DNA of 64,000 nucleotides from Heterodontus francisci. Lineage: Eukaryota. The stretch's first letter is position 1. Every line of letters starts with the position of its first letter. The stretch is taken from NCBI RefSeq assembly GCF_036365525.1, contig NC_090404.1, positions 7,254,001-7,318,000 of the forward strand, written 5' to 3'. The notes beneath the pieces were generated by a model, which saw only the letters and a program-made list of their open reading frames with translations, did no database searches and had not been told where the DNA came from. Positions 1 to 64,000 of this stretch are shown here, one piece after another. A program made the translations under genes and the position numbers.

Positions 1-500
1 TTATATGTCCATGTGTGTGTGCTAATGTGTTATTTATGCCTGCTTGTGTCCCCATGAGTGTGCAAATGTATGTTTTTGTTGATGTCTACGTTTATGTATT
101 AATGCATATATTAATGTGTGTTTATGTGAGCATGTGTGTGAATGTATGTGCTGATGTGCGCGCTTGTGTATCCATGTTAATATTGGTGTCTATTTGTTTG
201 TGAATGAGTGTGTTAATGTGTTAGTGTGTCTGTTTATCTGTGTGCATATGTACGCGAGTCTGTTAATATGCGAGTGTATGTGTCCATGTATGTGTTAATG
301 TGTGTGATAGTGTGTGCTTTTATGTCTAGGTTTCTGCTTTCGTGAGACTGTACTAACGTGTGCATTTATGTTCGTGTTTGCGTATGTGACTGTGGGAATC
401 TTTCTTTCAGCGTTTGGGTTTGTTTGTGTATGTAGATGCAAATGTGTGTTTGTACATGTGCGTGTGTTTATGTGTTTGTTTATGTCCGTGTGCCTGTACA
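1..500. repeat. TG-rich low-complexity tract
   Basis: Degenerate (TG)n / TGTGTA / TGTGTT runs. Confidence 0.85.
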
Positions 501-1541
501 TTTTTATTATTAAACGAAATTTCAGAGAGTACAAATAACCACGTCTAGCCCTGACGGTGTGCACTGCAGAGAATATTCTTTATCGTTCTGTGCGTAAATC
601 TATTCTGTGCGAGATGCAATATGACATCAGCTGGATGAATGCAACAATGAAAATGATGGGCCTCAGCACAACAGGAATAGTGGATGATTAAATCACCAGT
701 TAGATTTAGACTATTGGAATTTAATCTGTCAGGGAACGTGGCCAACAGGAAAATGTTTTAAGATATCATGTTGCATAAAGATATATTTTGCAATATGTTT
801 CCCATTTGGAATGTTTAAACCTTCGTACAGTGAACTGGAAGCCGACTTTGAACTGATGGCAATTGAATCCGATCATGAAGAGCAGTTGGCTTCCAATCTC
901 TCTGCAGGGGGAGTGGGAGTATAGTGGGTTAACAAATGCCCTTACTCCTTTCTCTTTCGAGGAATTGGTGAGGGGTGGGGGGCCTATTACAGTAGTTCCA
1001 CAATTGCCTTCCTTCTCTATTGGTGAAGTGGAGGAACAGTGGATTAACAATTACCCTTTCCCCCTCTCTGTTTAGGATGTGGATCAATAGTAGATTAATA
1101 AATTGTACTTTCCCCTCTTTCTGATGGAGAATTGTGAGTGCAGATCGTACTTGTGTGTGGCCTTCGGTTCAGTTCCCAGAGCCTGTGATGCTGAAACTGC
1201 AAACTGACCTCAATACCGAAGGGGTGGACAACACGAGAAGCAGGAATACCGATATCTAAATGCACTTCGTTTGTTCGTTAGAAAAGGGAAATTTTCAGAT
1301 ATCCCCAGACAAGGCAGGAGGAAAGCTAAGTTGCTGGTGTTACCTTCCGGAATCCTGTAATGAATCAGTTTTCCTCTGTCGCTAACCTGTGGGATCTGAG
1401 TTGGGAGCACTGATTGCACAAGACTTGGGCCCGAGACCTGCAAATATCCCACTTTAGATGAATAGATCTACCCTTAGAAAATGTGGGAAGCAGAATTAAT
1501 TGAGCGCTTGTGTATTTGAATCGTGATTGGAGGAAAATGTC

Positions 1542-1557
1542 TTTATTGATTTTTATT
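1542..1557 (-). terminator. Two AATAAA polyadenylation signals for secretory mu mRNA
   Basis: tttatt at 1542-1547 and 1552-1557, 30-45 nt after the tailpiece stop codon. Confidence 0.75.
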
Positions 1558-1585
1558 TAAGAATTAAAATGCAATCGAGAGATTC

Positions 1586-1977
1586 TCATTGACATGAATT
1601 GACAGTATCCAACAGTGCAAGGGAAATGTTCACAAAACTCGGTTTACCGCTGGATTTATTAACTGTTCTGTTGATGATCTTCAAGGGGATCGCTTCATGT
1701 CCCACCACACAGGAGTATGAAGCGCCGCTGGCCCACTCCTCCGCTGCAATGGATAACAGGCTGTAGATGAAGTAGGAGCTATTGTCGTTCTCCGCCATCA
1801 CCTCGGTGTTCTTGTAGTTACCGGGATTCACCGACTTGTCATTGACGGTCCACTTGACGAAGATCTCTCGGGGGGAGAAACCTCTCACTAAGCAGGTGAG
1901 GGAGAGGAACCTCTGAGCGGAGACATCGTCTGCCGGGGGCAGGAGGACAGATACGGACGGTTCCCGCAGATCTTTAT
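1586..1977 (-). CDS. IGHM: IgM CH4 exon plus secretory tailpiece
   Basis: Acceptor ttctgcag then (N)[63 protein letters not shown]; internal donor G|GTAAA at 1648/1647 for the TM splice; tailpiece has the NIS sequon and penultimate Cys. Confidence 0.96.
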
Positions 1978-2478
1978 CTGCAGAAAAATTAAAATAGATA
2001 TCAATGAACTGGATAATTCCACAGACAATGTAACCGTTGGTTAGATGTGAGAGAAATGTGATTTGTGCTGAATTTTAAAGGTTTCCCTTTCCCCTCTGCG
2101 GCCTGTCCTGTTTTCCAGCCCGGAGCAGAGGCGGATGCAATCCCCTTCGCAGAGAACTTAAAGGATTAGACTGGAAAATTACATAGAAGTAAAAAGCACA
2201 GGAACAGGTCATTTAGCCCAGCTAGCCTGTGCTGGTGTTTATGCCACCCACGAACCTCCTCCCACCTCACTTCATCTCTTTCTAAACCTTTCTCCCTCAT
2301 CTACTTATCTAGCTTCCCCGTAATTGCATCACCTCTGGTTCCAGAGCGTTTCGTTTGCAGAATTACAATTAAATTATCAGAATAATCCATGAGAACACTT
2401 AACAGGACGAATTGTTCCTTGTACAAACACCGGAAATAAGCACAACCTCTCACTTATTGTTTCAATCTCACCGCTCAC

Positions 2479-2787
2479 TTTTTTCCTTGTGGATGAAATC
2501 TCTGAGAGGAGTCGGCAGATCCTGATGGCTCACCACACAGTAGAAATCAACCCCACTCAGCCAGGATTGTGCCGAGATGTCTACGGTGCTGATCACACTG
2601 TCGGAATCCTCTCCGGGTTGCACGGCAATCTCAGATTTCAAAGGCTTCTGTTCTTGTGTCCAGGACACGTTGACACCATAAGGAGCATTAGACACGACGC
2701 AGGTTAAGGTCACCGTCGCCTCCAGTAAGACCTGTTCTATTGATGGTGGCAGTAGCTTAATTACTGGATCATTGCAGGAACAAGGAA
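2479..2787 (-). CDS. IGHM: IgM CH3 exon
   Basis: 309 nt, phase 1-1, ttttacag..A|gtgag; (V)[52 protein letters not shown], a C1-set domain. Confidence 0.96.
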
Positions 2788-3351
2788 CTGTAAAACAGAA
2801 ATGGCAATAAAACAAAGATTCATCTTCAGAATCAGACACCAATATTCAGCCTTCACTGTCTCTAGGAGAATAAATCAACTTCGAGACATCGACCTCAGGC
2901 TGTTGCTTTATTAATATCGTTTATTGGAAGGACAACAACCTGAAAAAGCTTCCGGGAGATTCTGTCACATATACTGTGTACTTGCACCCTAAAAAGCCTA
3001 TAATGGGCTTTGAAGCAAGTACCCAGAGTAAAAATCGAATAATTGCGGGAGAAATTGTGTTACGCACTGAATAATGTTCTTCCCGAAATCCCTTCGGAGC
3101 AAGCTCGAAGGGCCGTATGGCCTACTCCTGTTCCTAATTCGGATGTTCGTTTGTTAGTATTTCCGCCCGTCTATCAGTCCTTGCACCGGATCACATCTCC
3201 TCTAAATATAATGGCTCTGACACCCACGAGCTCTTTATCTAATTCACACTGGCTCATAACGAGAGTCAAATGAAATCCCGAATTTTAGGCCCAACAGGAA
3301 ACAAACTTAATTTTCTGGCACCTTGTCACGGTATTTGGGAAGAGGAAAATA

Positions 3352-3692
3352 TTTAGATTTTAGATTTAGAGATACAGCACTGAAACAGGCCCTTCGGCCC
3401 ACCGAGTCTGTGCCGACCATTAACCACCCATTTATACTAATCCTACACTAATCCCATATTCCTGCCATTTCCTCACCTGTCCCTATATTCCCCTCCCACC
3501 TACCTATACTAGGGGAAATTTATAATAGCCAATTTACCTATCAACCTGCAAGTCTTTTGGCTTGTGGGAGGAAACCGGAGCACCCGGAGAAAACCCACGC
3601 AGACACAGGGAGAACTTGCAAACTCCACACAGGCAGTACCCAGAATTGAACCCGGGTCGCTGGAGTTGTGAGGCTGCGGTGCTAACCACTGC
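3352..3692 (-). mobile_element. tRNA-derived V-SINE (HE1-like)
   Basis: GCAGTGGTTAGCAC..GGTTCAATTC head, V-domain TGCGTGGGTTTTCTCCGGGTGCTCCGGTTTCCTCCCACA, CR1-like 3' end. Confidence 0.85.
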
Positions 3693-4544
3693 ATCTGAAG
3701 GAACCAATCGGAGGAGGGGTGAAAAACCGGGAAAATGCACTTCTGAGGAATCGCTTTGAGGTGCAGAATAACTTACAATAACGGTATGAGGCAGTTTTCT
3801 TATATCTGTCATGAGTCAGAACGCCTCATATGTCAGTCTGCAGTCAGAAGGCGATCTGACAAGAGGGCAATAATAGAAACATAGGAAAAAGCGTAGGTCA
3901 TTCAGCCCCTCCAGCCTGTTCTGCCATTCAAATAGGCAATGGCTGACCTGCATCTTAATCCCGTCTGCCCATATGCGATCCTTAATAGTCTTGCTTTGCA
4001 TAAATCTATCAATCTCAACATTAAAATTTCCAATTGATGCCAAACTTCAAGAGCGAGTTGAGGGAGAGAATACCAGATCACCGATAGCCACTGCATAAAT
4101 GTTAGCTTCCTGATATCATCCCTGAATAACCTTGGTCTCATTTGAAAGTTATGCCCCCTTGCTCTCCAGTCCCTCACCAGAGGAAATATTTTTCTCCATC
4201 GACTCCATCAATTGCAGTAAACATCTTAAACACCTCAATTAGATCCCCCTTCAATCCTGAAAGCAATGCCAGATTGGTCTGTGAAATCTGTCCTCTTAAT
4301 TTAACCCGTTCAGCCGCGCTACAATTCAAGTCAGTTTCTGTTGCACCACTCCCACGGCCAATAGATTCCTCCTGAACTCCGGAGTTCTGAATTGAACACA
4401 GTTTTCGAAATCGATGCTCTTTCTAGCGCTTGATCCCGAGGCTGTAACCAGGAAACGTCCAGCCACTTATTGCCGCTCTGAATATAATCAGCCAACTCAA
4501 GATAAACCTGATATCAAGGCCACCTCATTCACTATGTGACATCA

Positions 4545-6520
4545 ATGAGATGTAAGACTGAGGATTGGGAGTGTTTTAGAAAGCAGCAAAGGACAACCAA
4601 AAAGTTGATAAAAAGGGGAAAAAATAGAATTTGAGAGTAAACTAGCCATCAATATAAAAATAGTTTGGAAGATCTTTTATAAGTACATAAAAAGGAAAAG
4701 AGAAGCCAAAGTAGACGTTGGTCCCTTAGAGGCAGAGACAGGAGAAATCATCATGGGGAATGAGGAAATGGCAGAGGCATTGAACAAATATTTTGTGTCT
4801 GTCTTCACAGTAGAAGACACAAGTTCCATACCAGAAACAGGCAGTAACCTAGCGGCTAAAAAGAGTGAGAAAATTAAGGATATTGATATCAGCCGAGAAA
4901 AAGTATTGGAGAAACTTGACAGAGTAAAATCTGACAAGTTCCCAGGACCTGATGGCTTACATCCTGGGGTTCTAAAAGAGATAACTGCAGAGATAGTGGA
5001 TGTGATGGCTATGACTTTCCAGAATTCCTTAGATTCAGGAATGGTCCCATCAGCCTGGATGTTATGGCAAATGTTATGCCGCTTTTCAAGAAAGGAGGTA
5101 GAGAGAAAACAAGGAACTACAATCCAGTTAGCCTGACGTCAGTCGTTGGAAAGATGCTGGAAACTATTATTAAAGAAGTCTTGACATTACACTTGGAAAA
5201 GCATAGTATGATTAGAACAAGTCAGCGTGGTGTTACTAAAGGGAGATACTGTTTAACAAATGTATTAGAGATTTCTGAGGATGTAACTAGTAGGGCAGAT
5301 AAAGGGGAACGTGTAGATGCAGTGTACCTGGACTTTCAAAATGCATTCAGTAAGGTGCCACATAAAAGAATAATAGGCAAGGTCAGGGCACATGGTGCTG
5401 GAGGTAGTATATCAGCGCGGACAAAGGATTGGTTAACAGACAGGAAGCAGAGAGTGGGCATAAATGAGGCATTTTTAAGTTGGAAGGCAGTGAATAGTGG
5501 GGTGCCGCAAGGATCAGTGCTGGTGTCTCAGCTATTTACACTCTATATTAATGACTTGGAAGAAAAGACAGAGAGTAATGTATCTAAGTTTGCTGATGAT
5601 ACAAAGTTCAGTGGAAAGGTAAGCTGTGGGGAGGATATAAAGAGAGGCTGCAAAGAGATATAGACAGGTTAAGTGACTGGGCAACAAGTTGGCAAATGGA
5701 GTATTATATCGGGAGTTCTGAAATTGTTCACTTTGGTCGTAAAAATAGAAAAGCCAAATATTTTGGAAGGAGTGAAAATGGTAAGTGTTAATGTTCCAAG
5801 AGACTTGGGGGTACTCGTGCAAGGAACACACAAAGTTACCATACAAGTGCATCCGTCCATTAGGAAGGTAAATGGCATGTTGGCCTTTTGTGCAAGGAGA
5901 TTGGAGTACAGGAATAAAGAAGTCTTACCAAAATTGTACAGGGCTTTGGTGAGATCGCAAATGGAATACTGCGTGCAGTTTTGGCCTTCACATTGAAGAA
6001 AGGATGTCCTTTCACTTGAGGCAGTGCTGCGAAGATTTACTAAATTGGCCGCTTGTCCGGTGGGCTTGTCCGGTGATGAGAGACTGAGTAAATTGGGCCT
6101 ATATTCTCTGGCGTTTAGAAGAATGAAAGGCAATCTAATTGAGACACACGAGATTCTGAAAGGGCTTGATAGGGTAGAAGCTGAGAGATTGTTCCCATTG
6201 GTCAGGCAATCATAAACACGGGGAAACAGCCTCAGGATAAGGAGCCAATAATTCAGGACTGAGATGAGAAGAAATTACTGCACTCAAAGAATTGCGAATC
6301 TTTGGAATTCTCCACCACAGAGGGTTGTGGATGCTCCATCATTGAATACATTTAAGGCTGGCATAGATAGATGTTTGGCCTCGCGGGTAATCAAGGGATA
6401 TGGGGAGCGGGCAGGAAAGTGGAATTGAAGCCCAAGAACAGCCATGATCGTACTGAATGGCGAAGCAGGCTCGATGGGCCATATGGTCTACTTCTGATCC
6501 TATTTCTTGTGTTCTTGTAT
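4545..6520 (+). mobile_element. CR1-clade LINE ORF2 (RT) remnant in the CH2-CH3 intron
   Basis: KFPGPDGLHP, NYNPVSLTSVVGK, YLDFQNAF, SGVPQGSVL, FADDTK, MEYCVQFW; ttcttgtg tail. Confidence 0.92.
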
Positions 6521-6734
6521 CAAAGCAGAGGGAACCATTATTTGGTGATGTAATAACATGTTGAACCGTGAGCAAACCTAATTCAGCACTCACAGCGGAA
6601 CAAAGCAAAATAAAACCTACATGATGGTAAATTAGAAATTATTCTGTGATTTGTACTAATTCCAATAATTTCCTGCCTTTGATATTCATCATAGAACAGA
6701 ATGATCTGGAGCTTTCTCCATTTGTGTCTCTTAC

Positions 6735-7052
6735 CCTGAGATCCGGTGATGTTTCGGCTTTGGGTGACCGCTTGATGGGAGACCTGGCAGGTATAGACCG
6801 TGTTGGTGAACCATTCCCCAGCGGGGACTGTCAGCCGACTGGTCGCTGAGAAGTTTCCGTTCACTTCACAGGCGGGAGAGGTGACGAAGCCCGAATCCAT
6901 GGATTGTCCATCCTTCAACCAACTCACGGTTATTGACTCTGGATGGAAATCGATGATTGAACACAAGACAGTTGCAAATCTGCTGCTTGTGATTTCTTCA
7001 CTGGAAGTCTGGGTGAGGAGAACAGTTGGATGGACGATGTCGCCTTGACAAT
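6735..7052 (-). CDS. IGHM: IgM CH2 exon
   Basis: 318 nt, phase 1-1, cttgaag..G|gtaag; (D)[46 protein letters not shown]. Confidence 0.96.
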
Positions 7053-7255
7053 CTTCAAGAAAAACATGTTAGACATTTCTAGAAGAAATTAATAACTAAT
7101 GCAAACTGTTCTTACATTTTAACAGATGTCAAGCAGACACTAACTGGAATCTCCAGGAATTAGAACAGAGCACAGTGCTCTAAATGTGATATAGCCAAAG
7201 CTCTACAAAAGATTATTATAGCTTTTGTGTTTTTCACAGTTTCCACAACACTAAC

Positions 7256-7552
7256 CTGGAATTTCCTTGATCCAGACTGACTCTCCGCGTCGAACCTCGC
7301 AGTAGATTTTGCTGCTTCCCACCTCTGATTCGGTGATGGTTAACTGGCTGCTCAGGGTGTAGGTTCCCTTCTTGTTCAGCACTGACGGGTAAGTCTTCAG
7401 TCCAGTGGTGATCGTCTCTTGATCTTTCTTCCAGGAAACGCTGGTGATTTGGGGGATGTAGTCCATCGCCAAACAGCCGTAGGCAACGGAGCCACCGGTG
7501 TTGGGTTGTTCACAGGAGCACAGACCATAAAGTGTTGGGGGAGACGGTGTCG
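7256..7552 (-). CDS. IGHM: IgM CH1 exon
   Basis: 297 nt, phase 1-1, tttcccag..G|gttag; (A)[53 protein letters not shown]. Confidence 0.96.
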
Positions 7553-8291
7553 CTGGGAAACAATGGCAGATTGAACAAGTTAGACTCTGTGATTCTTGCT
7601 TATTAAGTAACCAGACACATCGGAATTTAACTCCAGCTAGAAACTGATTCCAATATTTTCCGATTAAAACCTTCATCCGCATTTCAGCTTCATTTAGATC
7701 CATCGTTTGGTGATAATCGCCTGTCGGTCCCCTGGTTAGGAAAACACCTCTCTTTCAGGACCTGTCACATTACAAAATTAAGAGCCTTTTGAAGTCATCT
7801 CAATAAAGTACCCTCCATTGGACTGATCTGGAAGAGGAGATTCCCCACTATTTCAGCTAGTACTTATTTCTAAACCAACAGCACCTTGCCAAAAAAAAAG
7901 CACTCGGCATTTATTAATTGCAGTTTTTGGAAATTTACTCTCTGCAAATTGACTGCTGGGTTTCCCCACCCCTCCACATACCACCACCAACCACCCACCC
8001 CACCCCTCCACCCCACGCCCACCCCCACCTCTCCCCACCCCCAAATAGCGGCTACTCTTAAAAAGAGGCATCGCAATGTGTGCTTATAAAACGAGTTTAT
8101 AACCCGAAACTTGACTCCCAGGCAAAGTCCTTTCATTATTTCCCCATAAAAAAACCTACAACAAATCCTAGCATGTACATGACCCAGGATTATAAAATAA
8201 TAGAAATGATAGCAGAGAAATAGGCCATTCGGTCCATCAAGCCTGTGAAAGATCACTCCAGCGATCCCGCTGACCTTCCAATTACTAATTT

Positions 8292-8458
8292 AAAGCAACA
8301 TACTGCGGATGCTGGAAATCAGAAATAAAAACAAGAAATGCTGGAAATGCTCAGCAAGTCTGGCAGTATCTGTGGAGAGAGAAACCGAGTTAACGTTTCA
8401 GGTCAGTGACCCTTCAACAGTGACCTGCTGAGTATTTCCAACATTTCTTGTTTTTATT
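8292..8458. mobile_element. Penelope pLTR-derived fold-back fragment in the J-C intron
   Basis: Homologous to 40500-40625; inverted arms aataaaaacaagaaatgctggaaatgctcagca / tgctgagtatttccaacatttcttgtttttatt. Confidence 0.75.
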
Positions 8459-9457
8459 CCAATTCCTAATCTTCTTTTCTAAAGTTCCATTTTATCCAGC
8501 TATGTTGGATTCTGTTGACAGCTCTCTTTCTGATAGGACATCCCAGATCCTAACAACCCCCTGTGTAGAAAAGTAGATTCATACCCTCTTCCTTCATTCT
8601 TTTGACGCTGATTTTAAATCAGTGCCCTCTGCAGTCCAACTCACTGATCTGGGCAAATTGGTTTCGAAATTTCTGGATAAAACATTCATTATTCAAAACA
8701 CCTCTACATGACTTCATTTTAATCTTCTATGTTCCCACAACAATAAAGAACTTTAACAATAAATAGTTGAAGTCTCCTTTGAAACATGGACTGAATCATT
8801 TAGTACACAGATTTCAGAGGGGAATTTTTACACAACCTAGTTTCTGGAATTAAAATTTTAGATGACTCGGCATTGACTCTAGACTATCAGTTTCCTTCTC
8901 AGTACTTGAAGATTGTGATTTGTGTTCTAGCTTTACTGAATGGATCTCTCCCGAGTTTGCTGCTCCCTCCAGCTCAATTAATAATCCGAAATAAATCCGA
9001 TTCCTAAATATCTGTCATCTGGAATGATGTTCTTGAAATGGTCCATTTAATTTTCCAAAGTATCTTCCCACCCCTCACCAGTGAGAACTGGTGTTGCTGA
9101 CTGTGTTGTTGCAGACACATCTTCTTGCAGCTTGCACCGACCATAATGTGAACATCAGGAGAGGTTTCTTCTATAAATATCTGATATTCACATTACTTAC
9201 ACATTATACATCGAGTGAATATCAGTAAGTTCCAGGCAAGGGAGGACAAAAGTTCCTGAAGTGTTATTGCTGACATGGCCAACTCTCACTTCTGTTTTGT
9301 GTGGACAATTCAAACACTTGAGGCTTATTGGTCAGATATTGAAAGCTCGCTCACCAAAAGGATGGAAAAGAGATTGTCGATGTTGGTGGCACAAAGGTTG
9401 GACAGATGGGCTCTCAAATGACATTAGATAACATTCCACATCAGACAACATTCAGAA

Positions 9458-9764
9458 ATTTTAGAAATACAGCACTGAAACAGGCCTTTCGGCCCACCGA
9501 GTCTGCGCCGACCAACAACCACCCATTTATACCAACCCGACAGTAATCCCATATTCCCTACCACCTACCTACACTAGGGGCAATTTACAATGGCCAATTT
9601 ACCTATCAACCTATAAGTTTTTTGGCTTGTGGGAGGAAACCGGAGCACCCGGAGAAAACCCACAGGGAGAACTTGCAAACTCCACACAGGCAGAACCCAG
9701 AATCGAACCCGGGTCCCTGGAGCTGTGAGGCTGCGGTGCTAACCACTGCGCCACTGTGCCGCCC
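9458..9764 (-). mobile_element. tRNA-derived V-SINE (HE1-like), near full length
   Basis: GGGCGGCACAGTGGCGCAGTGGTTAGC (A box), GGTTCGATTC (B box), V-domain. Confidence 0.87.
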
Positions 9765-9789
9765 ATTTGGGGAGCAGAATTTCGAAGTT

Positions 9790-10400
9790 CGAGAATTATA
9801 CGAAACAAATTGTGAGCAGGATAGCAACAGAGTTCAGGAGGACATAGACAGACTGGTGAAATATTCAGAGACAGAGCAGATGCAATTTAATGCGGTTAAA
9901 TGTGAAGTGCTGGACTTTGAGGAACAACGGGGAAAGCTAATGCAATGTAAGTGGTACTATTTTGAAGGGGGTAGAACGGTAGAGGGGCCTGAGGTGCATA
10001 TTCACAATGTTTTGAAGATGGTTAAGAAAGCAAATAGAACACTTGGTCTTGTAAAATGGATTATTGAATACAAACAAGGAAGTCATGTTAAAGCTTTGCA
10101 AGTCACTGATTAGGCTGGAGTATTTTTTGCACAATTCTGGCCATCACACTTTCGGAAGAAGGTCACGGCTTTGGGGAGAGTGCAGAGGGAGTTTACCAGG
10201 ATGATGTCAGGAATGAAGGAGTTCAGTTATGTGGAGAGATTATACAAGTTGAAATGTTCTCCTTCGCTGGATACTGAATAGGCATGTTCAAAATTATGGG
10301 ATGTCTTGATGTTGCAGATAAGGAGAAACTGTTTCCTCTGGCAAGTGGGTCAGTGGTAAAATAAATAATTGGCAACAAAATGGAGTGTGGGCGGGGTGGT
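9790..10400 (+). mobile_element. Degenerate CR1 LINE fragment
   Basis: QEDIDRLV..QMQFNAVKCEVL. Confidence 0.75.
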
Positions 10401-11359
10401 GGCTGCAGAAGGAGGTCTCTTTCCTGACAGAAGGTGATTTTCACAGAAGCATAGAACGGTTACAGCACAAAGGGAGACCATTCAACCCGTCGTGTCGATG
10501 CATGCTCTCTGTAAGCGCATCTGGAATGCACAAGGCACCAGGACATGTCCTAGAAGGAGACTACATTTCATGGTTACCAGGGGGGAAATGGCTTGTAGGA
10601 TTAAATTGGAGAGCTCTTTCAGAGCTAACACAGGCATGGCGGGCTGAATGGCCACATTACGTACGAGAAGATTCTGTGATCCTACCCGACTCAGTAGAGT
10701 TAGTTCTTCCAAATTCAATGGGAGGAAAGGCTTCATAAATTTGAACATCTCTGACATTTGTTTCTATTGCTTATTATAATGAAAGAGGATTTTTAAAATA
10801 AGAGGATCTGAAAGATTTAATAGAAGTGAGTCAATCAGATACCGTCGGAGACTTAAAGTTTATTGTGATTGACATTGATTGCAGGCTAACTGTATCACTT
10901 CAAAAGTTACACAGAAGCTTACTTCAGTGGCTTTGTGCCCTCTGCTGTGACCCAGTCCAATAACTGCATCTCAGAGTTTATCACTGCCTGTTATCTTTTG
11001 AAAATACTTGAACGAAATACTGGTTTTAAACATGAGATTATCATGATGGTTATTTGGAGCAGGAGTCTCGACTTTTCTCCATTTAAATCGCCAAAAGGTC
11101 TTCCAGCCTCATCAGATCAGAACAGGTGCTGTTCTCTGGTATGTTACAGTCACTTCCTGAAACTGTTTGTTCTGAAAGCGCTCTCAAAATCAGACCAATT
11201 TCATTCAATAATTATCTGATGCTTAACATTTTTAAATATTATTAATTCATTAAAATTTGGCCATGAAAGAATATTAATACCAATTAATATGCGTTGTTTA
11301 ATCTGGGCAATGGAACAATTTATTTTCATATATCTGGGTCAAGAACTCACAAGTTCTAA

Positions 11360-11790
11360 GTTAGATGCAGATTAAGGATGCTTGGAACACTGGGGAAAAC
11401 ACTCTCAGGTCAGGTGCAGGAAAGATAAGCGATCGAGTAAAGACCCCCTTGTACGGCCCTGTCATGAGCTGTAAGGTCAGACATCGCAAGTGTTATATTC
11501 GGAGGAAAGCCGCCTCTACACTACACTGTCGCTCTGGGTCAGGTACAGCACTAGTTTAATATTTAAAAAAATAGTTCCCTCTACGCTGTCCCATCAAATA
11601 CATCCAGGACAGGTTGAACCAGGTTTAGGTACAGAGTAATTTCTCCCTCTACCCTTGCCTCATCAAACGGATCCAGGATAGTTACAGTATGCATTAAGTA
11701 TGCAGTAAAGCTTCCCCTACATTGCCGAATCAAACACTCCCAAGGGAGGTACATTGCTGATTACAAACTGACCAAATATCCTTCTACAGT
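11360..11790 (+). repeat. Degenerate tandem repeat, unit about 65-70 bp, about 6 copies
   Basis: Recurring tacagagtaa..tccctctac..tcccatcaaac..ccaggacaggtaca. Confidence 0.65.
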
Positions 11791-12224
11791 CTGTCTGTCG
11801 TGTCTCTGAAGTGTTATTTCTGATTGTCACAGACTGGAATACTGATCTCATTGCTGAGGCGCCTCATCAAACTTAAAGTCAAAACTTTAGGTTTCTCACA
11901 GATACAAGCTTCTTAAATAAATGGATCAAGTTGCAGGAGAACGAATCAGACTGTTTACCACCTGTAGGGAGGGCTCCTCGTCCCGACACAGTAAGCAGGC
12001 GCACAGAAACTGAACAGGCACAAACGATGCAACAATCGGGCTCTCAGCAGATAGATCTGTTCAATCTGTCAATTTCAATGAAGCTGTTTGATTCTAATTT
12101 ATCAATTGTCAAATTGTGACCATTCCAAGTCTGTAAGCTCTTTGAAATTAAACTGATAGTCATTTCCAAAACTCCCTTCGACCTCCAAATGTTTCTCCCT
12201 GTCTGTTTGCAATCTTAAAAACGT

Positions 12225-13134
12225 GTATGAAAATTCTGAAGGAGAGAATCTATCTCCACTTGGCGAGGCAAAATTTGATTAGGTTATGGTCAGCATGGCG
12301 ATGTCAAATGGAATTTAACGCTGAAAAGTGTGAGGTGATACACATTGGAAGGAATAATGTGATACGGAAGTATTCAATGAATGACCTGACACTGGGAAGT
12401 TCTGAGGAATAAAGGGACCTTGGCGTGTTTGTCCATAGAACTCTGAAGGAAGAAGGGCAGGTTAATAGGGTGGTGAAAAAGGCATATGGGACACTTGCCT
12501 TTCTCAATCGAGGCATAGATTACAAAAGCAGGGAGGACATGTTGGAGTTGTACAGAACTTTGGTCAGGCCACACTGGAGTACTGTGTGCAATTCTGGTCG
12601 CCACATTATAGGAAGGATGTGATTGCACTGGAGGGGGTGCAGAGGCGATTCACCAGGATGTTGCCTGGGATAGAACATTTAAGCTATGGAGAGAGGTTGG
12701 ATCGGCTTGGGTTGTTTTCGCTGGAGCAGAGAAGACTGAGGGGTGACCTGATCGAGGTGTACAAGATTATGAGGGGCATGGACAGGGTGTGAAGGGAGCA
12801 TCTGTTACCCTTAGTTGAAGGGTCCATTACGAGGGGACAGTAGTTTAAGGTGAGGGGTGGGAGGTTTAAGGGGGATCTGAGGAAGAACTTACTTTTTTAC
12901 CCAGAGGATGGTGACGTTCTGGAAGGCCACTGCCTGGGTGGGTTGTCGAGGCCGGTTGCCTCACATCCTTTAAAAAGTACCTGGATGAGCATTTGGCACG
13001 TCACAACATTCAAGGCGATGGGCCACGTGCTGGCAAATGGGATTAGGTAGACAAATCAAGTGCCATTAATGCATCAGTGCAGACTCAATGGGCCGAATGG
13101 CCTCTTCTGCACTGTATTATTCTGTGATTCTGTG
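12225..13134 (+). mobile_element. CR1 LINE 3' fragment
   Basis: [33 protein letters not shown]; attctgtg tail. Confidence 0.9.
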
Positions 13135-16104
13135 AGAAAGTTTCCCTTAAAATGAGTACACCAAAACAATCCACATTCAGGAAACTTTGATGTCGGTGAC
13201 AGGAACTCAGTGACAGATAAAGAATTTAGCAAATCAGGAGACATTTAATTGCAAACAGATTACCCACTGGTTTGATACAATTTCAGAACTAAATGTTATC
13301 AAAAAATCATTGAAGCAATACACAAAGTTAATTAAAATCAGCGGTGAAACCTTATCGAGCTGAGAACAGCTGAGTAAGAAATGTGTTGTTCTCTAAATTA
13401 TTTTTGGACATCATTCAAAATTCTCTCCGGCCCTTGCTATTTTGCACTCATTGGACTCCTGGGAGGTCACTTATGTTTACTGAATTAGCGCTATTATATT
13501 CTAGGTTAATATTTAGGTTACCTGATTTTACACTGTAATTTTGAGCATTAGTTAATATTAATTCAAGACCAATTTCTGTGAAATTATCGGATTTTAATTA
13601 AATTAATATGACATTTAATCAATATTAAATAATAGACGTCATATTGATCGATGAAAACATTCAGACAAATATATTACTTAATCGAATCACAGTTCAATAA
13701 TTTAAAATGAACAATAATTTCTACTTCGGCCCTGCTTTCAATCTACAAACTTGGAAACTGCGCATGTATCTGAATGTGTTGATATATCATAAACTCTGTC
13801 TAATCTCAGCGAGTATTTCACACGATGGATTTAAGAGTGGAATATTTTAAATAGTTTCAAGCCAGGCCAGGGTCACATCTCACTAACTGTTCATGGGCTG
13901 TAACATCCCCTGTTTGTGAAAGCAGGACTCTGGTGTTTAAATATTGTCATAAATCTTAACCATCTAAGAAAAAAATCAAAAACATCCGGACAGTTTGCGA
14001 TCAGGAACTGTGCTGCCTCTATTTAATCAGACAATGTTTTTATACTTTATTCTCGTAATGCACACAATCCCCGTAAATTAATTGGTAAATATATTCTGTT
14101 TTTTTTTATTGAAAGAAGCTCCAAAATGATCACTGTAAAATTGGACGAGAATAATTCTTTCAGATCATCTGCGACATTTCAAACTTAATGAACAAATGTA
14201 ACCCAGATTTTGCTGATCAATTTAATATTTCATAAGAATTAAGCATAACTCTCAGGTATAATCTGTTCTTTGTCTATAATTCTATCCTGTGTGCAGCATA
14301 CCGATGGGAGACAGGATTTTGTTACTGAATTAAAAACTAACATTAACCTTTTGTAATTAATTGAATCTGCTTGAATTTCAAGGGGTTATTTGTTTGCCTC
14401 CAGCCTTACGCAGTTTGCAAGTTTCTTCAATTTAAACAAAATCATATCTGCAATACTTTGACTGCCAGCAACTTCCTGTCTCAGGAAAATTGTTAATATT
14501 AGATTAGTGATAATTATCTCACTATCCAACAACAAATGACATTTAAGGAAGAACATGGTTTGGGCTGCACGCAAAGAATGTAATAACCGGACAGATATAT
14601 TACACTGACAAACTGCAATTTACAACTCCTATTGAAGTTAGAAGTCAAGACAAGCTGTAATTCACTTGTTTTAATCAGAAATATAACAATTAATTCAAAA
14701 TCGTTCATCAAACTGAACACAGCACTAGAATAAGTACACTCTTATTGAAATAATTTCAAGCATAAATTAAAATTGTCTCCAGCCGATAACATTTCTGGTC
14801 ACGATAATTGTGCGCATGGCACCCCAGAACTGTGAAAGTCGATTAATGAATAATGAATCGATGTTAATATTAAAGCATATTTGGTTTATCTGATGAGATA
14901 TTGCCGCATTAAAACTGTTTGAATTACATTAACTTTACTCTCCAATCTGCAAACCTTCTAATTATGCAGTTTGTAATTGCAGTAACATTTAACGGACTTT
15001 CACGTCACAAACCATGGCTTAATAGTTTAACCTGTAATTATCAGTTACATTTTTAAAATGCCATGAAATATCTTAAAATATTATTTCTCATTTCTTTCAA
15101 ACAGTTTTAAACACGTAGAACGTTTCAATTCGATCAGAAAACCTGCAGCCGCTCGCTCGAGATTAAACAATGTAGAAACACCAAACTGTTTCACAAATTT
15201 TACTTATTCAAAGTAACACACTCTCTTCAACAGATGAACACCAAATCACATCACTGAGGAACTGAATCCCGCCACAGTACATTTCATGGAGAAGCAGCTT
15301 AATTCTACAAATAATACCAGCAGAATGAAATGCAATATTGCAAAAAAAAAAATCTCAATGCAGAATCCACCGAGCTCGCCTATACCTGAACTAACTAATT
15401 ATTAAAATGATCAGATATTTGAAACAATGGTCGCAGAATTGTTAGTAGACAGAACATGTTTAATAAATTATTATGAGCCAATGGCATAATCCATTGATAT
15501 TGGAAGATATCACTGCATTATAATAACGAAGATTATATTAATTTAAATCTGACCAAAGCTGCAAGTTTGTGATTTATGAAGCTTTTAATTACATCAACAT
15601 TTATTGTCCTACATGTGAGCATTCCTGAGCAGTAGATTGACAGATGGCAATTTAATTACCACAAATATGAATCAAAATATTGTAAGACTATTCTTAACCA
15701 TTGAAGCTTTCTGCCTATACTTTTATTTCAAACATATTTAAACACTTATTGTTTGCGCTAGACTAGAAAACCTGCAGCGACTAAATGTCAGCAAGATGAT
15801 CAGCAGAAATGTCGAACAGTTTAACAACAGTTCGGTATTTAAAGTAGCCCAGACACACCGTCTCATCAACAAATTAACACCAAATCACATCAAACAGTAA
15901 CTGAATCCTTCAACAGCACAGCCTGTGGAGAAGCCGTTAAATTCTCTCATCCCTTTGCAGCAAAATCACATGAAATATTGCACCAAATCTCAATACGGAA
16001 TCCACCGAGTCCACATTTCAGTGAACTAAGGTATCGTTAAAATAAATAGAAATAGAAATAAAAACACAAATAAAACAGTTACTGAATAAATGAATGTTTC
16101 TTAC

Positions 16105-16152
16105 CTGCAGTCACAGTCACCATGGTCCCTTGTCCCCAGTAGTCCATTGCGT
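16105..16152 (-). CDS. IGHJ: JH segment, cluster A (AMDYWGQGTMVTVTA)
   Basis: WGxG motif, donor G|GTAAG, preceded by a 23-RSS. Confidence 0.97.
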
Positions 16153-16191
16153 CACAGTGTTACATTCCCTGGGCTGGGTCACACAATAACT
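16153..16191 (-). promoter_or_regulatory. JH 23-RSS
   Basis: AGTTATTGT - 23 nt - CACTGTG. Confidence 0.95.
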
Positions 16192-16504
16192 GGCTCTGCA
16201 CAGAATAGAGAGAAATCCATCATTATTTTAAATATCCACAGCCCAGAGGCAAAATAAAATCTTGATGGTTCTTTGTAAAATTATAACTGCGTTAATGATT
16301 CTTTTCACTCTTTATAATTTTCCCTGATGTTTTATATTTCACACAGTAACATATCAGCAATTATTGAAATCACCAACTGATGAATGTTTATCCATAATAA
16401 ACCATGCTAGGAGGACAGTGCTGCACACAAATAGAACTTCACTGTATATATCGTTGGATTGTTAAAGCGAGCACTGACCCAGACTCATCAATTAGTGCTG
16501 AGGG

Positions 16505-16573
16505 AGTTTTTGTATTGACAGTAACTGCTGTGCCACCCAGTATATCACAGTGAACCACATTGTGTAAAATACT
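16505..16573 (-). other. D2 segment (coding 16533-16545, ATATACTGGGTGG) with 12/12 RSS
   Basis: 5' AGTATTTTA-12-CACTGTG; 3' CACAGCA-12-ACAAAAACT. Confidence 0.93.
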
Positions 16574-16886
16574 GCGGTGGACTGTTAACTGCAAAATACA
16601 GAGATTAAATTCCACAGCGTCCTCAAAAACCTGATTCCGACTCCCCTCCGAGTATATCAGTAAGATAATTCAGTTTATACCCGTCATTATATTTATAAAG
16701 GGGATTTGAATACTTTTGAAGCTTCTGTACTGATTTAGCGTGACAGTCAGCACTAATTACGCAGGAGACTTTTATACATTTTTACAAATCTATATTATAT
16801 TTCCCCAGTATTTTTATTTAACCCTCATTCTTTACGGACCATCTACCGTGTTAAGTGATCACTGGTTTGTGCAAACTCCCTTATGG

Positions 16887-16967
16887 GGTTTTTGTATGAG
16901 GAATTCGCTCTGTACAGCACCGTGACCCAGTGCTGTACCCACAGTGACACGAACCTGCACAAATACT
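16887..16967 (-). other. D1 segment (coding 16925-16939, GGTACAGCACTGGGT) with 12/22 RSS
   Basis: 5' AGTATTTGT-12-CACTGTG; 3' CACGGTG-22-ACAAAAACC. Confidence 0.94.
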
Positions 16968-17351
16968 GCACTCACTCTCTGTTCAGTACTGCCTCTCACC
17001 ATTCACTTCATATAGAAATCCACTTCTGACCTAGTTCGGAATATATCCAAAAGTTTACACCACGCAGTAGGAAGTGACTCCAAGTAACTCGCTCCAGGTC
17101 TCAGTCACCTTAAAACTAGCATCTTATCCAGATCTGCAATTGCCGATACTGTTAACATTAAAAATCAGCACAGCCAAAATTACTCATCAGTACTTCGATC
17201 AGTGTCTTAGATTTGAACCATTGAATTTTCACTGTGCTAGTTGTGTAAGAGACGGTCTCTGGTCTGTTTCTGAACACTGCCGTTAATATTGTATTTCATA
17301 CAATTACTGACCGTTAGATTATGATGGAAGTGGTTGAATTCCCTCTCCATG

Positions 17352-17390
17352 TGTTATTGTACGGGTCCAGCCCTGGTTCTTCTCATTGTG
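17352..17390 (-). promoter_or_regulatory. VH 23-RSS
   Basis: CACAATG - 23 nt - ACAATAACA directly after YYCARD. Confidence 0.93.
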
Positions 17391-17695
17391 ATCTCTGGCA
17401 CAGTAATAAATGGCGGTGTCTTCGGTCTTCAGTTTCTTCATGTCCAAAGCGAAGATGTTTTTTGAAGTGTCTTTGGACGCAGTAAATCGATCTTTAATCT
17501 CTGGGGCGTAAGCATTGTTAGATGAACTATAGTAGCTAACCAGCAACTCCAGCCCCTGTCCGGGAACCTGTCGGATCCAGTACATCCTGTAGCTGCTAAG
17601 AGTGAACCCGCTGGTTTTACAGGTCAGTCTCAGGGAGCCTCCTGGTTTCCCGGTCTCTGCCTCTGACTGAGTCAACACGACATCCGAATGGACAC
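17391..17695 (-). CDS. IGHV: VH exon, cluster A (open frame)
   Basis: (R)[62 protein letters not shown]; both Cys and the core Trp present; acceptor tttacag. Confidence 0.97.
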
Positions 17696-17801
17696 CTGTA
17701 AAAAATATTTAAAAACCCGAGGATTAATCCTGGTGAAATTATTCCTGACTCTGTAACATTCCAGAGAGAGACTAACACTGAGACGGTAACAGTCTACTCA
17801 C

Positions 17802-17847
17802 GGGATAAGAAAACCAGCAACAGACTGAGAGAAATCGCCGACCTCAT
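17802..17847 (-). CDS. IGHV: VH leader exon, cluster A (MRSAISLSLLLVFLS)
   Basis: ATG at 17847, 46 nt, hydrophobic signal peptide, donor C|GTGAGT. Confidence 0.95.
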
Positions 17848-17937
17848 CCTTCTGGCAATTCAGGGAAAATGGTTCTGGTAAGAACTCACTGAACAAATCC
17901 ACTCCCGGACTGTTGTATTGTGGTCCCAGTGACCGGC

Positions 17938-18036
17938 ATTTAAATACCCGGCAGAAGGGGGCGAGGTTATAGGCGCCGCCTATTGATTCCCTGAGAGAGG
18001 CGGTTACTGGATCCACGTCCCACCTTCCACATCACT
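17938..18036 (-). promoter_or_regulatory. VH promoter A: TATA-like TATTTAAAT and decamer-like AGTGATGTGG; no octamer
   Basis: TATTTAAAT at 17938-17946, AGTGATGTGG at 18027-18036; both positionally conserved in cluster B. Confidence 0.65.
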
Positions 18037-19644
18037 AACAGAATGGACTCATATCATGACACTGGGATATTATTAAATGTGAACTTTTTATCTGCATCCA
18101 GGGATAGCGATTTGACTTTATGGTTTTAATGCTGTATTACGTGGTAGTAAATGGAGATATTGCAGTTGAGTATGTGTTCAGTAATAAATAATTGCATTGT
18201 GGACTGTAAATTAGATCTCTTTATTTCCTCAACTCTTCACAGGGGATGTGAATCTCTCAGGTTAAATTACATTACCAGGGTCTAAAGTGACTGTTAATGT
18301 GTGTCAATCCATCTCTCTATATCTATCCCTTCAGTCTATACCAATAATTTGTTAGCAATTTATGCAACTGAATGCGGGATATTAGTAAAGTGATTCTATT
18401 TGCAATGTGAATAACTGTAGTTACACGATTTAAGACCAGAGTGATTAGAAACGCCTAACATTATAAAAGTATCTCTCTCTCTCTGTATTTCTCGAATTGC
18501 TCCTGACTCTGTGACTCTCAGACAGCCCTTTGAAAATTGGCTGGAAAGGAAGTCCGCTTGCTTGATAATTAAGGAGTCAGAAGTAAAATTCAGATTATTT
18601 TTCGAAAAAGGGAATCCAGTGAATGAGAACCGAAACGGCGATCAACAAATCTACTCTCCGGCACCCAAATCATTGCAGCTAACTTTAATAGCAACAGTGC
18701 AATATACACTGGTTTCAGGAGCACAGTGAATCAGGACTTCACGCCATACTACAGAATATCACAAGAATAAATGTTTTATCAACTGTGGAAACGAATCGCA
18801 AACTGAGCATTTCTCTCCCCATTGTCTGTCTCATGTCTGGCTATGAGAGGGCTTGTTAAACAATCCAAATCATCATAAATTAAACTGTACATTACGCAAC
18901 TGTTATCAGTAATGGAGGAGTCTTTATTTGTTTGTGATTGACAGCTCTGTGAGAAAATTCAAGGAAATGCAGCGGACTCAAGGCAATTCCACCTATTTAT
19001 TTATTTACTTTGCGGTTCCCAATCTCTCAATACGGAATGTCGGGTGATTGAAATCTCTCTCTAGAACTTCATGCAATACGGAATAAATGGTCTTAATTAT
19101 CTAGAATTATATTTAATTGTCGCGTGGGTCAATTTATTATTTTGAACTCCCATTTTATCATGATCTGAGCACTAAATTTACAGAAAATCATTCTTTTGAT
19201 GTGATGCCACGTAAAATGCTTTCTTTTTTTGCAAGGGCCCCGCTGTATAAGTTAATGTTTAAATGGTTAAATCACATATTTTCCCATTCATATTCACGCT
19301 AATCTGCCCTCACAGTATTTGGCAGCAATCCAGTCAGGGAGGCTCGAACACCCAATGTTATTTACAGGAAGCATCTGTGGGTTCTGTGCAGTAAATCAAA
19401 GAACTGTTTCCTCATTACTAACGGCTTGGCTGCAAGCCAACTTCAAATCCTTAACATCGTCAATGAAGCCTATTCATAAACAAATCTACCCAGCAACAAC
19501 ACTGGAGTCAATTATATTTTTTCAGTTGTGGAACTATGTGAACTGTTCCCATCTCAGAAAAGGAAATGAATCCAGTGTCACAGCCACCCTGTTAGTAAAA
19601 ACAGTCCACTGGGGAACCTGTCCAGTACATCAACACATTGTAAT

Positions 19645-19651
19645 AGATAGA

Positions 19652-19695
<44 letters not shown>

Positions 19696-19700
19696 GATAG
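19645..19700 (+). repeat. (AGAT)n(AGAC)n microsatellite
   Basis: Directly visible. Confidence 0.95.
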
Positions 19701-21884
19701 TCTCAGAGAGAAAGAGAGGATGCATTCTGAAATAGATAAATATGCTTGTTTATGTGGATGGAGGGACAGCTGCAGTGATGTAGGAATGGATGGATAGTTG
19801 GATGTCTGATTGTTATGTTTAAAGGGCCGATGAACAGATTGGACATATGGATAGATGGGCAGGAAATATACTGTTCTACATTCACATCTTTGTGATCGAC
19901 TGCTCCTAACATGAAGCAGCCCGTTTCCTACATTTGCGTCAGTCTGAAGCCTCAGTCCTTCCCGATTTTCTGGTTTATTTCTACCTCGAGGGTACCCAGA
20001 ACTAATAAGATCAATTCACCAAGAGAATTCTAGAGATGTCACTGCGGGACTGATGATCCTTCTCTGCTGCTGGTAAATTTTCGTCTCAAACATATAAAGG
20101 GAGAATATGGCTGTGTTCAGAGGAGACGATTGTAATATTTCTGAACATGTGGTCCTTTCATGTACAACTAAGCTCTCAATATATCCTCACCCGAATTACT
20201 TCAGTCAAAGCAGAAATATAGCAAACCATTGGACACAATGTTTTCCACTTCCCAACGTAAACACTTATTTCTCTGAGACTGTTCCAGTCATACCATTCTA
20301 AACAGCACGGATCCAAAGGTATATGAATTGTAACGTTCTTTACCGCCATATATTCATTGTAAGTCATTGCCACAGTAAAATATATCCTGTGGGTATTACA
20401 CACTGTGGTCACAATTTCAAATGTCCTTAAATCCTTTAACAACACTCCCCAGAGCCTCTCTATTCAGTCTATGAATACACTAAATGAACTGTTCACGAGT
20501 TCAGTATTTCAGTGTGATTTACTCAGGTTGATGATAGAGGGTCACTGTGATAAGAAACTAAGAAATAGGAACAGGAGTCGGCCATTCAGCCCTTCGAGCC
20601 TGGTCCGCCATTCAACAAGATCATAAGATCATATGGTTGTGGCCTTAACTCCACTTTCCTGCCTGTCCCCCATAACTCTTGTCTCCCTCCAACACTATGA
20701 GAACAGAAGAATTAGGCGCAGGATGGAGACATGTGGTTGGAATGGACATGATATATCAACCAGACAGAGCTGAGTCGGTGATGTTGGTGATTTCAATCAC
20801 AGTTTTGAGGATGATTCTCAGGCCAGTGCTCGACAGCATGAGGTTAATGCAGAATCCTGCTTCTCAACCGGTTGCACATCTGTTTTAGGCTTGTTTAGTG
20901 TCAGGAGAACTGCAGTATGGATATAAAGCGTCCAATAAGATACCAGTGTGGAAATATTCAGTAATTAGCTTTCCCCACAAATTTCTGCTCCGAATTTATA
21001 CCTTGACACCCTTTCCGAATGCTCTAACTCCCTGCAAAATGTATTGTTCATGATGAGGTATAATTGGTGATATGTATTTAGGGGAATGGCGCCGACTTTA
21101 TCATTCTTGATTGACTCCTCCCCCTTGTGGAAGAGGCTGTCTCCCACAATATAAAATTATTAATCTGGTTTGAGAACAGTTCCCATTCCCGCTACCAGGA
21201 GTAACAAACTGTCTCTGCGCCAACTGACAGAAACAGATCGACGGAGAGACATTTCTAGATCAATCGATATTTCCCTCTTGTACAAGGAGGAGGGGTCAAT
21301 CGGGTTTAAGATTCAAAACAAATGATATTTCTCAATATTTCTGTTCTTCATCGAGTTTCCCAAACATGAGATGTTTCTCAATCCATTGATGGTTCCAATC
21401 TATTGATAGATCCACAACCATGAATTTTCTCAAACAATTGATAGTTTGCAACCAACTGATGTCTCTCCATCAATGAATCCCAATTCTTTCACCACTCTCA
21501 ATCGATTGATGTATCTCAATCTATTAATGATCACCAAATATTTAACGATTCTCAGTCCACTGAAGTTTCCTTTGTAGAAAATGGCCGACTTTGTCCACAT
21601 AGCCTTTGAATTATTGTGAAGTTCTGGATTACCTACTAAATGATTGATTGATACAGTACAATTCCAGAATGGCAGAGCTTTTCTGGTGTTGGATTCAAGG
21701 TCACACCCACAGTCAGTGTCTGTACTACCGGTCATACAGTACATAACGGGGGGATACCTGAGAGGTCTGGACTCAGTCTGATTTAACACTGTATCGAGAT
21801 CAAAAGTTCAACTGTTGAATGCCTGGAGTTCTATTTCCCTATTCCACCCTGATCTATATTTTAATTAGCATTGACACTTGATCA

Positions 21885-22362
21885 TCAGCCACAGATCAGT
21901 TGGTAGCACCTTGCCCTCTCAGGTTTCAGTTTCAAGCCCTACTCCAGGACGTGAACACAAAAATGACACTGACTCTCCAGTCGAGTGCTGCACTGTCAGA
22001 GATACCATTTTAAGGATGGGACATGAAACCGAGGCGCTGTCTGCCCTCTCAGGTGTAAAAGATCCCATGGCACTATTTCGAACTAGTGCAATGGAGTTAT
22101 CCCCGGTGTCCTGATCAATATTTATCCCACAACCAACATCACAAAAACAGATTATCTGGTCATTATCGCATTGCTATTTGTGGAGGGGCCGAATGGCCTA
22201 CTCCTGCTCCTAATTCGTGTGCTCGTATGTTTGTTGTGTGAAATTGGCCACTGTACTTCCTACATTACAGAAGTGACGACACTTCACAAGTAGTTCATTG
22301 ACTGTAAAGCTTTTGAGACGTCCTGTGGTCGTGAAAGGCGCTATATAAATGCAACGTCTTTC
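21885..22362 (+). mobile_element. DeuSINE (SacSINE1-like)
   Basis: gtaaaagatcccatggcactatttcg..tccccggtgtcctg..aatatttatccc core; tail gtgaaaggcgctatataaatgcaa. Confidence 0.75.
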
Positions 22363-22689
22363 TTTTGTTCTTTTTATTAACAATAGATGTTAAAAAAGGA
22401 GTGTTGGAATGAGCCAGGAACTCATACACTCCTAGAATGATAAAGCTAAGAAGGAGGCCATTCAGCCTTTTAGGCCTGTGCCAACTCTTTGATAAATCGA
22501 TCCAATTATTCCAATACCCACTGCTACTTCCACAGAGTGGTGCAACTCTTTTTCAATTTGAAATATTTATTAAATTTCCTTTTAAAAGTTATTATTCAAT
22601 CTGCTTCCACCATGCTTTCAGGCAGTGCATTCCAAATCATAACAATTCCCTCTTTCATTTATATTCCCCCTCATATCGCCTACAGTCAG

Positions 22690-23880
22690 AGAGTTACTTA
22701 CGGCACAGAACGAGGCCATCGGCCCATTGAGTCCACAGAGCTATTCAATTAGCCCCATTCCCCCACGCACCCTCATAGCCCTGCAAGTCTATTTACTTCA
22801 AGTGGTCATCCAATTCCATTTTGAAGTCATTTCTAGTCTTCGCTTCCACTCCCCATGTGGGCAGCGAGATCCAGATCATTCCCACCCACCGCACAAAAAG
22901 TGCTTCCTCATATTCCCCCTGCATCACTTACCCAAACCTTCAATCTGTGTCCCCTAGTCCTTGTACCATTAGTTAATGTGAACGGTTTTTCCTTCTCTAA
23001 TTTACCTAAGTCTTTCATAATCTAGTACATTTCTGTCAAATTTCCCCCCAATCTCCTTTCTTCTAAGGAGAATAACCCCAGTTTCTCCAACCGAACGTTG
23101 TAACTAAAATCCTCCATCCCTGGAACCATTCTGATAAATTTCTCTCAAGGACCTTCACATCCTTCCAAAGGTGTGGTGATCAGAACTGGATGCAATACCC
23201 CAGTTGTGGCCTAACCAGAGCTTTATGGAAGTTTAGCATAACTTCCCTGCTTATGTTCTCAATGCCTCTGCTTATGAAGCCCAAGATCAAATATGCTTTA
23301 CTAAGAACACACTCAATATGTCCTGCCACCTTCAAAGATCGATGCACATGCACTCCAAAGTCCCTCTGTTCCTGCACAATCTTTAGAATTGTGCCATTAA
23401 GTACATATTGCCTCTCCCTATTCCTTCTGCCAAAATACATCACCACGCGCTTGTATTAAATTCCATCTGCCACTTATCTGCTCTCTCTGCTCGCCTATCT
23501 AAGTCCTGTTTATATCATCCTCACTGTTTTCCAGGCCTTAAGATTTGGTGTCATCAGCAAGTTTTGAGATTCTACTCCATTTCCACTTGAATCTGTGTCC
23601 TCTGGTTATCAACCCTTCTACCACTGGATATATTTTCAGTTTATTTATTCTATCCAGCCTCTTCATGATTTTGAATGTCTCTATGACATCCCCTTTTAAC
23701 ATTCTCTGCTTTCAGCAGAACAATCTCAGCTTCTCCAGCCTCTTCATGTAACTGAAATCTTTCACCCAAAGTATCATTTTCGAAAATCTTTCTGGACCCT
23801 CTTCAATGCCTCGATGTCCTTCTGAAAATTTGACGCCCCGAAATGGGCACAATACTCCAGCTGGGGCCGACTGGTGTTTT
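22690..23880 (-). mobile_element. CR1 LINE fragments, shared with 55420-56700
   Basis: ORF 23180-23446 QRDFGVHVHRSLK..ALVRPQLGYCIQF. Confidence 0.85.
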
Positions 23881-24759
23881 GTAAAAGTTTATCCTAATCC
23901 TTATTTTTCTATTGGAGTAGTCTATGGTCTAGTGCAATGAGAACTGAGACAAAAGCTAAGTTAATATCAACAGATACATGGCACGGTGTACTAATAGCTG
24001 AGACAGGATCTAGTGTAATATAAATTGACACAATGAAATACTAAAAGATACATTATCTAGGGTAATGTAGACGGAGATGTGACGTCGTATCCTATAAACA
24101 GCGAAATCATCTTGTGCAATAAATTTAGAGCCTTGGTCAAATTTATTAAATGATCTGAAATTACGTTTTGAATAGAAGGAAATAAAATGCTAAAACATAA
24201 TTTGTGAAGATAATCATCTATCTTTGTCGAATCCACACACACGCACATACACGCATGTGCAGTTATATGTGTGTTTGTGTGTGCTCGATTCGGTTTAGGT
24301 TATTCCGATGTCGCGGCTGAGAGCTATAGAATTCAGTGGATTTTAGGACCCTGCGGCAGTCCAAACGGCTGTGCGGTGTCACAGTTCCAGACTCTGTCTG
24401 ATGCAGTCAGTTAGTTCGAGGAAGGCTAAATAGAAAAGCCTACAGGAAAAACATCCTTGAACAAGAAAAAGAAACCATGAGCAATTATCACAGTACAACA
24501 CGAATACGAATTAGTAAAATTTATCACAACAGTTTGTCACTGCGTAGTAAAAAAAAAGACATGCTCTGTTGCTCACTGTTAGTTCTGTCCTTCAATTCCA
24601 GTTTATCTCTGAAAGATTGTTACATTACTCCAGCTGAGGCTTACCAGTGTTTTGCAAAAGGTTAGCATAATGATTATTTTTCTACTGGAATGGACTATGG
24701 CCGAGTGCAATGAGAACTGAGGCGCAGATTACTGCAATATAGACAGATACATGGTCCTG

Positions 24760-25505
24760 TCGAGCACATTACATTGCACTAAACCCTGTTTACATTACAT
24801 CACACTCGGCCCTATTTCTTGTCTCCGTTTTCAATGCAGAAAAGTGTGCCTCATAGTATAATATACAAGATTCTGCCTCAGTTATTACTGTACTAGACCA
24901 TCTCTCTCTCTTATATTTCCCTACCTCCTCCCTCAGTTATTAACCATGTTTCTATTTCCATTGCACTGGACCCTAACTCAGTTATCATTTGACTAAATAA
25001 ATTCTCTGCTGGTATTTCACTAGACCCTTCCTCTGTTTGTGTTGCACTAGACCCTGTGTCATTTATTACTCCATTGGACCATGTCCCTGTTTACATTACA
25101 CTAGAAATTATCTCAGTTGGCACTGCTTTAGAAATCTCTTTGTTTATATTGCACATGACTCATTCTAGATTATTACGACACGAGACCATGCATCTGCTCA
25201 GATTACGCTAAACTGTGTCTCAGTTATTTCTGCTCTGGACCATATCTCTGTTTAGATTATACTAGGCCTGCTCCATCTTACTACATTAGACCATGTGCAA
25301 TTATTAGTGCAGGAGACTATTTATCTGTTTATAATACATTATGCTATTCTCAGTTATTATAGCACTAACTCATGTCCCACCTATATTGCACTAGATCATG
25401 TTGTATTTTTATATTATGCTAGGCCATGCGTTAGTTACTACTGCACGATTATACCACACTAAACCATGTCACTTCGTCTCGTAGGTTAGCTTGCGTCTCA
25501 GTTAT
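24760..25505 (+). repeat. 27-bp satellite array (degenerate)
   Basis: Consensus CTGTCTCTGTTTATATTACACTAGACC. Confidence 0.8.
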
Positions 25506-27509
25506 TAATGAATTGAACCGTAAATATATTGGAGGACGGCGAGGAGTAGATAGTGAAGGTAACAGGCTAAAAGGGAAGTTTGTGGAAACAGAAATGGTGT
25601 TGAATTCACTGAAAAGCAGCAACCGTTTTATTCCTTTGCAAAAGAGGGAAATAATAAATCAGTCATTTACAGATTTTCACATCAGGTACAGGCAGTTTCA
25701 TTTTTACCATCACTTGCATAAATCATCACACACTCGAGGTATATACCAGCAGCTACTGTGTGATGGTGAGGTGATCACTTAACAGAGACAGGTGGGTCGC
25801 TGCTTATTTCCCTCGATCTGCAATTACATTTTGAATTTAATAAATGCAAAAAGAAAGATCAGTGAAGCTAATTATTTCTATTTGTGGAATTGAAAGCAAT
25901 ATGATGTGTTTTGTTCACATACACAAACACATAAATAAGTAAACACTTGCAGGTTATTTTGCTGGAAGTGTGAAGCCAGGGGCTCAATGGGCACTGTGCT
26001 AATGAAACACCCTGTTTGAATGTCTGCATTTAGCACACAATTTTGATCCTAATTGATAATTACCACAATTGTATTTGCCTGAAGGTGCTAAACCAGAGAC
26101 CTGCAGATTTAGCTCTCAAGTGCTGATTAACCACAATTTTCTTGAAACAGTCTATGTGGGTTCCATGAACCCACTTCTCGTACAAGTGTTGGGTGGCCTG
26201 GCTGACACACAGTGACATGTTTACGGATGGCTCAGGAGCCAACTGAGAGTGTGCACAGATTCTCAGATACAGCATTGTAGGTCCTGGTGAAGGAGATCCT
26301 GGGGAGGCAGGATATCCTGTACCGCAATGGGGCAGGACACCACCTCATTCAACTGTCTCACTATCCTGCAGCAACTGGGGCTGCTCTGCCTGGCCTCATG
26401 TCCTCCCCTCCATTCAGCCAACCAGCAAGGTGCCAATGATCAAGTACTTCTTTTCTCCCGTTGACTTCGATAAGGTTAAGTCGCACAGCTCTTACACTTC
26501 TTGAGTGAGGCCTTCAGAGAATTTCCAAGAATAAATTTTGATAGGGTGTTGGAAAAGTCGGAAAAGTGTCCCAGAATTTCTCCGGATGGGTTTCAAAAGT
26601 CCGCTTCAAACTTCCAGCAACCAATGGACAATAAAAGGTGATGTACCTTTAAGTAGCACAGAATACCTCTGCAGCAACGTTTTACTCCCAATCAGCTGGT
26701 TGTTGTTTAGAGAGAGGGTTGGCCAAGTGCTAGTTACCAAAATGGTGTGCAGCCGATTTAATAAGCGTTAACAGAAGATTTTCAGTAACAATCAGCTGCA
26801 GACTGATCCTCCGTATCCTAGTCCAAGTGTCAACTCTTTTACCAAGACATTATCTTCCATTAAACTCAGGCTAAATCAATGTTTCAGCTAGAGATCCCAC
26901 CTTGGCTCCATTGGAGCCTACATCGCACTTAAAGTATCAGGGACGTCCCCCCTCTACCATCCTCCCCCGACAATGTCTTTCAGGTGACATCATGAAACAA
27001 TAGTCTCGCCTCTCCCTCTTCTCTGTTGATGTGGCTATTAAAGTTCCCATAGTTCCCACACTGTGTCCTGATCAACATTCCTCCCTTCAACCATGGTTTG
27101 ACATCCTTCCATCTACATGCAGCAAACCATTTATTAAGGTGGTGTGTCTTCTCTTGGTGTGCCTTTGCTGAGGGCTGTGAAGGCCAATCATTGAGGGGCA
27201 GCTGCTGCCACAAGTGCCACAACTTAATCAACCAAAATCAATGAAAATACATTGACAGATGTTCAGTCACTTTGCTCTATTATTGATGTTTCTGGGCACA
27301 AATCGGCCACGTTCATCTGGAAATAGTTGCACCACACATTTTGGGACCTCTGAGAGAAGGTGATGATCTTGTACATCAATGCTAGTTGTTTCTTGGTGTA
27401 TTACGACCAGAAACAGTAACTGACATCGACATTTTCACAATAGGAGTAATGGCCAAATACAACCACCAGGTGTCAGTGAAAGCCCGATTGTTGACATTAC
27501 ATGAAACAG

Positions 27510-29735
27510 GTGCTGCCTCAGTTATTACTGCACTGAACCCTGTATCTGTTTCTATTAGACTAGACTCGGTCTCAGTTTATATGAAGCTAGAGCCGGCTTC
27601 AGTCAATATTACACTAGCTGTTGTCCCTGTTTATATTACACTAGGTCATTGTCCTATTTGTATGCCGACAAACGTTGTCTCTGATCAAATAAAAAACAGC
27701 CCATGCCTCAGTTATTTCTATATTGGCCCAAACTCAAGTGTTAATATACTGGACCATGTTTCTGCTTGTATCACACAATGCCCTGTCTAGGTTATTACTG
27801 CACTAGACCACGTTTCTGTTTATATCACACAATGCCCTGTCTCTGTACTGTAATTAACCATCTCTCTGTTACGACTACATGTTACCCTGTCGCACCTATT
27901 GCTGCACTGTCCATGTCTCAGCTCATAGAAATCGAGGTCTTGTATCAGTAATTACTGCACTAGGGTCTGTATCAGTTTATAATACACAATTATCTCCATC
28001 AGTTAAAACTGCACTGGACCTTGTCTCAGGTTTTCTTATACTAGATGCTGTTTCACTTTATATGACACTATACAATGTCCCTGTTCACATGACACAAGAC
28101 TCTGTCTGAATTTTTACTGCACTCGACTCATTTTTTCTTATGCTAGATCATGCATCTGTTTGAATTACACTAGACCATGTCTGTTAATACTACACGGGAC
28201 CCAATATTAGTTTTTACTGCTCTAGGCCCTGTCTCAGTAATTACTGAACCAGACCCAGTGTTGGTTTATATTACTATAGGTCCTGCATCAATAATTGGTG
28301 CACTAGGCCCTCTCTCAGTATTCCTGCACAAGACCCTGTCCCTGATCATATTGCATCAGTTATTAGTTATCAGTTATTAGTTATCAGTTATTAGTTATCA
28401 GTTATTCTCTCGGTTGCAACTGCCCTGCACCCTGTCTCAGCTGTTACTACAAAGGACCATGTCTCCGTTTATATTAAAGTCGGCAAAGTCTCTGTTATTA
28501 CTGCACCAAACCCTGTGTCTGTTTATACCACACTAAACCCAGTCTTAATTAACGATGGACTCGTCCATGTCTCCATCTATATTACACTGGACCATGCCCC
28601 TGTTATCACTCTACGGGAACATGTCTCTGTTCGCATTCAACTAAATCCTCTCATTTCGTTAATATTGTGGTTATTTTATGCTAGGATCTCTCTCTTTCTC
28701 GATCTCTCTCTCTGTTGATATTACACTAGATCCCCTCGCTGTTTATATTAATGTTGACCCTGTCTCTCTTCATATTACGCTGGGCCCCTTCTCTGTTTGA
28801 ATGACACTATATGTAGTTTGTGTTCATATCACACAAGGCCCAGTCTCTGTTTATATTACACCAGGCTCTTGCTCTGTTCATATGATATTAGGCTTCTCTG
28901 TTTATAGTCTATTAGACCATGTCCCTGTGATTACTCCACTGAAACATGTCCCTTTATATTAAACTAGGTCTCTCTCTTCATTAATATTCTGCTGGACCCT
29001 GTCTCTGTTAATATTGCACTGGACCCTCTCCGTTTATATTACATTAGATCCCGAAATCGTGCCTCAGTTTATATTACACTAGACCTGCGTCAGTTGTCAC
29101 TGGATTTCGTCATGTCTCTGTTTATATTACACTAGACCCGATCTCTGTTCTTACTGCAATAGGCCCTATCTCTGTTCTTTTACACTAGATCCTGTCTCTG
29201 TTTATATTGCACTATATCCTATTACAGTTCTGAATGCAGTGTGTCCTGTCTCAGTTTATATTACACTAAGCCCTGTCTCAGTTCATATTGCATTCGACCC
29301 TGTCTCAATTATCATTGGACTTCGCCTTATCTCTGTTCATATTGCTCTGGATCCTGTCTCTGTTTCTATTACACTAGGCACTGCCTCTATTCATATTTAA
29401 CAAGATCATGTCTCAATTTATATTACACTAGACTCTGCCTCTGTTTGTATTAAACTGCACCCAGTCTCTGTTTAAATAACACGACACACTGTCACATTTT
29501 ACGTTACACTCGACCATGTCTCAGTTATCAGTGTCACCATGTCTCTGTTTATATTACGCTAGACTCTGTCTCTGTACTTACTGCACTGGGCCCTGTCTCT
29601 GTTTATTTTGCACTCGACCCTGTCTCTGTTCATATTAAACTAGACCCTGTCTCTGTTTATATTACACTAGACCCTGTCTGTATTTATGTTACACTAGATC
29701 CTGTCCAGGTTATCACTTCACGAGGCCATGTCTCT
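27510..29735 (+). repeat. 27-bp satellite array
   Basis: Same consensus; most homogeneous at 29100-29700. Confidence 0.9.
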
Positions 29736-30589
29736 ATGAGATGAAAAAACATTATTATCAATAATGATGTTGGATTGGAAATTGGTCTCGGGTGACAGCC
29801 CAACACAGTCGTTATGGGTTTGGCCACCCGTTCCACGCAGCGCCTGATACTTAGTTTCACGACAGTCAACGGAATTAAATATCAGGTGCTGCCTCTCCCG
29901 GGCAGTCAATCCGATACTGTCCTTTCTGTGCCACTGACTGGGACCAATTCCTACCTCATATATTTGTCTGTGTGGGAGAGTGCAATCCTTTTCTGTCTGA
30001 ATGAATATGTTTATTCTTGTTAATAGGAATCAGCAGCTATGTGCAATTGCGAATTGCTCCAGTATTATGTGGGTAATATTTGTGTAAAAAGGATAGGATG
30101 AGTCTTGCACCGATTTCCCAGAAATGTACTGGCGTTGAAGGACAGGACTAAAGGTGAACATAGTGCACTGCACTTCACACGACACAGTGACAAACTCTGT
30201 TGTCTTGAAGTTTGCTAATTCACTCTTGTGTTGTACTGTGAAAATGCTCAGTTTTTAATGTTCAGGATTTTTTGGCCCTGCAGGATTTTCAATTTAGCTT
30301 TCACCTGACCGAGTGATTGTGTCAGAAACAGCTTGGAACAGTGATCTCGCAGTACCAGCTGATGGGCTGCCGCAGAGTCCTAATGCCCACAAGAAATTTC
30401 TCACCTGATCAATAGCAAAAGTGAAATGGGAATACACAATGTGTTATATACACGAGTGTGTGTGTGTGCAAAATAAATCATCCTTAATTACAAGACCGTT
30501 CCACAAAGACATGTGCGTATTTCACAGGACTTTTTCTGCATTTTATTTTCTTTTATTCAAACTGTAATTGCAGATTGCTTAATACCGTG

Positions 30590-31230
30590 GAATGTAAACA
30601 GAGATATGGGCTAGTGCAGTAATAACAGAGAGACAGGACCTAACGTGAAACGAGAAGAAACATGTCTTTCTGCAATAATAGTTGAAACAATACTTTGTAC
30701 AGTAATAACTGTAAGTGGTCATGGTGTAACATGAGCAGAAGCAGGGTCAACTTTAACAATAGCAGAAACAGGTTCCTATTGAAAACTGACAGGGACAAGG
30801 TTTACAGTAATAATAATGGAAGCGGGCACTAGAATTCGAATAACAGCAGTTTTTTTTTCAAATAATAACAGTGACAAAGTTATAAGTGTAACAATTACAG
30901 TGACAGTGACTAATGCAATAAGAGTGGAGACAGGGTCCAGAAGAAGACGTGGCTTAACTTGAGTATAACAAAGACAGTGTTTGATGCAATAATAACACAG
31001 GCAGGCTGCAGTGTATTACTGAGCACATCACGGGATCCAGTGTGATGATAACACAGTCGTTATCCAGTGCACCAAATCGAAAGTTCGGGTCTCATCTCAT
31101 AGTGCGCGTGAGTCAGAACCTATTGAAATAATCGTAAATGCTTTGCCTAATAACAGAGTCAAGGACCACTGGAGTATGAATGAGATAGGATTAGTGTCAT
31201 GACACAGGCACTGTTCTGTGTAATGGCAGC
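30590..31230 (-). repeat. Highly degenerate satellite-like array, inverted
   Basis: Recurring gcaataata..gagacagggtc. Confidence 0.55.
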
Positions 31231-31967
31231 TGGGAACAGATTATGTCATCATTGTCGAATTAGTCGCCCACTCACTCCTAAATCTGAAGCTTGTGTTTTC
31301 AAGCCCCACTCCAGAGACTCAACTATATAATCTAGGCCGATGCTCCCAGTGTTAGTATAAATGCAAGTCTTTCTGTTCTTTTGCCCACTATTTTCTTTGA
31401 CTCAGAAGGAGCGAGGGGAATGGCAGACAGAGCTATTCTGCACAGTTTCTCCACCCAGCGAAGCAGGGGTTCCCAAAACATCATTGCACGTTTGACGTGC
31501 TGCCCACTCCCCCCAAAAGATATCATCACCCTTGTTTTTGTGAAGGGACTTACGACTGCAGGCCCGGGACAGACTGGGACCTGGTATAATAATAATCACA
31601 GAGGCTGGCTCCAGGGTATCGATAACAGAGGTTGCTTTTACTGCAGGTGTTTTTACACTGAGGGAAGCATGTGCCGAATAGACACTCGACTGCAATAGGA
31701 AGAAAAGGTGCAGGGAAGCAATGATGTTTAGAGCCTAGTGCAGGCTTCTGTGTGATGGTGAGTGAAGCAGGGAGTTGTGTGATAAAATAGCAGTGGAAAT
31801 ATATTGACAGAGGCACTTGTGACCGACACCACCTGACTAAGAGCTGATACACAAAAGGCTTTGACCATGAGGACATGACGGACTGCAGAGATTTCAGATA
31901 TCTGAGGTGACAATTATGCCTCTCTCAGAGGAACCAAAAATAATCTGTTCCTTCTCATCCTTCTGCA

Positions 31968-32395
31968 CCTGTGAGCTGTGCCTCCGTTGGTAACCCTCTC
32001 ACCTCCAAGTCACAATTTTCCGGGTTCCAGACCCACTCCAGGGCTTAAGCAAAAAAATCACGACTGGCACTGTAGCACAGCAGTGAGGGGATGTTGCACT
32101 GCCAGAGGCCCCGTCTTTCAGATGGGATGTTAAACCAAGGCCCTGTCTGCTTGCTCGGGTGGATATACAAACTCCCAAGGAGCTATTTAGAAGAAGAACA
32201 AGGGAGTTATCCCTGGTGGCCTGGCCAATATTTATCCCTCAGTCAAGATCACAAAAACATATCACATTGCTGTTTGCAAATTGGCTGCTGAGTTTCCTCC
32301 ATTACAATAGTGACTACACTTCAAAAATACTTCATTGGCTGTAAAGCATTTTGAGACATCTGGTGAAAGACACTATATAAATGCAAGTCTTTCTC
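31968..32395 (+). mobile_element. DeuSINE (SacSINE1-like)
   Basis: Same core and ctatataaatgcaagtctttc tail. Confidence 0.72.
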
Positions 32396-33699
32396 TTTTT
32401 CTTTTTTGCAGTCCCCGGGTTACACAGGGGCTGGATCTGACAGTTCATAGAAACCAATGTTTAAATCTTCTTTTTCGGGAATTTTATGTCTGAAAAAATC
32501 AAACTTCAAACCTCGCCAGAGGAACATTCAGAGTGTCACAAAGTTAAGTGAGCTGTTCGATTAATCCTATTTCCCATAACACGGCCAATTTGTCCACCTT
32601 CATGTATTGAGACAATTCCCTTTGAAAGTTACTGTTCAATCTGCTTCCAGCGGCCTTTCAGGCTGTGCATTCCAGATCACAACAAATCGCTGTATTAAAA
32701 CAAAATTCTCCTCATCTCCCCCTCTGGTTGTGTTGCCAAATATCTCAAATCTTTGTGTCCTCTGGTTACAACCCCTCCTGCTATTGGAAACAGTTTCTCC
32801 CTATCTACTCCATCAAAAATCCTTCCGGATTTTGCACACTTCTATCAAATCTTGTCTGCTCGAAGAGGACAACCCATGTTTCCCTTTATAAAATCTATCA
32901 AAAACCCCTCATTTTTGAACAGATCGATTAAATAGGAAGACACACAGATGAAGAGGGAGACAAGAGAATGAGAGACAGAAAGACTCAAAGAAAATCTGAG
33001 AGACTTTAAAAAAGGCAGAAACACGAGGTGGTGAGAGATAAAAAGCTGAGTAATAGAGGGAACAAAGAACACACAGAGAGAATTATATAAAATGAAAGGG
33101 AGAAAACGACTAGCTCCCGGTTTCAGAGAGCAGAGAGAGCTCAGTGACTGATCCACAGATACTGCCAGTTATGTCCGGGAATGGAGAATCAAATCAGAAA
33201 CAACAGGTTACATTGTAAATGTCACCACAATGTGTTCTGTGTGACTTTGAACCGATTCTGTGGACAGATATAGGCCACCTTTGCAGATGTTTCCATCAGA
33301 TTGTGGCCCCTGGATTTATTTTCTGCTCAGAAGTGAGATGTGTGGTTTGGAACCGGCAGCAGTGAAACAGGAAGTTGTGTTGCCCGAGAATGAAACAGCA
33401 GCTGTCAGTTTCATGCTATCACCATGAACAATTTTCCTGCCTGTGAGGGTGGATTCACTCTGATAGCACCAAGAACCAGCACAAAGATTTCTTCTGGACT
33501 CAGCATTGCATTCACCTCTATTCACATTTTAAAAAATAATCATATGAGTTCATTTGGGTTTTTATGAAGGGGGAGATGGATTCAGGATGATCACTGGGAG
33601 AAATGAGGGGAGATTAATAAAATGCATTTTCCCCAAAGAGAATTATTCGAAATAGGAGATTTTAAGTGAGTCAACGTCTGTCTGTACAAGCGAGAGAGA

Positions 33700-34340
33700 G
33701 AGAGAGGAGACAGATCTAATGAGTGCAGTGCAGTCTGAGGGAGAGGAGAGAGGTTCACTGAGTACAGTCTGAGAGAGAGGAGAGAGATTCAGTGAGTTCA
33801 GTCTGAGAGAGAGGAGAGAGGATCAGTGATTTCAGTCTGAGAGAGAAGAGAGGTTCACCGAGTTCAGTCTGAGAGAGAGGGGATAGGTACAGTGAGTTCA
33901 GTCTGAGGGAGAGGAGAGAAATTCAGTGAGTTCAGTCGGAGAGAGGAGAGAGGTTCAGTGAGTTCAGTCTGAAAGAGAGGACAGAGGTTCAGTCTGAGAG
34001 AGAGGAGAGAGGTTCAGTGAGTTCAGACTGAGAGAGAGGAGAGAGGTGCATTGAGTTCAGTCTGAGAGAGAGGAAAGATGTTCACTGACTGAGTTCAGTC
34101 TGAGAGAGAGGAGAGAGGTTCAGTGAGTTCAGTCTGAAAGAGAGGACAGAGGTTCAGTGAGTTCAGTCTGAGAGAGAGAAGAGAGGTTCAGTGAGTTCAG
34201 TCTGAGAGAGAGGAGAGAGGTTCAGTGAGTTCAATCTGTGAGAGTGGAGAGAGGTTCAGTGAGTTCAGTCTGAGAGAGAGAAGAGAGGTTCATTGAGTTC
34301 GGTGCAGCTTGAGAATAGGACAGAGGTTCAGTGAGTTCGG
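33700..34340 (+). repeat. 34-bp minisatellite, about 18 copies
   Basis: AGTTCAGTCTGAGAGAGAGGAGAGAGGTTCAGTG. Confidence 0.92.
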
Positions 34341-34584
34341 TGACAGATGTTCTCGCCTGGGTAACGGAATGGTCTGTGTGAGTTGTCTTTCTCACACAAG
34401 AGCACGCAACAGAATGGGTTGTGAAAAATTGTTCTTGTTATCAGATGATTGGCAATGTTATTGCATTTTGAATAAAGCGAAATTGAATAAAATACTGAAA
34501 AACACTCGGTTGACATAATCACTTATGCCGGTGCAAATGCATTGGAAGAATTAAGAATTATGTGTTCGAGGCAAACTGACTATA

Positions 34585-34950
34585 CAACACCAACACCAGC
34601 CCCCACACCCCCGTCAACATCCACATATGCACACACCACACACACACATATACTCCACACACATTGCCACCCACACAGCACACACCCATACCCACACACA
34701 AACACACATCATTCTCCCCACACACACAGTCACTCACAACTCCACCCCACACATACAGCCACTCACCACCCCACCCCCCCCCCCACACACACACAAACAT
34801 ATACCTACCCACACACAAACACACATGATTCTCCCCACACACACAGTCACTCACAACTCCACCCCACACATACAGCCACTCACCACCCCACTCCCCCCAC
34901 ACACACAAACATATACCTCATCACACACACACGCACAGACACACACACAT
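34585..34950 (+). repeat. CA/C-rich low-complexity tract with an internal direct repeat of about 115 bp
   Basis: tacccacacacaaacacac..ttctccccacacacacagtcactcacaactccaccccac occurs twice. Confidence 0.85.
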
Positions 34951-35497
34951 AAAACATTTTGTGTGAGCTATTTTCAGTTGCAGCTCTGAACCAGATGAGA
35001 GAGATAATCGTCTGGGCATTAGGACCCTATGGCAGCTCATCTGGTGGTGCTGTGAGGTCACGGTTCCAGACTCTGTCCAGTCGAAGCAGTGGGTCAGGGG
35101 AAGGTTATATCGAAAATCCTGCAGGAAAAAAAAACTGGAACATTAAAAAACAGTCAGCAATGGTCACAGTACAACATAAGTATGAATTAGCAAACCTTAA
35201 CACAACAGAGTTTGTCAGTAAGTAGTGTAAAGTTCAGTGCACTATTACTCAACTTCAGTCCTGTCCCTCAACCCCAGTTCATCTCTGGGAGATTGTTACA
35301 AGATTCAGCCCATCCTTTCAACACAAATATTACCCATAAAATACCGGAGCAATTAGAAATTGCACACAACTGTCTTCCAACCAAAAATGATTAAATCATC
35401 ATACACAAATGTATGTCTTTATTTAATATTAATATATATGATTCTCACTGTCTACCTACCTATCTATCTAGCTATTTATCTAGCTGCCTATCTATCT

Positions 35498-38400
35498 ATA
35501 AGAACATAAGAAATAGGAGCAGGAGTAGGCCATTAGGCCCCACGAACCTGCTCCACTATTCAATAAGATCAGGGCTGATGTGATCATGGCCTTAACTCCA
35601 CTTTTCTGCCTGCCCCCTTAACCATTGACTTTCTTATAGCTAAAAATGTGTCTCAATCACCTTTGAGTGTATACAATGACCCAGTCTCCACTGCTTTCTG
35701 AGGAAGAGACATCAAACACTAACAACCCTCTGAGAGAAGAAATTCCACTTCACTCCGTCTTAAATGGAAGACCCCTTATTTTGAAACTGTGCCCCCTAGT
35801 TCCAGATTTCTCCATGAAGGGAAACGTTCTCTCTGCATCTACCCTTTCAAACCCCCTCAGAATCTTATATGCTTCAACAAGATCATCTCTTATACTTCTA
35901 AACTCCAATGAGTAAAGGCCCAACCTTCTCAACCTTTCCTCATAAGCCAACCCTTTCATCCCAGGAATCAGCCGCATGAAACTGCGCTGAACTACTTCCA
36001 ATGCAAGTACATCCCTCCTTAAGCAAGGAGACTAAAACTGTATGCAGTACTCTAGGTGCAGTCTCTCCATGCCCTGTAAAGTTGCAGCAATACTTCCCTA
36101 CTTTCATATGCCATCCTCCTTGCAATACGCACCAACATTCTATTTACCTTCCTTATTTCTTGCATGCTAACTTTTTGTGATTCATGTACGAAGATACTCA
36201 GATCTCTCTGTACCACAGCATTCTGCTGCATCTCTCCATGTAAACAATATTCTGCTTTTCTATTCTTCCTGCCAACGTGGACAACCACACATTTTTCCAC
36301 ATTATTCTCCATCTGCCAAATTTTTGTCCACTCTTTTAACCGACCTATATCTCTTTGCAGATAGATTGTGTCCTCCTTCCAACTTGCTTTTCTATGCATT
36401 TTCATATTGCCCACAAATTTAGCTACGATATACTCGGCCCCTTCATCCAAGTCATTGATATAGATTGTAAATAGTTGAGGCCCCAGCACTAATCCCTGTG
36501 ACACTCCGGTTTGCCAACCTGAGAATACTCCATTTATCACGACTCTCTGTTTCCTGTTAGTTAGCCAATCCTCTATGCATCGAAACAGAGAAAATAGGAG
36601 TAGGGGAAGGCAATTCGGCCCTTCGTGCCTGCGCCACCATTCATTATGATCATGGCTGAACATCCAACTCAGTAACCTGTTCCTACCTTCGCACCATATC
36701 CTTTGATCCTTTTAAACCGAAGAGCTATATCTTCTTGAAAACATCCAATGTTTTGGCCTCAACTGCTTTCTATGGTAGCGAATTCCACAGGTTCACCACT
36801 CTCTGGGTGAATAAATTTCTCCTCATCTCAGTCCTGAATGGTTTACCCCATATCCTTAGACTATGACTCCTGGTTCTGGACTCCCACACCATCGGGAACA
36901 TCCTGCCTGCAACTACTCTCTCGAGTCCTGTTAGAATTTTATAGGTTTCTATGAGATCCCCCTCACTCTTCTGTACTCCAGGGAATAAAATCATAACTGA
37001 CTCAATCTCTCCTCATACGTCAGTCCCGCCATCCCAGGAATCAGTCTGGTAAACCTTCGCTGCACTCGCTCTATAGCAAGAACATCCTTCCTCAGATAAG
37101 GAGACCAAAGATGCACACAATATTCCAGGTGTGGCCTCACCAAGGCCCAGTATAATTGCAGCAAGACATCCCTACTCCAGTTCTCGAATCCTCTCGCTGT
37201 GAAGGCGAAAGTGGGAACAGGTTACTGAGTTGGATGATCAGTCATGATAATAATTAATGGTGGAGCAGCCGCGAAGGGCCGAATGGCCTTCTCCTGCTCC
37301 GATTTTCTCTGTTTCTCTTTGCCTTTTTTACCGCCTGTTGGACCTCCATGCTTACATTCAGCGACTGGTGTACGAGAATACCCAGGTCTCGTTGTGTAAT
37401 CCCCTCTCTCAGTTTATCGCCATTCAGATAATATATTACCCCCAACACCAAGAGCTCTTATCTTGTCTAAAAAATTTTATGTGGCACCTCATCGAACGCC
37501 TTTTGGAAATCCAATGCGTGGTCTCTACTAGTTTCCTTTTATCCACCCTGCTTGTTACATCCTCAAAGAACTGTAAAACATTTGTCAAACACAATTTCCC
37601 TTTCATAAACCATGTTGACTCTGTCTGATTGAATTACAGAGTCACAGATTCATAACGGCGAAGAAGGAAGCCAATCAACCCACCGAATCCATTCTGGCTC
37701 TATTTAGAGCAATGCAATCAGTCCTGTCCATCAGCTCTATCCCTGTCGCCCTGAAAATTTACTTCCCTCAAGTGCCCATCCAATTTATCATTGAAATCAT
37801 TCATCATCTCTGCATCCAGCATTCTCTTAGGCAGTAACTTCCAGGGCATTACCGCGCAATGTGTAAAGCAGTTCTTCTTCACATCCCCCTGTATTTCTTG
37901 CTCAAAACCTGAAATCTGTGCCCACTAGTCCTTGTACCATCATGTAATGGGAACAGCTTTTCTTGTCTACTCCATTCATACCTGTCACACTCTTCCACAC
38001 TTCTGTCAAAATTACCCTCAATCTTTTTTGCTCCAATGAGAACAACCTCAGCTTCTCCAACCTAAACTTGGCGCTGAAATCCCTCATCTCTGGAATCATT
38101 CTCATAAATCTCCTCTGCATCCTTTCAAGGACCGTCACACCCTTCCTAAAATGTGGTGACCAGAACTGGAAGCAATACTTTAGTTGTAGCCGAACCAGAG
38201 CTTTATAGAGGATCAGCATAACTTCCCTGCTCTTGCACTCAATACTTCTATTTTGAAGCCCAAGATCCCAAGTGCTTTGTTAACTGCTCTTTCAATATAC
38301 TGCCACGTTTAAAGCTCTATGCACACGATCCTCCAAGTCCCTCTGCCCCTGTGCACTTTTTAGAACTGTACCAATTTAGTCTATATTGCCTCTCCTTACC

Positions 38401-38625
38401 CTTTTTGCCAAAAAGCATCACCTCACATTTCTCTGTACGAACTTCCATCAGCCACTTGTCTGCCCATTCTGCTAGTCTATCTATGTCCTGTTGCAATTAA
38501 TTGGCAACAACCTCACTATCTGCCAACTGATTTTCTAAATTTCCTGCTACTACTTCTTTCAGAATGGATTCCAGCATTTTCCCAATGACAAATGACAAGC
38601 TAACTGGCCTATAGTTTCCTACTTT
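35498..38625 (-). mobile_element. Cluster of CR1 LINE fragments (about 35498-36575, 36580-37430, 37640-38625)
   Basis: RT C-terminal peptides in ORFs 35750, 36052, 36770 and 37902; ataagaacataaga tail. Confidence 0.88.
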
Positions 38626-38694
38626 CCGTCAGTCTGTCTGTCTATCTATCTAGCTGGCTGTCTATCTATCTAAGAGATGTTTTACAGTGCAGCC

Positions 38695-39950
38695 ATGAAT
38701 ATGTAGGACCTAGTGTAATATAAGAAGAGATGGGATGGAGTCCACTCTTGACTGAGACAGGGATGTATGTAATATTACATGAGACTAGGCCTTGTGCAGT
38801 AATGACGTAGACAATGCCGAGTGTAAAATAAACAGAGATGTGGTCGAGTGCAGTAATAATATAAACATGTTCTCATGTGATATAAACTAGGACTGGGGAT
38901 GGCCTAGTGGAATATGAAAAGAAGCATGGCCATGTCAATCAGAAGTGAGCAAGGGCTGAATGTAATATAAGCAGAGACATGGTCTGGAGCAATATGAGCA
39001 GTAATGGTCGGTTTTATGGTAAACAGAAACACTGGGTACTGCAGCAATAACTGAGACAGGGCCAAGTGAAGCTAATAGAGCTACAGGACCTGGAATACGA
39101 TAAACTGAGACAGGGTCTAGTGAAGTTAATAGAGCTGCAGGACCTGGAAAACAATAAACTGAGAAAGGGTCTAGTGTACTCACTAATGATACTGGGTCCA
39201 GATTCATATAAACTGAGACAGGGCCTAGGATACAGGGCCTTGATTAATATAAACTGAGACAGGATCCAGCGCAGAAATTACTGATTCAGTCATTATATTA
39301 GTATGAAGTTTGACAGAGCCTAGTGCATTGATTACAGATACAGGGTCTAGATTAAAAGAAACTGATTCAGGTTCCATTGGGACATAAATAGAGATAGAGT
39401 ACAGTACAATATAAACAGAAACGGGGTCCAGTTAAATATAAATAGAGACGGGATCCAGTGTAATATCAACAGAAGACAGGCTCTAGTAAAATATATTAAC
39501 AGAGATGGAATCTATTTATATATATATATATCAACAGAGACAGGGTCAAGTTTGATAAAAACAGAGACGAGGCCAGTGTAATATAAACAGAGACGGGGTC
39601 TATTGTAGTATAAAGAGAGACAGGGTCTAGTTTAATAAAACAGAGATGGGTTCTATTTTAATATAAACAGAGACGGGGTCTAGTTCAATGTAAACAGAGA
39701 CAGGGTCTAGTATAATATAAACAGAGATGGGTTCTATTTTAATCTAAACAGAGACAGGGTCTATTGAAATATAAAGGGAGACAGGGTCTAGTTTAATTAA
39801 AAACAGAGACGGGGCCAGTGTGATATAAATGGAGACAGGGTCTACAGACATATAAACAGAGACAGGGTCTATTGTAATATAAAGAGAGACAGGGTCCAGT
39901 TTAATAAAACAGAGACGGGGCCAGTGTAATTTAAACAGAGACAGGGTCCA
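38695..39950 (-). repeat. 27-bp satellite array, inverted
   Basis: GGTCTAGTGTAATATAAACAGAGACAG units. Confidence 0.9.
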
Positions 39951-40496
39951 CGTGCAGCATATGCGGAGAAGCTCCAGTGCGGTGAAGCAGCGCCCGTTTC
40001 ATGTCAAGGATTAGGCTTTCACTGCCATCCACTGGCCAGAGATTGTCATTGCTCCCATTGGGAAAATGTCGATGTCAGTCACTGTTTCATGCAGCAATGT
40101 ATCAAGAAACAACTTGCAATGATGTACCAGCTCATCACCTTCTGTGGAAGGTACCAAAGGGTTTAAGGTGTAACTAATTCAAGATGAATGTGTCCGACTT
40201 GTGCATAGATTCTTCAGGAACAGAGTATAGTGGTTCAAATCCTGTGAATGTATTTTTGTTGCTCTTGGTTCAAGCTGACCAGGACACAGTGTGGAATCAT
40301 GGGAGCTTTAAAACCCACCTCAACAGAAAAGGGGTGGAGGAGAGATAATTGTTTCAGTTTGTCCCTGGGAAGATAGTGCCCTTTCAGCACTGCACCCATC
40401 GGAAGCCTGGTTTCTGAAGCTGACGTGGAATCCATAATTTACTGATTCAGAATCAGAGTCAAGCCACTTTCGCCAAGCTGCTACTTAAATGTTTAA

Positions 40497-42908
40497 TAAA
40501 AGCAAAATAATGCGGATGCTTGAAATCTGAAATAAAAACATGAAATGCTGGAACAACTCAGCAGGTCTGGCAGCATCTGTGAAAAGAGAAGCAGAGTTAA
40601 CGTTTCGGGTTAGTGACCCTTCTTCGGAACTGATATATAGAATATTAGAAAAGTCACAGGTTATAAGCAAGTGAGGTGGGGGTGGGGCAAGAGATAACAA
40701 AGGAGAAGGTGTAGATTGGACCAGGACACATAGCTGACCAAAACGTCATGGAGCAAAGGGAAACAATGCAAATGGTGTGTTGAAAGACAAAGCATTAGTA
40801 CAGATTAGGTGTTAATGCACTGAATATTGAACAGCAGCAAGTGCAAACCTGAAAAAAAAACAGTGGGTAAGTAAACTGAACAAACTAAGATGAAATTAAA
40901 TAAATGCAAAAAAAAGAATGTAAAAAATGTAAAAAAGAATGTAAAAATAAAGAGAAGAAAATATAACTAAAAAAGAAAGTAAAATGGGAGGCTGTCATGG
41001 TCTGAAATTATTGAACTCAATGTTCAGTCCGGCAGGCTGTAGTGTGCCTAATCGGTAGATGAGATGCTGTTCCACGAGCTTGTGTTGATGCTCACTGGAA
41101 CACTGCAGCAATCCCAGGACAGAGATGTGAGCATGAGAGCAGGGGGGAGTGTTGAAATGGCAAACAACCGGAAGCTCAGGGTCCTGCTTGCGGACTGAGT
41201 GGAGATATTCCGCAAAGCGGTCACCCAGTCTGCGCTTAGTCCCCCCAATGTAAAGGAGAGCATACTGTGAGCAGCGAATACAGTATACTACATTGAAAGA
41301 AGTACAAGTAAATCGTTTCTTCACCTGGAAGGGGTGTTTGGAGCCTGGGATAGTGAGCAGAGAGGAGGTAAATGGGCAGGTATTTACCTCCTGTGATTGC
41401 AGGGGAAGGTGCCATGGGACGGGGACGAGGTGCTGGGGGTAATGGAGGAGTGGACCAGGGTGTCGTGGAGGGAACGATCCCTTCGGAATGCTGACAGGGG
41501 AAGGGAGGGGAAGATGCGACAGATAGTGGCATCACGCTGGAGGTGGCAGAAATGGCGGAGGATAATCCTTTGGACATGGAGGCTGATGGGTGGAAAGTAA
41601 GGACAAGGGGAACCCTGTCACGGTTCTGGGAGGGAGGGGAAGGGGTGAGGGTAGAGGTGTGGGGAATGGGCCGAACACCGTTGAGGGCCTTGTCAACCTT
41701 AGTGGGGGGAAATCCTCGGTTGAAGGAAAAGGAGGTCATATCAGAAGCACCGTCATAGAAGAGCAGATGCGTCGGAGACGGAGAAACTGGGAGAATGGAA
41801 TGGAGTCCTTCCAGGAGGTAGGGTGTGAAGAAGTGTCGTCGAGGTAGCTGTGGGAGTCGGTGGGCTTATAACGGATATTAGTAGACAACCTATCCCCAGA
41901 GATGGAGACAGAGAAGTCGAGGAAGGGAAGGGAAGTGTCAGAGATGGACCATGTAAAGGTGAGAGAAGGGTGGAAATTGGAAGCAAAGTTGATACAGTTT
42001 CCCAGTTCGGGGCGGGAGCAGGAAACGGCACCGATAGTCATCAATGTACCGGAAAAAGAGTTGGGGGAGGGGGCCTGAGTAGGACTGGAACAAAGAATGC
42101 TCGACATATCCCACAAAAAGACAGGCATAACTAGGACCCGTGCGGGTACCCATAGCGACGCCTTTTACTTGAAGGAAGTGCGTGGAGTTGAAGGAGAAGT
42201 TGTTCAATGTGAGAACAAGTTCAGCCAGGTGGAGGAGGGTGGTGGTGGATGGGGACTGGTTGGGCCTCTGTTCCAGGAAGAAGCGGAGAGCCCTCAAACC
42301 ATCCTGGTGGGGGATAGAGGTGTAGAGCGATTGGACGTCCATAGTGAAGAGGAGGCGGTTGGGACCAGGAAACTGGGAATTGTCAAAATGACATAGGACG
42401 TCAGAAGAGTCACGGATGTAGGTGGGAAGAGACTGGACCAGCGGAGAAAAGATAGAGTCTAGATAGGAAGAAATAAGTTCAGTGGGGCAGGAGCAGGCTG
42501 ACACATTGGGTCTGCCGGGACAGTCCCGTTTGTGGATTTTGGGAAGGAGGTAGAAGCGGGCTGTCCAGGTTTGCGGGACTATGTGGTTGGAAGCTGTAGA
42601 GGGAAGATCTCCAGAGGAGATGAGGTCAGTGACAGTCCATTGGACGTTGGCCTGATGTTCGGTGGTGGGGTGATGGTCCAGAGGGAGGTAGGAAGAAGTG
42701 TCCGTGAATTGGCGTTGAGCTTCTGCAAGGTAGAGGTCGGTACGCCATGCAACAAAAGCATCACCCTTGTCTGCAGGTTTGATGACCATGTCGGGGTTAG
42801 ACCTGAGAGACCGGAGTGCCTCAAGTTCAGATGGGGACAGGGTAGAGTGAGTGAGGGGGGGGGCAGAGAAATTGAGATGACCAATGTCTCGCCGACAGTT
42901 TTCAATGA
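40497..42908 (-). mobile_element. Penelope-like retroelement (RT plus GIY-YIG endonuclease), frameshifted, with 3' pLTR
   Basis: IKPADKG, FYLLPKIHK..GRP, TMDVQSLYTSIP, GVAMG, FFRYIDD; then NVVYCIRC..LYIGGTKRRLGDRF. Confidence 0.92.
40595..40631 (-). ncRNA. Minimal type I hammerhead ribozyme motif in the Penelope pLTR
   Basis: AGTT-CCGAAGA-A-GGGT(cacta)ACCC-GAAA-CGTT-AACT. Confidence 0.6.
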
Positions 42909-43817
42909 ATGTTTAATGTGTTCAAGTGACATTTTATATCTGCATTGGTTAATACAGTTGCTGTTAAACTTCCGTATACTAATATCACAAATAGCAACTT
43001 CAGGATTACAATTACAAAACTGTTGATTAATGCAACTGAAATTCGTTGAATCATTGAATCTGACTGGATAGAAGGAGGCCATTCAGCCCATCGTGGCAGC
43101 TGTTTGAAAGAGATATCCAATCAGTTCCACTCTCCTGGTCTTTCTCCAAAGTCCTGACAATCTTTCCTTTTCCAGTAATTATTCAATTCCCTTTTGAAAA
43201 TTCCTAATTGAATGTGTTTGCACCAACCTTTCAGATAATTCATTCCAGCTCAAAACAAATCGCAGTATTAAAAAAAATCTCCTCTTCTTGCCCCTTATTC
43301 CTTTACCAATTGTTTTAAATCTGTGTCCTCCGGTTGCTGACATTCCTGCCAGTGGAAACAGTATCTCACTAACAACACTATCAAAATCATTCATAATCCA
43401 TGAGCTCAATTAATTCTCCCTTTAGGCCACTCTACTCTAACGGAAACGATCCCAGCTGTTGTAACCTCTCTGCAGAACTGAAGTCCCTCATCCCTCTTCC
43501 AATTCTATCAAACCCCCTCTGCACCCTCTCCAGCGGCCTTAAAATCCTCTCTGAAATGTGGATTGAAATAAATTCTGCCATTATTTCACATTCATCTTAT
43601 TTCTAAAGATACATTGGCCCTTAACATTGAGGTGTGTGGTAATCTGAGTATTATTAATATTGGTACCCATAATCTTACTTGCTTTGACACTGCAGACGGT
43701 GACTACATACTCAGCAACATCAACCTCTGCACCGTTGATGTTTCAATAAGATCACTGTTGTGAGCTGCTGATTGGACATTTCATTGATTTAAAGACTCTT
43801 TTTAAATACAGTTGTTT

Positions 43818-44550
43818 ATTTATTCATTCATGGGATGTGGGTGTCGCTGGCTCGACCAGCATTTATTTCCCATCCCTAATTGTCTTTGAGAAGGTGATGG
43901 TGAGCTGCCTTCTTGAACAGCTGCAATCTTTGAGGTGTAGGTACACCCAGAGTGCTGTTAGGAAGGGAGTTTCAGGATTTTTACCCCGTGACAGTGATCG
44001 TGTTCCAAGTGAGGATGGTGTGTGGATTGGAGTGAACCTTGCGAGTGGTGGTGTTCCCATGCATCTGCTGCCCTTGCCCTTCTAGGTGATAGAGGTCGTG
44101 GGTTTGGAAGGTGCTGTCAAAGGAGCCTTGGTGAGTTGCTGCATTGCATCTTGTACACAGTATGCACTGCTGCCACTGTGCATCAGTGGTGAGTGAATGT
44201 TGAAGGAGGTGGTTGGGGTGCCAATCAAGCGGGTTGCTTTGTCCTGGATGGTGTCGAGCTTCTAGAGTGTTATTGGAGCTGTACCCATCCAGGCAAGTGG
44301 GGAGTATTCCATCACACTCCTGACTTGTCTCTTGTAGATGGTGGACAGGCATTGGGGAGACAGGAGGTGAGTTAATTGCTGCAGATTTTCCAGCCTCTAA
44401 CCTGCTCCTGTAGCCACAGCATTTATGTGGCTGGTTAGTTTCTGGTCAATGGTGACCCCCAAGATGTTGATAGCCGGGGATTCAGCGATGATAATGTCAT
44501 TGAACTTCAAGGGTAGAAGGTTAGATACTCCCTTGTTTGATCTGGTCATT
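43818..44550 (-). mobile_element. LINE 3' fragment, RTEX-like
   Basis: Minus strand reads as IYKRQVRSVMEYSPLAWMG..LDTIQDKA; clade assigned from memory of similar shark elements. Confidence 0.6.
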
Positions 44551-44849
44551 GTCTGTTATTGTTGTTGTAGACATGTCTCTCTTTATATTCCAGTAGGACC
44601 TCTGCTTGTTGTTCATAATGTAGAACATCTCTCTGTTTCTATTGCACAAGGCTCTGCCTCAGTTATTACTTGAGAAAATGCCTCTATTTATATTATATTC
44701 GGTCCTATCTTTGTTATTACTATGCTAGACGTCGATGTCTCTGATAATATTACATTCGGCTCACTCTCAATTACACTGTAATAAACCTGATCTCTCTTTA
44801 TATTGCACTGGACCTGCGTTGCACTCGATCCTGTATCTGTTTATATAAC

Positions 44850-44886
44850 AGTTCCGAAGAAGGGTCACTGACCCGAAACGTTAACT
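44850..44886 (+). ncRNA. Minimal type I hammerhead ribozyme motif
   Basis: AGTT-CCGAAGA-A-GGGTC(act)GACCC-GAAA-CGTT-AACT. Confidence 0.65.
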
Positions 44887-44948
44887 CTGCTTCTCTTTCC
44901 TCAGATGCTGCCAGACCTGCTGAGTGAATCCAGCATTTCTTGTTTTTG
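44851..44948 (+). mobile_element. 98-bp solo Penelope pLTR fragment with 9-bp TSD
   Basis: Matches the reverse complement of about 40535-40631; TATATAACA at 44842-44850 and 44949-44957. Confidence 0.8.
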
Positions 44949-46912
44949 TATATAACAATAGACCCTGTCTCTCTATAAATTACACTGGACCCTGCCTCTG
45001 TATACATTGCACTAGTCCCTGTATCTGTTTATCTCACAATAGACCCTGTCTCTGTTTACATTATATTAGACTGTTTGGTATCATATTTTATTTTATAATG
45101 CTCTTGTAAAGCACCTCAGGACTTATTATTATGCTGATGGCACGATCTAACTGCAAGCTGTTGTTGCTTCTGTGATTGGATTCTGCTGTTGAACACGTCC
45201 AGGACTAAACCATGTTCAATCTGAAAGTGGAGTTTGTTTCTGCTGATGTCAATAACCCCTATAACTGGGCTGGAGTTTAATTTTTACATTTACCAAATAA
45301 ATCAGATTTGTGTCAAACACACATTTGTTCAGTCCTTGATTTCTCCAGGACAGGAGGAAACTGATTGATGTCCTGTTAGCCACAGTTCCGTTTTTGGTCC
45401 TTTTCTGCTTTCTAACTCGACATCATTCAGTTCTTGTCGCTTCAGTTACTCTCATGTACAAGTCGCAGCGCCTCTTCCCTTCCAGACTGCCTCTCCAGCC
45501 TTGAGATCCAGGGAAGGTTATCAGTAACATGCCCGGGATCACTAAACACAAAAACTCACTCTGTAAATCACTTTCAGCTATTGGACCTAGCCAATGCCTC
45601 ACAGCATCTCTCGCACCTTCGATGTGTGAATAGACCATCACGCCTGCATACTCGATTTAAATGTAAACTTAAATCTTCCGAGCAAATGTATTCAACAACA
45701 GATGAACACTTCACATAACTGGCGAAATACTCAATTACTGTGATCTGCAATGCACTGGCTGAAAGGGTGGTGGAAGTAGATTCAATAAGTTTCCAAAGGG
45801 AATTGGATAAATAATTAAAAGGAAGAGTTTGCAGGGCTCTGGGGAAAGGCCAGGGGAGTGGGACTAATTGTCAACTCTTTCAAAGATGCTGCCGGCCCGA
45901 CAATGCAGCTCTCTATTGACAGCAGACAGTCTGATGTCCAACTCCCCAAGAATAAAGATCCAAACTCTCTAATAAATCAGCTTTATTTCAAACCATTTGC
46001 AGTAAGTTGGGTTCCAATTGCCCCGCTCCCCCGTTGCCTGGATACAAACACTGTGAACGGCAGTGCACTCTAATTATGGTCCCGAGACTGCGCTCCCTGT
46101 TTAAAGTGCTGTGGCACTGTCTCCCTGCGGTTCAATCCTCTGCTGTCCCCACACTCGCTTCCCTTCTTTCTGGAGATCTAACTGTTGTATAATTGCACCA
46201 GCAGTTAACAGGTACCTGTGAAATCCTCCATCTGCTGCTTTCATGCAGACATCAGCCAATTTATTTGAAGCAGGTTTTTATTAAATGAATTAACACCTGC
46301 CTAAAATGATCATCTCAGGTCTATCACACTAACATGTTAAAATGTTGTAGAATCATTACGAATCATTTTCAGACTAGAAATTTGAACGTGCCGTTTCACT
46401 TTCAGTCAGGAACAGATCACAGTTTTACTCCAATCTCTGATTTGACAGCACATTTCCAGCATTCACCGTTGTTCATTTTGATTCTAAACACAGTTGTAAA
46501 TGAGCATTCTGTTCCATGCCAAGGATCTCAGAAACATGGAAGAGAGCGGCTGGGGACACATTTCTGACACGTCTCAGCATTAACGCACACGGGGGCTTTG
46601 CTGTCAGTCGAGAGGCGAGAAAGACCAAAGTGCCGTTTGTCTGTCTCACTGTGAGCCTAAAGGACTGTGGCCAGTAGAAGTTCTGTTCTTGCCGTACGAT
46701 CCTTCCCCAGATTGTCATTTCTGAGATCCAGCCAGGTGATGTCAAACACTTAGGGGGGAAAGACAAAAACCTACAACAGTGCTTTGAAAACAAAGCTGAT
46801 TTATTTCATATTTATCCAGAATATTAAACCTCAGCGAAAAAATCACTGTCAAAATGAACATGGTTCAGTTCTAGGTGTGATTAACAGCAGCAATAACAGC
46901 AGAATCCAACCC

Positions 46913-48615
46913 TTACAGTCTCTTGTGAACTCGCTGGTGTGTTCGCAGGTGGGATGACTGAGTGAACCCCTTCCCACACACAAAGCAGGTGAATGGCCTC
47001 TCCCCAGTGTGAATTCGCTGGTGATTCAGTAGGTTGGATAAATGAGTGAATCCCTTCCCACACATGGAGCAGGTGAACGGCCTCTCCCGAGTGTGAATTC
47101 GTTGGTGTGTCAGCAGGTTGGATGACTGAGTGAATTTTGTATCACAGACGGAGCAGGTGAAGGGCCTCTCCCTGGTGTGAACTCGCTGTTGATTTAACAG
47201 GTTGGATGAACGCGTGAATCCCTTCCCACAAATCGAGCAGGTAAATGGCCTCTCCTGAGTGTCAACCTGCTGGTGTGTCAAAAGATTGCATGAACGGGTG
47301 AATCCCTTCCCACACACAGAGCTCATGAATGGTCTATGCCCCGTGTGAAGTTGCTGATGTATCAGAAGGCTGGATGAATTCATGAATCCCTTCACACACA
47401 GAGAGCAAGTGAAAGGTCTTTCCCCAGTCAATGCACTGGAACACTCTGACTCGGGTTTGTGTGTGTGAGTCGGTGCTTTTCCAGTCACACTGATGTTTGA
47501 AATCTTTTCCCACAGACAGAACAAACAAACATTTCTCCTTCCACATTCAAAGGCCGATGACATTCAGACTAGATGAATTGAGTGACTGTCAGATCTTCAC
47601 CTGAAGCTTGGCTTGAGTTTCCAGTCTGAAAATAGTAGTATATATAAATGATTTGGAGGAAAATTTAGCTGGTCTGATTAGTAAGTTTGCGGACGACACA
47701 AAGGTTGGTGGAGTTGCAGATAATGATGAGGATTGTCAGAGGATACAGCAGGATATAGATCGGTTGGAGACTTGGGCGGAGCTTTGGCAGATGGAGTTTA
47801 ATCCGGACAAATGTGAGGTAATGCATTTTGGAAGGTCTAATGCAGGTGGGAGGTATACAGTAAATGGCAGAACCCTTAGGAGTATTGACAGGCAGAGAGA
47901 TATGGGCGTACAGGTCCACGGGTCACTGAAAGTGGCAACGCAGGTGGATAAGGTAGTGAAGAAGGCATTTGGCATGCTTGCCTTCATCGGCCGGGGCACG
48001 GAGTATAAAAATTGGCAAGTCATGTTGCAGCTGTACAGAACCTTAGTCAGGCCACACTTAGAATATTGCGTGCAATTCTGGTCGCCACACTACCAGAAGG
48101 ACGTGGAGGCTTTGGAGAGGGTACAGAGGAGTTTTACCAGGATGTTTCCAGGTCTAGAGGGCATTAGCTATGAGGAGAGGTTGGAAAAACTGGGATTGTT
48201 TTCACTGGAACGACGGAGGTGGAGGGGCGACATGACAGAGGTTTACAAAGTTATGAGCGGCATGGACAGAGTGGATCGTCAGAAGCTTTTTCCCAGGGTG
48301 GAAGAGTCAGTTACTAGGGGACATAGGTTTAAGGTGAGAGGGGATGTGCGAGTCAAGTTCTTTACACAGAGTGTGGTGAGTGACTGGAACGTGTTGCCAG
48401 GGGAGGTGGTGGAAGCAGGTACCATAGAGACATTTAAGAGGCATTTTGACAAATACATGAATAGGATCGGAATAGAGGGATATGGGCACCGGAATTCCTG
48501 AAGGTGTTAGTTTCGGCAGGCATCAAGATCGGCGCAGGCTTGGAGGGCCGAATGGCCTGTTCCTGTGCTGTACTGTTCTTTGTTATTTTTGTTCAAATGC
48601 TCCTCTTCTAATACC
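46913..48615 (-). pseudogene. Kruppel-type C2H2 zinc-finger gene, probably a pseudogene; last exon interrupted by a CR1 LINE
   Basis: Six finger repeats with TGERPF-type linkers in ORF 46913-47563 (fingers 2 and 3 lack zinc ligands); an upstream finger in another frame has stops; acceptor ttttacag|GG at 48615 is separated from the fingers by the LINE. Confidence 0.8.
47638..48592 (+). mobile_element. Young 5'-truncated CR1 LINE inside the zinc-finger exon
   Basis: Uninterrupted 282-aa ORF 47653-48501 ([17 protein letters not shown]); ttctttg tail. Confidence 0.93.
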
Positions 48616-48859
48616 CTGTAAAAGGAGTTTACAAATGTCATCACTGTCAGTACAGGATAGAAATTCAGAACGAACAATTCCAATTTCTATGGAACATTTT
48701 TTCCGCTCTTGCTCCCCCAAAGCTGTAAATTCCTGTCCCACACACTGTCCCTCCTCCCCGTGCAGAAAGCCAAACCCATCGCACCATCTGCAACATTTCT
48801 TTCCTCCACTGCCAGTTTTCACTCTTCCTCGACTCTGGCTGGGTTCAGTTCCCCATCTC

Positions 48860-49330
48860 CGATGTGTGGAGTGAGAATCAAATCAAACTTCGTGCTCACT
48901 GGGGCCCTGAAGCCCCGCCCCATTGTCTTGCGTCACCAGGATGGCCGCGCATGCCCGTGACCCCGCCCTGCCGAACATGGAGGCCTATGGCCCCGCTCCC
49001 TGGGCCTGTCACTGCAAGTAAACATTGGGCCTGTGGCCTCTTATCGGGGCCTCACGCATGCCGTCCGGCGGAACACAGAGCGGTTTCCCCGGTGGACTTT
49101 ATTCGGACCCAAAAATCCTTCAGCAACTTTCTGACCTCAGCGGTGGGTGGCAGGGGCGCGGCCTCCCCATAGTTTCTGTATCTCCCTGTACCACTTCCAG
49201 GGGCCTGCTCCAGAGCTGCAGCTTCAACTAGTGATGGAGCCGAGCCTCATCCGCACCAGCGCACCGGCCTCCTCAAACAGGCAACGGGCGGGTTCCACCC
49301 CGCGGAGCCTCTGGGGAAACACACTGTGTG
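48860..49330. promoter_or_regulatory. GC/CpG-rich island, probable promoter or first exon of the zinc-finger gene
   Basis: Sharp GC/CpG rise; GATGGCCGCGCATGCCC (YY1-like plus NRF1-like) near 48940-48957; possible minus-strand donor GTGAGC near 48899. Confidence 0.5.
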
Positions 49331-50199
49331 TGTTATTGACTGTCAATAATTGGAGAATTCACTGATCCGACTGAGATGGAGCTGAAGCGAAATTAAATCA
49401 ACTGAACGAAATACGAGAGCCTGCAGACATTAATGATTTGAATAAGGAAAGCAAACTGCCGCCCTCGCAGACAACATCAAATACAAATTTTAATTTGAAT
49501 TCGTCAATGATCCTTAAAGGGACAGTACTCTCTCTCTCTCTCTCTCTCTGTCTCTGTAGTTGGCTGTTAAAGGGATAGACCGAAGTAAAGGCAGAGTGTC
49601 TCTGCTTGCCTGTGTGATTCAGGAAGTTTGTTTTAAAAAAGTGTGCAGGAAACAATTCACTCAGTCAAGCACCAACATTTACACATTGATGAGACCAGCT
49701 CGTTCATTCTGGCAAACTGTTCGAAAAATGAGAAGAGCTTAAAAAGCAAAAATAATCTGCAGACACATCAATCCATTAACTCAAGGGACAGACTGTTCAC
49801 CTGCTCAGCATGAGGGAAATAAATTACTCATTTATCCGAAATGTTGAGACACTCGTGAGCTCACATGCGACTATCAGGGTCAGAATCTGCTATCAGTGCT
49901 TGCATTAATCTCACCCAGTTTGAATCGTCTTAATTCTGACAGTTAGGATGTGTTTCTGTTGATATTAATAACCCTCAACGAGGTAGTAGTTCAATATTAT
50001 GCAGAGCTAATCAAAGGCGGAAGGGTCAGATAAAAATCCTGTGATTGTCTCCAATTAGTTTATTTTTACTTTTGTGAAATACTTCACTCTTCAAAGGACT
50101 TTCTTCAAATACTGAAAGCTACCACAAATGGAGCAAAGCTCCATTAAACAACTGATCATAAACTGAAACGAAGCTCCTTCCAAGTGAATCCATGATTTA

Positions 50200-50445
50200 C
50201 TTGAACTTCTTTCAATTCAGTATAGTGTATTCACTGCTCACACTGTGGTCTTCTCTACATTGGAGAGACCAAGCCCTGACTGGCTGATTGCTTTGTGGAA
50301 AACTTCCGTTCAGTCTGCAGGTATAACTCTGAGCTTCCAGCCTCTTCCTCTGTTTCACTGGCTCAAACTGGTTCTGATAAAAGGACACAGACCTGAAATG
50401 TTAACTGTTCCTCTCTACATTGTTGCTGCCAGACCTGCTGAGTAT
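50200..50445 (+). mobile_element. Degenerate Penelope-like fragment (GIY-YIG remnant plus pLTR)
   Basis: gtattcactgctcac..tctctacattggagagaccaag and gacctgaaatgttaact..gccagacctgctgagtatt. Confidence 0.65.
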
Positions 50446-50544
50446 TGCACCCCACAGAGACATCACACATTGCTTCCTCCCTGGGACAGCTCAGGGTCAG
50501 ACACTGAACATACTGCACCCCGTAAAATAGCCCGCCCATTCCAG

Positions 50545-51930
50545 GTATTATTCTAGTAAACATTCTCTGAATTTCTTCCAATGCATTTACATCCTTCCTT
50601 AAATAAGGAGACCAACCCGTACACAGTACCCCAGACGTGGTCTCACCAATGCCATGTATAGCTGAAACATAACCTCCCTACATTTGTATTCAATTCCCCT
50701 CGTGATAAACAATAACACATTCCATTATCTTTCCTAATTATGTGTTGCACCGACATACTAACCTTTTGCGCTTCGTGCATTAGGACACCCAGATCCCTCT
50801 GCATCTCAGAGCTCTGCAATCTCTCACTATTTAGATAAAAGGCTTCTTTGTTATTCTTCCTGCCAAAATGGACAACTTCACAATTTCCCACATCATACTC
50901 CATTTGTCAGGTCTTTGCCCACTCACTTAACCTATCTATATCGCTCTGTCGCCTCCTTATGTTCACTTCACAAGTTACCTTCCTACTTATCTTTATGTCA
51001 TCAACAATCAGCAGTACCAGAATGTCTCATCTTTTCCTGATAGGTTTAATAATATTGGAAAGAGCGAAGCTATTGTCTTCGGTCCGTGCCACAACCTCCA
51101 CTGCCTAACCACGGACTCCATCCCTTTCCTGTCAATTGTCTGATGCGATACCAAACGGCTCATAACCTTGGTGTCATATCTGACCCCAAGATGAGCTTCC
51201 AACAGCATATCGGCAGCATAATTCAAACCACCTATTTCCATCTCAGTCACATAAGAACTTGTAAATAAGAGCCAATGTAGGCCATTCAGCCCCTCGAGCC
51301 TTCTCTGCATTCAATATGATCAAGGCTGATCTGATTGTGGCTTTGACTCCACTTTCCTGCCTGCCGTCCCCATAACGCTGGTCAACCAAAATCTGTTTAA
51401 CTCAGCCTTGACTATATTCAATGACCAGCCTCCACAACTTGCTGGGGAAGGGACAAACACAAACGACCCTCTGAGAGAAACAAATTCTTCCTCATCTCCC
51501 TCTTTAAATAGGAGACCCCTTAATTTGAAACTGTGTCCCTTACTTCTAGATTCCCCCATAAGGGGAAGCATCCTCCCAGCATCTATCCTGTCAAACCCCC
51601 TTCAAATAACAGACATTCCAATTAGATCACCTCTCAGTTGTCTAAACTACAATGAATATAAGCCAAACATGTTCCCCTATTCCTCATAAAACTAATGGAG
51701 ACAATCCATGCACGTGTTCTGTGTGTGGACGAGGTTTCAGCCGATGGTGTGGCCTGTTGAGCCACAAGCAAAGGACAAATCCCTCGCCTTCTGACTTCGC
51801 CGCTGCGTCAGCTCAACTTCATCTGAAACTTACATCAATGCATTTATTATCTTTTAGCTCGACTATTCTACCACACTCCTCACTAGCCTGCCACATTCAA
51901 CTCTCCATAAGAGTAGGATGCAGTCGGGAC
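50545..51930. mobile_element. Nested LINE debris: CR1 (minus, about 50545-51010 and 51255-51690) and L2-like (plus, about 51015-51250 and 51790-51930)
   Basis: CR1: QRDLGVLMHE; L2-like: LNIGKSEAIVFG..NLGVISDPKMSF..TYFHL. Confidence 0.7.
51690..51770 (+). pseudogene. Isolated C2H2 zinc-finger fragment
   Basis: KTNGDNPCTCSVCGRGFSRWCGLLSHKQ embedded between LINE fragments. Confidence 0.6.
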
Positions 51931-51944
51931 CAAAGTCGCAAGCT

Positions 51945-53670
51945 GTGAGTGGAGCCGGAAGACATAGTTGAGGTTTTAAATGATGACTTTTCATCTGTGT
52001 TCACCATGGAGAAGGACGATTAGGTGTAGAGATCAGGGTGGGGGATTGCGATATACTTGAACATATTAGCATTGAAAGGGAGGAAGTATTAGCTGCTTAG
52101 CGAGCTTCAAAATGGATAAATCCCCAGGCCCAGATGAGATGTATCCCAGGCTCTTATGTGAGGCAAGGGAGGAGATAGCAGGGGCTCTGACACAAATTTT
52201 CAAATTCTCTCTCGCCACAGAAGAGGTACCTGAGGACTGGAGGACAGCGAATATGGGACCATTATTCAAGAAGGGTAGCAGGGATAAACTAGGTAATTAC
52301 AGGCTCGGGAGTCTAACATCAGTGGCAGGGAAACTATTGGAAAAAATTCTGAACGACAGGATTAATCTCCACTTGGAGAGGCAGGAATAAATCAGGGATA
52401 GTAAGCAAGGCTTTGTCAAGGGGAGATCGTGTCTAACAAACTTAATTGAATTTTTCGAGGAGGTGACGAGATGTGCAGATGAGGGGAAAGCAGTTTATGT
52501 AGTCTACATGGACTTCAGTAAGGCTTTTGCTAAGGTCCCGCATGAGAGATTAGTTAAAAAGGTAAGAGCCCATTGAATCCGGGGCAATTTGAAAAATTGG
52601 ATCCAAGATTGGCTTCCTGGCAACAGGCAGAGGGTGATGGTCGAGGGTTGCTTTTACGATTGGAAGCCTGTGACCAGTGCTGTACCGCAGGCATCGGTGA
52701 TGAGACCCTTGCTGTTTGTAGTGTACGTTAATGATTTAGATGTGAATGCAGGAGGTATGATCAGTAACTTCGCAGATGACACAAAAATTGGTGGTGTCAG
52801 AAATAGTGAGAAAAGGCTTAGATTGCAGGACGATATAGATGGGCAGAGCAGTAGCAAATGGAATTTAATCCTGAGAAGTGTGAGATGATGCATTTTGGGA
52901 GGGCTGATAAGGCAAGGGAATATACAATGGATGGTAGGACCCTAGGAAATACAGGGAGTCAGAGGGATCTTGGTGTATTGTCCATAAATCACTGAAGGCA
53001 GCACCACAAGTAGATAAGATGGTTAGGAAGGCATATGTGATATTTGCCTTTATCAGCCGAGACATATAATATAAGAGCAGGGAAGTTATGATGGACCTGT
53101 ATAAAACGCTAGTTGGGCCACAGCTGGAGTACTGTGCACAGTTCTGGGCACCACACTACAGGAAGGATGTGATTGCACTGGAGAGGGTGCAGAGGAGATT
53201 CACCAGAATGTTGCCTGGGCTGGAGCACTTCAGCTATGAAGAGATACTGGATCGGATAAGTTAGTTTCCTTAGAGCAGATAAGGTTGAGGGGGGACCTGA
53301 TTGAGGCATATAAAATTATGAGGGGCATTGATAGGATAGATGGGAAGAAACTTTTTTCCCTTAGCGGAGGGGTCAATAACCAGGGGGCACAGATTAAAGG
53401 TATGAGTCATGAGGATTTGAGGGGATTTGAGGAAATAGTTTTTCACCCAGAGAATGGTTGGAATCTGGAGCACACTGCCTGAAGGGGTGGTAGAGGCAGG
53501 AACCCTCACAACTTTTACGAAGTATTTCGACGAACACTGGAAGTGCCATAGCATACAAGGCTACGGGCCAAGTGCTACAAAAAAGGATTAGAATAGATAG
53601 GTGCTTGATGGCCGGCACAGACACGATGGGCTGAAGGGCCTGCTTCTGTGCTGTATTATTCTATGACTCT
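51945..53670 (+). mobile_element. CR1 LINE ORF2 remnant
   Basis: DKSPGPDEMYPRLL, NYRLGSLTSVAGKLLE, FADDTKIGG; attctatgactcta tail. Confidence 0.92.
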
Positions 53671-54239
53671 ACATCAACAACTGGCACCTGTACTCGATCA
53701 CTGGTCTAAAGCCTAGCTACCCGACCAAACCAGAATACGTGTGTCAGGTTCGGGTCGAGTCGGGCATTTAAAAATAAATGCACTGGCCGAAGAGGTGGAA
53801 CAGTTTCGAGGTTAATCCTGTCAACATTCAGAATAACAGACTATAAAGGAACAGTGATCTCAAAGACAATCTCGTGCAGCATGTCTGCAGGGGATGTGTT
53901 GAATCAGGTTCAAAGGGATTTAATTATATATGTTTTCTATATTAGACAATCAAATTAAAATCTGGAACTGAGATGGGGATATGGATTGGTGTTAGATGGG
54001 AGGATTTGGATCAGTGTATTACTCCAGGAAGTCTTGCAATCAGAGTGAAATTATTTCCAAAATGATTCCTGTAATAACAGTAATCCCATTGCTATCTGTT
54101 GGTGTAAGACTAATTTAAGTATTTAAAGTGGAGACCACAGGCATGTTAGAGAATGATATCCAAAAGGAATTTGTGACCTGTCCAAGGAGATTAGTGAAGG
54201 GAAAGGAAGGGATGTGGAAGGCACCAGACACTGGAAGAT

Positions 54240-54466
54240 TTCATTGTTTCTATTACGGTATGTCACATCTCTGTCTATATTACACACGACATCGTCTCAG
54301 TTATTACTGCACTCGACGACGACTTTGTTTCTATTACACCAGATACTGTCTCATTTATTACTGCATTGCACAATGTGTCAATTTATACTGCACTAGATTC
54401 TGACTCAGTAATGACTAAACCGCGCCATGTATCTGTATATATTACATTAACCCTTGTCTCAGTTCT
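54240..54466 (+). repeat. 27-bp satellite array at the edge of arm B
   Basis: Same consensus; partly homologous (inverted) to 23920-24030. Confidence 0.75.
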
Positions 54467-55366
54467 GGTGGAGTAGCAGATAGTGAAGGGGACTGTCAGA
54501 GAATACAGCAGAATATCGATAGACTGGAGAGTTGGGCAGAGAAATGGCAGATGGAGTTCAATCAGGGCAAATGCGAGGTGATGCATTTTGGAAGATCCAA
54601 TTCAGGAATGAACTATGCAGTAAATGGAAAAGTCCTGGGGAAAATTGATGTACAGAGAAATTTGTGTGTTCAGGTCCATTGTTCCCTGAAGGTGGCAACG
54701 CAGGTCAATAGAGTGGTCAAGAAGGCATATGGCATGCTTTCCTTCATCGGACGGGGTATTGAGTACAAGAGTTGGCAGGTCATGTTACAGTTGTATAAGA
54801 CTTTGGTTCGGTCACATTTGGAATACTGCGTGCAGTTCTGGTCGCCACATTACCAAAAGGATGTGGATGCTTTGGAGAGGGTGCAGAGGAGGCTCACCAG
54901 GATGTTGCCTGGTATGGAGGGCGCTAGCTATGAAGAGAGGTTGAGTAGATTAGGATTATTTTCATTAGAAAGACGGAGGTTGAGGGGGGACCTGATTGAG
55001 GTGTACAAAACCATGAGAGGTATAGACAGGGTGGATAGCAAGAAGCTTTTTCCCAGAGTGGGGGATTCAATTACAAGGGAACACGAGTTCAAAGTGAAAG
55101 GGGAAAAGTTTAGGGGGGATATGCGTGGAAAGTTCTTTATGCAGAGGGTGGTGGGTGCATGGAACGCATTGCCAGTGGAGGTGGCAGACGCGGGCACGAT
55201 AGCGTCTTTTAAGATGTATCTAGACAGATACATGAATGGGCAGGAAGTAAAGAGATACAGAACCTTAGATAATAGGCGACAGGTTTAGATAGAGGATTTG
55301 GATCGGCGTAGGCTTGGAGGGCCGAAGGGCCTGTTCCTGTGCTGTAATTTTCTTTGTTCTTTGTTC
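54467..55366 (+). mobile_element. Young 5'-truncated CR1 LINE specific to arm B
   Basis: 245-aa open ORF 54551-55288; (ttctttg)n tail; empty site near 23940. Confidence 0.92.
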
Positions 55367-55419
55367 TCATTGCATTAGGCCATAGATTACTCGAGTTGAA
55401 AAATAATGCTTATGATAAA

Positions 55420-56700
55420 CTTTTACTAAACTCCAGTAGGCCTCAGCGGGAGTATTGTGTCAAGTTCTGGCTACCACATTTTCAGAAAGACATCGAGAAG
55501 TTGGAGAGGGTCTGGAAAAGATTTTCTAAAATGGTACCAGGGATGAAAGATTTCAATTACGTGGCGAGAGTGAACGAACCGAGATTGTTCCACGGAGAGC
55601 AGCGAAGATTAAAAGGAGATTTCATAGAGGCGTTCAAAATCATGAAGCATTTTGATAAAATGAATAAACTGAAAGCATTTCCAGTGACAGAAGGGTCAGT
55701 AACCGGAGGAAACAGATTCAAGGTGAACTGCAATTTAACCAAAGGCGACATATAAATGACTTGGAACTTGGAATACAGAGCAGAATCTCAAAATTTGTGG
55801 ATGACACTAAATTTGGAAGTGTGGCAAACAGAGAAGATAATGTGAACCGCCTGCAACAGGACATAGATAGACTAGCAGAGTGGGCAGACAAGTGGCAGAT
55901 GGAATTTAATACTGACAAGGGTGAGGTGATGCATTTTGGCAGAAAGAATAGGGAGAGGCAATATATACTTAATGGCGCAGTTCTAAATTGTGTGCAGGAA
56001 CAGAGTGATCTGGGGGTGCATGTGCATCGATCTTTGAAGGTGGCAGGACATATTGAGTAGTTTAGTAAAGTATATGAGATCTTGGGCTTCCTAAACAGAG
56101 ACACTGAGAAGAAAAGCAGGGAGGTTATGCTAAAAATTTATGAAGCTCTGGTTAGGCCCCAACAATAGTATTGTGTCCAGTTCTGGTCACCACACTTCAG
56201 GACGATGTGAGGTTCTTTGAGAGGGTGCAGATATATATCAGGATGGTTCCAGGAATTACGTATTTTAGTTACAAGATTAGATGGGGAAAACAGGAATTAT
56301 TCTCCTGATAACAAAGGAGATTGAGGGGAGATTTGAGAGAAATATGAAAGCTTATGACAGGCTTAGGACAGTTAGGCAAGGAAAACCTGTTCACATTAAC
56401 TGATGGCAGAAGAACTAGGGGATACAGATTGAAGGTTGTGGGCAAGAGATGCAGGGGACTATGAGAAAGAACTTTATAATGTAGCGGGTGATAATGATCT
56501 GGGACTCGCTGCCCACCAGGGTGGTAGAAGTGGAGACAGTAAATGACTTCAAAATGAAATTGGATAGCCACTTGAAGGAAATAGACTTTCAGGCCTGCGA
56601 GGGTCGAAAGTGGGAGTGGGACCGACTGAATAGCTCTGTGGAGAGGTGGTATGGACTCAATGGGCCGAATGGCCTCCTTTTGTGCTGTAAATGACTGTGT
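55420..56700 (+). mobile_element. CR1 LINE fragments, counterpart of 22690-23880
   Basis: ORFs 55354 and 55761 (KFVDDTKFGS, QMEFNTDK). Confidence 0.87.
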
Positions 56701-57034
56701 AGCTCAATGACTCCAGACAATATGACGGAGAAGATAAATGACAGACCAAATTGCTATGATCCGGAATGCACTGCCTGAAAGTGTGGTGGAAGCTGTTTGG
56801 TTAATAACTTTTTAAAGGGGAATTTAATAAATATTTCATATGAAAACAATAAGTAAATATCTGTTCTGGCGTAATAGCAGGGGGCAGTAGAATAATTGGA
56901 TATGTCTTTCGGAAAGCTGGTACAGTCCTGAGAGGCTGAATGACCTCCGTCTCAGCTTTATCATGCTCGGAGCGTATGATTTACTGGCTGAATCCAACAC
57001 TCTTTTTTTTTACACCTGTTGTGAATAAAAAGAC

Positions 57035-57525
57035 TAAAAGAAAACAAGTTGCATATCTATAGCGCATTTCACGACCACAGGACGTCTCAAAGGCTTTTCA
57101 GCCAATGAGCTACTTGTGAAGTCCCCTCACTGCAGTAATGTAGGAGACGCAACAGCCAATTTCCACACAAGAAAGCAGACAAATATATGAATTTGGAGCA
57201 GGAGTAGGCCACTCGGCCCCTCCACAGACACAAATGCGACAATGATAAGATAATCTCTTTTTGTGATGTGTATTGAGGGATAATATTAATCAGGGCACCG
57301 GGGATAATTTCCCAGCACTGGTTTGAAATGGTACCATGGGATATTTTCCACCTGAGAGGGCAGACAGCGCCTCGGTTTCATGTCTCATCTGAAAGTCGAT
57401 ATCTCCGACAGTGGAGCACTCCACTGGAGTGCCAGTGCAATTTTTGTGCTCGTGCCCTGGTTGAGGAGTTGAAAATAGAACCTGCTAACTCAGGGGGGAG
57501 AGTGCGAGCAACCGAACCACGGTTA
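57035..57525 (-). mobile_element. DeuSINE, duplicated counterpart of 21885-22362
   Basis: Reverse-complement homology, including the same internal CR1-tail piece. Confidence 0.75.
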
Positions 57526-59127
57526 TTGCTAATTAAAATACAGAGCAGGGAGGAATAGGTAAATGGAACTCCAGGAATTCAACAGTTCAACTTCCAATGT
57601 AGATACAGTGTTCAATCAGACAGAGTCCGGGCCTTTCAGGCATTCCCCCAGAATGTACAGTACGGACAGCAGTGCAGGAACTGACTGTGGGCACGACCTT
57701 AAATCAAGCACCAGAATATCTCTGCCATTCGGGGAATTGTACTGTATCTTTCAACCATTTAGTAGGTAACCCAGAACTTCACAATAATCCAAAGGCTATG
57801 TGGACAAAGTGGGTCATTTTCTGCATAAGAAACTTCCGTGGAATGTGAATTGTTAAACAATTGATAGATTGAGAAACATCAATCGATTGAGAGTCGTGAA
57901 AGGCTTTGGAATCATTGATACATCGAGAGTCATCAATCGGTTGCAAGTTATCGATTGTTTCAGAAAGTTGGTTGTTGTGGATCGATCAATAGATTGGAAA
58001 AAATCAATGAATTTAGGTACATCTAATGTTTGGGAAACACGATGAAGGACACAAATATTGAGAAATATCATTTGTTTTGAATATGCAACTCGGTTGACAG
58101 CACCCCCTCCCCCCAACCCCACCATAAAATAGGGAAATACCTATTAATTCAGAAATGTCTCTCTGTCTATCTGTTTCTGTTAGTTAGCGCAGAGACAGTT
58201 TGTTACTCCTGATAATGGGGAATTGAGGGGGTATGGGAATTGTGCACAAACCTGATTAATAATGCTCGATTCTGGGACACAAACTCTTATACTAGGGGGA
58301 GGGGTCAATCGGGAATCGATCAACTCAGTGCCATTCCCCTAAAAAACGTCACAAATTGCACCTCGATATTAATAATTCATTTTGCACGGCCTTGGAACAT
58401 TCGAAAAGAGTGTCAAAGTATAAAATCAGAGCACAAATGCGTGTGGAGAAATGATTACAGAATATTGACATACTGGCATGTTATTGGAGGCTTTATCTCC
58501 GGCAGCAGTTTCCTCCAACACCAAAGAAGTCTAAGACAGAAGTGCAACCAGTTGTGAAGCAGGATTCTGCATTAACCTCATGCTATAGAGCACTGGCCTT
58601 ATAATCATGGTCAATATTGTGATTGGAATCACCATATTCAGCAACGTCGCAGACGCAGCTCTGTCCAGCTGATGCACCATGTCCACTCTAACCATATGTA
58701 TCCATCTGCTCATGTTTCTTATGGTCTTTGTGATTGACAAGGGAGTCAAGTGTTAACGGAGGCAAACAGGAAAGTGGAGTTGAGGTCACAATCAGATCAG
58801 CCATGAACTTATTGAATGGAAGAGCAGGCTGGAGGCGCCGAATGGCCTAAGCCTGCCCCTATTCCTTATGCTGTTATCACATCAAACTGAGCACATCTCA
58901 CTGAAGTACTGAATTCACACGTGCAATTCGTGAAGAATTCATTCAGTACATGAATGGACTGAATGGAGAGCCTCTGGGGAGTGTGTTTAAAGGAGTTGGG
59001 GACGTTTGAATTTGTGACCACGATGTGTAATACCCACAGGATATATTTCACTGTAGCAATGATGTACAATGAATATAAGGCGGTAAATAAAGTTACAATT
59101 TATGCTCCTTCTATGTGGGACTGTGCT

Positions 59128-59392
59128 AGTCTCCTGTGTGGCGTTTGGAAAGTCTCCCTGTGATTGCGTGTGTTTTCGCCGGGTGCTCTGGTTTCCTCCC
59201 ACAGCCAAAGACTTGCAGGTTGATAGGTAAATTGGCCATTATAACTTGCCCCTAGTATACTACCTCGTGCAGGTGCTAGGGAAGGTGGGGATGTGGGAGG
59301 GTAATGGGATTAAAGGATTAGTATAAATGGGTGGTTGATGGTCGGCGTGGACTCGGTGGGCCGAAGGGCCTGTTTCAGTGCTATATCTCGAA
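59128..59392 (+). mobile_element. V-SINE (HE1-like), 5' truncated
   Basis: V-domain and 3' end as in the 3352-3692 copy; absent from the homologous site in arm A. Confidence 0.82.
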
Positions 59393-61631
59393 ATACATTT
59401 TTCAAAAATTCATGTAGGGCAGTGGAAAAATGTATCTACTCGTTTGCTACATGTCTGCTGTGGTTGAAGTAATTCGGGTGAGTGCTTTGTTGTTCGTGAA
59501 AGGACCACATGTTCAGAAATATTGCAATAGTCCTTTCTCAACCCAGTCATAGTATCCCTCTGAGACGAAAATTCGCCATCAGCAGAGAAGGAACATCTGC
59601 ACCACAGGGATACCTAAGGTTTCTCTTTGCGAATTCAGCTCGTTAATTCCGGATAACCTAGGAATTCAAAATGATCTAGAAAATCAGGAAGGACTGAAGG
59701 CGTCAGACTGATACAAATGACATAAAGGGGCCGGTTCAGGTTAGGAATAATAGATCAGAAAGATGAGACAGCATCTTCCAGGCCCATCTCTCCATCTATC
59801 CATTCATTCTCCCATCTATGAATCCATCCATCAATCAATCTGTTCATCGGTCCTTTAAACAAAACGTTCAGACCTCCAACTATCCATGCATTCCAGCATC
59901 GCTGCATCTGTCCCTCTATCCGTGCAAGTCAGTGTATTTATCTATTTCAGAAGGCATCCTCTCTCTGATGCCCTCTCTGTCTGTATACGTGTTTGTCTGT
60001 CTATCTATCTATCTGCATATCTGTTGCAATGTTATGATGTGCTGACAGATCCTCCAGTGCACTGTTGCAACTAACAGGGTGTCTAGAGTTTGGATGTATT
60101 TCATTTCCTGAGAGATGGCAACAGTTCACAGAGTTTAACAACTGATAAAAAAAATTGACTGCAGTATTGTTGCTGGGTAGATTTGTTTATGAATTGGCCT
60201 CATTCACAATGTTAACAGTTTGAAGTTGGCTTGCAGCCAAGCGGTCAGTAAAGAGGAAACAGATCTTTGATTTAATGCACAGAATATCCAGATGCTTCCT
60301 GTAAATAATATTGGGTATTCGAGGCTCCCTGACAGTAGTTAGCTGGGTTGCTGCCAAATACTGTGTGGGGCAGATTAGCGTGAATAGAATGGACAAAAAT
60401 GGAATTTAAACATTTAAACATTAACTTAATCAGCAGCGCTCTTTAAAAAAATGCATTTTACATGATATCACATCTAAAGAATGATCTTAGGTAAATGCAG
60501 TGCTCACATCACGATATAATGGGAGCTCAACATAATAAATTGACCCAAATGTCAATTAAATATGATTCTAGATAATTAAGAACATTTATTTCGTACTGCA
60601 TGAAGTCCTAGAGAGAGATTTTAATAACCCCACATTGATATAAGTGGGACTAGCATAATAAATAAATAGATAGAATTGCCTTGAATCCGCTGCATTTCCT
60701 TGACTTTTCTCACAGAGGTGCGAATACATTCAAACTAAAGACTCCTTTATTACTGATAACAGCTGCATAACGTACAGTTTACTTTCTGATGATTTCGATT
60801 GTCAAACTAGCCTTCTCGTAGCCAGGCTACTATTGGATAGAGAAATGCCCTGTTTGTGATCCGTTTCCACAGTAAATATTCTTGTGATATTCTGTAGCAT
60901 AGCGTTGAGTCTTGATAACTGCGTTTCTGATACAAAAGTATGTTGCACAGTCTGTCGCTCTTACAGTTATCTGCAATGATTTGGGTGCAGGGGGATAGAT
61001 TTGCTGATCGACCTATCGGTTCTGATTCACTAGTTCCTGTTTTTCAAAAGCTGATCTGAATTTTACATGTCACTCCTTCATTATCAGGCAAGTCAACTTA
61101 TTTTACAGGTAATTTTCAAATGGCTGGCTTAGGGTCATAGAATCAAGAGCAATTCGAGAAATACACACAGAGAGAGAAAGACTTGTGTAATGTGAAGTGT
61201 TTCTATTCACTCTGGTCTTTTGTAGTGTAACTGCAGTCATTCACGCTGCAAATCGAATCACTTCTCTAATATCCCGCATTTTCTGCATAAAATTATTTAA
61301 AAAGAAAACATTATCGGGGATACTTTATTGCTATAGATCGAAGGGTTGGATAGCAAGAGACAGAGCAACGAGCAGTCACTTTTGACGCCATTAATATAAT
61401 TCAATCTGAAGCTTTGACATCCTTAGTGTAGTCTTGACGAAATAAAAGGGTTTAATTCACAGGCCACAATGCAATTATTTATTACTGAACGCATTCTCAA
61501 CTGCAATATTTCCATTTAGTAACAAGTAACAGTTTGCATTCAAACCATACAGTCAAATACCTATCCCGAGAAAGAGATAAAACGTTCACATTTAATAATA
61601 ACCCAGTCTAATGATATGAATCCATTCTTTT

Positions 61632-61730
61632 GGTGATGTGAAAAGTGGGACGTGGATGCAGTCAAGGCCTCGGTCAGGGAATCGATAGGCGGCGCCTGGA
61701 ACCTCGCCCCCTTCTGCCGGGTATTTAAAT
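61632..61730 (+). promoter_or_regulatory. VH promoter B
   Basis: GGTGATGTGA at 61632-61641 and TATTTAAAT at 61722-61730, homologous to promoter A. Confidence 0.65.
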
Positions 61731-61820
61731 GCCATTCACTATCACTGCAATACAACAGTCCTGGAGCCAGTTTGCTCAGTGAGTTCTTGGCAGAACCATT
61801 TTCACCGAATTGCCAGAAGG

Positions 61821-61866
61821 ATGAGCTCGGCGATTTCTCTCAGTCTGTTACTGGTTTTCTTATCCC
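61821..61866 (+). pseudogene. IGHV: VH leader exon, cluster B (MSSAISLSLLLVFLS)
   Basis: ATG at 61821, 46 nt, donor GTGAGT; intact, but splices to a V exon with a stop. Confidence 0.93.
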
Positions 61867-61993
61867 GTGAGTAAGTTTTATTGTCCGTTTCTCTCACTGT
61901 TACTGTCTCAGTGTTAGTCTCTCTCTGGAATGTTACAGTGTCAGGAATTCTTTCACCAGGATTAATCCTCAGGGTTTTTGATATTATTTACAG

Positions 61994-62324
61994 GTGTCCA
62001 TTCGGATGTCGTGTTGACTCAGCCAGAGGCAGAGACCGGGAAACCTGGAGGCTCCCTGAGACTGACCTGTAAAACCAGTGGATTCAATCTTGGCAACACC
62101 CGGATGTACTGGATATGACAGGTTCCCGGGCAGGGGCTGGAGTGGTTGGTTCACTACGATGCTTCATCCAGCAATAGTTACGCCCCAGAGATTAAGGATC
62201 GATTTACTGCGTCCAAAGACACTTCAAATAATATCTTCGCTTTGGCCATGAAGAACCTGAAGACCGAAGGCACCGCCATCTATTACTGTGCAAGAAACAT
62301 TACTACATTGGGTACACTGAGTGG
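61994..62324 (+). pseudogene. IGHV: Pre-joined V-D1-D2 segment of cluster B with in-frame stop
   Basis: [47 protein letters not shown]; TGA at 62116-62118; no V RSS; D1-like TACTACATTGGGT and D2-like ACTGAGTGG fused to V. Confidence 0.94.
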
Positions 62325-62352
62325 CACAGCAGTTACTGTCAATACAAAAACT
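62325..62352 (+). promoter_or_regulatory. D2 3' 12-RSS of cluster B
   Basis: CACAGCA-GTTACTGTCAAT-ACAAAAACT, identical to the cluster A D2 3' RSS. Confidence 0.95.
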
Positions 62353-62657
62353 CCCTCAGCGCTAATTGAAGAGTCTGGGTCAGTGCTTGCTTTTACAATC
62401 CAACTATATATACAGTGAATTTCTATTTGTGTCCAGCACTGTCCTACTAGACGGTTTATTATGGATAAACTGATGAATTATTCATTCATCAGTTGGTGAT
62501 TTCAATAATTGCTGATATGTTGCTGAGTGAAATATAAAACATCAGGATAATGTACCAACAGTGAAAAGAATCATTAGCGCAGTTAGAATTTACAATTTTA
62601 ATCTGGGATGTGGATGTTTAAAATAATGAGGGCTTTATCTCCATTCTGTGCAGAGCC

Positions 62658-62696
62658 AGTTATTGTGTGACCCTGCCCAGGGAATGTAACACTGTG
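62658..62696 (+). promoter_or_regulatory. JH 23-RSS of cluster B
   Basis: AGTTATTGT - 23 nt - CACTGTG. Confidence 0.95.
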
Positions 62697-62744
62697 ACAC
62701 CATGGACTACTGGGGACAAGGGACCATGGTGACGGTGACTGCAG
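62697..62744 (+). CDS. IGHJ: JH segment, cluster B (TMDYWGQGTMVTVTA)
   Basis: WGxG motif, donor G|GTAAG. Confidence 0.96.
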
Positions 62745-64000
62745 GTAAGGAGAAAGCTCTAAAAAAAAAGCCCTCATTCAGTAACTGTTTTGTTTGTGTT
62801 TTATTTTATATTTCTGTCTATTTTAATGATGCATTGGTTCACTGAAATGTGGATTCGGTGGATTCTGTATTGAGATCTGTTGCAATGTTTTCTGTGATTC
62901 TGCTGCAAAGGGATGAAAGATTTTAATGGCTTCTCCAAATCGGTGTTGTTGAGGGTTTCAGTTCCTGATTGATGTGATTTGGTGTACATTTGCTGATGTG
63001 ACTGTGTGTTTGGGCGACTTTAAATATCTAATTGCTGTTAAACCTTATGACGTTTCTACATTGTTTAATCTCGATGACATCTTGCTGCTGCAGGTTTTCC
63101 GAACGAACACAAACAATAAGTTTGAAATATGTTTCAAATAAGTTTATAGGCTGAAAGTTTCAGAGGTCAAAAATAGCCTTACTATATTTTCATCTTTTAC
63201 TGTTTGTGGTAATTTAAAAATTTTCATCTATCAATCTACTGCTCACGAATGCTCATATGTGACACAATACTTTTGATGTAATTAAGTACTGCATAAATAA
63301 CAAGTTTGCTGCTTTAGTCAGATTTACATGAATATAACCTCATTTATTATAATGCAGTGATATGAGCCAATATCAATTAAAATGCTATAGCATCAATATT
63401 AATTTATGAAACATGTTCTTTGTACCAGTAATTCTGCTGCCATTGTTTTATATATCTCATAATTCAGAGGCAGGCGGACTCGGCGGATTCTGCATTGAGA
63501 TTTTTTTTTTTTGCAGTTTTGTATTTGATTCTGCTGCAAGTGTTTGTGGAATTAAGCTGCTTCTCCATGAAAAGTACTGAGGCGGGATTCAGCCCCTCAG
63601 TGATGTGAGTTGGGTTTGACCTGCTGAGGAGAGTGTGTGTCTGTGTTCCAAAGGAAAATTTGTGAAGCTGGCGTTTCTGCTTTGTGACATTGAGCGGCTG
63701 TCGGATTTCTAATCGAATGGAGACATTTTACCTGTTCAAAACGAAAGGCAATTTTATCAGGAAAACTGCCAGGTTTCAGAAATGAAAAAAAAACGCTTTA
63801 AGATTTTTCAAGGCATTTTTTAACTTTAATAACAGGTTTATCTATTAAACCATGGTTTGCGACGCTCTTTCAGTACGTGAAATGTTATTGCAAATACAAA
63901 CTGCATACGCAGCAAGTTTGCAGATTGGAGAGTGAAATGAATGCAATTCAAATAATTATAATGCGACAATATCTCCACATATAAACCAAATATGCTTTAA

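Follow-up and report, generated by a model that had tools for sequence, protein, structure and literature searches.

A head-to-head pair of IgM clusters in a Heterodontus-type IgH locus reads as an old inverted duplication of one apparently functional and one germline-joined, dead-V cluster

Shark immunoglobulin heavy-chain (IgH) genes lie in clusters, and the articles on them are cited here and below for the portions available. In Heterodontus, a 1993 study of individual clusters of 18-20 kb, screened by gene-specific oligonucleotides, describes rearrangement inside single clusters and not from one to another (PMC2191167). For the nurse shark, the available text calls joining from one IgH locus to another "rare, if it exists", on the basis of 78 rearrangements and single-cell PCR, with clusters believed to lie 120 kb or more apart; few clusters are activated per B cell and their rearrangement is completed quickly (PMC2435157). 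Two reasons are offered in those portions of the literature for the lack of inter-cluster joining in sharks: distance and same polarity (PMC3014032, PMC5192425). Horned shark and little skate are both listed as having clusters of the VDD-J kind (PMC2193153), and germline-joined shark Ig genes are expressed, chiefly in early life (PMC2193156). Zebrafish light-chain clusters are already known to join with one another by inversion, across as much as 81 kb in the excerpted text (Zimmerman et al. 2008, PMC3014032). At mouse Igh, RAG robustly uses convergent, deletional recombination signal sequences (RSSs) only, and inversional joining at mouse Igk is made possible by strong RSSs together with diffusion over a short range near Cer (Zhang et al. 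2024, PMC11153149). Trans-rearrangements of Ig V to TCR-delta D are described as common in sharks and attributed to close linkage (PMC12227049), which indicates that shark RAG is able to join across loci.

The DNA analysed here (the window, 64,000 nucleotides) holds two V exons and one set of C exons, as found by tblastn with cluster A queries. On the minus strand lies cluster A, a complete IgM cluster made up of V, D1, D2, J and a set of four C-mu exons:

17847-17802, minus strand: leader exon, 46 nt, ATG at 17847, GT donor at 17801
17695-17391, minus strand: V exon, open frame, both cysteines and the YYCAR motif, Pfam V-set E 3.1e-17
17390-17352, minus strand: V 23-RSS, CACAATG, spacer of 23 bases, ACAATAACA
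16939-16925 (16967-16887 with its RSSs), minus strand: D1, 5' 12-RSS at 16967-16940 and 3' RSS at 16924-16887
16545-16533 (16572-16505 with its RSSs), minus strand: D2, 5' RSS at 16572-16546 and 3' 12-RSS at 16532-16505
16191-16153, minus strand: J 23-RSS
16152-16105, minus strand: J, followed by a GTAAG donor
7552-7256, minus strand: CH1, open, C1-set
7043-6735, minus strand: CH2, open, C1-set
2787-2479, minus strand: CH3, open, C1-set
1977-1586, minus strand: CH4 and secretory tail, open, C1-set

All segments share one orientation, and the ATG (17847) is 1.74 kb from the end of J (16105). The closest named relative of the V is Heterodontus francisci HV01 (82% identity), whose leader, compared by eye, is 18/19 identical to that of cluster A. 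D2 has 12-RSSs on either side; the one on its 3' side (16532-16505) consists of CACAGCA, a 12-base spacer and ACAAAAACT, and its heptamer agrees at five of seven positions with the consensus CACAGTG as quoted in the available part of PMC2193153. The constant exons (1586-7552) have AG/GT borders, consistent phase and four Pfam C1-set matches (E 2e-12 to 2e-21). Cluster A thus shows what marks an elasmobranch IgM minilocus: a split leader, a V-set domain with a 23-RSS, D1 with 12 and 22/23 spacers, D2 with 12/12 spacers, J with a 23-RSS and donor, and four C1-set exons with a secretory tail. The spacer of the D1 3' RSS is 22 rather than 23 bases, a detail absent from the preliminary description of this DNA. 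A reverse-transcriptase fragment lies at 4753-5996 on the plus strand, inside the CH2-CH3 intron.

RNA-like contigs came from three runs (8036, 8310 and 84 contigs), with unitigs of about 60 nt and listed pieces of 49-104 nt. They stem from paralogous clusters and are too short to link V to J. They show the leader-intron splice, V-to-J joints and the J-to-CH1 splice at exactly the called borders, and the CH1 start of cluster A agrees with a loose end of an RNA-like contig after J. Together with the V-set and C1-set matches, these splices indicate that the segments are real gene segments, not chance motifs. Judged by its sequence, cluster A is apparently a functional, canonical V-D1-D2-J-Cmu1-4 cluster.

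Cluster B, on the plus strand, has the form of a germline-joined VDD-J cluster:

61821-61866, plus strand: leader exon, ATG at 61821
61994-62324, plus strand: germline-joined V-D-D exon, V part to about 62295, 29-nt junction at 62296-62324
62116-62118, plus strand: TGA stop in FR2, CGA in cluster A, a CpG transition
62325-62352, plus strand: 12-RSS 3' of the fused D2, 28/28 identical to cluster A 16532-16505
62658-62696, plus strand: J 23-RSS, 38/39 identical to cluster A
62697-62744, plus strand: J, 45/48 identical to cluster A, followed by a GTAAGG donor

The leader splice from 61866 to 61994 (GT..AG) is seen in 14 X1 contigs and 9 X2 contigs that may derive from paralogous clusters. The V runs straight into D-derived bases, no RSS intervening, and the 3' 12-RSS of D2 and an unjoined J are kept, as in a VDD-J gene. 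Within the junction (62296-62324), GGTACA matches the first bases of cluster A D1 at 6/6 positions and the 3' end matches D2 at 10/13; cluster B is without the 845 bp that cluster A has between the V RSS and the 5' RSS of D2. With 11% divergence from cluster A and mutations in the junction, the join is probably an ancient event of the germ line and not a somatic rearrangement that the assembly captured. The stop codon, the intact J, 23-RSS and splice donor, and the identity of the D2 12-RSS with that of cluster A had already been reported, and each held up on recount. Pfam still detects a V-set domain downstream of the stop (E 6e-07), and a conserved Asp of FR3 is replaced by Gly at codon 92 of the exon. 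Between the two V sequences we counted 13 synonymous and 20 nonsynonymous differences (dN/dS 0.41), and the RSSs of cluster B match those of cluster A at 66/67 bases against a background of 89% (P ~0.004). The dN/dS and the RSS conservation fit a cluster that long worked as a VDD-J gene and died recently, and the V of cluster B is a predicted pseudogene copy of the known, pre-joined kind.

It could also be that cluster B is alive, the TGA being a sequencing or assembly error or present in one allele only, and that it is a working VDD-J gene rearranging once in cis. The defect is one CpG transition in a V exon that is otherwise open, with leader, splice sites, RSSs and J intact; the dN/dS value is in keeping with this, as is the expression of germline-joined genes in sharks (PMC2193156, available part). 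We nevertheless regard a living cluster B as unlikely, given the lost FR3 Asp and two features of the RNA-like contigs. No joint starts from the fused VDD end (62320-62324) among the 14 V-to-J joints listed (69 further joints are of unstated kind), and at position 61804 the letter of cluster B is almost absent, the other letter accounting for 353,859/354,779 depth units in X1.

The preliminary description had placed the clusters head to head with their ATGs 43,974 bp apart, and recomputation from 17847 and 61821 (61821 - 17847) returned the same figure. It went on to propose that D2 of cluster A could join J of cluster B, or the VDD of cluster B join J of cluster A, through an inversion of about 46 kb. 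If RAG did this in developing B cells at an appreciable frequency, cluster B would supply the V of cluster A with a second J-C unit, or act as a decoy by which A is inactivated, and some combinatorial joining would be gained. The topology of that proposal stands. On the chromosome, the D2(A) 12-RSS and the J(B) 23-RSS face in one direction while their clusters have opposite polarity, the 12/23 arrangement of the zebrafish IgL type. From the coordinates, cuts at 16532/16533 and 62696/62697 would invert 46,164 bp, and the predicted product carries V-D1-D2 of cluster A ahead of J(B) in a V(A)-J(B) coding joint, with a heptamer-to-heptamer signal joint adjoining J(A) as by-product. If VDD(B) were joined to J(A) instead, the predicted inversion is 46,172 bp. 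The 12-RSS, 23-RSS, J and donor of cluster B are intact, its RSSs are more conserved than their flanks, and a 44 kb spacing with opposite polarity removes both textbook obstacles; zebrafish IgL clusters (PMC3014032) and the shark Ig V to TCR-delta joins (PMC12227049) are precedents, as far as the available parts of those articles go.

The proposed role as J-C donor or decoy found no support, and frequent joining across the pair is very improbable. The cis partner lies 380 bp away in cluster A and 372 bp away in cluster B against 46 kb in trans, so that cis is about 120 times closer. In the portions of the literature available, joining in Heterodontus takes place within clusters (PMC2191167), inter-cluster recombination in the nurse shark is at best rare and the few activated clusters complete rearrangement quickly (PMC2435157), and RAG scanning at mouse Igh is limited to convergent RSSs (PMC11153149). 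Other 12/23-compatible pairs between the clusters, such as the V(A) 23-RSS with the VDD(B) 12-RSS, would by their coordinates delete both V genes, and frequent cross-talk would therefore be costly. Conservation of the RSSs is equally explained by a past of cluster B as a working VDD-J gene, as its dN/dS suggests, and the constant exons that a J-C donor would bring fall outside the window. A search of the germline window for a heptamer-to-heptamer signal joint found none; one match with two mismatches lies at 53130, and at least one such match occurred in 27/100 shuffles. We expect inversional A-B joining, which is physically allowed, to be at most a rare by-product; the joining of D2(A) to J(B) is a valid but unsupported idea.

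The J bases put forward earlier as diagnostic for cluster B do not serve that purpose, being the family majority in the RNA-like contigs: position 62734 is covered by these contigs, yet the alternative letters are all below 10%. Transcripts alone would in any case be no proof of an RSS-mediated inversion, because a transcript that looks like V(A)-C(B) could also arise from trans-rearrangement or cluster switching. Switching between shark IgH clusters reportedly occurs within the J-C intron rather than at RSSs, a finding ascribed to Zhu et al. in 2012.

Self-blastn on the minus strand yields collinear blocks (14870-16544 versus 64000-62313, 17394-20256 versus 62295-59414, 20323-23955 versus 59103-55352 and 23940-24066 versus 54466-54333), and from these the following features were drawn, none with a strand assigned:

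14870-24066: arm 1 of the inverted duplication, with part of the cluster A J-C intron, J, D2, D1, V, plus 5' flank of about 6 kb
24067-54332: inter-arm spacer, outside the duplication, about 30 kb of retroelement debris
54333-64000: arm 2 of the inverted duplication, with the 5' flank of cluster B, its VDD and J, and the first part of the J-C intron, running past the window end

The arms are at least 9.2 kb long, with a gapped identity of 76-78% by self-blastn, and clusters A and B are, on this alignment, arms of an old, diverged inverted duplication. Homology is still continuing at the window end (14870 versus 64000), and the constant exons of cluster B fall beyond 64000; by symmetry with cluster A, its CH1 would be expected about 7 kb further on. 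The spacer holds reverse-transcriptase fragments (Pfam RVT_1), a C2H2 zinc-finger ORF (zf-C2H2) and satellite-like repeats, and tblastn with the V and C exons of cluster A found nothing there; no V, J or C exons were seen in it. Even for a multi-copy Ig locus, of a kind difficult to assemble, it is scarcely credible that a false palindrome or the mis-joining of contigs created the head-to-head pair during assembly, since the divergence of the arms is too high for an assembly duplicate, their differences of 7-25% and many indels (the 845 bp VDD deletion among them) mark different loci rather than one locus assembled twice, and the window is without any N.

The explanation that we favour, and hold to be probable, starts from the observed anatomy, duplication, germline join, stop codon and RSS geometry. 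The region would be an old inverted segmental duplication within a large multi-cluster IgH locus of the Heterodontus type, carrying two divergently transcribed IgM miniloci. Cluster A would build its own V exon via three short deletional joins. Cluster B would derive from the same cluster type, its V, D1 and D2 having been joined by RAG in the germ line to give a VDD-J gene whose V was later killed by the CpG-to-TpG stop in FR2. Each cluster would use, or would have used, its own J some 370-380 bp away, and the head-to-head layout and matching RSSs would be consequences of duplication, not a device for cross-joining. We infer that rearrangement is in practice confined to cis and that cluster B has neither a donor nor a decoy role. 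Two observations can be set against this: the RSSs of cluster B are more conserved than their surroundings, which could mean that they are still in use, and distance and same polarity, the literature's two obstacles, both fail to apply to this pair. The cis-only view rests on older, low-depth experiments in Heterodontus and the nurse shark.

Clusters A and B are an ordinary cluster pair. In the literature searched, we found no description of divergent pairing of shark IgH clusters at 44 kb. The horned shark IgM clusters are of the same kind as cluster A (V-D1-D2-J within 1.75 kb, four C-mu exons), and cluster B is of the VDD-J type named for that shark in PMC2193153; there is no difference in kind, and the V of cluster B has a stop. 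Compared with the sections available on the zebrafish light-chain clusters (PMC3014032), where inversion keeps the intervening DNA and permits "leapfrog" joining, the likeness lies in a multi-cluster locus, opposite polarity and 12/23-compatible RSSs, in an inversion that would likewise retain the DNA in between, and in comparable distances, 46 kb for the A-B pair and 81 kb in zebrafish. In zebrafish the evidence of joining is cDNA clones that were matched to sequenced BACs, whereas the A-B pair is known from its germline layout; it also belongs to a heavy-chain locus, includes two D segments and has a partner whose pre-joined V is dead. The shark Ig V to TCR-delta trans-rearrangements, in the accessible text, concern T cells and TCR chains (PMC12227049) and in this differ from A-B joining. 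With mouse Igk and Igh, as covered in the excerpt of PMC11153149, the pair shares the question of whether RAG, at a J recombination centre, uses a non-convergent RSS.

Cluster A, on the minus strand, is a complete IgM minilocus (V-D1-D2-J-Cμ) in which each segment is accompanied by its recombination signal sequence (RSS). The four C1-set exons 3′ of its J segment, J(A), have AG/GT borders in consistent phase.

Features of cluster A (window coordinates)
17847, minus strand: ATG of the leader exon
17695-17391, minus strand: V exon (Pfam V-set, E 3e-17)
17390-17352, minus strand: 23-spacer RSS of V
16939-16925, minus strand: D1, flanked by a 12-spacer RSS and a 22-spacer RSS
16545-16533, minus strand: D2, with a 12-spacer RSS on either side, the 3′ RSS being 16532-16505
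16191-16153, minus strand: 23-spacer RSS of J
16152-16105, minus strand: J, followed by GTAAG
7552-7256, minus strand: CH1, open, C1-set
7043-6735, minus strand: CH2, open, C1-set
2787-2479, minus strand: CH3, open, C1-set
1977-1586, minus strand: CH4 with the secretory tail, open, C1-set

Among named sequences, the HV01 V region of Heterodontus francisci stands closest to the V exon (82% identity), with Scyliorhinus torazame next at 78%; by eye, the leaders of cluster A and HV01 differ at one residue. The introns of cluster A also hold mobile-element-like sequence. LINE-type reverse-transcriptase-like ORF fragments lie antisense, on the plus strand, at 4753-5996 within the 3.9 kb CH2-CH3 intron, and a repeat of about 265 bp, probably a SINE-like element, has two copies in these introns (3364-3633 and 9460-9690) and one inverted copy in the 5′ flank of cluster B (59133-59394), at 75-83% identity.

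Cluster B, on the plus strand, has a different structure: its V is already fused to D-derived bases.

Features of cluster B (window coordinates)
61821, plus strand: ATG
61994, plus strand: start of the V exon, the V being fused without an RSS to D-derived bases that end at 62324
62116-62118, plus strand: stop codon TGA, with CGA at the equivalent site in cluster A
62325-62352, plus strand: 12-spacer RSS, 28/28 identical to the 3′ RSS of D2 in cluster A
62353-62657, plus strand: intersegment of 305 bp between the 12-RSS and the 23-RSS
62658-62696, plus strand: 23-spacer RSS of J, 38/39 identical to that of cluster A
62697-62744, plus strand: J, 45/48 identical to J(A), followed by GTAAGG

The preliminary description of this cluster, a V with a stop codon beside an intact JH, 23-RSS, and splice donor and a D2 12-RSS identical to that of cluster A, is thus accurate in each particular. 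In addition, the conserved FR3 Asp of V(B) is replaced by Gly. The 845 bp that separate the V RSS from the 5′ RSS of D2 in cluster A are absent from cluster B, and a 29-nt junction stands in their place. The D part of this junction opens with GGTACA, the first six bases of D1 in cluster A, and its last 13 bases match D2 of cluster A at 10 positions. On these alignments we read cluster B as a germline-joined VDD-J gene whose junction carries the signature of germ-line RAG joining. Clusters of the VDD-J//C type are on record for the horned shark and the little skate in a passage of PMC2193153, and a passage of PMC2193156 makes the case that joined shark genes arose through RAG-like activity in germ cells. 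V(A) and V(B) are separated by 13 synonymous and 20 nonsynonymous substitutions, for a dN/dS of 0.41 with the stop codon skipped. A ratio this low suggests that cluster B was probably long functional as a VDD-J gene and that the loss of its V is recent. It would then have worked, and needed its own RSSs, for a large part of the period after the duplication, with the V killed only recently by a CpG transition.

The duplication itself is apparent in opposite-strand self-comparison, where 14870-24066 on the cluster A side pairs with 64000-54333 on the cluster B side. The two arms align as four collinear blocks at 76-78% gapped identity, and the sole break in collinearity is the site where cluster B lost its V-D-D intersegments. 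This pattern indicates that the two clusters are a diverged inverted duplication, with arms that take in roughly 6 kb of 5′ flank and the first part of the J-C intron; the homology runs on to the end of the window. By symmetry with cluster A, CH1 of cluster B is predicted some 7 kb past 64000. A simple assembly duplicate is ruled out, since the arms diverge by 7-25% and differ by indels as well. The ATGs of the two clusters are 43,974 bp apart, exactly the spacing first reported.

Between the arms lies a spacer of about 30 kb that contains reverse-transcriptase fragments, a C2H2 zinc-finger ORF, and satellite-like repeats. A tblastn search with the cluster A exons found no extra V, J, or C exons in it, and an Rfam scan of the whole window returned no family at gathering score. 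Between the clusters, a CTCF-type consensus motif had 0 hits against 0.03 expected, an uninformative count. The zinc-finger ORF (46913-47563, minus strand) is open over 216 residues of tandem C2H2 fingers (Pfam zf-C2H2, E 1e-33). Further reverse-transcriptase-like fragments lie at 36052-36663, 41236-43082, 47653-48501, and 54551-55755. Short tandem or satellite-like blocks occur in inverted orientation (28450-29750 versus 39100-39960 and 39520-39950 versus 44950-45070) and show up in blastn as numerous staggered matches of 64-83% identity. A His/Thr/Pro-rich, low-complexity ORF on the plus strand (34542-34952) resembles a translated simple repeat, not a gene.

The layout permits a specific prediction about joining between the clusters. 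On the plus strand, the D2(A) 12-RSS and the J(B) 23-RSS are both ordered nonamer, heptamer, coding end; the two are therefore non-convergent and joining would go by inversion. The cuts would fall at 16532|16533 and 62696|62697, inverting 46,164 bp, and the predicted outcome is V-D1-D2 of cluster A ahead of J(B) in reading orientation, with the signal joint beside J(A). In the mirror event, VDD(B) would join J(A) through cuts at 62324|62325 and 16152|16153, with a predicted inverted segment of 46,172 bp. The inversional joining of about 46 kb proposed at the outset is thus topologically correct. Other 12/23-compatible pairs between the clusters would be destructive; for example, joining the V(A) 23-RSS to the VDD(B) 12-RSS would be expected to remove the two V genes together on an excision circle. 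The cis partners are 380 bp and 372 bp away and the trans partners 46 kb, and the D2 heptamer matches 5 of 7 consensus positions.

Taken together, the two RSSs of cluster B are identical to their cluster A counterparts at 66 of 67 bases (62325-62352 and 62658-62696 compared with 16505-16532 and 16153-16191); the adjoining intersegment is 89% identical, and the binomial P for the difference is about 0.004. One explanation would be that head-to-head IgM pairs about 44 kb apart are a recurring IgH unit across which RAG occasionally joins by inversion, and that this use has kept the RSSs of a dead cluster B. We regard this as very improbable. The conservation is likely due to gene conversion or to an earlier period in which cluster B was a functioning VDD-J gene; the RSSs would have been needed throughout that period, which makes such a past a plainer explanation than cross-joining.

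In the textbook view of the shark heavy-chain cluster locus, a V is joined to the D, D, and J of its own cluster and to no others, and diversity is owed to junctions and mutation, not to combinations. The premise that rearrangement is intra-cluster agrees with what passages of PMC2191167 and PMC2435157 report. In the former, a study with gene-specific oligonucleotides concluded that rearrangement in Heterodontus is within, not between, clusters. In the latter, 78 nurse shark rearrangements were all confined to their own miniloci, inter-locus IgH recombination in B cells was called "rare, if it exists", and each B cell had few rearrangements, fully completed, with the remaining loci in germline configuration; in nurse shark thymus, the paper records IgH rearrangement as widespread and partial. 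According to a passage of PMC11153149, RAG at the mouse Igh locus robustly uses solely RSSs convergent with the J RSS, and inversional joining at Igk depends on unusually strong RSSs. Nor does the window itself record such an event: a search of its germline sequence for the heptamer-to-heptamer trace of a past RAG inversion gave one two-mismatch hit (53130), no more than chance, at least one hit being found in 27 of 100 shuffles.

On the other side, passages of PMC3014032 and PMC5192425 explain the lack of inter-cluster joining in sharks by distance and by the uniform polarity of the clusters. The A-B pair escapes both, its members being 44 kb apart, divergent, and equipped with matched 12- and 23-spacer RSSs. 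Zebrafish light-chain clusters undergo inversional joins across up to 81 kb, as described in part of PMC3014032, and in sharks V segments of IgM and IgW commonly join TCR-δ D segments, which a passage of PMC12227049 credits to close linkage. Moreover, the experiments behind the case for cis-only joining are older and limited in depth. Switch-type recombination between shark clusters, mentioned in a passage of PMC5192425, could also yield a V(A)-C(B) transcript, so such transcripts alone would be no proof of RSS-mediated inversion.

Contigs from three runs of one sample, each run holding at most 0.09 of the sampled words, were aligned to 61600-64000. In their behavior the runs resemble lymphoid RNA, with exon-only coverage, a leader splice, and J followed by CH1. 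Indeed, the leader, V, and J carry enormous summed contig depth, and the intersegment and intron next to none; the leader splice is GT..AG, and the loose end after J carries 19-23 letters of the CH1 start of cluster A. The pieces listed are 49-104 nt long and mostly differ from the window at two to four positions, which indicates that they stem from the whole family of clusters; at this length, both assignment to a cluster and V(A)-J(B) linkage are beyond them. The joints of all kinds number 84, of which 69 fall outside the listing; the 14 V-to-J joints inside it all depart from V at 62291-62299, where an ordinary unjoined V ends, and none of the 14 from the fused end of cluster B at 62320-62324. 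At 61804 the letter of cluster B is nearly absent from the contigs. Among these short pieces, neither a cluster B transcript nor an A-B chimera was seen. Between their V and J sides, expressed junctions (62291-62711) hold cores of both D types, D1-like (GGTACAGCAGTGG type) and D2-like (ATATACTGG type), so that in the cluster family overall a single join draws on both D segments, as one would expect of shark IgM.

The preliminary description had offered the J bases as a marker specific to cluster B, and here it fails. Position 62734 is covered and has no alternative letter at or above 10%, the threshold at which alternatives were listed; expressed J segments thus commonly carry the G of J(B) at this position, and the T of cluster A (16115 region) is the minority state. 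The remaining two differences between J(A) and J(B) sit within the first five J bases, and the first J bases are usually trimmed in joining. We therefore rejected J sequence as a marker, since it cannot assign transcripts to cluster B.

The A-B pair supplies exact breakpoints and so makes the old cross-joining question precisely testable. If joining across the pair does occur, the inversion would place a working V-D-D on the neighbor's J-C, or the neighbor's pre-joined VDD on a working J. This would be a first case, at low level, of combinatorial or secondary rearrangement of heavy chains in a locus of the cluster type and a step between cluster and translocon organization. If it is excluded at depth, cluster autonomy must be enforced by something besides distance and orientation, for which one-cluster-at-a-time activation, as described for the nurse shark, is a candidate.

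Shark IgH clusters were assigned to chromosomes in a 2025 paper with locus maps (PMC12227049). The open-access texts searched contained no report of head-to-head shark IgM clusters or of inversional IgH joining between shark clusters, a result that covers the texts only, as figures and supplements, such as the locus maps of PMC12227049, may show orientations. For sharks, inversional inter-cluster joining is discussed and judged unlikely in a passage of PMC3014032. Of the undescribed system first envisaged, the only item that may be new is the layout, in which two clusters of a heavy-chain cluster locus lie divergently, 44 kb apart, and have matching RSSs. The components, in contrast, are of known kinds: cluster A is an elasmobranch IgM minilocus, cluster B is a germline-joined VDD-J variant, and the mechanism proposed to connect them is inversional inter-cluster rearrangement as in zebrafish IgL.

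What the first reader, a model, noticed from the sequence alone, without database searches (positions are those of the whole stretch)
61994..62352. Pre-joined VDD-J IgM cluster with a RAG-type junction frozen in the genome
Seen: in cluster A, V-D1 and D1-D2 are separated by 451 and 379 bp carrying four RSS. In cluster B both intervals are cleanly absent and the sequence reads TGT GCA AGA AAC | AT | TACTACATTGGGT | AC | ACTGAGTGG | CACAGCA-12-ACAAAAACT. This parses as the V end, 2 non-templated-looking nt, a 5'-trimmed D1, AC (the palindromic P-addition expected after ..GGGT, or a D2 variant overlapping D1 by one base) and a 5'-trimmed D2. The leader intron, D2-J spacer and flanks are retained, so it is not a retrocopy. 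The junction is open ([12 protein letters not shown]) and contains an N-I-T sequon. Known: germline-joined VDD-J genes exist in horn shark and are attributed to RAG activity in germ cells. Inference: this is one such heritable event, next to an unrearranged relative that shows what was excised.
Basis: partly seen in the sequence, partly recalled or inferred. Interest (0 to 1): 0.8.

Follow-up and report, generated by a model that had tools for sequence, protein, structure and literature searches.

The report
Germline-joined VDD-J shark IgM pseudogene
One shark antibody (IgM) gene cluster here has its V, D1 and D2 pieces already fused in the assembled genome, a state known in horn shark since 1988, and this copy has a premature stop codon in its V exon, so it is most likely a dead gene.

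Summary
Cluster A (minus strand) is a canonical V-23 | 12-D1-22 | 12-D2-12 | 23-J IgM cluster with V-D1 and D1-D2 intervals of 451 and 379 bp. In cluster B (plus strand) both intervals and all four RSS are gone. V runs through a 29-nt D-like junction into an intact D2 12-RSS, a 372-bp D2-J spacer, an intact J 23-RSS and J. The leader intron and flanks are kept, so it is not a retrocopy.

There is an in-frame TGA in FR2 (62116-62118, CGA in cluster A), and two conserved aspartates are replaced (ALDM to ALAM, EDTA to EGTA). The open junction therefore does not make an open gene.

The N/P parse cannot be resolved. The junction length equals V end + D1 + D2 minus 2 nt, and the D1 match is only 10/15 (P about 0.01).

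Germline status rests on the chromosome-scale assembly, compatible but non-bridging contigs from a second DNA sample, pseudogene decay and precedent. Partly joined H-chain clusters were discovered in horned shark.

Other germline RAG footprints were already noted elsewhere in this genome by this scan. This is an ordinary new member of a known kind.

The parts
61722..61730 (+). TATA-like TATTTAAAT upstream of cluster B, within a block conserved with cluster A
   Evidence: the surrounding ~60 nt are near-identical in A and B. Promoter function is inferred only.
61821..61866 (+). Cluster B leader exon (ATG at 61821)
   Evidence: 44/46 identical to the cluster A leader. A 61866->61994 GT..AG splice is seen in RNA run X5, though possibly from paralogues.
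61867..61993 (+). Leader intron, retained (127 nt)
   Evidence: 90.6% identical to A's 106-nt intron, with a 21-nt indel. This excludes a processed retrocopy.
61994..62295 (+). V-derived part of the fused exon, up to Cys-Ala-Arg
   Evidence: V-set domain, 88.9% nt identity to the A V exon.
62116..62118 (+). In-frame TGA stop in FR2 (WI*Q), where cluster A has CGA (Arg); a CpG transition
   Evidence: No laid DNA contig of sample S1 shows another letter here, but none is shown to span it.
62296..62324 (+). V-D1-D2 junction AACATTACTACATTGGGTACACTGAGTGG. The D1-like part is about 62299-62313. The D2-derived part is 62314-62324.
   Evidence: D1 match 10/15 (P about 0.01). The D2 match is 10/13 and abuts the D2 3' RSS.
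62325..62352 (+). Intact D2 3' 12-RSS (CACAGCA-12-ACAAAAACT), identical to cluster A's
62353..62657 (+). D2-J intersegment DNA, retained
   Evidence: the D2-RSS-to-J-RSS stretch is 92.2% identical to A's.
62658..62696 (+). Intact J 23-RSS (AGTTATTGT-23-CACTGTG)
62697..62744 (+). J segment (..MDYWGQGTMVTVTA), with a GT donor at 62745. The C exons lie beyond the window end.
17391..17847 (-). Cluster A leader exon (17847-17802), intron (17801-17696) and open V exon (17695-17391)
17352..17390 (-). Cluster A V 23-RSS (CACAATG-23-ACAATAACA)
16887..16967 (-). Cluster A D1 (16939-16925, GGTACAGCACTGGGT) with its 5' 12-RSS and 3' 22-RSS
16505..16573 (-). Cluster A D2 (16545-16533, ATATACTGGGTGG) with 12-RSS on both sides
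16105..16191 (-). Cluster A J 23-RSS (16191-16153) and J (16152-16105)
1586..7703 (-). Cluster A C-mu exons: CH1 within 7251-7703, CH2 within 6583-6966, CH3 within 2468-2842, CH4 plus secretory tail within 1586-1888
   Evidence: four C1-set domains. CH4 ends ...[20 protein letters not shown].

Best explanation
Cluster B is an inherited, partially pre-rearranged IgM heavy-chain cluster of a horn-shark-type genome. In an ancestral germ cell, or in an ancestral cluster later duplicated, the V 23-RSS was joined to the D1 5' 12-RSS and the D1 3' 22/23-RSS to the D2 5' 12-RSS by deletional V(D)J-type (RAG) recombination. This removed about 0.85 kb and all four signals and left one V-D1-D2 exon. The D2 3' 12-RSS and the J 23-RSS were untouched, so the locus could still make the last D2-to-J join in lymphocytes. 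The V part has since acquired a premature stop (CGA to TGA in FR2) and lost two conserved FR3 aspartates, so today it cannot encode a heavy chain. It is a germline-joined pseudogene. Shown: the structure, the clean loss of the signals, the retained intron, spacer and RSS, and the stop codon. Inferred: RAG as the agent, the germ-cell setting, and non-function.
For: Structure: searches show the exact 451- and 379-bp intervals with four RSS in A, absent in B, and no heptamer or nonamer remnant in the junction. One search shows no copy of the excised intervals elsewhere in the window. Not a retrocopy: the leader intron, D2-J spacer and flanks are retained. D origin of the junction: D2 is anchored on its own RSS, and D1 matches 10/15, P about 0.01. 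Pseudogene: TGA at 62116-62118, D84A and D92G at positions conserved in five other shark VH. FR dN/dS between A and B is 0.17, so the decay is late relative to the A/B split. Germline: the locus lies inside a long assembled chromosome piece (one search places other findings millions of bases away on the same piece). DNA runs X1 and X2 of a sample differing from the window at 9 substitutions and 2 indels cover all 30 bins. They show B-specific flank and D2-J contigs at about 40x. No joint is listed, no other letter is listed between 62077 and 62673, and at most one unlisted loose end remains. RNA run X5 holds only 8% of the locus words, which fits framework words shared with paralogues (my inference) rather than expression of B. 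Precedent: horned-shark H-chain clusters are rearranged, partially rearranged or unrearranged in the germline, and expression of the joined ones was not detected (PMC2193156). VD-J clusters are stated in reviews (PMC4279169, PMC5192425, PMC6795676). VDD-J is a frequent RAG intermediate at nurse-shark IgM clusters (PMC2435157). Organism: the best protein hit is HV01_HETFR, whose leader MRSAISLSLLLVFLSR is identical to cluster A's.
Against: No listed read or contig is shown to bridge 62222-62491 in the second sample. That region is covered only by contigs shorter than 88 nt, with a near-hole at 62377-62457, so independent confirmation of the junction and of the stop is indirect. The tissue used for the assembly is unknown. 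The D1 assignment is statistically modest. RAG involvement is inferred from the precision of the excision only. The C exons of cluster B lie outside the window, so the completeness of the gene is unknown.
Confidence: 0.82

Rival explanations
1. Somatic rearrangement or assembly artefact. The junction comes from lymphocyte or thymocyte DNA in the sequenced tissue, or from a mis-join of two clusters, and is not inherited.
For: VDD-J is a common partial configuration in nurse-shark thymocytes (PMC2435157). The source tissue of the assembly is unknown. No contig of the second sample is shown to bridge the junction.
Against: Somatic joints are polyclonal and would not form the consensus of a chromosome-scale contig. 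A mis-join would occur at shared sequence and would not create a 29-nt D-like junction. The V carries a stop plus two radical FR changes typical of germline decay. The second sample shows single-copy B flanks and no pair of loose ends expected from an unjoined allele. The species has many inherited joined clusters (PMC2193156).
Confidence: 0.04
2. Germline V-to-D2 join with D1 deleted (true VD-J). The V 23-RSS recombined directly with the D2 5' 12-RSS, and the 18 nt between V and D2 are mostly non-templated.
For: The 12/23 rule allows it. The D1 match is only 10/15, and 1.4% of real 18-mers in the window reach that score. Horn shark D segments are said to vary little between clusters (abstract of PMC2191167), so three mismatches in D1 is a lot.
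Against: The junction length is exactly V end + D1 + D2 minus 2 nt, and the best match is in register with that. Lee et al. saw little evidence of TdT activity in germline joints of shark L-chain genes, so an 18-nt N region would be unusual.
Confidence: 0.1
3. A functional germline-joined gene. The TGA is an assembly error or a private or polymorphic allele, and the cluster makes a restricted-CDR3 heavy chain after D2-J joining, like early-expressed joined genes of nurse shark.
For: Splice sites, the TATA-like box, J and both remaining RSS are intact. The junction is in frame. FR dN/dS of 0.17 shows long purifying selection. Joined genes are used in nurse-shark pups.
Against: No DNA contig of the second sample shows C at 62116. 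All 11 variant places of X1 are accounted for elsewhere. Two further radical changes hit conserved aspartates, including the near-invariant D of EDTA. RNA run X5 lacks most of the locus words. Expression of joined H genes was not detected in horned shark.
Confidence: 0.06

Closest known systems
Germline partially joined (VD-J) IgM heavy-chain clusters of the horned shark, Heterodontus francisci (Kokubu et al. 1988, as cited in PMC2193156)
   Same: Same type of cluster (V-D1-D2-J-Cmu). V and both D are fused, J is separate with its RSS, and the leader intron is kept. It occurs beside unrearranged clusters, there is no evidence of expression, and the organism matches by best hit and leader identity.
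   Different: I could not read the 1988 paper, so I cannot say whether this particular locus was among its clones. Here the chromosomal context is seen (divergent orientation to an intact cluster 44 kb away), and a stop codon shows it is a pseudogene.
Germline-joined NS4 (kappa-type) light-chain genes of nurse shark (Lee et al. 2000, PMC2193156)
   Same: RSS are excised completely. Joints are explained by small deletions, possible P nucleotides and little or no N addition. Some joined copies are pseudogenes.
   Different: Those are single V-J joins whose unjoined relatives are up to 99% identical, which allowed the joint to be reconstructed and dated. Here there are two joins, and the only available relative is 82-92% identical, so the joint cannot be resolved.
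Somatic VDD-J (2R) intermediates in nurse-shark thymocytes and B cells (Malecek et al. 2008, PMC2435157)
   Same: Identical configuration and the same RSS logic. It shows that RAG readily produces VDD-J at such clusters.
   Different: Those are somatic, polyclonal and not inherited. This one stands in the assembled chromosome and has decayed.
Nurse shark IgM1gj (fully VDJ-joined neonatal IgM)
   Same: A germline-recombined IgM heavy-chain gene in a shark.
   Different: IgM1gj is fully joined, open and highly expressed in neonates. Cluster B is only partly joined and carries a stop.

Membership tests
Cartilaginous-fish IgM cluster (V-D1-D2-J-Cmu) | One V, two D and one J with RSS spacers 23 | 12-22/23 | 12-12 | 23, followed by four C-mu exons | tested here: met
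   Cluster A: RSS; four C1-set exons, secretory tail. Cluster B keeps V, the D2 3' 12-RSS, the J 23-RSS and J. Its C exons are outside the window.
Germline-joined VD-J / VDD-J IgM cluster | V and D coding sequence contiguous, with intersegment DNA and the corresponding RSS absent | tested here: met
   451- and 379-bp intervals and four RSS are present in A and absent in B. No RSS remnant is left in the junction.
Germline-joined VD-J / VDD-J IgM cluster | Genomic (not processed) structure: leader intron and D-J intersegment retained, J unjoined with its RSS | tested here: met
Germline-joined VD-J / VDD-J IgM cluster | Junction derived from the cluster's D1 and D2 | tested here: inconclusive
   The D2 part is anchored on its RSS (10/13). 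D1 matches 10/15, P about 0.01. A zero-addition model gives 20/29. No close unjoined relative was available.
Germline-joined VD-J / VDD-J IgM cluster | Present in non-lymphoid or germline DNA and inherited | tested here: inconclusive
   It stands in the assembled chromosome. Second-sample DNA contigs are compatible but not shown to bridge the junction. The capture run of another individual was uninformative.
Functional germline-joined Ig gene (IgM1gj-like) | Open reading frame through V(D)(J), and expression | tested here: not met
   TGA at 62116-62118. There is no sign of B-specific transcripts in RNA run X5.
RAG-mediated joint | Breaks exactly at heptamer borders, obeying the 12/23 rule, with trimming and P/N processing | tested here: inconclusive
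   The excision is compatible with cuts at the heptamer borders, and both joins obey 12/23. P/N nucleotides cannot be told apart from D divergence. The enzyme itself is not testable here.

The most novel reading that the evidence does not exclude
The joint is young or still polymorphic in the population, and a near-identical unjoined paralogue survives elsewhere in the IgM array. That would allow the first base-by-base reconstruction of a germline two-step (V-D1, D1-D2) RAG product in a heavy-chain cluster. Lee et al. said this could not be done for horned-shark H genes because the junctions were too varied. The dead VDD-J locus might also still complete D2-J joining in lymphocytes.
Probability: 0.1. 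Interest if true: 0.5.

Novelty: new member of a known kind. Interest (0 to 1): 0.22.

Why it matters
Germline-joined shark Ig genes are the classic evidence that the V(D)J recombinase has acted in germ cells. This locus adds one mapped example, with its chromosomal context and an intact paralogue 44 kb away, in the shark lineage where such genes were first found. It does not change the picture. The configuration is known, this copy is a pseudogene, and the junction cannot be dissected with the relative at hand. Its practical value is for annotation: it should be flagged as a VDD-J pseudogene and not as a functional V. It is also one data point for a genome-wide census of germline RAG footprints, several of which this scan has already noted in the same genome.

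Tried and rejected
- **Reinsertion of the excised DNA.** BLAST of cluster A's V-D1 and D1-D2 intervals against the window found nothing.
- **Signal joints.** One back-to-back heptamer-like palindrome at 53130 lies in the EYCAQFW motif of a LINE reverse-transcriptase ORF and has no nonamers. Rejected.
- **Bacterial promoter and terminator scan.** Irrelevant to a vertebrate gene.
- **The look-up of encoding contigs.** I wanted the catshark contig of P0004 and further clusters.
- **Kokubu 1988 (PMC454840).** Not held.
- **Hinds-Frey 1993 and Anderson 1995.** Held as abstract and references only.
- **The search of earlier findings.** By sequence and by a long word list it was blank.
- **Read laying.** The capture run X11 put only 8 reads on the J region, and these came from a paralogue. 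The VDJ joints seen in RNA run X5 have only 25-29 nt on the V side. They belong to paralogous functional clusters and are not evidence that cluster B is used.
- **A slip of my own.** In my notes I first placed the stop at 62126-62128 and took contig 62122-62221 as confirming it. The stop is at 62116-62118 and that contig does not cover it (corrected).
- **Rules.** I took no contig for human. I built and searched no spliced or joined model; exons were scanned separately.

Full report
**1. What is in the sequence**

The window holds two IgM heavy-chain clusters in divergent orientation, about 44 kb apart. The DNA between them is rich in retroelements.

Cluster A runs on the minus strand. Its parts are:
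- leader exon 17847-17802, a 106-nt intron, and an open V exon 17695-17391;
- V 23-RSS, CACAATG-23-ACAATAACA;
- D1, GGTACAGCACTGGGT (16939-16925), between a 12-RSS and a 22-RSS;
- D2, ATATACTGGGTGG (16545-16533), between two 12-RSS;
- J 23-RSS and J (16152-16105);
- four C1-set exons ending in an IgM secretory tail.

This is the canonical shark cluster.

Cluster B runs on the plus strand. It has an ATG at 61821, leader exon 61821-61866, a 127-nt intron, and a V exon starting at 61994.

**2. Check of the observation**

- The V-D1 and D1-D2 intervals of cluster A are exactly 451 and 379 bp and hold four RSS.
- In cluster B, homology to A stops at 62295 and resumes at 62313.
- The text between reads TGT GCA AGA AAC ATT ACT ACA TTG GGT ACA CTG AGT GG. 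It is followed at once by CACAGCA-12-ACAAAAACT (62325-62352), which is identical to A's D2 3' RSS.
- No heptamer or nonamer remnant is left in the junction.
- Nothing like the two missing intervals occurs elsewhere in the window.
- The leader intron (90.6% identical to A's), the D2-J interval (372 vs 380 bp, 92.2%), the J 23-RSS (62658-62696) and J (62697-62744) are retained. A processed retrocopy is therefore excluded.

**3.

Translated in the V frame, the exon reads ...[16 protein letters not shown].... The stop is TGA at 62116-62118. Cluster A has CGA there, so this is a CpG transition.

Two further changes derived in B hit conserved framework positions. ALDM becomes ALAM, and EDTA becomes EGTA. 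The aspartate of EDTA is present in cluster A and in all five other shark VH sequences aligned, including HV01_HETFR.

The junction is locally open ([13 protein letters not shown]), but the gene is not. Framework dN/dS between A and B is 0.17, against 1.64 in the CDRs. Both lineages were therefore under selection for most of their separate history, and B's decay is comparatively late.

**4. The junction**

The last 11 nt (ACACTGAGTGG) abut the D2 RSS and match D2 at 9 of 11 (10/13 over the full D2). They are therefore D2.

The preceding ATTACTACATTGGGT matches D1 at 10/15. A score that good arises in 0.9% of random 18-mers and 1.4% of real 18-mers. D1 is likely but not proven.

The 29 nt after GCAAGA have exactly the length of the untrimmed V end (GAT) + D1 (15) + D2 (13) minus 2 nt. 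With no additions, this model gives 20/29 identity, and 7 of the 10 mismatches in the 35-nt comparison (which adds the last six V bases) are transitions. The binomial P is 0.003 to 0.08 for assumed divergences of 11 to 19%.

Four of the mismatches cluster at the V-D1 border (GATGG vs AACAT). This may be a small trimmed-and-filled patch.

'AC' is equally the start of a D2 variant trimmed by 2 nt. Cluster A is only 82-92% identical to B, which is too far to decide.

**5. Germline or somatic?**

I used the single reads call on 61000-63400.

*DNA runs X1 and X2 (one sample, about 40x).*
- They differ from the window at 9 substitutions and 2 indels at full depth. They therefore represent another haplotype or individual.
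- They cover all 30 bins.
- They give B-specific contigs for the 5' flank (61305-61729), the D2-J spacer (62492-62672, no differences) and the J-C intron.
- They show no joint and no other letter between 62077 and 62673.
- Six of the seven partly laid contigs have loose ends elsewhere. The two loose ends expected from an unjoined allele are therefore not both present.

*Limits of that evidence.*
- No contig is shown to bridge 62222-62491. Pieces there are shorter than 88 nt, and 62377-62457 is nearly empty.
- Support for the junction and for the TGA in that sample is therefore indirect.
- The capture run of another individual laid only paralogous J reads.

*RNA run X5.* It shows IgM V and J at huge depth and many VDJ joints with diverse CDR3. 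Each has only 25-29 nt on the V side, so they come from paralogous clusters. X5 holds just 8% of the locus words. I read that as framework words shared with paralogues rather than expression of B.

*Conclusion.* I take the join as germline with about 0.9 confidence. The grounds are:
- the locus sits in a chromosome-scale assembly (one search places other findings millions of bases away on the same piece);
- a polyclonal somatic joint cannot become an assembly consensus;
- the V exon shows germline-type decay;
- the phenomenon is established in this kind of shark.

**6. Organism and precedent**

The best protein hit of B's V is HV01_HETFR from Heterodontus francisci (83% identity). Its leader, MRSAISLSLLLVFLSR, is identical to cluster A's. 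Earlier follow-up notes of this scan also call the genome horn shark. I tested this only to that extent.

The literature states the following.
[quoted passage not shown] These are 'rearranged, partially rearranged, or nonrearranged', and expression of the joined ones was not detected (PMC2193156; it cites Kokubu et al. 1988, which I could not read).
- Reviews list VD-J, VD-DJ and VDJ clusters (PMC5192425, PMC4279169, PMC6795676).
- VDD-J is a frequent RAG product at nurse-shark IgM clusters in thymocytes (PMC2435157).

A catshark protein, scyTo_0022151 (P0004), ends ...[35 protein letters not shown] is the translation of the D2 3' RSS in another frame (one search gives [13 protein letters not shown] for cluster B). 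That annotated gene is therefore probably a VD(D)-J cluster too.

**7. Mechanism**

*Shown:* two deletions whose ends coincide with RSS borders and obey the 12/23 rule (V-23 with 12-D1, D1-22/23 with 12-D2). The D2 12-RSS and J 23-RSS are left intact.

*Inferred:* RAG-mediated recombination in a germ-line cell, either at this locus or in an ancestral cluster later duplicated. It was followed by inheritance and, later, by loss of function through CGA to TGA and two radical replacements. The locus could still undergo D2-J joining in lymphocytes, but any product would be truncated.

**8. Verdict**

This is a new, mapped member of a kind known since 1988, apparently in the same species, and a pseudogene. 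Interest is low.

This scan has already reported other germline RAG footprints elsewhere in this genome: a joined IgM1gj-like gene, an inverted D-J join, and joined NAR-TCR exons.

Noticed in passing
window 62325-62697 vs 16159-16532 (minus): The D2-J intersegment stretch is 92.2% identical between clusters A and B, against 82.3% for the 5' flank and 81.2% for the J-C intron (Fisher p = 2e-7 and 4e-5). This suggests constraint on, or gene conversion of, the D2-J spacer.
   Followed up: partly
protein P0004 (Scyliorhinus torazame scyTo_0022151): Its C-terminal [14 protein letters not shown] is a read-through of a D2 3' RSS only about 8 codons after YYCTRD. The catshark assembly therefore probably also holds a VD(D)-J germline-joined cluster. 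P0002 (Chiloscyllium) instead reads through a V 23-RSS, like cluster A's ORF.
   Followed up: partly
window 62377-62457: In DNA runs X1 and X2 this 80-nt stretch of the D2-J spacer has almost no laid contig (depth about 8 vs about 40), with a cluster-A-like loose end at 62451. The cause is unknown (allelic difference, filter or paralogue tangle).
   Followed up: no
window 4753-6133: LINE-type reverse-transcriptase ORFs are inserted in the Cmu2-Cmu3 intron of cluster A. Similar RT fragments fill much of 20-60 kb between the clusters.
   Followed up: no
window 46913-47563 (minus): A 216-aa ORF with at least four tandem C2H2 zinc fingers (Pfam zf-C2H2, E = 1e-33) sits between the two IgM clusters. 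Whether it is a gene or a fragment is unknown.
   Followed up: no
window 61533-61540 vs 18130 region (minus): Cluster B has GTTTGCAT (7/8 of the Ig octamer ATTTGCAT) about 285 bp upstream of its ATG. Cluster A has ACAGCAT at the aligned place. The significance was not examined.
   Followed up: no
RNA run X5 laid on window 62289-62711: Expressed paralogous clusters show very diverse CDR3 inserts containing D1-like GGTACAGCAGTGG and D2-like ATATACTGGATGG. Their V ends read ...GCAAGA followed by GAT, which shows that the usual V end in this family is GCAAGAGAT.
   Followed up: partly
window 34540-34990: Low-complexity CA/TG-rich repeat giving long His/Thr/Pro pseudo-ORFs on both strands.
   Followed up: no
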